Source of the DNA: Moniliella sp. 'wahieum'
Lineage: Eukaryota
Direction: 5' to 3'
DNA length: 55,565 nt
NCBI GenBank assembly: GCA_003971905.1
Contig: RSEE01000153.1
Location: 62,001 to 117,565, forward strand
Shown here piece after piece: positions 1-55,565 of this stretch. The notes beneath the pieces were generated by a model that worked only from the letters and a program-made list of their open reading frames with translations, made no database searches and was not told the origin of the DNA. The position numbers and the translations under genes were made by a program. The stretch's first letter is position 1, and the number at the start of each line of letters is the position of its first letter.

Positions 1-861
1 GGCCGAGAAGCGCTTCTCACATTCGACGCAGCTAATGAAAACGCACAACCCTCTCTCTGCCAGATGGTACACTCTATCAGTAGTTTAGACTGCGCCACCG
101 GCGGTCAGACAGACGGTCAGAGGAGCGGGTCAGGGGCCAAGGCTACCATGCATGATGGGAGTTTGCAATTTCAGCACCGGTGCAACATATATGGTGCACT
201 CCGCATGATGCATGTGACGTATGATAAGCGATAATCGATAAGAGATCGATAAGACCGATGATCGATGGGCTGTTAATTACTGGATGTGTGAGTGATGGAA
301 CTGGATGAGTGTGTTGAGTCACTGGGTGACTCGTCGTGTGTTATGCATGTTATCATGCATGTTACCAGTTACTAGTTACTTCAGTCCCTCCTCAGGCTGA
401 GGCCTCAGGCCACCTCAGGCGTAGGAATTCCATTGGCTTCTCGCCTCTGCTTCCTTATTCCGCATCAGCGCATCAGCCTGCCTGCCTATTATAGCTTCCG
501 GGCAGCGACTGCTGGCTGCTTGCTGTACCTCTGTAGGTGTTTTGTTGCTTGGCTTTGGCCACCACCACAAATGCGATTGCATCACCGTCGAGGGCCATCA
601 CATGTCACAGGATCCCAGGTCTCAACAGAGTGGGAAGTGAGCGAGTTCTCGGCCTCCGCCTTTGCCCCAGCAGTCTGAGGAGTGTAGGGGACACGACGAG
701 GTAATCGTGTTCGGATGCAGACGCGGACAGAAGGTGAAAACAGATGGGGGTGACCGGTGACCGATCAAGCTTGAAGCTCTTGAAGAGAAGAAAAAGGGCA
801 ACCCACACCGAACCAGGAACACCCGGAACACAGCGCAGCACCCGTGTCTCACAGCCGGGAC

Positions 862-1022
862 TAAAAGGCGAGGGAGACCAGAGGCGGGACTAGGCCAGGG
901 GATGTAGCAATTGTTCGTGGGGAAGAAGCAAGAGCAGAGGACATGGTGCGAAGCGAAGAACAGGCAAGGAGCGAGACGCTCGGGACGAAGAAATTGGAAA
1001 TTTGAACGAGACCAGCCAAACT
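862..1022. repeat. Dispersed ~160-bp repeat, copy 1 (direct copy at ~19943-20102)
   Basis: Collinear shared blocks: GGACTAGGCCA, TGTAGCAAT.GTTCGTGGG, ATGGTGCGAAG, GGAGCGAGACGCTCG.GACGAAGAAATTGGAAAT, CAGCCAAACT. Confidence 0.85.
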
Positions 1023-2944
1023 AAGAGACCGTGCTCGTCTCCGCACAAATCGGTTGTACGGTATGCCTGTTGTGTTGTACAGTGCATCGGACAGCTGAGA
1101 CGTGACGCGTGATACTCCACGTGGTTTGTTTTGAGAGCGCGGAATTTGATCATTCTTGGCCCCCGTTCCTCTGAGATCTGAGCGCCTGAGCTCCGCGGTC
1201 TAGGTTTGAAATTGAGCAAGCTTAGAGTATCATGCATCACTAACCACAGGTCACCGGACAGAGGTAACCAGTAAGTAGCTTGCCATCATGGATCACGCCT
1301 CACGGCCTTCGACCGCCCGATCTTTTTTAGGGCCTGAGCCTGAGCCTGAGACCTGAGGCTCAGGTCTGGGGTAGTGGTGCTGTGCGGTGTGTATAGTGCT
1401 CAACAGCTGAGCCTGGGCCAGAGCGCTCACGCGCTCACGCGTCACGCGTCACGACGACCCATCCCGCGGTCCCGACGCTTCGATCTTTTTGCGGGGGGGG
1501 GAGGCCCAGGGCGTTGGCTGACGCGCTGACGTGCTTTGCAGTCCGCAGCGTTCAAACCCAAGTTGAGGCCGTTCTGAATTCTAGTTACTAGTTAGGGCTG
1601 TTAGGGCTTAGCTGAAAGCGCCGAAACCAGCTCGAAACTTTTCCAGGCACGACCGCCAACTTGTAAACACCAGCCAGCGGAAGAAAAACGGCGTAACCCC
1701 GACTGGAAAGCGCAAGGTGCGCAAGTGCTAACCAGCAAGAGGCTAACCAGCAAGAGCACGCCTTCCAACAGTGCTCATGCATCATGCATCCTGAACGCAT
1801 AGGCTGCTCTCCAGTGCCTGAGGAAACTTGGGTGGATCCATTGAATGTAGGCCTCAGCGCCTCAGCGCCTCAGGACCAAGGGAGCCTCTTGCGGCCGAGG
1901 CTCTTGGTCTTGGCAGCACAGGGTCGCAGCGGGGGATTCTGGCCACCATTTGGCCGCGCTCGCCTGATTCGCCGCCACCTCCGGATAGTCGTGTGTTGCA
2001 GCCAGGAAACGCCCCGGAGCAGTACAGAAGCATTCATCACACACACTGCGCTAATGCATGATGCAGGGCGTTGGCCTAGCCCCGCTTGCCCACCGATCAT
2101 CGATCATCGAACGGAGTCACCAGCTACTTCTTCTGCTTTTCGCTCTGCCGTAGTTCTGTCCCGGCCGAGCAGAGGTGCGCGAAGGCACGGATGTGTGATG
2201 CATATAACACGGCACGCGTCACGGTGGCATGCGACATGTGCTATGGGATCCCACTAGCACTGCCCCCTCCTTCGCTTGACAAGCATGACGCGTGACGCGT
2301 GCCGTGCGCACAGGGGGAATATTCGATCATGTCGACTACGTATCATCCATCGTGGCACGCGATCGCATGCGAAGAGCACACGGCAGGAACCAGGGCACTG
2401 TGGAGCTGCGCGCTGGTTGCTGCGGCGGCTGCATGTCCCATCCGCAGAGGGCAACTGGCCATGCACACCAGCGAACCGTGGCTGGGGAGCACTGATACCG
2501 CGCGGGCACCAGCGCAGTGTGGTTCGTATCGCTCGTTCCTGCCTCACATGCACTGTCACCATGTCACCCTCAGGCCGGCAGGCCGTATGCGTCACGTGTG
2601 ACCCGCACCAGCGCGCTCTCTCGAGATTCGACCCAACTGCAGCAGCGGATGGACGCGGACAACACTGGCGCCGTGCGGGGCTCCGTGCTAGACACGCGGC
2701 TATCTCTTCGCGGGAAAAACCACATGCTCGGCGAGGTGCAGCCTCGAGAGTGGCGCCGTGCGGGAGGTGCCGACGCTGGGAAGACGGGCTGGCCAAAGCG
2801 CCAAGCCCTGGCTCTGCGTCTGCATGTGGCCTCCTCCTGCGTCCAGCTGCCCCGGGTGGAGGCACCGCAAAACCCTCTTCACAGCAGGCTGTGCCGAGTA
2901 CAAAAGCCAGCAGCAGCATCGCCGACGTCTGTCTTCTTATCGCC

Positions 2945-5026
2945 ATGCCAACGCTGACCGTACGTGCTAGGTCCCTTGCCTCCTCTCTGTGCTGACTCCC
3001 TCCCCCCCATCCAGTGGCTGCCGACGACCAGCTGGCGTACGCCCACGTGGCGCCCACCGTTCCGTGTCCGACTCCGTCGTGCCTGCTGATGTCCACGACG
3101 ATGTGTCTGCCGATGAGAAAAAGGGACTTCCCCTCGACCAAGAGGCGTCTGCCATCGAATACGCTCCCTCGGACGACGAGGCGGCCCACATGCCGACCCA
3201 GGAGGAGATTGATCCCTCCGTCGCCTCCCCGCCCCCGTCCTTGGCGGGCGTATGGTGTTGCCATGTGCGAGTTGGCCGAGCGCTTCTCGTACTACGGTGT
3301 GTCCAACGCCTTCACCAACTTTATCCAGCAGCCCCGGCCAGCCTACAGCGTTGGTGGTCGTACCGGTGCCAACCGCACGTCGGACGGTGTAACGGGTGCC
3401 CTCAACAAGGGACAGCGAGCTGCGTTTGGTATCACCACCTTCAACTCGTTCTGGGTGTACTGCATGCCTCTTCTCGGTGCTTACCTCGCCGACTCATACT
3501 GGGGCCGGTTTAACACGATTCTCATCGCCCTCTGCATTGCCACCGTGGGCCACATTATCCTGATTGGTACGTGCGGTTTATCTCTGCTGCTTGATGGACG
3601 ACATTGTTGGCTAACTTCCCTCCTCTTTTTAGTCAGTGCCTTGCCTCCCGTCATGGACAACCCCAACGGTGCCTATGCGTGCCTGATTATTGCCATTGTT
3701 GTGTTGGTGTCGGTACCGGTTGGTTCAAATCTTCGGTCAGTCCTCTGATCGCCGAGCAGGTTACTGCGACCAAGATGCAGGTCACCACGCTGCCCAAGAC
3801 CGGCGAGCGGGTCATCATTGACCCCAACCTGACCCTCGGCCGCCTGTTCATGTACTTCTACTTGTTCATCAACATTGGTGCCCTGGTCGGTCAGATTGGC
3901 ATGGCCTACTCGGAGAAATATGTCGGTTTCTGGCTCGAGTACACCTTGCCCACCATTGTGTTCCTTACCTGCTTCCCCATTCTGTTGCTGTGGCGCAACA
4001 AGTACGTGCGTACCCCGCCTGCCGGCTCCCTTATGCCCTCGGCGGTACGCATCCTTTGGTTCTGCACCAAGCCGTGCCTCACTTGGAATCCGGTCCGGAT
4101 CTACAAGAACATGAAGGCGGATGACTTCTGGGACTATGCCCTTCCCAGCCGCTTCCCCCGAGACGCGCCCTCACTGGATGACCTTTGACGGTGTGGGTTA
4201 TGGAGGTGCGGCGTGCGTACAAGGCGTGCCAAGTGTTCTGTCTCTTGCCCATCTACCAGCTTGCATACAACCAAATGACCTCCAACCTCCTCTCCCAGGC
4301 GGCCACCATGCAGCTGCACGGTGTGCCCAACTCGATTGTCCAGAACTTGGACAGTCTCGCTATCTTGATTCTGGTTCCGATCCTCGATTACGGCCTGTAC
4401 CCTATGCTCCGTCGCATGGGCTTGCGTATCTCGGCCCTGCAACGCATTGCGGTTGGGTTCCAGGTCGCTTCGCTGGCCATGGTCTACGCTGCGGTGACGC
4501 AACACTTTATCTACAAGAAGTCGGCTTGCGGCTACTACGCCGGCATGCGACACCAAGGCGCCGATCAATGTATGGCAGCAGGCTGGCGCCTACATTCTGA
4601 TCGCTACGTCGGAGCTGTTGGTGAATGTGCCGTCGTACGAGTATGCGTTCAACAAGGCCCCCAAGAACATGAAGTCATTTGTCATGGCTGTCCAACTGTT
4701 CATGTCGGCCGTCAGCTCGGCGTTGGGTGAGGCCTTCAACCCCATCAGCCAAGACCCCAAGCTGGTGGAGAACTACGCGATTGTCAGTGGCTTGTGCTGC
4801 GGTGGTGGTATTGTGTTCTGGTTGCGTACGTTGTCTGTCTCCGATCTGTCTGGTCTGTTGACACTGAAAACTGACCTTTGTTCTTGCTTGCTTAGTATTC
4901 TACAAGCTGGACCGCCAAGAGGAGAACCTCAACAACCTCGATCGCGAGGCGGAGCGTGTCAAAGAGCACCTCGAGCCACACCACGACGCACCGGCCGTGG
5001 AGGCTACGCCCGTATCGGAGAAGTGA
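2945..5026 (+). CDS. PTR2: POT/PTR2-family di/tripeptide transporter; introns ~2960-3014, 3567-3632, 4826-4895; several apparent indels
   Basis: ELAERFSYYG (ExxERFxYY), LGAYLADSYWGRFNTI, GTGWFKSSVSPLIAEQ, FYLFINIGAL (PTR2 signature), EYAFNKAPKNMKS; GTACGT..YAG introns; stop TGA at 5024-5026. Confidence 0.92.
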
Positions 5027-6196
5027 GGGGAGCACTTGCGCCTTCGCCTTGTCCCCCTTCCTACTTGTACCCTCATTTATGCGCCGACCTCGATTTTTGC
5101 CGTGCTTGGGTTGCCACTGTGGTGGCGTGTTAAGGAATGACGTGAATGATGGTCCTACCCGCTGACGATCTTTCGGTTTGGGACACATGTCTTTCAGTCC
5201 CTTTTCCCCTTACTACACTGTATGTACTACTTGTTACCACGAAACTGCGTAAATATCTTTTCTGTGCATAGTTGCTAGCCTTTGTACTGCAACCTCAACT
5301 AAAGCTGTGCCTGCGTCATCGACTTGGTGATTGACGGTGGATCATTCACGTTCTGATGTGCCAAACAAATACTAGATGAATATCGCATGTGCCTCACTTG
5401 CATTTTGCCCATTCTCTCCCGTGCCAAATTGCGCATCTCAACATTCGCCGAATCACTTTCAGGAGCGCGGACGTTACGAGGCGATGAGAATGGTTGAGCC
5501 AATATTCATGTGAGGTCTCGTAGATCACTCGATATGCCATGAGGCATATATTGCAGGACTACCCACTATCAGATCGTTCGAGTTGAGGTGAGCTCTCCAC
5601 CTCCACGGTGTGGTTTGTCCCTTGTTGGCAGTGTGGCTACAGACGGTTTCACCCTTGAAGATCCCCCCCCTGTAGCCTGCGTCTATTGTTGATCTGATCG
5701 GATATGAAAACGACGACTGCAGTGGCCACCCCAAAGCAGATAGAGAGGTAACCGGTAATTATATAACAATTATAGTAGCTTACTGCTAATCAACTATACA
5801 CATCAAGTCACTACTAAAGAGGATTTGCTGAATTCATCCGGAGAGAGGACGACTCAATTCAATCCGAGAACGCCACGGTAGGAGAAAGGGGTGACAGGAG
5901 AACCGAACGAAAAGGAACCGGTTCGAGAAAACATGGCATCCGACAGGGTCGGATGCGTCCGGCAGTTGACCGGATGAACCAAATGATTTGGTCGGTGTAT
6001 GCTCCAAAAATGGCGCAGATGAAGAGTAGGACGATAAACCCTAAGGCAGGGCCGAGGGAGCGATGTGCTCGACTTCGTTAAATCTTTCCTTCGGATCGCT
6101 CATCAGGAGAGGGGGTCCACTCCCCACATGTTGCCAACCCATTTGTTGGCGTGGGGTACACAATAGGAGTGTTGGACATCTTTTCCTTCCATACAC

Positions 6197-8013
6197 TCAA
6201 CGCCCCCAATGAATGCTGTATCTGTGGCGTTGGGGCGCTGGGCCGAGCGAACCGGGCCTGGGCGCTGATCCAAAACAAAAGTTCAAGTAAAAGTAAGCCG
6301 GGTAGCAGTTACTGCGGCAGGTGAATGTTGCGTGGGTAGTCCGTGCCGCTTTGGAGGTCAAAGAACGGTGCTTCAAAGCCTCCTGGACCGAGATGCGCAG
6401 ACTGGGGTCGGGCTCGAGAAGTTGATCGACAAGGTCCCGGAAGCAAACGTCGTAGGTCATGTACTTCGCTTCGTTCTGGTGGTACGGGTACCGAGAAAGT
6501 GGGGTGGAGGGGATCGTCTTGGTGGTGCGCACAGTGCCATCGGGGAAGAAGAGCTGCTGACGATTGTCGGCGGGAAGGTTGGCCAGCAGGCTGTTGGGCA
6601 TCACACCGAGCGCGCTCTGCATCTGCGCCAAGAGGAGTGTGTCGCTGGCCTCAAAGGCGTGCTTCTGCTTTGTACTGGTTGTACGCCTCCGGCGTTGGCC
6701 AAACATCGCGCTGATGGGGTCCAAATGGCAGCTTGCCCGTCATCAGCTGCAGCATCACACCCAGCTGCCCACATGTCGAGGGGAGCCGACCAGGCGTGGG
6801 TGCCAAGCAGAGCCTCGGGTGGAAGGTAGGCCTTGGGAAGCGCACTCGGTTTGGTGCTGGGGCGAATGCGGATGTTACCCGCACCAGTCATATGGACCAT
6901 TGGCGAAGAGAGGAACGGAACCACCTCGCCATTCTTGGAGGGATTGGGGATGAGAGCGGCGGCGGTGCTGTCGAACCGAATGTGTTCTGCGGTCAGATTG
7001 CCATGGACAAAACCCTGGTCATGAAGGGAGGGCTAGAAAGAGCAGGAGTTGCTTCATGATGGCCTGGATGTGCTCCAGTGGGAGCCCACGTCCGTGGAGG
7101 TCATGCTTGATAAAGCGGTCGAGCGTGCAAGCCTTGTTGTCAAACACGATGCAAAGGCGGTCGTGGTTGTAGAGAAACACCTCGCGCACGTGCACCCAGC
7201 CAATGACGTCCGGCTTCATGGCCCCCACTGCATGCAGGATCCGTGCCTGGCGCATACTCTCGGCACGCATGTCCGTAGCGGTGTGGCTGACATTGATCAC
7301 CATCTCTTGGTTGGTGACCATATCGTGGGCCAGCATTGCATGTCCATAGGGGGTCTTGCCACGGTCCCCGGTAATGATGTATCGCTGCGCCAGAAGATAG
7401 GCGCAGCGGTCGCTCCGAGAAAAGCGGAGGACGGGGCCAATGACTTGGGTGCCACCAATGCTGGCGAGATTATCCAGTTCCACTGGATCGGCTTGCACCT
7501 GGTCGGCAACAGAAGGCTGCACGTGAAGTTCAGGGTTAGCTTCCACGTTGTGGGTGCATATAGGGGAGAGAGGACGTACGCTTGGATTTTCATTGGGATA
7601 GGGTGAGAAATAATGGGTGGTATTGTGGTTTTCAGCGATGCGAGCATGCTTCACTTGGTGCCGTTTGGGTGCCGGTGTGCCAAAGTGGCAAAGACGTTCT
7701 CATTCGCGCGCTTTCGCAGCACGGGAGGGGGCGTAGTGGCGGGTACAACCGTGGAAGCGGTGGCAATGGCGGCAGGTGGTGCTGCTGCGCCACCAGGCGT
7801 CCGATGAGGAACAGCGCCGGTGGCATGGCGCCGGCGTGGCAGATTGCAAATCGGCCGGGGCATCGGAACGGAGCGGGGACGGCGCAGGGAGAGCAGTGGG
7901 GAGCAATGGCGCCGCGGCCGCCGGGCGTGGGAGGGAAGGGATAAGGCAAGGACGGAGGAGGGTGCTGGCTTTGTGCCCCTTGTGCGGGAGGGCCTGCTTG
8001 AGGCGTGGGCCAA
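6197..8013 (-). CDS. CMGC (CLK/LAMMER-like) kinase-fold protein lacking the catalytic residues (pseudokinase); frameshifted, start uncertain
   Basis: Subdomains in order across frames: YIITGDRGKTPYG, MVINVS, FLYNHDRLCIVFD, LPLEHIQAIMKQLL, LHDQGFVHGNLTAEHI, HMTGAG, YLPPEALLG..WSAPLDMWAAG, FRDLVDQLLEPDPSLRISVQEALKH. Confidence 0.75.
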
Positions 8014-8650
8014 GCTGGCCGACGCGCGGGCGGCGGGAGAAGGCAGACGACTTGAGCGGGGTCATTGCAGATGCTGTGTTTCGTTTGCCGGCGTCGCAGG
8101 AATGAAGGCAGGCGGTGGTGGGGAAAGAAGAGGGCCAGATGGCGGCGTGCAGGCCTTTTATGCGGCCATCAGGGAGGGAGCGGCGTGGTCGAGGCTCAGG
8201 CGCTCAGGTGCCCTCGGAGCACTGCTGGGCCCGCCTGGGCACAGCGCCAGTGCCTGGCATGCGAGGCGTACTTTAGGCGCACACAGTGACGCTGTGCGGC
8301 CAGTTTGGGCTGGTGGGGTGGCGGCAGGGGGGCAGTGCGTGCGCGGATTGTTGATGTATGATGCATGATGTATGGATGATAGGCGATCGATAGGCGGGGC
8401 CCCATTGAAATATCAGTAGGTGTGATGCATGCGATTTGTCTCATTTTTGTACCAGTTGACCTGTTGGGATAGCCAGTCCCATTTTTGAGACACATCCTCC
8501 CACTCATATGCCTCCAACATACATCCTCTGCCGCAATGAACGCTTTGCTGTGAGATCTGGGACCGTATGAGCCAGTGACCGAAGGCATTTTTGGCCAAAC
8601 GTACCAGTCACCTCGTGGCTCTAAAAGGCCCAGCCTCTAATCTCTACTCT

Positions 8651-9790
8651 GCGTCCATATCATTGACAGAGCTTAAAGCTGGGACAGGGGGAACGCTACG
8701 TGTAAACCGAACCGTTCATCTTGAGGAGGTTACTTGGAAGCGCCACCAAGGTTAAGGAACCAGGGGGATCGCCAGGATATCAGAACCCTCTGGTTCTCGC
8801 TATCCGGTCCCGTACCTAATAGGTAGCGCGTGTGGACACGGATGAAGGTGGTTACGAGGAACCATTTCCATTGAGGCTGAGTAGCCAAATCCTTCCCATG
8901 CGCAAACATATTGCCCGCTGTCTTGATGCCGTAGTATCCTCGCGTCGTCAAAACTAGGGGGAAAAGCGGATCTTGAGAGTGCGTCCCTGGCACTTGGCGT
9001 TCTTGTCGCATTCTGCTTGTTCCAGCAGCCGAAGCAGCTCCTTTCCCCGCGTTCCAAAGGCGTCGCAGTGCTCTCATGTACCACTCTCTGGTACGCGCTC
9101 TGCGCCTCCAGCGTTCCCGTGTCGCGCAGCATGTGGTCTACCTCCATTCCAGATCCTCCGAGTGCTCCGGGCCACATCACGCGGTAGTCAGTGCGCTGTG
9201 CCCTCCGTCCGCGCTTCGTTCCATCCCCTTCTTCCACAGTAGGTTCGTTGCGGACGTGGGTGTCGGAGATGGAGCGCACGAGCTGGAGAGTGGGCTCCAG
9301 GACTGCCTCATGCAACGCACTAAACTTGGCCTGGGAGCTGGTGCAAGCCATGATGTGCTCCAGCGAGGACATAACGCCGCACTTGTACATGCTGCGCGTG
9401 GAGCGGCACAGCGTGCGGAGCTGGAGACCAACCTGAACCTGCTGGTCAGAGAACTTGAGGCACGGGGCGGACGGAATGACGGAGAGCCAATTGTGGCTCA
9501 GCGGGTTGCTGCGCTCTCAACCACATGGCGACCATCGGCAGCGTCGAGCTTCTGAAGCAGCTCCTGTCGATGACTCTGCTCCCACATCGCCCGGCAACGC
9601 TGGCGTTGTTTCGTAAATGCGTTGGCCGTAGCCGTTTGCGGTCCCGACCGGTCAACATAGGTGGGAATAAGGAAGTCGTTGACCTCGTTGGCCGCGGCAC
9701 GGGCGTGGGGCGCAATATACGAGTAAAGCGGGCTGCCACATCCTCCCATCCGGAGAGGCAGGTATATGATCTCGCTTGTGATGAGTGCTG
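8651..9790 (-). mobile_element. 5'-truncated, degenerate CRE/Cnl1-like non-LTR retrotransposon (end of RT/thumb, Zn knuckle, restriction-like endonuclease, 3' UTR)
   Basis: LPLRMGGCG..IAPHARAAA; NWLSVIPSAPCLKFSDQQVQVGLQLRTL; KCG..LEHIMAC; LHEAV..VRNEP..RTDYRV..MEVD; LLEQAECDKNAKCQG..FPLVLTTRG. This is the motif order of fungal CRE-clade RLE elements. Homologous fragments occur at ~19400 and ~40588. Confidence 0.8.
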
Positions 9791-10029
9791 CGACCCTCAC
9801 GCGCTCACGTGTCACTGTGACATCACACCTGCTCCTCAGCCCGGTGCAATTGTGACATAACCAAACCCTAACTGTCGTTTCACCGCTAGTTCACATTAAA
9901 CTCTTCATAAAGTAGGCATAGCGGCACTGCATGCCGCAGCGCTACCGTAACCCTATTCATTTCCGTCCTCGCCCGATCAGTCCGTGAGGGAACCAGCGGT
10001 TACCACTGCAGCACCACCAAGCCGTCAAG

Positions 10030-10684
10030 ATGGTAAGTCGTCGCTGCAGCGTCAGCACCAGGCATCGCATCCCCGCAGACAGGAAAGATTTGGACTGACA
10101 TGGTTTCCTACTAGGGTGTGGACATCGCCAAGAAGCACGTCAAGAAGGGCAACCGCACTGCCCCCAAGTCGGAGGACCCTTACCTCCTCCTCTTGGTCAA
10201 GCTCTACCGCTATCTTGCCCGCCGCTCGGGCAGCAAGTTCAACAAGGCCATCCTCAAGCGCCTGTATATGAGCAAGGTCAACCGCCCTCCCGTCTCGCTC
10301 TCGCGTCTGATTTACCTGACGCGCAACGCGGGCACGACTGGCGCTGATGCCAAGACTGTCGCTGTGGTGGGCACCATTACCGACGACAACCGCCTTCTCG
10401 AGGTTCCCCGTATCTCGGTTGCCGCCCTGCGCTTCACGAAGACTGCCCGCGCCCGTATCTTGGCTGCTGGCGGTGAAGCCCTGACTTTCGACCAGCTCGC
10501 TCTCCGTGCCCCCACGGGCAAGAACGTGGTGCTTATCCGCGGCCCTAAGAACGCCCGCGAGGCTGTGAAGCACTTTGGCATGGGCCCTCACTCGAACGCG
10601 AAGCCCTATGTTCGTGGTAACGGCAAGTCTCGCAAGCGTGAGATGGCCCGTGGCCGCCGCAAGTCGCGTGGCTTCAAGGTGTAA
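10030..10684 (+). CDS. RPL18: 60S ribosomal protein L18 (eL18); intron 10033-10114 directly after the ATG
   Basis: [38 protein letters not shown]...REAVKHFG...[26 protein letters not shown] intron. Confidence 0.97.
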
Positions 10685-11591
10685 ACTGCCGAGAGGATCA
10701 GTTTTCGTTGATGGCTGTGTGAGGCAAACTAGTGTTGATTTTGTCTTGAACCTTTTGGATGTGCTGCGAGTGGCAGCGTCCACCCCCCTCCCCAAAACTC
10801 TCCATCTTGCCCCGCTAACACGGGACATGATGCTCTTCCACGAGCCGGACTCGGGTCCTGCTCGGTCGGATGCCTCTTATGCTCGCTATGAAAGGGACAG
10901 GGCAAGCTATCAATTGCCTGCTTTGGTCCAGTGCATGCACTTGCGAACCACACCGCCTCCTGGCCGGATCCGTAGACCTTTCCGCGGCTGTTAGCAGGTG
11001 GCTGGTGGAATGCCATGTACACAGGGAATGTAGCGTTGAAAGATTTGGTATAATTGCTTCAGCTCTACATGCTCGTTCTACACTTGGTGGGATACTGTTT
11101 TGTGCAACCGCCTTGTGCTGTTCGGCGGCACGTTCAACAGCTATGAGCGTTGTGACTACTTCGCCTCTCGTGGGGCAGGAGGCAGCCGAGTGCGCACCTG
11201 TGCTCACTAAGGAGTGGCTAGCGGCGTTGGCACTTCTGATAGCACTGTCGCTGGGCCGAGTAGGTGGCGATTCTGGTGACCGACCTTTGTATACCGCGTG
11301 GCAACTGTCTGACCAACAATGTAAGCAGCAGGTAGGCCAGTAGACGGGCCTGCCAGACAGGAGAAACGACATGGCTGTGATGTTGGGTGCTCGGCTCCTG
11401 TGTTTGCCAACAACCAACAGGCAAGGAGGCGGAACGGTGCCGGGCGGAACGCGGGGCAGCGGCATTAATAATTGAAGCAGTGGAGCTGCTCTTCCAGGTC
11501 TGACAGCTATAGTCGCACGGCAGCCAAGCTCGAGGGTGCTCCGCCAACCGCCCAGTCCATCAACTTGCCGGCCTGCCTGTCCATCTCTGTC

Positions 11592-12116
11592 ATGCTGCCG
11601 ACCGTGTCCGTTTCCCGATCGGCTACAAGCGCACTGCGCACTGCGGCTCTTCGTGCGCCCATGGCGGCACGCGTGGCTGCCAGCCGTGTGTCGATGAACA
11701 CCGTTGCGCTCGCCCCTCCACGGCCAATGCTTCTTGCATCAGCGCGCACTGCTCTTCCCCACCGTATCGGCTGCCATGATGGTGCGCTGCTATAGCGATG
11801 CTGGCCCTCCCTCGCGGGAGCAGATTACCGAGCGCATCTTCAACCTTTGCAAGGGTTTGAAAAGGCGGACCACACCAAGATCGCACCCGAATCCTACCTT
11901 GAGGCCGATCTGGGCCTTGATAGCCTCGACGTGATCGATGTTATTATGGAGATGGAGTTTGAGTTTGACCTTGCGATGGAGGACGAGGATGTGCTGATGA
12001 TCGAGACGGTGAAGGACATGATCGACTATGTCGAGTCGGTGCCCAAGGTATGTGTTCTGGTTGCTGTGCGTGGTGGTGGATGGCGTTGACTGACGGGTGG
12101 GTGTGCAGCGCTCTGA
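11592..12116 (+). CDS. Mitochondrial acyl carrier protein (divergent); two apparent indels, intron ~12048-12108, end approximate
   Basis: Arg/Ala/Ser-rich presequence, then ADLGLDSLDVIDVIMEMEFEFD..IETVKDMIDYV (phosphopantetheine GxDSL motif). Confidence 0.8.
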
Positions 12117-12607
12117 GGCGGCAAAACGGACAGGCCTGGTCTCGGCCGCAATGATAAGCTTATCCCAGTTCAAGCTGTCAATGTACTAGCATGTGTTCTT
12201 CTGCATCGACAGCGACAGGCACGCATCCCACTGGGGCCACCCTTTCCTACCCGCACGCGTGGCATACAGCGACGACTGCACACACACATAGCACCCTCGC
12301 CCTCCATCATTGTCCATGCCGACCTGCCCTTCGACGGCCCGACGGCTGGCGCCAGCAGCGGCACGGCCATGTCGAGGGGGCGAATGGACCCCACATGAGC
12401 CTCAAGCCTCAAGCACTCATGCGCTCCCTCCAACCCCACGTGAAATATTGAACGGGAGCGACGCCCGGAATTTGGGCGGGGGCGGAACGGGGTTGAGAAG
12501 ATCCGGCGTTTCCCGAGCACAAGAAAGTGGCGCGGACTGCCTCGCCTTCTCCTTCCACACCTCCCGCCCGCCCGGCCTCGCCTGCCTGCTCGCTTGTGTT
12601 GGACGCC

Positions 12608-15155
12608 ATGGCCTCGCGGACCCTCCTTGCGCGCTCGTCGCCGCTCCTTCCGCGCGCATCCATCCGCACGTCGGCCCGTCTCCTTGCTGCGCGCACGCCC
12701 CTCGCCGCCGCCGCTGCCCGCCCTGCCCGGGTCGCTGCTGCCGCCCCCTCGGTCCGCTTCTTCTCGGCTGCCCCCGTCGCCCGCCCCCCCGACCTCAGAA
12801 GGCGTCTTTGTCAAGCCCCCATCACGGATGAGGACCGTGCTCGTCTGCTGCGCCAGCGCAACGTCGGTATCTCCGCTCACATCGACTCGGGCAAGACGAC
12901 GCTAACGGAGCGTGTGCTCTTCTACACTGGCCGTATTAAGGATATCCACGAGGTCCGTGGCAAGGACAATGTGGGGGCCAAGATGGACCACATGGAGTTG
13001 GAACGTGAGAAGGGCATCACCATCCAGTCGGCCGCCACCTACTGCTCTTGGCGTGCCACGCCTCCTTGGGAGCAGGCCAGTGTGTCCGGCGACACGGCCA
13101 TGCTTGCCGAGGGCGAGGGCAAGGAGGAATACAAGATCAATATCATTGACACTCCTGGTCACGTCGACTTCACCATTGAGGTTGAGCGTGCGCTGCGTGT
13201 GCTTGATGGTGCTGTCCTCGTTTTGTGCGCTGTGTCGGGTGTGCAGTCGCAGACCATCACTGTCGACCGGCAGATGAAGCGGTACAACGTCCCGCGCATC
13301 TCTTCATCAACAAGATGGACCGCCAAGGCACCAACCCGTGGCGCGTGATCGGCCAGATCCGGGAAAAGCTCAAGCTCAATGCGGCCGCTGTCCAGGTTCC
13401 CATTGGGCGCGACGAGGAGTTTAATGGGATCGTCGACCTGATCCGTTGGAAGGCGGTGTACAATGAGGGTGCCAAAGGGTACGTGACCTCGTTCTACTTT
13501 GTCTGTGCTCGGCATGCATCTAACTTATTTTTCTCGAAAGTGTTATCGTCAAGGAATCTGACGAGATTCCGGCCGACTTGATCGACTTTGCCAAGGAGAA
13601 GCGCCAAGAGCTCATTGAGGCTCTGGCCGATGTGGATGACGACATGGCCAACTTGGTCATTGAGGAGAAGGACCCTACACCGAAGGAGCTGGGCGAGGCC
13701 GTTCGTCGCGCCACCATTGCCTGCAAGTTTACCCCCGTCTTTATGGGATCGGCCATCAAGAACAAGGGTGTGCAGTCGATGTTGGATGGTGTATGCAACT
13801 ACCTGCCCAACCCCGCGGAGGTCAAGGCGGAGGCTTCTGATGTGAGCGCTGCGGCCATGAAGGTCGCGGTGGCCAAGGCCACGGAAGGGTTGGAGGACGA
13901 AGATGAGATTGAGGCGGCTCGTCAAGCTGCAGCAGCGCCCGTTGTGGAGCTTGCCCCGGCTGCGGCGGCGCCCGTTGTGGGCCTGGCCTTCAAGCTGGAG
14001 GAAGGGCGATACGGACAGCTGACGTACATGCGTATGTACCAAGGTACGCTCAAGCGTGGCAATTCGATCATCAACATCCGTACCGGTAAGCGCGTCAAGG
14101 TCCCCCGTCTGGTGCGCATGCACTCGGACGACATGGAAGAAGTGGACGAAGTGGGCCCCGGTGAAATCTGTGCCATGTTTGGTGTCGAATGCTCTTCCGG
14201 CGACACGTTCACCGACGGCAAGACGGAGCTTACGATGACAGAGATGTTTGTGCCTGAACCGGTCATCTCGCTGTCCATCACCCCAGACTCGAAAGACGTG
14301 GGTGCCAACTTTAGCCGTGCGCTGAACCGTTTCCAAAAGGAGGACCCCACCTTCCGCGTCCACGTGGACCGCGACTCGAAGGAAACCATCATCAGCGGCA
14401 TGGGCGAACTTCATTTGGAGATTTACGTGGAGCGCATGCGGCGTGAGTACGGTGTGGGATGCACGACTGGCCGGCCACGTGTCGCTTTCCGTGAGACGAT
14501 CGGCCAGCGGGCTGACTTTAACTACACCCACAAGAAGCAAACCGGTGGTGCTGGCCAGTTCGGTCGTGTTATGGGCTACATTGAACCGATGAAGATGGAC
14601 AAGGAAACGGGCAAGGATTCCGCCTTTGAGAGCCTGGTTGTTGGTGGCCACATTCCTGCCCAGTACATCCCCGCTGTCCAGAAGGGGTTCGAGGACGCAA
14701 TGGAGAAAGGTGCTTTGGCGGGCTACCCCGTCCAGGGCGTTCGCTTTGTACTCCAGGACGGTCTTGCCCATTCGGTCGACTCGTCCGAATTGGCTTTCCG
14801 TCTGGCGGCCATGGGTGCCTTCCGCGAAGCCTACGGCAAAACCAACCCCGTCATCCTCGAGCCGCGTATGACGGTGGAGGTGACGGCTCCTATGGAATTC
14901 CAGGGTGTTGTCATTGGCTCGCTCAACCAGCGCAAGGGTATGATTGAGGACACCGACGTCCGCGAAGATGACTTTACTGTCACTGCCGAGGTGTCGTTGA
15001 ACGAGATGTTTGGCTACTCGTCGACGCTTCGTGGTCTGACCCAGGGCAAGGGTGAGTTCTCGATGGAGTACCGCAAGCACGAGCCTGTGCTCATGTCTAT
15101 CCAAAAGGAGATGGAGGACGAGTACAAGAAGCAGCTGGAGAAGAGCAGGAAGTAA
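12608..15155 (+). CDS. MEF1: Mitochondrial elongation factor G1; intron 13479-13540, indel near 13300
   Basis: [89 protein letters not shown]-terminal presequence. Confidence 0.96.
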
Positions 15156-15515
15156 GTGGTGCCTATGGGGCATTCCCCTACCATCTCAAAAGGCCTGTCC
15201 TCGTTACCCTCCAGTGGATCGGCCATGCATTCCCTACTCTTGTGTACTTCATACGCTTTCTGTGCCTTTGCGCCATGGCATGCACATTTATAATTACCGG
15301 TTCTGTATTGGGAGAAGGGCACATGGGATCATTCGGAGAGAGAGGGCTGTGATGGGATCTTGCGCGAAAAACAAGAGGGAAAAGAAGAGAGGAACGTGGA
15401 GCCTACTAGACGAGCAGTAGGCCCATCGATGGTGGTGCAGGGGCCAAAACGATGCTAGGAGAGGAATTGAAACAAGCGCGAGAGAGGAAGTGATCGAAAT
15501 GTCCATTGTATCGAC

Positions 15516-16759
15516 TCAGGTGGAAAGATGGCATGCTGAAAGGCGACGGTCATCCAGCGTGCTGCTTGCCTCATTCAGGGACGGTTCCTCTGCCAAAAAT
15601 GGCACAGGCAGGCACGAGGGAGCCTCCGAGGCCGACGCGCTGGTACTTGCACCGTCTTTTTCGTGGGGTGATGGTAGAGGCTTTTGGGGTGGCTTCATGT
15701 AATGGCACTCCAGCCTACCGACCTTGCACTGTCGGCAGGGCAGGCCGTCTTGAGAACAACGCACCTTGCGCCTCCGGCACACGAGGCAGCCCCTCTTGCT
15801 TCTCTTGAACTTGCGCCGGCGGACCGAGGCAGGACGCTTGGGTGCCATGCCACCTTCCCACTCGCATGGCCAACGGGGCAGGAAGGCAGTGTTCGTCCCA
15901 GTAGAACTGATCGACATGGGTTGGGGCATGCAGTCGTATGTGGGAGGAAGGGTGGCGAGAGTCACCCTCCTTCCTGTCACGTACTTGTTCGTCTCAGGCG
16001 AATGTACAAGGTTGGGGCGCCATCAGCGATAGGACTAAACAAGTTAAACATATTGGCCGAGGGGGGAAAGCTGGACATCTCTCCACTCGCCTCGGGTTGG
16101 ACAGGGGAGGGGGAAGTGCTGCAGTCCTAAGCTGTACCTCAACCTGTCAGTCTCATATTTCTCCAACAACTGAACAAAGGTAGGTGAAGCGGGTGGATGG
16201 AGGAGGGGGGGAGGAGGAAAGATCGTACCTGCGGCAATAATGGCACGGAGAGATCGCCAGAAAAGTAGGAATGATCCTGGAGCTGGAGACCCAACAGTAC
16301 ATTCGTTGCGGATGGTTCCATATCCGGCGAGGGAGTAATTCCGAAGGCCATCTCCCCAGGGGTCCAATTGCTTTCGCTGGCAGTCCAAGTGGGAGACGTG
16401 ACGGTGCTGTCCAGCGGAGAGGAGAGTGGAAGAAGGTTATAGGGGCCGCCCAACTGAGCCGACGTGGTCAGGTGGGACCAGGCATCAGTGCTGGGCGGGG
16501 GGGTGTTGACACCATCGACTAAGTCCAGGCCACCAGGGCCAAAACTGGGTCTGTAAAGGCCTAAGCCAAAGGGCGAGGGGGGAGGATGGGAGCGTCCGCA
16601 GAGACCGCGAGAGTGTGAGGGGGAGGAGGCGCAGATGGAAGTGGCACGTGTTGGGCAGGGGCAGCCGGCTGCCCGGCAGCATCGAGCTTGGTGTGACGTG
16701 GGGCGGCCTGGACAGAATATGAGAATTGGGCTGGTTGCAATAAGGCTGAAGAGGGCCAT
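15516..16759 (-). CDS. Zn(II)2Cys6 transcription factor with a C-proximal zinc cluster; intron ~16144-16228; start and frames uncertain
   Basis: KRSKRGCLVCRRRKVRCSQDGLPCRQCKVGRLECHY fits C-x2-C-x6-C-x6-C-x2-C-x6-C; upstream sequence is Pro/Ser-rich. Confidence 0.8.
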
Positions 16760-19399
16760 GGCGTCAATCGGAGAGGGAGAGCGTCGGGGATGTGCGTTTC
16801 CGACGGTTGCAATGGAGCGGTAAAGGAGAAAGAAGAGTCCGGTGGCCGCAGGCCACAGCCGGCCGTATCTTGATATAGCATGTCAGCCGTTGAGACGCAA
16901 TCAATAAGGATGGGGGGCCAGCAATCGAGTCTTCACAATCCAACCGGGGCGTCGTACGGTCTGCCTCGTCTGTCGAGATGAGCATCCACGAAAGGCGGTG
17001 AAAGGAAGCAGGGAAAAAAGAAGCGGCGGGGAGGATGCAGGGGAGTGATGAGGCGGGTGCGATCACAAAAGGTTGAACCGTTATTGAAGGGGGATTGCTC
17101 GATGAGGAGGTGGGATGTTGACGAGACCCCCTATATGGGAGTGGGAGAAGAGGCAAGAGAGAAAGTACCGAGTGGGTGAGCCCCGTTTTAAGGGTTTTCA
17201 GACAGTGTTTCGGAGATGAGGTGGGTGTGATATTAATACTGGATGCATGATGCAAACGACTGGAGACAAGGGAAAAAGCATATGTGCGTCTCTTGCGGCG
17301 GGGACGATGCCATGCCCATGGCATGTGTGTTCGCCGCTTGCTTTGCTCGCTGCGGTTCTGCTGTGCAACAGGGCTCCCTGAAAAACGTTGTCGGTGTCGA
17401 CGATTGTACTTGTATGTTGTGAACGTTGAACGTTGAACGACGTTGACGTTGACGTTGAACGTTGAGCGTACGTTGAGCGGAAATGCCAACGTGTCATATA
17501 CCAACCAACCCGAATGCCCCGTGGCCATTGTATAGAAGAGACAGGCAGCAGGGGCAGGGCAAAGGTGCCTGGGATATATCTGCTCCAGTGCGTATTTTCT
17601 GTGGCCGCGTGGGCGGGCAACGTTCTCAATCGAGCGTTAAAACGGATGCTAAAATATATGCAGCGCTGGCGCTGTAGGGTTATTTGGACCCTCCTTGACC
17701 ATATCGTCCACCGTGGACGGTGGACTGTGGACATGGGGGCGGGGGGCAGGCCGCGGGCAAGGTCAAGGGTGTCTGGATGTAGTAGACGTAAGCGCCGTTT
17801 GCACGTAGACGTTAGGTGGTATAGCTTTGTTTAGATCGTACAGATCACAGTCGCATTGCTTGTTAGATCTTAGATCTTAGACCTTGACGCGTCACGCGTC
17901 GCATGTCACATGCATGAGTCAGCTAGTCACTAGTCACAGGTCGCAGGTTCCCTAACCCTGTCGCATGTCACATGTCACATCTTTAGAACCTTAAGCTTTA
18001 AGATATTTGATAATACATGATGCTCGCTACATGTTCTGCATGTTACATTTCAAATCTCCGCCTCCTATGTATCGTCGGACATGTGAGAACTCAGTGAGAT
18101 CTAGATGTGACATGTGGCATGGGACATTTGCGATCTGAGATCTGTGATCGATGATCTGCATCCGTAGCCACGGGGGCACTGTGATTGGTCACCCGGTCTG
18201 CCCCGTGGAGGTGCTTTGGGCACGGCACCCCACTCCTGGAAGTCAGAACCAGGTCACCGGTCACCGGTCCCATGTCAGATCTCAGGTCACATATGTCTCA
18301 CGCATGCCATTTGTGGCAGGAACCACTAACCACCAGCCATCAACTAGTACTAGTAACTAGTACTAGCAACGAGAAACCAACAACGGGGTGGTGTGGGGCA
18401 GGGTCTGGCAGCGTGGTAGGTGCTAGGTGGAGGCTACGGGTAAAAAGTCGTTTACTCCCGTGAAACACATGCGAAGACGGGCTTAGCACTTGGCTTGGCC
18501 TATAAGCGCTAAGCGCTACAAACATGTAACAAACGCTTTTAGCGCTTTTAGCGCTTTTAGTGCTGGCCAGGGACTATGTACCAACTTCCTGCCGGGCTAC
18601 CCCGCCAGTATTCCCCAGCCCCGTCCTATGGGGGAAATCGGGGATCGCTGGTCGCCGATGGCCTGTAGCCGCTGGCAAACGCTGGCGATTGGCGCCTTTG
18701 CTCCTCTGAGTGTACTTGGCACTGAAAAATTCGGGCTGAGGCGCAGAGGGCAATGCAGCTGCAGGACGATCGTTGGAGGGTGACCGGGGAGGCGGTGAGG
18801 ACGAGTATCGGGTCGGTCGACCACCGAGCTTCATCGATCATCTATCATCGATCTTCATCTGGTGCGGAAAAGGGTCACTAATCACTCGTCCCTATTAGTC
18901 ACTAGTCACTAGTCACTCCAAAGCCTGGGAGAGTCTGGACCGAATTTCAAGCTTTACGCATTCTGCTTCACGTGGTCCGCGTTACGCGTTACGTTTGCAT
19001 GGTAAGCTTCAAAAGCTACTACAAGCATTATAAGCTTCCTCGCTTCATAGCTTCAGAGCTTCACCGAGCTACCGAGATCACAGTGATCCGGCGCATTATA
19101 TCTCGTTCTCGTTTTTGGCTAACCACGCCGTCCCTCGTCTTTCCGCCGCGCTGTTTTCGCGCAGATGTTGTGTAAGTGCTATATACGTACTCATACTCAG
19201 GACACATTCTCAATTCTTCTTGACGCTTGAAGCTTGATCTCTCTGTTGCTACCACCCTCAAACTCAACTTCAAGTAAGTGCAGTAACAAGCTCTATTCAT
19301 CAACATCCTTCATCAGCGCCTAAGTGTGTACAGCTTCTCTCTCCCCCTCATCGACTCATCCCGACGATCACTCTGAAGCTTGTTTTTGCAAACAGTTGA

Positions 19400-19845
19400 A
19401 CGATGGCCTTGATATTGAGATGGGATGTGAGACAGACGACATGCACGTGGACAGAAAAGCACGAAAACGGCGCGTTTCTACGGATCCGTCGGTTATACTA
19501 TAGAGGGTGGTACATGAGAGCACTACCGAGACGCTTTTGGAACGCCGGTAGAATGAGCTGTTTCGGCTGCTGGAACAAGCAGAATGCGACAAGAATGCCA
19601 AGTTCCAGGGATCCACCCAAAAACCGTTGTTCCCCTTCGTTTTGGACGAGGAGGATATCTGCCACCAAGACAACGGGCAAGGCTTGGGCACAAGAAGGGT
19701 CTACCAACTGACTCTCAGTGGAGATGGTTCCCGCCCAGGTGTCTACCACGTTCGTTCGTATCCACACACGCCTTCCTCGGGTATGGGAACGGATAATGGC
19801 GGGCACCAGAGGTTCCTGATTTGCTGGCGATTTACCTGGTCCTAA
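19400..19845 (+). mobile_element. Second degenerate fragment of the CRE-like element (RLE C-terminus and start of 3' UTR)
   Basis: RVVHEST..ELFRLLEQAECDKNAKFQG..LFPFVL; nucleotide match to the reverse complement of ~8755-9090 (e.g. TTCGGCTGCTGGAACAAGCAGAATGCGACAAGAA). Confidence 0.8.
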
Positions 19846-19942
19846 GCGACGCAAGAAGAGCGGGTCGGTTTAGGAGCGGCTAGCGGTTTCCGCGGTCTAT
19901 TATAGATACAGTACCAGTTCCTAGTTACTGTCACAGTCAGGG

Positions 19943-20102
19943 CTAAGGCGAGCGAGACCAGAATCGGACTAGGCCAAAGGGTGTAGCAATCGTTCGTGGG
20001 AAGAAGAAAGAACAGAGGATATGGTGCGAAGTGAAATAAACAGGAAAGGAGCGAGACGCTCGAGACGAAGAAATTGGAAATAGGAGCGAGATCAGCCAAA
20101 CT
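19943..20102. repeat. Dispersed ~160-bp repeat, copy 2
   Basis: Direct diverged copy of 862-1022. Confidence 0.85.
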
Positions 20103-22558
20103 ATGACAGTTACTGCTTACGCCTATACCGCGGTTCTCAAAGGCTTATATCGCGACAACGCACTTTGCCCGCCACAGAGGCGGATTGTGAGCAAGACACA
20201 AAGGGAAAGATCCAGAGGCCCACTGGGCCTTGCCTGTGTGTATTTGTTATGCCATTATGTATAGTTGGCATGTCCACCTGACCTTCCGATTGAACTACAG
20301 GACCAATATCTGTTGAGAACTGATCCCTACATACTAACGTACCAAATATAACTTCACCTATGGAGGAGGGACTGCAGGTGACCCTGGCCTGAGGGATGAG
20401 CCAGTGAGACGGCGAGAGGTCGGAGCATTTGAGGTCCCCACTAATACATAAAGGGTGAATGACATGTGACATTTGTTGCGAACCACAAATGGGGGGGAAG
20501 CGTCGTGCAATGTATGATGATCGAAGATGAGGCCATGGGAGAAGAAACTGGGAGAAGGAGGGGAGTTGCAAGTTGACCCAACGCGCAACTCCGTGTTGTG
20601 TTTGGCTAATACAAGGTCCCTTCTCCCTCTTAGCGCTCAGCCCCCCCTCAGGGCTCAACTTGAGCCTCAAGCCTCATTAACCTCATTCTTTCTCATCGAG
20701 CATCGAGCATCCTCTAGGAGTTGCGTTGTTTTCCGGTTTCCTTGATGGCGGGACTGGCGGCTTGATGCATGATGTCCCTCTGGAAGTGTTGCTCGATGGC
20801 TTAGACCTGCACCCTGCACTGCTAGCCACTACAACTGGTGCGATCGCATCACCTCCCAGGACCATCAGGACTCCAGGTCTCTTCCGGGAGATCAACGTTC
20901 AACAGAAGAGAAGAATTGCAATGGGAAGCCCTGAGACCTGAGACCTCAGGAGGGCGCGATTCTCGCTGGGCAGTCCTACCACAGGTACGATCGAGATGAT
21001 CGAGAGGATCGATGGATGAGATTGATGAGATCTCAGAACTCACGCGCTCACGTACGAAATCTGAGATATGACATGTGAGATGTGAGTCTGAGAAGGGAAA
21101 CCAAACAAAGCGAATCTAGGAATATATGCCGCCTTCGAGAACTCTCGTTTTAAGGTTCCGACAGAATCCCATTTTGAATCCATCTTGCCCCTTGACGAGC
21201 TTGACGCGTGACGCGTGACGCGATACCCACGGCGGCAAAACCGGGGGTAGAGTGCAAGTCTTCGCTCGGCACTTTTTTAGCCTCCAAACACGGGTCAACA
21301 CTCCAACGTCGGATATACCCAGGAAGACAAATTGACATGGCGAGCGAGCGGTGGGTACATAGGAATAGGGTAGTGGAATAGCATGGAAACCTTTTAACGT
21401 GTGCAACCCCGGGTACCGCATACCACGTAACGCGTAACGGAGGAGAGAATAGGGCCATGCCCCTGAGGCCTGTGTGAGGCTTACCGGCGGAGCGCTCAGG
21501 CTCAGGCTGAGGCCAAGAATGCTGCTTGTGCACGCTTGTGCACATGGTGCACAAGCACATAATGGTAATAGTAGAGTCAGAACGGTGGGAAGGGAGCAGC
21601 AGGAAGCATAACCTTCTTTGTGGTTGGGTGTACCCACAGTAACTATGGTGAGGATTTAATACCAAATGCTCTTCTCCATCGAGGCGTACGTCGTACGCGC
21701 CCCCAAAGGACAGTGGAGGGGAGGGGCACCACGTACCCGGTACCATTAACACCTATACTATTAATAGTGGTGAGACAAACGTGGTCCCATCCGAGCCCGG
21801 CGGGACGAGCGCAAGGGGCCATTGTTCAACGTTTATCTAACAATCAAGTGGGAGGTCGGGGGCCTGAGGCCTGAGGCGCTGAAGGGTATAGCCACTGGTC
21901 CTGCCCACTCCTGTGAACTCAAGTTGAATGTTTGTATGAACAGATTTTTCCGGAGTCCTGAGGAACAAACGGGAAAGAAGGGAAAGGGAGGAAAGAGAGG
22001 ATGATGATGATGGTGTGTTGTACAAAAAAGGGACATGGTGCAAAGGAGAGGACCAGATGGAGGAAACGGGGGGGGGGTATGGGACATGTGCATGATATAT
22101 GAGAGATCTTTTGGAGGGTTGAACGTTGAGAGTTGAGAACTGAGATCGGAGATCGGAGGTGCGAAAAAGTGGTGCGATGAGAGCCCCCACAGAATGATAC
22201 AAGGACACAGGAAGGAAGATGCGGTGCGGGCGGTGGATGGATTGATGAAGCTGAAGGCTCGATAAAGGGAAACCGGTGGATCAGATCTTAGGGGCGAGAG
22301 ATGATCGATGATCGATGATCGATGATGGCGATGAAGGCATGGCACGGTGACACAATAACCCAGGGACGAACCCCCCGGATTTCTTCTCGTGTGTTACATG
22401 TTGCAATCAGTCCAAAGGGGCCACCCCAGGACTGGCAACGGAGAGAGACACTGTGGCTCACCGTCGTGTACCAGCCGTGCGAGCCCATCCCCCTGGGAGA
22501 GAAGACCAGGGGCTGGCCAAACGGGCGCAGCTGGCGCTTTTGTGGTGGGTGTTACATG

Positions 22559-25468
22559 TTAGTCCTGAGGATGGACAGGCACGGGGACCCTGGACTGGAA
22601 GGGGCGTTGGCGGAGGGGATGGGAGGGCGGTAAGAGGGAACCAGGAGCGCGGGCAGTCATCATGCTGACGACGGCAGTCGGCTGGACCGGAACGACGACG
22701 ACGCGCCGTTGGACCCGCTTGCCGGCCCGGTTTGGTGGACCGTCTCGGACGAAGGCGGGACAAGGGATGCGGTGGGCCGTGGCATGCTGCGAAGAGTATG
22801 GATATGGGTATGGGTACGGTTCTTTTCCTCTCTTTCTCCCAGCGAGGAAGAGGAAGAGGAAGAGGATGCGGAAGGCAAACGTACCCCGAATCTGCGGGGA
22901 GGAGCGGCCGGTCCAGCCCCGAGGGAGAAACTGGTGCGGCCGCATCCAACGACAACGTTCGGCTCCGAGGCGCCGGCGGGTCGATCTGATGGTCCGCAGA
23001 AAGCATGCGTCGCACTTCGACCCACGTCTCCTCCGTCGCGTCGAGCAACACACTCGCCACGTCAAACGGAACCGAATCGAAACTGGACGCACGAGCACGG
23101 CGCTTTTGGGCCACCAAGAAACGGGCGCGGCTAAGGACGTGGGCACGGGCGCCGGCACCCCGGCCGCTACATCGCCACGCCAGCCCCGGGGTTGTTTGCG
23201 GTTATTCTGGCCCGGCACCAATCCCTCCGTCGAGCCCAGTCCGACGCGCCGCTTTCCCATGCTCCGTTTTCTCGTCCGAGCTCGGTCGCGGGCAGGGCTG
23301 GGGGGGAGGGACTAGTGCAATCGTTCGTTCCCGCCCGAGCGTCCGCAGTCGAGGGCTCCTTGTGCAATCCGAGCCGGTGGCGGCCATGCAGCAAGGCGTG
23401 CATGACTTTGGCCGTGCCCATGCGACCGTTGACACCGGTAGCGGGGGAGGGGAGGCAGAGTGGGCTTGGGCTTGGGCTTGGGGTGGGGGTGGGAAGGAAC
23501 CAGACTGTGAGTACTTTTGGACGAGGGCAGCGGGCCGCGCGCCCCCGGGTCCCCCGCGGGCGGCGAAACAGCGCCAGCGGGCGCAGCATGAGCGGATGAG
23601 AGGCCTCGGGGGGCTGGAGCAAGGCGCGGTAGGCCAGTGGCACCGTTTCCGAAATGACAAACCATGCGGTGGCCGTGCGTGGGTCGGGGTCAGGGTCGGG
23701 TCGGGGTCGCGGGGCGCGGGGGATCGCTGGCCCGGCTCGCAATTGGCGCGGAGGAAACGTGGGCCGAGGGGGACGGGAGCGGTACTGGACCACAATCCAA
23801 TTGGCCGGACGGTGGAGGAGTGGGCGGGTGGGCTCCAGGCCCACCATCAGATAGTCTGCCCACACTTCGGCAAAGAGCGGGTCAAACTTACTGTACTTGG
23901 CCCAGTCGACGGACTGGTGGGGTCCATCGTTGCGGCTACGCCGGTCCGGGCGACGGGCACGACGTCTTGGTCGATCGCAGGCAGCTGGTCTACCAGCTTG
24001 TCCCACCGATCTTTCGCCTCGGTTTGCTCGGTTGCGACAGGTGGGATCGGCGCCGACTGGGTGGCATCCAGCGACAGACGGAGCGGATCGAGCGTGCCAT
24101 TGTCAAACCCGCCTGAAGCAAAGTCGGACCAGAGCATTGTGTGCGGCCGAGAGATCGGGTGGGGCAGAGGCGCCGGCGTTTTTGGAAACGGATGCGCAGA
24201 AGCGAGGGTGAGGTACTGCGGGTCGGGATCGGCAAACCCCAAAGACGCAAATTGGCCCCAGGGGTATTATGACGGTCCGGGCCGATCTGGCTAGCGAGCG
24301 CACGCGGTGCAGAGGGCAGGTTAAGCAACTTACGCTGCAGCTCCGACACGGTCGGCTTGCCCTCCATCCGGCGGCAGCTGGCACGCCCTCCACTCGGGTG
24401 CGGGCACGTCCATGTCGGCGGCGGCGCGGATCAGGTCCGGGCTGTAGACCTTGACGTTGCATTCGATGATCGTCACGGGCTCCAAGCGCAAGTGGCTGGG
24501 TAGCTGGCACGGATCGGGCGCAAGGCACTGCGGATAGCGTTGGACCAGCTCGGCGAGTCGGATGGGCAGAGCGGTTTCGGTGGCGAGGTGACGTAGGTAC
24601 GCAAGGAGGAGGTGCTCGGTGGCGTTGCTGCTGGCCACATAGGCGTCGTAGGTGCGCGGGAACGTGTCGTTGCAAGGCAGCCCAAACAGGAGCGGACCTA
24701 GAAGGCGAGCGAGACGGGAGGGCGTTGTGCCTGTTTGGCGGGCATACGCCATGACGGACGAGAGGAGCGAGAAGAGGGTGCCGAGCAGCGTCCTCTCGCT
24801 CGGCTCCAGCGCCTCTTGGAACGCACAAAACGCACTGGGCAGATACCCCATGCCTGCGGGACAACAGAGACGATGGTGGAAGATGCGGAGGAGGGTTAGT
24901 ACGGGCCTCTACTACTGGCTCTTCTCTCTCTCTCCCGCGGCGGATCTCTCATTGGGCCGGAGGGCGTGGCAGGCGAGGTTGGATGGGGCACACACACGAG
25001 GGTACATACGCTTCTCGTCAGCACAACGGTACTGGTCCATGTCCAGCAGCCCGTGGCGGGAGGAGTGGCTGGACGGACGAGGTGGGCGACGGCCCATTTG
25101 ATCATGGCGGCCAGATCGCTGGGGCTGGCATAGCTGGCCTCGCGGGCCAAGCGGACGGTGCGGGATGCGGTGGGAGGGGTGGAGGCGGTCGACCGCGGCG
25201 GTGGCAGGCCGAGGTAGGCATGGAGCAGGGCTTGGCACCCAGCTGCACTCTGGTCGAGCGCGAGGGAGAGAAGAGGAAGGGATGGCCAGGCCGGTGCGGC
25301 GGATGTGGGAGGCGCAGATGGCGACCACTTGCTCGGCGCGGGCGGGTCGAGCGGGAGGGCGGCGGCGGCGGGGCTGGGCGGGGGGAAGTAGCCGTAGGCG
25401 TGCTGGAGGGCGGGGGCGAGGGGGGCGAGCGCGGCGAGCGTCTGGCGGGCGGGCGGGGAGGCGGGCAT
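22559..25468 (-). CDS. Msb1/Mug8 (RhoGAP-like fold) domain protein; many indels, intron ~24855-24990, ends approximate
   Basis: RTGLAIP..SLALDQS..LLHAYL, SPSDLAAMIKWAVAHL, LFSLLSSVMAYARQTGTTPSRLARLLGPLLFGL..FPRTYDAYVASSNATEHLLLAYLR, WSDFASGGF; resembles fungal Msb1/Mug8 proteins as recalled. Confidence 0.65.
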
Positions 25469-25632
25469 GGCGGCGGGGCTGGAGGCGGCGGGCTGCTCTG
25501 ATCCCAGCGTTGAGGCTCAGCACGCCTCTCTGCCGCTGCGGCTGGCCAACGCCATGGAACAGCCCTGCCCCCCTGCAGCACATACAGCCCATCCTGTGCG
25601 GTTGTCCTATGCCCGCCGCTGCCCTCGCCTGA

Positions 25633-26940
<1,308 letters not shown>

Positions 26941-26960
26941 CGTCGTCCCCGCTCCCACTT

Positions 26961-26993
26961 CACTTCCACTTCCACTTCCACTTCCACTTCCAC
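26961..26993 (+). repeat. (CACTTC)n microsatellite in the RAC1 3' UTR
   Basis: About 5.5 perfect units. Confidence 0.9.
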
Positions 26994-27644
26994 CTCTGTC
27001 TCCGCCTCCGCCTCCATTTCCCTCGTCGCCCCCCCCCCCCCCCCCTTACCCCTCATTGCTTGGCATGGATGAGCCTCACCACCTGTCCCTGGCGTCTCTG
27101 ATTCCTCTCCTTCATCCTCACCACCTCTCCCGCCTAAGCTGACCCTGTTTCAAAGGGACCTGGGAGGATCCAGGATGGGGCGCTAGCAACCTGGCCCTCT
27201 TTCCTCCCGCACGGGGTCGGGTCAGTGCGCCTTCCGCCGTCCGCCGTCCGCTCGTGCCAGCTAGCTAGCCCCCCCCCCATTCTGGTACTTTGCCCGCTTT
27301 TCACTCCCCCCCCCTCTCTCCATCCGCCCTACCCCCAATTCCAGTCCCCCCCCCCTCCCACTCTCCTCGCCCTTCCCGTTCCCATCTCCTTCATGAACTC
27401 TCTCTTCTTCCGCTTCTTGCTCCCCCCACCCTCCACTTTCGCCCTGCCTCGTCGCACTTTGAGACTAGTGGATCAGGTCGGACGCAACGAATTTCCCCAT
27501 GGCAACTCATTTTAGTGCTGAGACGAGGGGGTGTCTCCAGATGGCAGTTGGCCACGCGGAGCCAAGCGAGACCCGACATGGCTTTGGGTTGGCCCGTATG
27601 GCCAGCGGACCTGGTGCTGGTGCTGGTGCTTTCCCACTGCTTCC

Positions 27645-27770
27645 TTCCTCCCTACCTCCCCCACCTACCTCCCCACCTCCCCACCACCTCCCCACCTCCC
27701 CACCTCCCCACCTCCCCACCCCCACTCCCCACCTCCCCACCTGTCTACCTCCCTGCCTACCCACCTACCT
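27645..27770 (+). repeat. Degenerate (CCCCACCT)n low-complexity tract
   Basis: Repeated CTCCCCAC/CCTAC units; G-rich on the minus strand. Confidence 0.8.
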
Positions 27771-28963
27771 GGAAGGCACACCAGCCCTCGCTCCCCGCAC
27801 GCCCGTGCCGGCCCACCGGACGCAGATGACTCGCATCGCGCGCAATTGATCGGGTCCAGCTCCGCTGCAGGCCCGGCCGGGTGGGGGACTAGATCCCGTT
27901 GGTATTTGGCCGCTAGCAAAGCACCAACTCACTAGTCATTCGTCCCAGGTCCCAGTCCCAGGTACCAGCTGCCAGCTCCGGCCCAGCCATAGTCCTCTTA
28001 GATTCGCAGGTGACAGCGTGCCCTTGCTGGGCCCAAGATCCAATTCCGCTGCTCCTTTGGATGCCTGGTGCGTTACGCGTTACGTACCACTTTGCGGGAG
28101 TGGAGTTCGGAGTCCTCGATTCGGTCTCAGTGCCCCGTACTCGGCACTCGGCACTCGGGACGCGGGCGCCCTCCGGAGCAGATGGCAGAGCGACCGTCTT
28201 GCTCATCGCGTCTACCTATCTACCCTCACCGGGCCCGCACGGCCCATCCGGTCCGCCTGCCCTCTACTACCTGCCTCCCCATGCCTCCCCCCATGCGCAC
28301 TGTGCGCACTTCACGTACTTCATCCGCTTCGTAGCTGCAAGAGCATCAAGCATCAAGCACCACAAACGTCAAACCTGGCGGCCCGGCCTAAGCCGCTTTT
28401 GCCGGTTACAGGCCATCTCACGTCCTATGCCCTCCCCTTCCACCCCCCTCCCCGCAAGGCATTGACAACCTGGATCTGAATTGAGGACCGAGCCACCTTG
28501 TGCCCCGCTCCGGCGTTACCGGGCCCGGCGGGGGCGGGGTACTTGTGCCCGTCCGTGGGTGCAAGCGTGAGTTTAAAGGCACGTTGGGCCCCAATCCACC
28601 AGCCACCCATGCCGCTCAACATGTTGGGCCAAGCAAGCCCAGCGCCAGTACAGGAATGGGTCGATGGCGACACAGGTAACGCGTATCTAGTCTCTATCAT
28701 TACTTCCTACCTCCGTTCCTTGCCTCACCCGCGTTTCCTCCAGCAGACAAGGCCGAAGCGGGATATAGAGAGCAACCGTGTGTGCTGCTACAACTCTCGC
28801 CGGCACTGCGCACAAGCCTTGTGGCCAACCCCCGAGGCGCGTGGATGGCTGGGGTACGAGTGACCATTACCGGGAGGGAGGGAGCAGGGGGGCACTTTTC
28901 AGGGACAGCTGGCTGCGACGCATGTGCGGCCAACCTGTCCCGGGGAAAGAGCGTCGGGCGCGT

Positions 28964-29960
28964 CTACGGGCTCTTGGCCGCGATAAACTCTTTGACATAG
29001 TCCGCGAGCGTGACCATGCAGATCTGAGCAGACAAAAACAAAAGGGAAAGGGTCAGGGGTCAGGACGAGCCAAGGCGGCAGGCAGCGCGACAGAGGGAAG
29101 AGGGAAGGGAAGAGGGAAGAGAGAAGGAGACGGACCGTTTGCCAAATGCCCAAGCAAATCCGGGCGTCACGCCGCGGTACAGACCGAGGATACCGTTTTG
29201 GCTGTAAATGTACTTGGCCGTGCTAGCGATGGTCATGTTGCTCGGGCGGTTGGCGTCCTTGGCCATCGACTGCATCTCTACCCGAATCACCTCGATCGGC
29301 TGGTTCCACGTGGCCAGCGTGCCCCAATCGACGAGCAGGCAATCCGCTCCACGGCCGTCAACTTGTCATTGGGCCCTTGCCCGACAAGGAGCGTACGGGA
29401 GCTTCGGCCAGACGGGCAAAGCCCATGCGGCTGCCCCGTTGGTCATCTGGCGGAAGGCGACCGCGTTGACACCCTTGTTGATACCCCGGATGCCCTCGCG
29501 GCGGTAAATGTCGGCAAAGAGCGCCCAGGTCGAGGCGGTGGGCGCTCCGGCAGCAGCCTGCTTGCTGCGCGTAATCTCGGCCGTCTTCATGCTGGTGGTG
29601 AAGCCCATGGTGGCATACGCCTGCGCCACACCGCCGCCCATGCCGAGCAAGCCGGCCCAGGCGGGCGCCAGGCCAGCCAGCGCGACGCGGTTCAATCCCG
29701 GACGAGTCCAGATCAGCACGGCGCCCTTGGTCGACGCTTCGATCCAGGCCCAGGGAATCAGGCCCTGGTAGAAGCCGAACACGCCGCCGCGCGACCACAC
29801 CGTCTTGAGCGCCTGGGCCATCGACTGGGACCGGTTCGAGGCCATCTGGGTCTTGATCACTTCGAACGGCTGGCCCAGCGTGGTGACCTCGAACATGTTC
29901 ATTGTTGCGCCGACGGCGACATTGGACCGGAGAAGGCCCGCCTTGCTGGGGGGGAGCCAT
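28964..29960 (-). CDS. YHM2: Mitochondrial citrate/oxoglutarate carrier; intron ~29024-29135; apparent indels
   Basis: [92 protein letters not shown]. Confidence 0.9.
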
Positions 29961-30279
29961 GGTGGGGGAGGGATGGGAGAAGGGGAGATGAGATGGGATG
30001 GAGGTGGAGATGGAGCAACGCAGAGGTGAAAGGCCCGCGCGCTGCCCGAGTCGCTGCGGCCAGGGGGCTGGGCTGGCGTGGCACGGGCCGGGTGGGCCGG
30101 GTGGGCCGAGCAGGGGCCTGGCGAGGCGGCGCACGCACACTGGCGCTGTGCCGCCCCTCGGGCTGCGGGGCAGCTGGGGGTGCGATCTGAGATAGTCGAT
30201 AGCCGGCAGAACCGGCTGGGGCAGGCACTACATACACGTTTCATTTTCCCAGGCTGCCCTGGCAGGACGCATTTAATTG

Positions 30280-33200
30280 CTACGCCCCGCCGCCCTCCGC
30301 CTCCTCCTCCTCCTCGTCCTGCCCGCCGTCGTCGGCAAACGGGCGGCACGCATTGCTGTCCTGCGCGCGCAGCAGCCCCGCCCACCTCGCTCTCGTCCTC
30401 CGCACCCGCATAGCCCGCCCCGTAGAACGACAGCAGCACCACACCGGCAGCAGCACCAGCCCGTGCACCACGCCCAGCTGGATCAGCGCCATCCACATCC
30501 TCGCATAGTACAGCTTGAGCAGCTCCGACTGGTAAACCACAGCACCGACAGCCCCACCAGCTTCGTCCCCGTGATGCCCGTGATCACCGCCGCGCCCACA
30601 TCCCCCACCCCGCTTGCACACGTGCGTCGCGCTCCTTCTGCGCCAGCGCCGCGTCGCTGCGGCCCGCCCCGCGCGCTCAGCTGCCCCGCCGCACGCATGA
30701 ATGCCTTGGCGACGTGCGCACAAAACTCGACCCCAATCGCCGCGCACACACTCAAGTTGACCAGCGTCAGCGCATTGAACTCGATCCCCGACCGGCCCAT
30801 CGCGCCCACCACGCCCAGCAGCGTCGATGCGACACACACCAATATCACCGCCCGCCGTGCGCCAACACCCAGCCACCACAAAGCTGATCCAAAGATGGCC
30901 ACCGCCGCCGAGCCCAGCACTGCACTGTCAACGAGCCCAGGTGCAGGTACTGGTCAAAGAACGGATGGAAGAGCGAGTAGGAAACAGCCGGACCCCCGAC
31001 CGCTCGCTCGTCGCCTTGGCAATCCGACGCTGCCTTGAGCGCATTGATAAAGTCGGCTTGCGACCGAACGCACGTGCGAGGTGCGGAAGTGGGGCATACA
31101 CGTTCAACTTGCGGTCTTCCCGGTCCGGTTTGCGGGCCGGTCCATACCCTCGGCGTCAGGTCCGCAGGGGCGCGGTCAGGCCCTGGTCCAACAGCGGTTC
31201 TTTGACGGTCAAGTTGCTGCGCTTGAGGCTGATGGCCGACGAGTAGGACGCGGCGCCAGCCAGGGGACACTCGGCGGTGGTGGGGCTGCTGAGCCAGTGG
31301 CGCAGGAACATCATAAACTCGTCCCCCTCGGGCAGGCCCTGGAGGGTAGTGTTGTACTCTCTTCCTTCAAAGCACGGCCGGCACGCAAACTCCGAGTCGC
31401 GCGCCGAACAAAACCGGCTCGGCTCATTGATCCGCACGCGGCAGCAGCTGTCAATGGCCGGGTTGAGCCATTGGAAAAAATCGTCAATCCAACTGGCCGC
31501 CGGCTCGATGAGGTAGGACGACTCGGGCCGCTTCCGCTCGCCTTCCAACGTGTTGGCCACCGAAAAGGGCGCACACGTCGTAAACCGAGCACACAGTTGG
31601 CGCTGCACATAACGGAACTTGGTATCCGCTCGCCACTCGACAAAGTAGACCGGCGGTCCGACATCGAGCCAGGTATCGACCGAATCAAAGTACTCGCGCA
31701 GGTACGAGGCCGGCGGAAGCGCCAGCCGCTGGTCGAGGCCCATGCTGATTCGGTGCGTGAGCATGATGGACTTGGCTCCCATCACGACAAACACGGCAAG
31801 CGCAATGCGCTTGACCGCAGGCCGAACAATAAAGGGGGCATACTTTTCTCGGATAAAGTGCGCCAGCCAACTTTCCTGGACCAGGTCCGTGTTGGAGCTC
31901 ACTGAGAGCGCTTCGAGCGAGCGGCGGGGAAGCGGCTTGCGCGCGTGCGCACAAGGCCAACAGTCCACCCGCCCGCTCTCGGTTCGGCGCGCATCCAGCG
32001 CAAGCGCAGCGACAAACACAGTGCAGTGCAACACGGCGGCAATCGCCATGCTGCCGGCGGCGTACAGGGTAAAGTTTCGCACCGCCGGCATCGGCACCAG
32101 TGCGCCCAACAAGAATGCGCTCACTTGGATCGACACACTCAACACGATCGACGGTCCAATGCGTGCCAAGGCTCGTGCCGCCCTTTCCTCAGCCGAGAGA
32201 TGGTAGGCCGGCATGGGCTCCGCAGGTGCGTACCCCGACTGCGTCGCATCCGCCTCATTCTCCCCCCCCAACTGGCACGCATTCTTCCTCGTCCCGCACC
32301 GTGTCATAGTACGGGTTGCTAGTACTGGCCAATGTGTTTTGGCGGTCCATCTCGTTGCTGAGAAGGAAAATGTTGTCGACGCCGACGGCAAGCACGAGAA
32401 AGGGGATTACTTCGGCAATCACCAGCGTCACCTGCACCCCCAGCGCCGACCAGATTCCCACCGCCGACGAAATCGCAACCAGCACGATCAAGATGCCAAA
32501 CAGACCCAGCATCACCTTGGAACGAACAAAGAAACTGGCCACAAGCCGAGCCCGCGCATCTGCTCTGCATCCTGCCCGTCTAGCGCATCGTCCGTGAGAC
32601 GAATGCCGCCCGGGCGACAGGATACCGCCGCCTTGACGTCACCCCACCAGGTCGTGCGCACCATCTGGCCCGCTGCATCCACCGTGTGCGCGGGCACGTA
32701 CCCGCCCCAAGGCGAACGAGGCGTACAAAAGCATCAAAACGTAACTCAGTGCTACGATGCCCGTGTCGGTGTTGGTGCTAGAGGAGATCTCCTCCTCGAG
32801 GCTGACACCCGTGCTAAAAGAGACGTGCAAGCCCAGCTGCTCGGCGCGCCGAGCCAAGGGATGGCGCTGGGTGTCGTTGGGCACATTGCCCGACAAGTCG
32901 AGCAGAAACGCCTGCAATGCACGTTCCCACGTTTCGGCGCGGTGGAGCGTGGTCTGGTTGAGACTGTTGGCCACGACCCAGGTGCCAACCAACGCGCGCG
33001 CTTCCGATGGCGGCGCTTCGATGGGAATGCCGCCCAGAACCAGATTGGGTTTGAGTGGCTGGCCAAACGCGGGCAAGCACTCGGCCGGGTGCGAGGCGCA
33101 CTGGTTGAGCATGTGGGGCCAGTTGTGCTTGGTCACGCCCGATCGGGCGAGGTCGTCGGAAAAGTAGCCCAGGATGCTTTGTACCACACACGCCCTCCCG

Positions 33201-34822
33201 CTCCACTCGGCGCAAAACACACTTGCTCCCACCTCGTCCCGTTCGGCCCGGCCCGCAGCGCCCGGATCTCCGCCTCGACGTCGGCCCACCACTGCAGCCG
33301 CTCCCAGGTCAGCACGCGCGGCAAGTCTTCGATCGCATTGTCATGCTCCAGCGGGTCGGTGTGGCGGTAAAATCCGGCGGCGGCCTGGTCAGTGACAAAC
33401 AGTTGCTCCGTCTTGTAAAACGGACCAAAGTGGGCATCAAAAAAGTCCTTTTCATTCTTGGCTGTCGTGGGCGCGACCCAAAGCCGGACCGGGTCCGTCT
33501 CGACGCGGAACTGCAGCCAGCCCAGGTTGGCCACCGCGAGCAAGACGCACGCCACCGCCATGGTCGACCATGGGTGGCTCGCCGACACGAGACCGACGGT
33601 GTACATGGCACGCGTGAGCCAGCGTTGAATCGCATACGACCGCGGCTGCTGCGAAGGAAGCGGGTTCAACCACGCGCCCGCTTCGGACCGCTCAAGACCG
33701 CTCGATCGCCCCGGCTTCGTCGGAGTCAAGCGCACTGGAGCAAGAGTCTTCCGCCTCGTCCCGGCTCAAAGGAGGAGGAGGCAGCTCGGGCCCGCTGCTG
33801 CTCGGGGTCACACTGCGGTCGCGCTCGCGCTCGCTTCGTACCACAGACTGGTAGCGCGCGTGCCCGACCGTGTCCAGCGGAACCCAGCCCAGAAGAGAAA
33901 GAGAAGGAAAAAGTACACGATCGTCACTGCCAACTGGGTGCAAGGCCAGGCAAACAACTTGCACTCTTGCTCTTCCGAAGGAGCCGGCACGTCCGGGAGC
34001 GAGGTGCATACATCGGGGCAGTCCACACAGGCACAACGCGAGCCCAAATCTCCACTGGAACAGTTGCGCGCTGGGGGGTCAAACGGCGAGGGGGGCGCGT
34101 GCCAAGGCTGTGGTCAAGTTGAACGCCGAGCCAAGTTGCTGTGCGTGATGCGGAAAGTCGATTTGGAAGGGGGACCCGAGTAGCGGTCGTTCCTGCCCCA
34201 TGTACGCGAGAAACTCATCGGCACTGCGTGCGCCGCCGCCAATCAGGTCCATGGCAAACCCATTCGTCGCGCCAAACTGCACGTTCTTGCACGACTCGTA
34301 AAAGCCCTGACGGAACTGGTCCGAGACAAAATAGTTGACCCGCTTCACCGCGTCCCGGCCCTCGATCGCCTGCGTCTCGGCGACAGTCAGAAACTGGCCC
34401 TGCGAGGGGGAACAGGTAAAGGCGCACCAAAATTGACGAAAGTTGTTGCTGCAGGCCGGACAGGACGAAATGAGAGGCGAAGCTTGCTCCAGGTTGCCCG
34501 CCAGGATCTCCGCCTGGCCCTGCTCACAGCAAACGGGGCCCGAGGCAAACTCGGCGCCCACACGTCCACCAACAGCGAGCGCAGTGCACTGTCGGGCTGG
34601 CCAGACGGCGTAGGCACGACACGGTCCCCTCAGTCAGCGCGACGAACCTCACATCAAGAAGGGGGGAAACAAACGAGAAATACATACCTCTTCGGCCGCA
34701 ACCTGGTCCACCGCACACGGAAGCTCGGGGGCAAACAAACTCGTCTTGCCGCACAGTCCCTTCATGGCGCATGTGCCCGGCGGTCGCTGCTGCGCAGCAA
34801 CGGGGCGAGATGGGAGGGTCAT
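30280..34822 (-). CDS. NCR1: Niemann-Pick C1-like sterol transporter; several short introns and many indels; the start may lie slightly upstream
   Basis: Cys-rich N-domain ([34 protein letters not shown]), [20 protein letters not shown], sterol-sensing domain ([29 protein letters not shown]), [25 protein letters not shown]. Confidence 0.93.
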
Positions 34823-35156
34823 CGCGGCCGCAACGTAGACTCCCAGTAGGGTGAGGCGTGGGTGCGTCAGGCGTCAGGAGCGAGGAGGCGGCAGGGATGG
34901 GGGTGGCGGGGATGAGGGTGAGGGGGGCCGCAACGCAGAGATCTGTCTGGTGCGCCCAAACACACACGCCCGACGTTCCCTGAACGTTCGCCTGACTGTG
35001 GCAGATGATCGATGACTTATGGCAGCGCCTGGAGTGTCGATGAGCGCAGCAACCAAAACCCCTGATTATCCACTTGAAACATTCACTTGCACCCCCACCT
35101 GGCCCGTGCACCCGTGCCTTCGCAACCACCGGGATGGGTCTGCTGGTGCTGCCGCT

Positions 35157-35187
35157 TGCCGTCTGCCGTCTGCCGTCTGCCGTCTGC
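35157..35187 (+). repeat. (TGCCGTC)n 7-bp microsatellite
   Basis: About 4 tandem units upstream of NCR1. Confidence 0.8.
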
Positions 35188-35361
35188 TGTCTGCCGCTGG
35201 CGCTGTGTCTTCTGTCTGCCTTTCCTCCTCTGTCCCCACGGTGGCGTGGCAGCGCGACGGCCGTGCCGATGCATTTGTGTGACATGTGATGACGGTTCCG
35301 CCTCGCGGGTGCGCATGTGCATGATCCACGAATGGACGCAGTCCATGTTACATGTTACACG

Positions 35362-36223
35362 TTACAGCCCCAGCGTCTGGAGGCGCTGGATGCCCTGCGT
35401 CTCGAGGCGCATTTGGCGCAACTCCTCCATGCGCGTCGCGCCCAGCACTTTTTCGTAAAACGCCAGCGGGCGCATTCCACGTCAGCACCGACCATTCCAC
35501 CCGCTGGCAGTCCTTGGCCTCGGCAATCTTGCCCAGCTGCCGGAACAGCGTCTTGCCCACCCCCAGGTCTGACCACAACGATACAGACAAATCCAGAACC
35601 AAAACCAAAACACAACACAGACACACACACACGAGGTCAGGAGCGGCTCGCCAACCACACACGTCGTAGGAAGAGCAGAGGGGAGGAAGCAGACGTACTG
35701 CGCTCGCTTTCAGCGACATAAAGGTCCTCCAGGTACAGGCTTGGCTTGCCCGTCCAGGTAGAGAAGGTGAAGAAGTACTGCAGCAAAGGGTCAGTTGGCT
35801 GGATTCCGAGCTGAGGACAGGGCCGAGGTCACACTCCACAGTCCACAGGCTACGGGCCACGGGCGACAAATCCAACGTACCAGCGCCATGCCCACGGGCT
35901 TGCCCTCGTGCTCGGCCAAGATGACATGCGCGTATTCCTTGTCAAACACGTTGGTCTGGATGAGTTCGGGGTGGCCTTGGCCGCGTCGGGCTCCTTTTCG
36001 TAGATTGCCAGGTCTTTGATCTGGCCAAGCCACGACCAGGCAAAAACAAGAGAAGACAAGATAAGGAAGGCCACAGGGGGTTGGGTGGTTAGCAACAGGC
36101 GTAGGACACGGCCCACGTGCGCAGAGGGGGGGCACGACGCACAAAGCCAAGGATGGTGGGGATGTCGGCTGGTGTGGCCTCACGGACCGACACGGTGCGG
36201 GTGGGCTTGGTGGCAGCTGACAT
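35362..36223 (-). CDS. GNAT acetyltransferase, diamine/spermidine N-acetyltransferase (SSAT/Ats1)-like; 3 introns
   Basis: VREATPADIPTILGF|IKDLAIYEKEP..GKPVGMAL|YFFTFSTWTGKPSLYLEDLYV|LGVGKTLFRQLGKIA..CQRVEWSVLTWN. Confidence 0.88.
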
Positions 36224-36646
36224 GCGGTCGGTAGTTGGGTAGGCGGGAGGGAGAGGCGGCGGAGGTGGAGACAACAAGCTCTAGTCGCTCGACTGGCGGC
36301 GCCAGCTTATTTCAACCCGCGTTCCGCCCTGCGCCCCGATTGGTGACCGGTGACCATTCCATTAACATGGGCCGTTCGGGCGCAGTTGCACAGTTTTTCT
36401 CCGCTGGGGTTTTCTCCGCCGTATGGCACGACAGACAGCGACCGAGCACGTTCTTTCGACGCCTTTTCCTCTCCCTTCCGCGTCCTTCGACTTGCTCCCC
36501 CCCCCACCAGTTTCCTTGTCATCCGGGCAAGAGACACCGCATAGGCCTGGATTCAGCGCTCAGCCTCCTTCTTTGGGGATGACGAGCAGGTGTCTGGGTT
36601 CGTTTGATTATAAGCCGTGGGATTAGGCTAAAGCGCGAACACGGCT

Positions 36647-36672
36647 CCACGGGCGGGTGTGAAAAATTAAAA
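36647..36672 (+). repeat. Left terminal inverted repeat CCACGGGCGGGTGTGAAAAATTAAAA
   Basis: Reverse complement of 45851-45876 with one mismatch. Confidence 0.93.
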
Positions 36673-36734
36673 TTTCGCTTAGATGACCACATCACCCAAA
36701 AATGAGTAAATTTTTCCGAATATTACCTTCGGCA

Positions 36735-37032
36735 CTTTGGCCACATGAGGTCAAGCGCTTTGGCCCAAGAGGTCAAGCGCTTTGGCCACATGAGATCAAG
36801 CGCTTTGGCCACATGCGTTCAAGCGCTTTGGCCACATGAGATCAAGCGCTTTGGCCACATGCGTTCAAGCGCTTTGGCCACATGCGTTCAAGCGCTTTGG
36901 CCACATGAGATCAAGCGCTTTGGCCACATGCGCTCAATGGCTTTGGCCACATGCGCTCGAGCGCTTTGGCCACATGCGCTCAATGGCTTTGGCCACATGC
37001 GCTCAAGCGCTTTGGCCACATGCGCTCAAACG
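36735..37032 (+). repeat. Subterminal tandem array, 13 units of 23 bp (one of 22 bp), consensus CTTTGGCCACATG(C/A)G(C/T/A)TCAAGCG
   Basis: Units counted directly; head-to-tail with no spacers; starts 62 bp inside the left TIR. Confidence 0.95.
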
Positions 37033-38865
37033 CTTAGCTGTTGATTGGATGCGTGCTTGTAGGCTTTCTAACCGGCTGGTTGGATGGGGCTGGCATCGAT
37101 CCAGAACTACTAGATTTTAGGCAGGGTAGGTATTTCTTAGGTATAGAATGCATTCGAAGATCGCTGGGAAGCGATGACACGGCAACCACGGTTAGGTGTG
37201 ACGTCAGACGGAAGCACCACAACATAGTAGAGCAGTGAGCGGTACAGAAAGTGGCAGGTTAGTATGAGGGGAGCGCGACTAGGGAGACGCTGGCCAAGTC
37301 AGCAGCAGCATGGGGTTAGCGAGAGACACAGAAAATGTGCGACGGACTCACAGGTCAGGCGATCAAGAGGGCCAGTAGCGAGGTCAAGCGGGATGAAGGC
37401 GGAATGTACACTGGTAGGGCGAACAAGGTTAGGAACAGCGTTGGCATATAACAGAGAAGGGACGTACGACGGCGAAAAAGGTCAGATGAGTCGAGGCGAA
37501 CAAGACGAGACGAACCAACCGTGGGATTCCGTGCATGCAGAGCAGCGGTAGATAGTGTCAGTGGCAGGACAACTCCAAGCGCGAAGTACGGGGGACATAC
37601 GATGGCAAGGCAGGCCAGCCAAGCGAGAGGACCTCAGGCGAGGCAAAATGGAACCAGACGGACAAGGCCGAAGGTGAGCGAAACGGTGCATGCACATCAC
37701 GCATGCTACCCACAAGGTCAGCAGAAGTGTGGGGAATGCGAAGGAAGCGGGCACGTACGATGGCGCTGCGGATCAGGTGAAACGAGGGCAAGATGGCCAC
37801 CGAGGGGGTGTCTGTGTAGGCGGGGTCAGCAACAGAGCGCTGGTGGGCAAGAGAACACATACGACAAAAGCAATGCAGACAGTGAGAGGGGGCCGGGGCG
37901 AGAGGCAGAGGGGGCGTTCACCAGCGATACTGACGAGGCGAGGAGGACGGAGTGTGGCGGGAGAGGGAATGGAGACGTACGGCAGCAATGCAGACCAGGC
38001 GCGGAGAACCGAGCGATGGGGACGGGACTAGCAAGGCGGGCAGTAAGCAGTGCAGGCAACAACGATGGTGATGTTAGTGGCCAGGGGAAGAAGATGGTGC
38101 TGTTGCGCCGTGGCACAGCAGAGCACTCTGAGATGTGTTGGCTGCAGAGATGGGATACTGGTTGCTGCGGGCGCAATGAGAGGGGCGGTGGTGAGGAGAC
38201 AGGATGCAACCACAGAGGAGCAGGAGGTTAAAAGGAGGCGCGTGTGGCGCAGCCACATTCTGTGCGCACAGACCAATCTGGACCACGCCAGGGGCCTAGG
38301 TAAGCTATTATATCTGTCTATTAACGCCACAACACTAGCGGCCCCCTGCAGCAGTGTTCAAGGGTCTAATCATCAATCAAGCTTCAAGAGCGCTCTCTTG
38401 AGTTTGCCGATTTGCGACTTGCTGTAGTACTAGTTGTCTCTGTTGCGACGGTGACTGGTTACTGGCTTCGCCGAACGCGACGCACTTGCAGCTTCTCTAG
38501 CCCCGAGGCTCCGCGGGCTCCGAAGACTGCTGATGCGCGCGTACCCGCGTAAGCCAACGACGAATAGCCTTGTCCAGTATAGCCCTCTCGTCCTGCTTCC
38601 TACCACCAACGCCTATCTCTCGCCCGCAATCGATCGTTTACGCTACTGTCCCAAACGCTTCAGCATTCATTGCGGTCTCCATAGCCGGGTGAATCGCTAT
38701 ACAGGTCACGATTATCCTCACTTGATCCATACTAGTGGCCTACGGTGTTACATCAAGCTTCAAGTGAATGGGCACCACATGACTTCTTATGTTCACGCAC
38801 GATGCACCAAAGTCCTTGCGCAGGCCGAATGAATGGTCAGTGCTATATCACTGGGAGGAGCTCCT

Positions 38866-40277
38866 CTAAGTCTTCGGAACTGCGTTCAGGTCCGGGAGCA
38901 GCATCGAGCAATGCGGATACACGTCCGCCGGGCCGCCTGCAACGTTTAGCTGACTCTGCAGCGTGTTCACATATGTGGTGGCATCTGGTGGTGTGTTCGA
39001 AGACAAGTTGTTAAACTCTTTTTCCACCCTCGTCCACTGGGCCTGGGCTGTTCGCTCAGTAGTGTCGCTGCCGTTCTGCGTGAAAACCTGAAGGCGCGCC
39101 ATGGCAATATGGACAAGGGCAAATTTTTTCACAGCGCACGCTGGAAACCGCTTGAGATGAGCCGGGAGCGTGTTGCGCATGTTGCCCAACTTCCCCCAGG
39201 TCTCACGAATGTAGCCGTCCAGGTTGAACACCGTCCTGTCGGCCTGCGTTGGATGAGGGCCTTGATGGCGGTACTGGAAATGGGTTAGGAGGGGTTAGCT
39301 GCAATCCTGGACACATAATGAGAGATTATGCGCACTCGATGCAGTAAATCATGCCGCAGAGTATTCCAATGAGGAGTCAGGACCTTCTTGAGCTCATGGA
39401 GAAAGTCGTCCATACGTCCTCTCCAAGCGAGGTCAAGAGGTATGCACAGGAGTTGCCGCTCGCGCGGTTGCCGTAGCAAGTGGGACACGCGCGACCACAG
39501 GTGGGCATTGCTAGTAATGGACGCATTCGGGGCGCACCACACGATGATCGCAAGGGCAGCAACCCACGTCTGCAGGCATTGAAGTTAGTCCTATAATAAC
39601 CAATGAAGAATATGAGGCGAGCATACCTTGTTTGCATCCAAGAACGACCGGTAACCCTGGGGGCTCGCATTGGCAGACGCCATCAAGTTCTGATAATGAG
39701 TCTCCATTCTAGTCTCGATGCGTTCCATACGATCGTTCATGTGGTTGACAGCCCCTACGAGCATACGCAACGTCGTCACAATCTGGTCGGTATTAGACCC
39801 TTCCTGTAAATCTCCCTCGTTGAAGAGGGAAGGGACGGCTGGAAATGATCCTTCCCGTTGGGCCCTGGGCATCGTATCATCGCCGTTGTCGAGCAAAGTG
39901 TCGATAGTTGGAAACATCTCGCCGAAAGTGCTCATCGCGCTGTTCCCATCGTTTTCGGTATCAGGAGCCGGAGTTTCCCCCTCCGTTACGGCCTCCTGGG
40001 TCATATCATCATCCACGTCGATGTTTCCTGTGGTGGTCATGTCCAAGGCATTGTTTGCATCCTCGCCATGGTACTGGGCTTGGGTTAGAATAACATTATT
40101 CTCAGAGGGAGCTGTCCCTTGCTGCGACAGTGTTGTCGGCCGCGCCTGGCGTGTCGCCCTCGCAGCAGAAAGCGCTGATCCAGGACGGACAGAAGGTGTG
40201 CCCGCCCCTGCCAACGAGGTGCGGCGCCGGAGAGGAATCCGACTGGGGGTTCCTCTTCTGACAATTGGAGGGGCCAT
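38866..40277 (-). CDS. Transposon accessory protein, ~430 aa; exons 40277-39627, 39569-39336, 39273-38866
   Basis: Two GT-AG introns with CTAAC branch sites join the exons in frame; disordered acidic N-terminus, short coiled coil, helical C-domain with IAMARLQ..QWTRVEKEF. Confidence 0.75.
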
Positions 40278-40587
40278 TGTCGGTACAGTTGGTAAGCTGT
40301 ATAAGCACAACGGTGTTGGTTGGGAAGGAAGTTGTAATGCGCTTATACACAAGGAGGACCACCGGGCCTACGGCCCGTCAGCTGGGGCTCTGGGGCTTCG
40401 CTCCAGCTTGATGCTGCGTCGCCACCTTAGCACCTTTTCCACTTCGCCACCGTAGCCACCGTTCCACGGTCGCCAACACCGACATAGAGAAATAATATAA
40501 CCGATGCTTGCTGGCTGCAGGGGGCGTGGAAGGTGGCACGGGGCAGCTGATGTTAAAAGTGCACAGGGCGAATCGAGGGATAATATA

Positions 40588-40753
40588 GGACCGGATGGTG
40601 AGAACCGGAGGGTCCTGATATCCTGGCGATCCCTCTGGTTCCTTAACCTTGGTGGCGCATCCAACAAGCAACCCCCGCAAGATGAACGGTTATTAGGTTT
40701 AGACGCAGGGTTCCCCCTGTCCCAGCCTTACGCTCTGTCAATGAAATAGACGC
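40588..40753 (+). mobile_element. 3'-UTR fragment of the CRE-like element nested in the DNA transposon
   Basis: Matches the reverse complement of 8651-8810 (CTGATATCCTGGCGATCCC.CTGGTTCCTTAACCTTGGTGGCGC; TTCCCCCTGTCCCAGC; GCTCTGTCAATGA). Confidence 0.82.
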
Positions 40754-41214
40754 GATCTAGGGATATTGTGAGAAGAGCCGCATCAGTATGGTCTGTGTGT
40801 TTCGACCAGGGTCTATCGCGCCCCGTGCAGTTCAAGGAGCTCCGATGTTGTAACCATTAATTCAATTTAACTTTTGCGTTTTCTTTTCCCAAGATGCATG
40901 ATCTCCGCATCCCTAAGGTATAGCCTCTGTTGCTCTTTTTGATGCATCCTTGTATTAGGCGTGTCGTTGGCTGGTGGCGTATTCGACCACCACACGACCA
41001 ACACTATAGTGCTATCGCATCACCCATTAGGGTGGCCATCTGGACTGCCACTCTCATCAGATAGGGGATCACGAATGTAATACGCCTTGGAAGAGCATCA
41101 AAAAGAAGCGGGAGAGCGTGCGTCTCTGGTCTGTATGGGACAGGGGGGGCAAGGTTTAAGGTTGGAGGGCCGCGATTGTCTGTCGGGCCGGTGGCAAGAA
41201 AAGCACCCACACCC

Positions 41215-44200
41215 ATGCATCATGTACAACCCATCGCCCATCCTTACCAAGTCGCCACCGCCATGCTTCGACCTCGGCTCAGTGGTGCCGCCCGATGGAA
41301 CAAGCTCGCACACGTGCACAATGGGACAGAAGCATCTGCTGTACCTGTTTCCTCGGCCTGGTCCACGGTGCAGCAGAACGGGAGGTTGCTGTTCCAGTGC
41401 CGTGCTTGCCCAGTTCGACCGATGACCCAGTTTGATGCACTCAAGCACGCGAAGGTGCGCAAGCACATCCATAACGTGGTGCTGGGTGCGAGGATGGGGG
41501 CTAGTCACGCCCACGCCATTGACGAGGTGGCCGAAGATGCGAGCATGCCCCCCCAGCCACCTAACGCACGCTCGCCTTCCCCTGCTTCCCGTGCCTCTTC
41601 ACCTGTAGACACTACCATGGCCGAGGACGAGTTAGGCCAGACGCAGCCCAGTGTTTCCTTTGAACCGCCTTCAAGAGCCCACGGGCGTGTCCTTTGCCGC
41701 CCGTGGGCGCGTGACAACCCGCTCGGCGCCTCGAATGAGCGTGTCGAGCAAATCCGCAACCAAGAGACTCTCGAGCACTTGCTTTTGGGCCAAGGTGATG
41801 ATGTGATCGGCGACGAAGATGACTCGAACTGGACTGATGCCGAGGATGACCTCGACTGGGACAGGGAGATGATGGGCGCAGGGTCGAACGCCACGGCGCA
41901 CGCAGCCGGATGCATTGCGTCTTCCGCCACACAGAGACGGCAGCATCACGGCTGGCGGCCCAAGCCTCATGCTGCTGAAGCAAGGATCAAGCTTCTGGAA
42001 CGACTGGTGGCCAATCCCCCAGCGTCATGGCCTGCCGCAGGCGTCTTTGAGTCACCAATGGTACGTCACATGTCACATTCTTGCTCTCTTGCTCGTTTGA
42101 GTGTGACTGGTGAGATTAACCTGCCAGCCGCAGATCTGGGCAGTTATGAACGTGTTCTATGGCTCGGTATTCTCCTTCTCAAGGCGCCAGGCCCGGGCAG
42201 CATTGCTCTTGATGCGGCTCGCCCGCTGCTTGCAGTGCGCCATACCTACATGGCACAAGGTGTCGCAAGTGCGGAGGAAACTCAACGGGCCGTTCACATC
42301 TGTTCCGAAGTATGTTGACTCTTCTCTGAGCGAGACGTACTTCAGTCCATTGGATGAGATCGCACGTCTGGCGTATGGCAACACCCGCTTGCGGAGCGTG
42401 ATCGAGGACTTGCCAGTGAAGCGAGCTGTGGTGCGCAACGTATCAGATGGCCAACGTTTCTATAAGGTCATGTCACGACAGCCGACTGCTGTCAACAGCT
42501 GCGGGAGAGTATTTTGGTTGGACGAACCCGCGGCTGTGAAGAGGCAGAGACCTGACACACAACCTCCCCATCCCCAGCGGATCGTTCTTGTCCAAGGATG
42601 GCACATTGAAGCTGACTCAAACGCTCCTCGGCGTGTAATGGCCCGTGTGAGAGACATGGTTCTGGATGATGGTGCTGGAGGCGCCGCTGGCATGATACGG
42701 CAAACATATCGTGTGTCCCCTACAGCTGAACAATCGGTTGTTCCACTCGACGATCTCACGCCCTTCAAGGAACAGGCCTACCGTCGCCTGTCATTTCGCG
42801 ACCAGTCTGGTGACGTTGTGGCGCAGAACTCGCTCCGCGCCATGTCTAAGGAGCATGGTGCCGACCGCGTTATCTTTGCACCCATGATGGCTTGGTGCGA
42901 CGACGCGCGCGTTTTCAGCCACAGCCGGCAGCGTGCGGGTGCAACAGTCATCTACCTGTCCTGGGCCGGTCTTCCTCAAAGCCACCTGTTCGCGGATGAG
43001 GGTACGAGTTTGTTCATGGTCAAGCTGGGAACTGATGAAGTGCGCGCGTTTGAGGCCCTTGTGCGCCAGGTCCAGTATGTCTTTGTTACTAAGCTATCTT
43101 ATATAATGTCACCGCTGACTGGCATTTCTGCTCAGGATATGGGGAAAGACAGGCATCAAGGGGGCCGACGGAATATCAGGCCGCCCGATTGTCCTCATCC
43201 CCCTTGTTCATGCTGTGGTAGCGGACAACCCAGCGGGAAACCACCTTGCTGCCCGTGCCCTCAGTCCTAGCCCCCTGTGCTGCCGTATTTGCGGGGCCAA
43301 TTTCCAGAACCGCGGCCATGCTGACCAAATTCTGCATGTGCTCACAGGAGGTGTGAAGCGAAGCAATAAGCAGATCCAAGCGAACCTCGAGAGGCAGGTG
43401 GATCACGCTATCCTGGGCAATAACGCTGCATACGACCGGGAACGCGCCGCGACGGGCGACAGGGACCCCAACGTCCACCGACTCTGCTGCTCCTGTGTCG
43501 CCGACATGGACATGTTCGAGAATAAGGGTGAGAAGCAGCCCATTCACACTCGCCCGTCCCGGAAGGGATTTGCTTTGCCTAAGACAAGGGCTAGGGTCAT
43601 TGAGCTGAACCAATCCGAGGCGGACGATCTGCGACGGAAGAGTTTCTTGATGTGCCCGGCGCTGTCCCTGCCGCAGTTTGATGTGGCGGACTGCTTTCCC
43701 CTCGACTTTCTTCACACCTTCCTCCTCGGAATAGGGAAGGACCTGCTAAAGTTGGTGGCGACAAGGGTGAAGCCTAAGGCGAAGGAGCAATTGGCGATAT
43801 TCATCAGCGGTCTCAACACGGAGGGTATCCCTGGCGCAGAGGGCACCAAGATCCGAGCTAAGGGTTTGATGGCTAACCTAAAGACTGGGGTTGGGAAAGA
43901 TGTGCGCACTATGCTTGTGGCTCTCCCATTCGCGGCACTCCCTATCCTTGAGACCGGAAAAGAGGCCAACAATGAGAAGGAGTTCACGTTTCCGATTCCG
44001 CTTTATGATGCTATCGTCGCGGCAGCCGACCTGCATGGTTTGCTTTCCAGGACATGGTACCCGGCAGCCGGGCAGGCCAGGGCCCAGTTCATGGTACGTC
44101 CCACAGCCTTGATTGATATACGGGTTTAGACGCTGACATGCCTGTTATGGCTGGAACAGTACCGGGTGACCCAGACTGCATACCGACTGATCGAACGCCT

Positions 44201-45437
44201 TTCGAGACTCGGCCCCGACAGCGCCATGATCGCGACGCGACCGAAGCTCCATCTCCTCCTGGCGCATACGTCTGATGCGCTCGAATTGTTCGGCCCTCTC
44301 CAGAACACGGACGCTGCCAGATTCGAGGGTCGCGTGAAGCACATCCGTGCGTCCGTTGCCCATTGCAACTTCCAGAACCTCCCGCGTGACACCTTGTACA
44401 ACGTCATGGTCGCCGAGAAGATTCTGCACCACTCTTCACCGGGGTATGATGTGTCTAGTGACGGCTCGGTGGTGGCTCGGCCTGGAGCTCCTCCCGGGGT
44501 GCTGGAGCAAGGGAAGGAAGAGCCCGACTACGACTCTGATGGCATGGCGATTCCACGAGTGGTGCTGGCCCCAGCCAAGAACCAATCCTCGGTGGGTTGC
44601 AACAACCTCACCGACGAGGAGCTGGGTCGTTTCCAGTTGGCGGACCGTGTCAAGGTGCGGGCGCAGTACCTGGTGGGCAAGGCGGCTGTTATCGCTACAG
44701 GGGAGATGATCCGTGTGGGGATGAACGTGACGATCGGCCAGAAGTCGGCCGAGTACAGCGCGTCCGCCGACTTTGTTATTGGCAAGATCCTCCGGATTGG
44801 GCGCGACCCGTTGGATGAGAAGGCTGCCTGGGTCGGGTACAGGCCGTACATCATCACGGGTAGCACGCATCGCTCAGGCTGCCGCATTGTCCGCGAACTC
44901 GATGATGGTGATGCTCCAGAAGAGTTTGCCCTATTGATGGTGAGCACCGATGAGTGCTGAATCCGGCTGCGTGACAATTGCTCATCAAGTACTGACACTG
45001 GGACATTGTGACCACAGGATGTTGGCAGCGAGGCGCCTCTCCAGCACGCCTGCACCAAGAAGTGCATGATAGAGCAAGACGGCGAGAAAATACTGGTGCA
45101 CAACTACGAGAAGGACCCAGTCTCGGGGGAGAATGAGGCGATGGAGTACTTCATCCCGGCGGCTTCTCATTTTAAAGCCAAGAATGGGAAGCGGCTGGTA
45201 TTGAACGAATACGCTATGCGAAGTCCACCACACCACAAGCCGCACATGGACTTGAGGATCAGCTGGAAGTCCCCCGAACTGAGCGCCAACGCGCTGAGCA
45301 AAGACGTGGCCCAGAGGATTGCAACGAACGGTGCCATGCACCTGTGGGACAAGCGCGCCAAGAAGAAGACACCTGCCGTGGCCGCTGTCGGAGGAGGGGG
45401 CAACAGCGGCGACTCTTCGGACAGTGATAATGATTGA
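41215..45437 (+). CDS. CMC-type DDE transposase, ~1314 aa; exons 41215-42060, 42134-43074, 43136-44093, 44160-44939, 45018-45437 (start codon uncertain)
   Basis: N-terminal C2H2 finger (CRAC..H..H); WCDD, ADNP, CRIC, DFLHTFLLG, KLHLLLAH, RFEG match D-D-C(2)C-LH-H(4)H-E; all four introns splice in frame. Confidence 0.88.
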
Positions 45438-45850
45438 TGCGAGAACCAAATGGACATATGCATCGCGCGATGAGGATGAGTATAGGTTTGGTGTCAGTAG
45501 TCAGTCGTCAGTAGCCAGGCCATAGGGTGGTGCGCATCCCGGACCCATCAGCCGGAACCTCTCGAGACGTGAGATGGGGCGGTGGGCGGCGCTTTGACAT
45601 GATGCGCATGCGCACATAAGCTTCTTTTGCCGGCGAACGAGCCAGGTGACGGGTGACTGTCATGCGTCCCATGCGCACGGGCATGGCCGAAGCGAAGGGG
45701 CGGTTATGGAGTAAGAGGCCAGACGGTGAGGCGTCGGTTGCAGCCCCAAATGGATGTCGCCACAAGCGTCGGGTCTCTGCCACGGCCTCCTCAGCCCCAC
45801 TCCGCTTATCCAGCCGATCTACCCATTTTCCAATCCCGCCATGACCCATG

Positions 45851-45876
45851 TTTCAATTTTTCACACCCGCCCGTGG
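45851..45876 (-). repeat. Right terminal inverted repeat
   Basis: TTTCAATTTTTCACACCCGCCCGTGG. Confidence 0.93.
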
Positions 45877-47356
45877 GGGCCGCCGAGGGTCCCAACACTT
45901 TCGGCCATCATGCATCATGCTGCGTAGTCACCAGACTGACTGCACAGACTAGTGATGCCCTGTCATCATGTCGTATGTCATAGTATGAGCAACAGGAAGA
46001 AATTTCGGGCGGCAAATAAGGCGATCCATGTAGCCACCGCGAAAGGCCGACAGGGAGAGGAGAGAAGAGAAGCCCTGCGTGGCTTTTTTGCGTACACCGA
46101 AATCAGCGGCCCAATAAGGCGGGACAATAGAATGGGAGTTTTGACCGCAGCATACCCTCTTTGGGGGAATGGTTCACTCTTTCTTGAATCCGAAAAAAGC
46201 CGAGAGGACCTGCGGTGGATCCACCCGCACCGGCCATCTTGGCCCTTCTCCGCACCTCGGTCTTCCGACGCCGCCGCTGTCAGCCGCAGCACACAGCCAA
46301 CTAGTCAACGCACATACGCCTCACCTGTCACAACAATGGCACCCCCTGTCTTCCCACGCCCATCCGACCCAATAGGGTTTGCAGATTGAAACTTGAAGGA
46401 ACGTGGGCCACGCTCCACTGACGCTCCACGCTCAAACCACGCCAAACCACGCAGCACTCTCCCTCTCTCAATCCCCATCAATCCGCACGCCACACGCCCA
46501 TCCGACACGACCACATGTCCACACACCCGCAGTCTCCTATATCGACACCATCCATCAGCACAGTCTTCTGAGAGCAACTTTCTCTGGAACAATATTGGCT
46601 TTTTTCTCTTCTTCTGTATCCGTTCTTTGACGCCCACCACGTACCACAATAACCAACACGTCATATACACAGCGCGACGATTCTTCCTCCATCTCTCTCG
46701 GGATCCCGCGGCATCTTAGCTCCATGACATGAGACGCGCAGCCACCTTCAGGTGTAGGTGTGTTGCTGCGGTGCCCCCTGGTCAGTTTTGCCCTAGAGGA
46801 GATGTCGTCCCTTGCATACCTCGCGCCCAAAGGGCCGAGAATGTCGGTGGACGACAGCAATGCACTTTCATGGATTTTCGCACGTCTTCGGCGCCTGTCA
46901 CTCCTCTGGGTTGCTATTGGTTCCACTCGCTATACCACCGACTGGGCGGGAGACGACTGAGCGGGAGAGCGTGTCGTGCGACATCATGCATTGATACCTC
47001 ACAGCTCAAATCGTTCCTTGCCTCTCTGCCCAAGGGGCCCTGTGCTGGCCAGAGGCCAGCATGGGAAGATCCGTTTCTATAGGAGGTTTCTCTACAACGA
47101 GAAAAGAGAGCAAAGGCCAAGCTGGTATATGCGGGGCTACACCGTATATATACTCCAAGATTCTGCGAGGTCTCTATCTTTTTTCCACCACCACTCCACA
47201 TTTCTCCCGCCGTCTCTCGTCTCTACGCACAACCAACAAACACCCTCCCATTTCACTCCTAACACAGCCCAGTACGTCTCATTCTTCCTTATCTCTTCCA
47301 TCTACCCTGCTTTTTCTCGAGACTGATCAATCCTTACTTGCTCTGCACACAGCATC

Positions 47357-47683
47357 ATGCTCGCTCGTACTGGTTTGTTCGCTACCGTCCTTGCTCTTGC
47401 CTTCTCGGGCATGGCTACAGCCAGCGCAATCACGGTTACTACCGTTGGGGGATCGGCGCCGCGCCAAGATGCGTCGGTGCAGTGCAATGCGTGCGCAGGC
47501 GCCCCTGGCACCTCCTCTCTTACTGTTGATGGTTCGGGCGGATCAACCTGCATGCTGGCCTACTACAGTGACGGTGCTTGCCAGAACGAGATTAGCGCCG
47601 CTCCGGGCCCTATCACCGTCACTGGCAACATCAACTCTTACCAGGCCATTAGCACTGACCCGAACCAGGCGTGCCAATGCTAG
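47357..47683 (+). CDS. Small secreted cysteine-rich protein (108 aa, 6 Cys); probable 5'-UTR intron ~47272-47352
   Basis: Signal peptide MLARTGLFATVLALAFSGMATA-SA; clean ORF ending ACQC; upstream GTACGT..CTGAT..CAG. Confidence 0.82.
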   Translation: MLARTGLFATVLALAFSGMATASAITVTTVGGSAPRQDASVQCNACAGAPGTSSLTVDGSGGSTCMLAYYSDGACQNEISAAPGPITVTGNINSYQAISTDPNQACQC

Positions 47684-48459
47684 GAAGGCTTCATACTATA
47701 GGCACAGCACAAACCCCCACGGTATCATTGCTCTCTAATAATGTCCTGTTGGGGGGCTTCTGAAGCAAACGCCTTGGTTTCCTCCCATGGACCATTGATT
47801 TCTCTCCTTTCCTCCTCCATATCTCTTGCGCCTTTCACGCCCAACAAGAGTTCGGTGCGGCTTTTATCGTCTGGAAACAGCTGGTACAATCTGGCTGTTT
47901 CTCCTTTTTCGCTCCAAATGATTTTTTCTACAATAGCCATGTATACTAATATATAGTATAGTATCATCTAGAATCTGCCTTTCTTTTCCCATTTCATGTC
48001 GACGAGAGGTGCATTCTCTCTTTCACACAACAAAAACATATAGTGTGCGTTGGTCGTGCCCTCTTGCGTCGTCGCGCCGGTATAATAGAGAGCTTTTTGT
48101 CTAAAACGATGGAGAGAAAAGACTGTCGGAGAGGGGGATGGAAAAGACCACTCTGTTGTAACACAGAGATGGCAGCTTCCCTATTAGACAGACTCTCTGC
48201 GACGCTTCTTGCACTAATACCATACCTATGTCGTTCCGTTCACAGAGTCAGGGGGTCCACATGCCATCTATTGACAAAACCCAGGCCAGGCTCTCCATCT
48301 CATCATCACATGTCGTCAAGTACGAAATGCGCTCTGAGGCTGTACCAGCCTTTGGGCCATCTCATCCCTGGATGACACTCGAGCCATGCTTTCCTCCTAC
48401 TGCCTCCGGAGCAGTGGACTACTACCGAGACGCCACGGTGAATACGATATGGAACGTTA

Positions 48460-49516
48460 CTAAATTATGATATGTTGTGCGTGCTGGAGCGGCGGTCTCG
48501 AGTCTGTCGACGACGATGGTTGGCGCGGTTCGGGCCACGGGTAGGGGGCGAGGCAGGAGCCGCCGTCAAATGGGAGAGGAGCAGCCTGTGCAGGTGTCAG
48601 GGGCACAGGGAGGTTGTGGGGATCGATGGGCAGCTCAGCGGAGTATGCCTTTGCCACCGTTTCGTTCCAAGACAGGTCACGGCATTCGACCGCAAACGCG
48701 TCGTTTCGCATCGCCCGAATGAGGATTTGGCGCCACAACTCGTCAGAGTTGGAGAAAACGGCTTTGAACTGGGCGCGTAGATCCGCAATACCAGCGGTGA
48801 CGGGGCCGGAAGTCTCTGCAACGGGTAGATGTTTGGGCTTCGAATAGGGTCTTGAAGCCATCGGCGGGGCCCATAGTGGCAAATGCGGCGGTCAGCATCT
48901 CGTACGCGGCTGAGGCGAGGAAGGGGTGCTTTGCAGGACACTGCGTGCAGGACTGTTGGAGGGGATGCCAGCATCCACAATGGCCCAAAGAGCGTGGTCG
49001 AGGCGAGCGTCGTACTCCGCGGCAGCAAGGCCATTGAGAATGATGTCACGCGCGTTGGGCGTGATGGCAGCGACGGCATGTTCAGTCAATTTGAGCCAGC
49101 CGCGGACAGCCCACGGGTCGGCCGTGCTTGACAATTGCCGAGTTTAGCGGGCGAGGCAGGCAGCTCTGTCTATGGCAGATCGAACGTCCGAGGTGAGAGG
49201 CCATCGAACGTTCGAAGTGAGAGACGAAGCAGCAGGTGCAGGCTCGGGCGTGGGTTCGAGCGCAGGTTCGGGTGTGGGAGCGGGCGTGCCGGCTTCGGCC
49301 ACCAGCAGCTGGGGAAGTAGGGCCTGGATAGTGGCGTCGACAATGGATTGCATGTCGGGACCAGGGGGGGGTGGGGGAAGTGACCACGGCGGGGGGGGCG
49401 ATCCTTGAGGCACCGTGGTCGGAGGGCGGTGGGGACAACGAAGAGTCGTTGCCGTCGGCGATATCGTCCATCTCGGGGCCGGCGGCGTTGGGTTCAACGG
49501 CGCGGCGGTTGGACAT
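48460..49516 (-). mobile_element. Copia-like gag ORF (frameshifted), no pol or LTR seen
   Basis: Pro-rich N-terminus, then W..LTEHAV, DARLDHALWAIVDAGI, ASAAYEMLTAAFA, LFEAQ..GPVTAGIADLRAQF, ELWRQILIRAM; pattern resembles copia Gag helices (judged by eye). Confidence 0.5.
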
Positions 49517-49750
49517 GGGGTGGGAGATGTGGGAGGTAGGTGATGTCCAACAAGATAGGGGGGGTGGTTGGGCTAAAAGTCAGGAAGGCTGAGTGGGATC
49601 AAATTTCAAACCAGTAACATGTCAACCTGGTGACTGGTGACCGGCAGGGTGACCGATGACTAGCAAAGTGTGATTATCTCGGACCCGACAGAGACGAGGT
49701 GGTCCCTTCGTGATACCATAAAATTTTGCATCGCTTGTTGCGGGGTATAA

Positions 49751-49828
49751 GCTCCGATCTTCCAGTGGTTAGGAAGTGGGATTTTGAATTAACTTCCCGA
49801 AACCTGGGTTCGAATCCCAGTTGGAGCT
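49751..49828 (+). tRNA. tRNA-Gln(UUG) with a 6-nt intron (49788-49793)
   Basis: Acceptor GCTCCGA/TTGGAGC, D-stem TTCC/GGAA, anticodon stem TGGGA/TCCCG with TTG at 49784-49786, T-arm CTGGG-TTCGAAT-CCCAG, T5 Pol III terminator. Confidence 0.92.
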
Positions 49829-50292
49829 TTTTGCTGGCAATTTTTTAGTTGCAAGGATGCTGGTTGCGACGACACCAGAGGCTACTTGGAGCAATCCTTT
49901 CGCCTTGCTTTTTGCTACAACGCTGGTCCCAGCAGTGCCTTCAGCTGAAGGGTCAGGCTGTTCGTTCAAGCTCGCTGTTGGAAGTGGGCAACGTGCAGCT
50001 TTTGGCAACTGCCGCGCCATCCCACCAGGCCGGCTATTCCAGCCTATTATCCCAGAGAGACAGCGCATGCGCGCCATGTCGGCAACATTCCGAGTATATG
50101 CATACTGCGTGCTGGCACACGAACCGTTCCCGAGCACATTTCTGCTCAACGAACGCTTGCTGCCGGGAGCTATGGTTCCAATATCTGAACTTGTCCCGCC
50201 CACAGGATGCGCCTGCACCAGTACCAAAGAGAGCAGAATAGAATCAGATGAATGCAGATCTGGACGGCATAGCAAGCGCCTGAAGCCCCACC

Positions 50293-52668
50293 TCAGGCGG
50301 GCGAGGCGTCACCTCGACAGTGGAGGAGGATATCAAAGGCAAACAAAAAGGACTCAGAAAGACGAATTCCATCATGGACGGGCCACACATCAGAGCCACA
50401 GGCTACAGAACGTAGACACCAGGACACCAATGAGAGCCCCCAAAGAGGTGAGGGGCCAAGTTGGGAAGAGACGAAGAGGATTCCCGAGGCATTACTCGCG
50501 CGCCAGGGCCGCCGTGCCCCCCGGAAGCGAGCCGTATTTGCTGCTGAATTGTACAGTTTCCGGTTCAAATCGTCCAGCAGCTGCGACGCATCTTTCCTCC
50601 TGGCTGTCACCTCAACTCCAACCGATGCGACCGAGGCAGAAGAGGTCAAGCCTTGTCTGGACAAGCCCATCCGGCGCAGACGCGCTTCTCGAGAGGCCGC
50701 CTCAATTTGCGCGCCCATCCATCACATACTCTCCAATCGCTCGAATGCGCTTGCGCATCTCCCATCGTTGTCCTTCGGGGGGGAAACGGATCTTGCTGCC
50801 TGGCTCGGTGCGCTTGTCGACCTGGTACCCGCTTTCCCCCTTCTTCACCACCCCTTCCACCTCGACAGCCTCCTCCACCTGCACATCCGATGGTGAAGAG
50901 GGCAAGACGTGGGCCATGTGCATCAGGTGCTCCGGCAATCCCACTTGGGCAGCGGCCGCCGCCGCAGGCGGCAATTGGACCTTGGCCGGAACCACATCCC
51001 GCGCCGCAGCAGATCCGCGGCTAGTTCCGCGAGGTGCCTTGGTCGGCGAGGGGGAGCTTTCTTGGACCGGAGTAGAAGCCAGACTTTCTTGGGCCTTGGT
51101 CTCCTTCTCCTTACGACCAACCTTGCGTCCATTGGGCTTCTTATCACTCTCGTCCTCTTCGGCCTCGCTGTAGGTAAGGTTGGGTCAGTTACTTCTGAAA
51201 GAACATGAAAGAGAAGCGAAAAAAAAGCACAAGAACACAAGGACATACTCTTCTTCTGGGGGCGTGGAACGTTTACGCTTTCGTTGACCCACTTCTCTCC
51301 GCTTGGGCTCCTCCTCGGGGACAGCAGGTTCCTCCAGTAGATGGGCCGGAATAGGTTCCCAGCCATAGTTGCTGTCGCGCGAGTTCATCGTTGCTCTCCG
51401 CTTGCGGGGAGGGGATGGGAAGTGAGGCTAGTGGTGGGCGAGACGTTGCGACGGGTAGAGGGCCATTGTTGGGAAGGGGCAGGCGTGCCGTGGAAGGCAG
51501 GACAGGATGGGCTCCGTTGCCGAATGGCCAACTGGACAGCAATCTTGGCCGCCTCCAGCTCAGCTCGAGTCGCCGTACCATTTCGTCGAGACGCATGCGG
51601 GCTCTTCTTGGAACGTTGGAGGTAGCCTAGGTCGCGCAAAAGGCGAATATGCAGGTCAGGGCGGCACTGCTCGCAGTAATACACATCCGGGCACTCGTCC
51701 TCCCCTTCCATGCCCATGCAGACACAATGCTGCCAGCAATGGCACGTGTCGCATTGGATCATCAGTCCAATCGACTCTTCCTCGGAACCACAAATGCAAC
51801 GCGTCTCGCCCTCGTCACCTTCGCCCTCTTCGCCCTCGCCCTCGTCCCCTCGCCCTCGTCCACAGCCTGAGATACTTCCAAGCTGGTGTTCATGCCAGAT
51901 GCGGCATCTTGTGTGGCATCTTGCTTAGGAGGCGATTGAGCGTCAGGGGTGCCCTCTACCCCGTCCTTGTCAAAATGCTGCTCTTCCACCTTGTCCTTAG
52001 CGGAAGAGGTACGCTTGAATGGCTTGGACTCGGCACTGGATGCGCGGGCGGACGAACTGGAAGAGCTCGTATGGGTGGGTGGAGATAGCTGGGTGCGGGC
52101 CCGCCGGCGGGGACCCTCAATCACTTCGCCATCGCCAATGGTGGAGAGGCCGAGTTGAGAAAGCTCTTTGAGTGTCGAGGGCATCCGCCGTTCTTTCTTT
52201 TCTTGCCTTCGCTGCCCTCGTCGGAATCATGTTCGGATAGCGGCTCGGTCTTGGTGGTGTGGGGGGCAGTAGCGGCATCGCCACTGTGTTCCGACTGGTC
52301 CTCGGAGAGGGGTTCGGGCTTGGCAGGCTTCGCATCGTGTTCATCTTCTTGGCCCTGCGCGTGCTCTAGGTCGGCGTCAGCGTCAGACTGGCCAGGAGAA
52401 TGGGTGTGGACGGCAGTGGAGGAGTGATGAGGGGGAGGGGGGGGGCGCGGGCAGCGGCCGGGCAACGCCATCGGCCGTATCGGCATCGGCATCGGCATCG
52501 GCATCGGCATTTGCATCGGCGGGGGCGGACGCTGCGACGGGGCTGGCCGGCGGGGCAGCAGAAGCAGCGCGCGAGGCAGGCGCATGCTCCGACGGCGGCT
52601 GGGAGACAGGCGTAGGCTCGCGGGAGCCAGCAAGCTCGCCCCTCGAGTTCGTGGTCAGACGGCGGCAT
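50293..52668 (-). CDS. CTI6: PHD-finger Rpd3L histone deacetylase complex subunit, Cti6-like; intron ~51175-51248; indels
   Basis: [60 protein letters not shown]. Confidence 0.78.
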
Positions 52669-53393
52669 GGCAGGGGGGGGGGGTGGTGGTGGCAGCGGGC
52701 GGTCGTTCGACCTTACGTGGGCGAGCAGGGCGATTGCATGACAAGACCGACCGTTTCTGCCATGGCTTGCTGGCTGCTGCGAGTCTCTGCCGGCGTCCAG
52801 CCCGGGGGAGAAACGCCTGCGCAGTTCCGCTGGGCGGAATGGGATGGGCCAACCCCAGCAAGCCGAGGATCCCCCAGGCTGATCTGAGCAGCGCTCAGCT
52901 GGCGGAGGCCCCCCGCTTGCACCGACTCGCGGCCCGGCCGCCCGAGCCGGCACAGGGGGAGTGGCCGCCTGCCGGTGGAGTCTGGGAGTGCGCTACGTGT
53001 GACATGTGGCATGTGTCATCTGACATGATGCATGATGCATGATGCATGATGCATGATCAACCAACATTCCGCACGAGTGCGCTGCTGGCGCTCGCTAATC
53101 GCGCGCCAATCATTCTCGACGCGGACCTTCTTGAAATGAACATTCGATAGCCAACCTCCCGCGACGGCCCTTGCATGCGGCCTCCGGCCTTCTACGGCCG
53201 CTTGCTCGGCTTGGCCGCCGAGTGGCTTCAACTTCAAGCTTCAAGCTCCAAGCTTCACTAGTCAGTCCACCGAGTAGCTCGTCTCTCCTCGCCCGCCCAA
53301 CGCCGCCTCGCACGACAGCCCCCAACAGCTCACCCAGCGTCGCAAAAAGACGCCACCCCCGCTCCCACGCTTCTCCGCCCCCTCGCCCCCACC

Positions 53394-55565
53394 ATGCCCC
53401 CCAAGCGCACCAAGCCTGCCAAGAGCAAGAACCGCAGCGGCGCGGGCGCTGTTGGTGCTGCTTCTGCTGCTGCCGCAGCTCCTGCCGCGGCTCCTGCCCC
53501 TGCGCCTGCGCCGCTTCGGCCGCCAATGTCGCCGCAACTGGCACGGTTGCGCGGGGCCGCAAGCGCGAGGTGCCGTATGACGGCAACCCAGCCACCTCCC
53601 CCTCTACAAGCTCACGTCCAGGTCCTTGCTGCTGCTGCCTGCGCTGCTGGCATGGTATGTCGCCCTCGCGGGCATCACCCTCTTTCTTCACTACAAGCTG
53701 CCCAGTCCCATCTCGATGGAGGCTAGTTCGGCCGTTGCCGCAGCCGGCAAGCCTCCGCCCTTTCCGAGGAGAATGCGCGCACGGTCATGAGCTACCTGAG
53801 CGAGGACATTGGTTACCGTATCGTCGGCACTCGCGAGCACGTCGAGGCCGAGGACTGGTTGTGGGACCGGGTCAGTGCCAAGGTGGGATGGTACCCCAAC
53901 CCATCCGCTCCGGGCAAGACCTCGAGCGAAGATGAGCGTTTTGCAGGCGTCCAAGTTGAGGCCTGGCGCCAGATTGACGATGGTTCACACCGCTTCGACT
54001 TTATGTCGGCGATCGTACAAAAGAAGTACTACGGCATCTCCAACGTTATTGTCCGTCTCTCGGACGGCACCGACGAAGGCAAGGTGTGTTTTGCGTTTCC
54101 TTGTGTCTCTGTTGACGGTAACTGACAATGAACATCTTGACGGGAATGAACAGGAAAATGCAGTATTGGTCAACGCTCATCTCGACTCCACCCTCCCTTC
54201 GCCAGGGGCAGCGGACGATGCGGCGGCAGTGGGGAGTACTAGATGATATTTTGCGTTTTGACGACCCCCCCTTCCTGAACTGCACCACTCGGTCATTCTT
54301 CTCTTCAACAACGGCGAGGAGAGTCTACAAGACGCTTCCCCACCTCTACTCTACCAAGCACGAAACTGTCAAATCAGTGCGCGGAGTGATCAACCTCGAG
54401 GCCTGTGGGCGTAACGGGACCCGAATTGCTCTTTCAGGCCACTTCGGATGTATTCCTAGAGGCGTATTCCCAAGTGCCGCATCCATTCGGTACTGTTGGC
54501 TAACGACGTCTTTGCCACCGGACTCATCCTCTCTGACACGGATTTCCGTCAGTTGTCCAGTACGCCAACCTAACTGGCCTGGATATGGCCGTCGTTGGTG
54601 ACTTTCTCTATCATACTCGGTGACACGCCTGAGCACATTCCACCCGGAGTGGTGCAGCACATGGGCGACAATGTCCTGTCGCTTATCCGATATTGGCTGC
54701 TAACAATGCGACCTCGGCCAAGCTCCCCAGCGTGGACGAACCGACGCCATTCCACGAGATGCCGTATTTCTTCACTTGGGCCGCTCGTTACTTTGTACTC
54801 CTTTCGCCTAACTTTTTCCGTTCCATCTCGATGGGCACCTCGGCCTGGCTCAACTTTGCCCTCCAGTCGATCTCGCAGGGCGACAAGCCATTCCAGGTGT
54901 ACATTGCATCGCTGGCCGCAGTGCTCGGTACCCTCGGCTCGATAGTAGGGGGCATTGTGGGCGCAAACGTGGTGGCGGCACTGATGACCTATGTCTTGCA
55001 CCGTCCTCTCTCTTGGTTTAGCCATCCGTGGGCCCCACTGCTTCTCTACTTGCCCCCGGCAGTGTTGGGCATCGTGCTCGTTCAGTCCATCATTCCGCGC
55101 CTGGTCCTGCCTGAGAACCGACCGTATATGGAGCGCGCTTCCTTCACGGGCATCACGGCCACCTTCGTATTTACTCTTCTCATTTCCAATGTCTTCTCTC
55201 TCGGATCGGCCTACTTGGCACTACTTGCTGTTGTAATGGGCTGGTCAGTATGGCGTACAACGATATGTACCAGATTGGCATGTCCAACATTGACATGCAC
55301 CGCATTCCGGTCGACCAGCGCGTTCACTGGTCGACGTACCTTGTCATGTCCAATTCCTGCCACGATCGGTTTGAGGGCCTGACGACCTTTCTCGATCTCT
55401 TCACTCCACTCACTGGCCGCACTGGGGAGGATGCGCACAGACCATATCATCGCCACGATTGTGGGGGCATGACGTGCTCTCGGCACCGGCCCTCATTCCG
55501 CTGTCGCACCGTTTTGGAGCAAGTCGCGCAAGACAGCGACCCAGATCTTGGTTGGCGCTACAGTA
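53394..55565 (+). CDS. M28-family membrane metallopeptidase (ERMP1/Pff1-like); runs off the window; intron ~54084-54151
   Basis: NAVLVNAHLDSTLPSPGAADDAAAVG, FLFNNGEESLQDA, INLEACG, SDTDFRQ, GVVQHMGDN, followed by multiple TM helices. Confidence 0.9.

What the first reader, a model, noticed from the sequence alone, without database searches (positions are those of the whole stretch)
200..53260. Pervasive intergenic 7-bp-periodic 'TNA + 4-bp palindrome' motif
Seen: at least 25 intergenic clusters share one architecture with many different sequences. Examples: TGA-CCGG-TGA-CCGA-TCA-AGCT-TGA-AGCT (751-778), TCA-CGCG-TCA-CGCG-TCA (1435-1451), TTA-GATC-TTA-GATC-TTA (17863-17879), TCA-CTAG-TCA-CTAG-TCA (18899-18915), (TGA-CGCG)3 (21202-21222), TGA-ACGT-TGA-GAGT-TGA-GAAC-TGA-GATC (22120-22147), (TGA-TCGA)3-TGA (22302-22325), (TGA-TGCA)4-TGA (53026-53056). 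In the palindromic runs each TNA is the centre of an odd palindrome (CCTNAGG, GGTNACC, CGTNACG, AGTNACT, CATNATG). The 7-bp phase holds even when the 4-mer changes, which simple slippage does not explain. The motif is scarce in exons. Inference: either cumulative scars of a hairpin-forming process centred on TNA (P-nucleotide-like excision footprints, as known for hAT/CACTA, or template switching), or a degenerate TNA-N4-TNA dyad bound by a chromatin or promoter factor. I do not know of a described system with this signature.
Basis: partly seen in the sequence, partly recalled or inferred. Interest (0 to 1): 0.85.

Follow-up and report, generated by a model that had tools for sequence, protein, structure and literature searches.

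The report
Seven-base T-N-A scars between fungal genes
The DNA between the genes of this smut-related fungus is peppered with tiny insertions built to one strict rule (a copy of the bases around a T-any-A site plus two mirrored bases), which look like the repair scars left when a still unidentified jumping gene lands on a 7-base site and cuts itself out again.

Summary
T-N-A + 4-bp palindrome + the same T-N-A occurs 64 times against 1.8 expected; A.T, C.G and G.C centres sit at chance. All eight quoted examples are at their coordinates.

The palindrome is copied from the flank. The basic product is abTNA-b'a'-abTNA: 48 loci against 0.27 expected.

New here:
- The left copy can be 4, 5, 6 or 7 nt (5, 48, 10 and 4 loci) and is never longer.
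- In the +8 class the extra base is flank-templated in 12 of 15 hits.
- So the duplicated unit is 7 bp, abTNAcd, centred on N. A 5-bp target duplication cannot give this.
- Doubled palindromic 7-mers (13 loci) are far above the 1/16 expected.

Best reading (0.55): excision footprints of a transposon that makes a 7-bp target duplication and hairpins on the flanking DNA. Each hairpin would be opened 2 nt off its tip.

No such element lies in this window. The signature is absent from 503 kb of DNA flanking RPL18 relatives on 80 metagenome contigs, probably mostly other fungi. My literature searches found no description.

Earlier reports of this scan found the same pattern on other pieces of this genome.

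The parts
200..2310 (.). Cluster of scars upstream of a PTR2/POT transporter gene. Eleven rule-conform loci: 230, 367, 598, 749, 1101, 1170, 1435, 1583, 1775, 2095, 2286. Also period-8 (+8 class) arrays at 463, 1425, 1517 and 1852.
17420..19240 (.). Densest cluster: 13 rule-conform loci in 1.8 kb of non-coding DNA. Includes TGAACGT x2.7 (17420-17438), TTAGATC x2.7 (17863-17881) and AGTCACT x3 (18897-18917).
20460..22561 (.). Second half of the same 5-kb gene-free stretch: 9 rule-conform loci. Includes TGACGCG x2.7 (21202-21220) and GATGATC x3.7 (22300-22325), plus the mixed chain at 22118-22158.
35004..36564 (.). Cluster of 5 loci (35004, 35278, 35346, 36342, 36553) upstream of the NPC1-like gene and just outside the left end of the 9.2-kb transposon.
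53024..53056 (.). Longest rule-conform array, CATGATG x4.7 (33 nt, perfect). It lies in the divergent spacer between a PHD-finger gene (-) and an M28/ERMP1 peptidase gene (+).
53232..53245 (.). Doubled palindromic 7-mer CTTCAAG x2 (14-nt class).
367..380 (.). AGTTACT x2 (14-nt class), with a one-mismatch third copy upstream (361-380).
749..778 (.). Chain GGTGACC-GGTGACC-GATCAAG-CTTGAAG-CT: units change in register. It contains a +9 junction on the - strand (CTTCAAG-AG-CTTCAAG, at 770).
1435..1453 (.). TCACGCG x2.7 (19 nt, two events), directly after a +8 junction GCTCAC-GC-GCTCAC at 1425.
21191..21206 (+). +9 junction CTTGACG-AG-CTTGACG: the full 7-nt left copy is kept, plus 2 inverted bases.
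2554..2567 (+). +8 junction TGTCAC-CA-TGTCAC: a 6-nt left copy plus 2 inverted bases. The extra base equals the base after the right copy.
8194..8207 (+). +8 junction GCTCAG-GC-GCTCAG.
1333..1357 (+). +6 class: CCTGA-G-CCTGA-G..., a 5-nt copy plus 1 inverted base, grown into a period-6 array.
22125..22138 (+). Perfect 7-bp duplication of a non-palindromic T-N-A-centred unit, GTTGAGA x2. Both copies are kept and no inverted bases are present.
5747..5758 (+). Isolated single event GGTAA-CC-GGTAA.
8359..8370 (-). Isolated single event CATCA-TG-CATCA.
28071..28084 (.). CGTTACG x2 (14-nt class) downstream of the Ras-family gene.
38377..38388 (-). Single event CTTGA-AG-CTTGA inside the 9.2-kb transposon. 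Further events inside the element lie at 38753 and 42066.
45906..45919 (.). CATCATG x2 (14-nt class), 30 bp outside the right inverted repeat of the 9.2-kb transposon.
49599..49610 (-). Single event TTTGA-AA-TTTGA.

Best explanation
These are excision footprints of a cut-and-paste DNA transposon that has not been found.

Inferred steps:
1. The element inserts at a 7-bp target abTNAcd, centred on the N of T-N-A, and duplicates it.
2. On leaving, its transposase seals each flank into a hairpin, as hAT, Transib, Mutator-like elements and RAG do.
3. Host enzymes nick each hairpin 2 nt from the tip. This gives two 4-nt self-complementary overhangs, cdd'c' on the left and b'a'ab on the right.
4. End joining usually keeps one overhang and removes the other back to the duplex.
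5. The result is abTNA-b'a'-abTNAcd or its mirror image, a net gain of 7 bases.

Side products and consequences:
- Less trimming gives +8 and +9. A 1-nt nick gives +6.
- At a target that is already palindromic, the two overhangs are identical sticky ends and ligate cleanly into a doubled 7-mer.
- Each scar creates new T-N-A sites in the same register. Later events, and some replication slippage, therefore build arrays and chains in which the 4-mer can change while the 7-bp phase holds.

Shown: the grammar and the counts. Inferred: the transposon, the hairpins and the repair steps.
For: 1. The inverted dinucleotide abuts its template with no spacer, and 58 of 64 cores carry the matching flank. 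abTNA-b'a'-abTNA gives 82 hits in 48 loci against 0.27 expected loci (0.27 expected hits).

2. The direct copy has a bounded length. With the 2-nt inverted piece, the left copy is 4, 5, 6 or 7 nt in 5, 48, 10 and 4 loci (expected 1.0, 0.27, 0.10, 0.03). It is 8 to 11 nt in 0 loci.

3. In the +8 class the extra base equals the base after the right copy in 12 of 15 hits. That base is therefore a flank copy and not a random addition. This excludes a 5-bp duplication.

4. The inverted piece is 2 nt (48 loci) or 1 nt (6 loci against 0.7). The forms with 0 nt (3 against 3.1) and 3 nt (0) are not enriched.

5. Rule-conform spans are 28 x 12 nt, 13 x 14 nt, 4 x 19 nt, and one each of 21, 26 and 33 nt. 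The 14-nt class is about 5 times what the 1/16 chance of a pre-existing palindrome predicts. Compatible overhangs would explain that.

6. Both mirror forms occur: 12 single events on the + strand and 16 on the - strand.

7. The process is specific for T and A. Other centres score at most 8 against about 0.6, and the stronger-pairing C.G and G.C are at chance.

8. It is lineage-specific. 80 metagenome contigs around RPL18 relatives (502,860 nt) hold 25 T-centred cores against 26, 29 and 33 for the control centres. The window holds 64 in 55,565 nt.

9. Transposons with 7-bp target duplications exist in Basidiomycota: hAT7 in rusts and Kyakuja in Laccaria (PMC12730594, passages). Flank hairpins opened by host enzymes and joined with footprints are described for hAT, Transib, MULE and RAG (PMC5499845, passages).
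Against: - No element with a 7-bp T-N-A-centred duplication is in the window. Pairs of equal 7-mers bracketing inverted ends number 21 against 15 expected, and none is T-N-A-centred.
- No hAT, MULE, Transib or KDZ domain appears in 132 reading frames of 130 aa or more that were scanned (23 and 109, of 161 listed).
- Earlier reports on other pieces of this genome also name no such element.
- The only DNA transposon here is CACTA/Plavaka-like. That group makes 2-3 bp duplications (PMC12730594, passages).
- No insertion or excision was seen directly. No strain comparison was possible and no whole genome is held.
- The classical hAT cut is offset by 1 nt into the flank (recalled). That would give an odd joint, whereas the joints here are even palindromes.
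- The expected by-product with both overhangs kept (TNA-pal4-pal4-TNA) was found 0 times against 0.07 expected.
- The drop from 4 loci (7-nt copy) to 0 (8 nt or more) is only weakly significant.
- Among 28 single events N is G 16, C 6, A 3, T 3 in the canonical orientation. A fully symmetric model does not predict this skew.
Confidence: 0.55

Rival explanations
1. A host nuclease, for example a domesticated transposase, breaks T-N-A sites with a 7-bp stagger. No mobile element is involved. Filling-in duplicates the 7 bases, and hairpin or fold-back processing of one end adds the inverted dinucleotide.
For: - No transposon with a matching duplication is found here or named in earlier reports, although scars reach about 1 per kb.
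- The T/A specificity and the 7-bp limit fit any dimeric enzyme.
- Perfect non-palindromic 7-bp duplications centred on T-N-A exist: 12 hits on two strands (6 loci) against 0.13 expected hits.
Against: - A plain staggered cut with fill-in predicts perfect 7-bp duplications as the main product. They are the minority: 6 loci against 48 with the inverted dinucleotide.
- An even palindrome with no spacer needs a covalently closed hairpin. No known nuclease both staggers by 7 and hairpins the ends (own knowledge).
- No candidate gene was seen in the window.
Confidence: 0.2
2. This is a replication error. The growing strand ending in ...TNA switches template through the T:A / A:T quasi-palindrome, copies two bases backwards, and returns. 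That creates the +7 unit, and slippage then expands it.
For: - T-N-A is the smallest quasi-palindrome, so the site rule would need no enzyme.
- Arrays of up to 4.7 units, and a mutated unit that was propagated (GGAGATC at 22142-22158 inside a TGAGATC chain), show that slippage does act.
- Period-7 arrays without T-N-A are also about 8-fold enriched.
Against: - C.G and G.C centres would pair better but are at chance: 8 against 6.5 and 7 against 7.0.
- The return step has no base pairing to guide it (inference).
- A zero-loop fold-back is not possible for a polymerase primer (own knowledge).
- The flank-templated +8 and +9 classes and the sharp peak at a 5-nt left copy look like trimming of a 7-nt end, not like a switch point.
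- The signature is absent from the other contigs sampled, probably mostly other fungi, although replication is universal.
Confidence: 0.12
3. The T-N-A-N4-T-N-A arrays are binding sites of a chromatin or promoter factor and are kept by selection.
For: - They lie only outside Pfam-supported reading frames (0 of 64).
- Some sit in promoter-like spacers, for example 53024-53245 between divergent genes.
- TGA, TCA and TTA resemble bZIP half-sites (recalled).
Against: - 13 different cores are used, each set by its own flank (58 of 64). A protein does not read 'any palindrome'.
- The half-sites are direct, not inverted.
- Scars also lie inside a dead transposon (38377, 38753, 42066).
- Scarcity in exons is expected anyway for +7 frameshifts.
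Confidence: 0.03
4. This is an assembly or sequencing artefact.
For: Reads could not be inspected: no run was listed.
Against: - The pattern avoids coding frames.
- It shows graded decay: single-mismatch forms number 4 to 18 per position against 82 perfect.
- One footprint carrying a single mismatch is interrupted by a solo LTR with its own 5-bp duplication.
- No known error mode writes flank-templated palindromes (own knowledge).
Confidence: 0.02

Closest known systems
Excision footprints with P nucleotides of flank-hairpin transposases (hAT such as Ac/Ds and Hermes, Transib, Mutator-like) and V(D)J coding joints
   Same: - Two copies of the target duplication remain.
- A short inverted copy of the flank sits at the joint with no spacer.
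- The inverted piece is 1-2 nt.
- One end is trimmed variably.
The hairpin-on-flank mechanism and its repair by host enzymes are as in PMC5499845 (passages).
   Different: - Here the scars are genome-wide, about 1 per kb, iterated into arrays, and tied to a T-N-A centre.
- The duplication is 7 bp, not 8 (hAT), 5 (Transib) or 9 (MULE).
- The joint is an even palindrome, unlike the 1-nt offset hAT cut (recalled).
- The element itself is unknown.
hAT7 (Pucciniales) and Kyakuja (Agaricomycotina) transposons
   Same: They are basidiomycete DNA transposons that make 7-bp target duplications (PMC12730594, passages).
   Different: - Neither is reported there from Ustilaginomycotina.
- Their target consensus and footprints are not given in the text or in the supplement I searched.
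- No copy was found in this window.
PIF/Harbinger elements
   Same: They target a 3-bp T-N-A-type site (TTA/TAA; recalled). A 3-bp duplication is stated in PMC12730594 (passages).
   Different: The direct copy here reaches 7 bp. TNATNA (+3) is barely enriched, 39 against 29.8.
Ordinary microsatellites and minisatellites made by slippage
   Same: They are short head-to-tail arrays. Some growth here is probably slippage, as the propagated mutated unit at 22142-22158 suggests.
   Different: - The unit sequence follows a construction rule taken from the flank.
- The commonest form is a single 12-nt product, which is less than two units.
- Period 7 is favoured over 6 and 8.
Tc1/mariner canonical footprints (such as TA-CAG-TA, an odd palindrome)
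   Same: They are stereotyped scars a few bases long at a fixed target, palindromic around one central base (recalled).
   Different: Those bases come from the transposon ends and are always the same. Here they come from the flank and differ at every site.

Membership tests
Flank-hairpin transposon excision footprint (hAT / Transib / MULE type) | Two direct copies of a target duplication of fixed length flank the joint | tested here: met
   The direct copy is 4-7 nt and never longer. Its maximum is abTNAcd. The +8 base is flank-templated in 12 of 15 hits.
Flank-hairpin transposon excision footprint (hAT / Transib / MULE type) | P nucleotides: an inverted copy of the terminal flank bases with no spacer | tested here: met
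   b'a' lies directly before ab in 48 loci against 0.27 expected. The 1-nt form occurs in 6 loci against 0.7.
Flank-hairpin transposon excision footprint (hAT / Transib / MULE type) | Junction diversity from end processing | tested here: met
   Left-copy lengths 7, 6, 5 and 4 nt occur in 4, 10, 48 and 5 loci.
Flank-hairpin transposon excision footprint (hAT / Transib / MULE type) | A resident element with the same duplication length and target | tested here: not met
   There is no T-N-A-centred 7-bp duplication around inverted ends (21 pairs against 15 expected, none T-N-A-centred). No matching transposase domain was found in 132 frames. Only this 55.6-kb window could be searched.
Flank-hairpin transposon excision footprint (hAT / Transib / MULE type) | Observed excision, or filled versus scarred alleles | not testable with these tools
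   No sequencing run was listed. No genome is held. No look-alike stretch exists in other scanned genomes.
hAT superfamily proper | 8-bp duplication with nTnnnnAn, and a hAT transposase | tested here: not met
   The duplication is 7 bp with T and A at positions 3 and 5. No hAT domain was found. The consensus nTnnnnAn is recalled. A 7-bp hAT7 subgroup exists (PMC12730594, passages).
PIF/Harbinger footprint | 3-bp T-N-A duplication | tested here: not met
   The target centre matches, but the direct copy is 5-7 nt. The +3 form scores 39 against 29.8.
Transib / hAT5-type footprint | 5-bp duplication | tested here: not met
   The +8 and +9 classes carry flank-templated bases beyond the 5-mer: 10 and 4 loci against 0.10 and 0.03.
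Slippage microsatellite | Unit sequence arbitrary; growth by whole units from an existing repeat | tested here: not met
   29 of 52 exact period-7 arrays have a T-N-A-centred odd palindrome as unit. 28 of 48 loci are single 12-nt products. Slippage as a secondary process is not excluded.
Transcription-factor binding-site array | One conserved recognition sequence | tested here: not met
   13 different palindromic cores are used, each derived from its flank.

The most novel reading that the evidence does not exclude
A single, still unknown hairpin-forming transposase has written scars into the non-coding DNA of this smut-related lineage. It could be a low-copy hyperactive transposon or a domesticated enzyme, with a 7-bp T-N-A-centred target. 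At the density seen in this window such scars would number in the thousands genome-wide. It would be a main source of this lineage's intergenic sequence and of a whole class of 6- to 9-bp tandem repeats. Every scar makes new target sites, so the process feeds itself.
Probability: 0.45. Interest if true: 0.8.

Novelty: new variant of a known kind. Interest (0 to 1): 0.7.

Why it matters
If the reading holds, transposon traffic that leaves no resident copies can still be read from its scars. It would also show that such traffic can build a sizeable part of intergenic DNA and seed tandem repeats by a route other than slippage.

The grammar gives an unusually clean natural record of how hairpin-capped breaks are opened and joined in a fungus: a 2-nt offset, with one overhang kept and one removed.

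It also gives a precise search image, a 7-bp nnTNAnn duplication, for finding the responsible element.

Tried and rejected
- Whole genome: none is held.
- Sequencing runs for strain comparison: none was listed.
- Look-alike stretches in other scanned genomes: none.
- Paralogue comparison inside the window. The repeat copies at 849-1023 / 19931-20103, 8911-9089 / 19502-19680 and 8651-8810 / 40588-40753 show only 1-3 nt indels and longer ones (8 and about 23-27 nt). No 7-nt indel is present, so no event could be polarised here.
- Search for a resident element. A seed-based inverted-repeat scan and a duplication-plus-inverted-end scan for 5-9 bp gave counts near the shuffled expectation: 263/199, 76/50, 21/15, 6/2.75 and 2/0.5.
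- The 9.2-kb inverted-repeat element (36647-45876) was considered as the agent and rejected. It belongs to the CACTA/Plavaka group, whose members make 2-3 bp duplications (PMC12730594, passages). It shows no target duplication of its own.
- A 5-bp duplication with a one-sided inverted piece was my first model and that of earlier reports. It is rejected by the flank-templated +8 and +9 classes.
- A 3-bp T-N-A duplication with hairpins is rejected: its predicted joints (TNA-TN'..) are not seen. The apparent hits are the same strings as the 5+2 form when b = A.
- An excess at 'A not needed in the second copy' (18 against 0.93) proved no different from the other single-mismatch positions (4 to 15 each), so it reads as decay.
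- Six-frame Pfam scan of whole stretches: not accepted because of stop codons, so reading frames were scanned one by one.
- Literature searches found no description of this pattern. PMC9942834 (passages) says nothing about the duplication of the T1 element.


Full report
SETTING

The window is fungal. It holds a Zn2Cys6 transcription-factor domain. Its RPL18 is closest to named proteins of Ustilaginomycotina: Tilletiaria anomala at 80%, and Violaceomyces, Exobasidium, Ceraceosorus, Ustilago, Tilletia and Malassezia at 71-75%. G+C is 52-68%.

Pfam hits give a rough gene map:
- PTR2 transporter, about 3.6-5.1 kb (+)
- RPL18, 10.1-10.7 kb (+)
- EF-G, 12.5-15.2 kb (+)
- Zn2Cys6 factor, from 15.5 kb (-)
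- a gene-free stretch, 17.4-22.5 kb
- Msb1-like (-), Ras (+), mitochondrial carrier (-) and NPC1 (-) between 22.5 and 34.9 kb
- PHD finger, 51.4-51.9 kb (-)
- M28/ERMP1 peptidase, from about 53.8 kb (+)

THE OBSERVATION

All eight quoted strings stand at their coordinates. Exact tandem repeats of two or more copies number 93, 64, 52, 8 and 5 for periods 5 to 9. Of the 52 period-7 arrays, 30 have a unit that is an odd palindrome, and 29 of these are centred on T-N-A.

The motif T-N-A, 4-bp palindrome, same T-N-A occurs 64 times against 1.82 in 100 dinucleotide shuffles. The same architecture with A.T, C.G or G.C centres gives 3/1.79, 8/6.49 and 7/6.97.

T-N-A pairs with the same N are enriched at spacer 4 only: 115 against 28.9. 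Pairs with complementary N are not: 22 against 29.2.

Thirteen of the sixteen palindromic tetramers are used. None of the 64 hits lies in the 14,183 nt (25.5%) of Pfam-supported frames.

THE CONSTRUCTION RULE

In 58 of the 64 cores the two bases before the first T-N-A, or the two after the second, are the half of the palindrome that the rule demands. On one strand or the other, the smallest product is therefore the 12-mer abTNA-b'a'-abTNA. This is five bases repeated directly, separated by the inverted copy of the first two.

This form gives 82 hits (both strands) in 48 loci, against 0.27 expected hits and 0.27 expected loci. With other centres the best score is 8 against 0.57.

Period-7 runs that contain the core peak at 12 nt (16 runs). 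They total 48 runs of 12 nt or more against 0.28 expected.

Earlier reports of this scan had already described this '5+2' rule on other pieces of the same genome. I tested it here independently.

WHAT IS NEW HERE

I asked how long the left copy can be when the 2-nt inverted piece is present.

| Left copy | Loci | Expected |
|---|---|---|
| 4 nt | 5 | 1.0 |
| 5 nt | 48 | 0.27 |
| 6 nt | 10 | 0.10 |
| 7 nt | 4 | 0.03 |
| 8-11 nt | 0 | about 0 |

In the +8 class the extra base equals the base that follows the right copy in 12 of 15 hits. It is therefore copied from the flank and is not a random addition.

The inverted piece is 2 nt, or 1 nt in 6 loci (expected 0.7). The forms with 0 nt (3 against 3.1) and 3 nt (0) are not enriched.

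Perfect 7-bp duplications of non-palindromic, T-N-A-centred units also occur: 12 hits on two strands, or 6 loci, against 0.13 expected hits.

The unit that is duplicated is thus abTNAcd, seven bases symmetric about N. The usual product has lost the last two bases of one copy and gained two mirrored bases on the other. A 5-bp target duplication, my first model, cannot produce the templated +8 and +9 classes.

The same process explains much of the period-6 and period-8 arrays of the window, for example CCTGAG at 1333 and GCTCACGC at 1425.

A SECOND NEW POINT

Rule-conform spans fall into two series: 12, 19, 26 and 33 nt (28, 4, 1 and 1 loci), and 14 and 21 nt (13 and 1 loci).

The 14-nt class is a doubled palindromic 7-mer. 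It needs a target that was already palindromic, which has a chance of 1/16. About 2-3 loci would be expected and 13 are seen.

MECHANISM

An even palindrome with no spacer is the hallmark of a covalently closed hairpin that was nicked off-centre (P nucleotides). A direct duplication of fixed maximal length is the hallmark of a target-site duplication. The two together point to insertion followed by excision by a transposase that hairpins the flanks. This is described for hAT, Transib, MULE and RAG, whose hairpins are opened by host enzymes and joined with footprints (PMC5499845, passages).

If both hairpins are nicked 2 nt from the tip, the ends carry the 4-nt overhangs cdd'c' and b'a'ab. This is the usual Artemis position (recalled). 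The consequences would be:
- Removing one overhang to the duplex edge and keeping the other gives exactly the main product and its mirror. Both are found: 12 and 16 single events.
- Incomplete removal gives +8 and +9.
- At a palindromic target the two overhangs are the same self-complementary sticky end. Such joints should form easily, which accounts for the 14-nt class.
- Each scar makes a new T-N-A site in register. An event at the neighbouring site builds TNA-b'a'ab-TNA-cdd'c'-TNA. This is why the 7-bp phase holds when the 4-mer changes (751-778, 22118-22158).

Slippage adds to this. A mutated unit, GGAGATC, was propagated at 22142-22158.

All steps after the counts are inference.

THE AGENT IS MISSING

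No T-N-A-centred 7-bp duplication brackets inverted ends (21 pairs against 15 expected, none T-N-A-centred). A seed-based scan found nothing either. 132 reading frames showed no hAT, MULE, Transib or KDZ domain.

Transposons with 7-bp duplications do exist in Basidiomycota: hAT7 in rusts and Kyakuja in Laccaria (PMC12730594, passages). Their target consensus is not in the text or in the supplement I searched.

RIVALS

- Pairing-driven template switching should favour C.G and G.C centres. These are at chance.
- A binding-site reading cannot explain 13 flank-dictated cores.
- A host nuclease without a mobile element remains possible (0.2). Plain fill-in of a 7-nt stagger would make perfect duplications the main product, and they are the minority.
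- An artefact is unlikely. The scars decay gradually, with single-mismatch forms at 4-18 per position against 82 perfect. A solo LTR with its own 5-bp duplication interrupts a scar that carries one mismatch.

DISTRIBUTION

In 502,860 nt around RPL18 relatives on 80 metagenome contigs (best identity 72%), T-centred cores number 25, against 26, 29 and 33 for the control centres. The contigs are unnamed and I did not verify their taxonomy, but the nearest named RPL18 relatives are mostly fungal. So the signature is not shared by the contigs sampled and belongs to this lineage.

Within the window it is clustered:
- 13 cores in 0-3 kb
- 31 cores in 17-23 kb
- 5 cores in 35-37 kb
- 6 cores at 53 kb

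LITERATURE

Seven searches found no description of such a genome-wide pattern. Subscription journals are not covered.

VERDICT

This is a real, rule-governed and lineage-specific mutational signature. It is best read as iterated hairpin-type excision scars at a 7-bp T-N-A-centred target, with the enzyme still to be found. It is a new variant of a known kind. Interest 0.7.

Noticed in passing
36647-45876: A 9.2-kb DNA transposon.
- It has 26-bp terminal inverted repeats (CCACGGGCGGGTGTGAAAAATT identical at both ends, then one mismatch) and CAC..GTG-type tips.
- It carries 13 copies of a 23-bp subterminal tandem repeat (36735-37035).
- Reading frames at 41065-44960 (+) are broken by frame changes and one in-frame stop.
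- The protein has 36 relatives at E <= 0.001 among 1.84 billion representatives. None has a Pfam hit at 0.001 (19 tested).
- 4 of 8 relatives give weak hits to Transposase_21/tnp2, and Atlas neighbours are Plavaka. It is therefore a distant CACTA/Plavaka-like family.
- No target duplication is visible.
   Followed up: partly
19929-20108: A 180-bp solo LTR (TGTCACAG...TATGACA) with a clean 5-bp duplication GTTAC. It is inserted inside a one-mismatch scar, AGTTC-CT-AGTTA, so that scar is older than the LTR insertion. Related LTR or retroelement fragments lie at 849-1023, 8651-9089 (-), 19502-19680 and 40588-40753.
   Followed up: partly
35149-35196: The longest period-7 array of the window, CTGCCGT x6.9 at 87% identity, has no T-N-A and does not follow the rule. 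Period-7 arrays outside the rule are still about 8-fold over chance.
   Followed up: no
28 single-event loci, window-wide: When each event is written as abTNA-b'a'-abTNA, the central base is G 16, C 6, A 3, T 3. The G-over-C skew would mean that the kept overhang depends on the central base. The sample is small and the skew is unexplained.
   Followed up: no
17400-22550: A 5-kb stretch without any Pfam-supported gene lies between two genes on the - strand. That seems long for a compact fungal genome (own impression). It holds 31 of the 64 cores and the retroelement relics.
   Followed up: partly
26349-26367 and 27029-27045: Homopolymer C runs of 19 and 17 nt, and a CCTCCCCA-type array at 27647-27766, lie around the Ras-family gene.
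   Followed up: no
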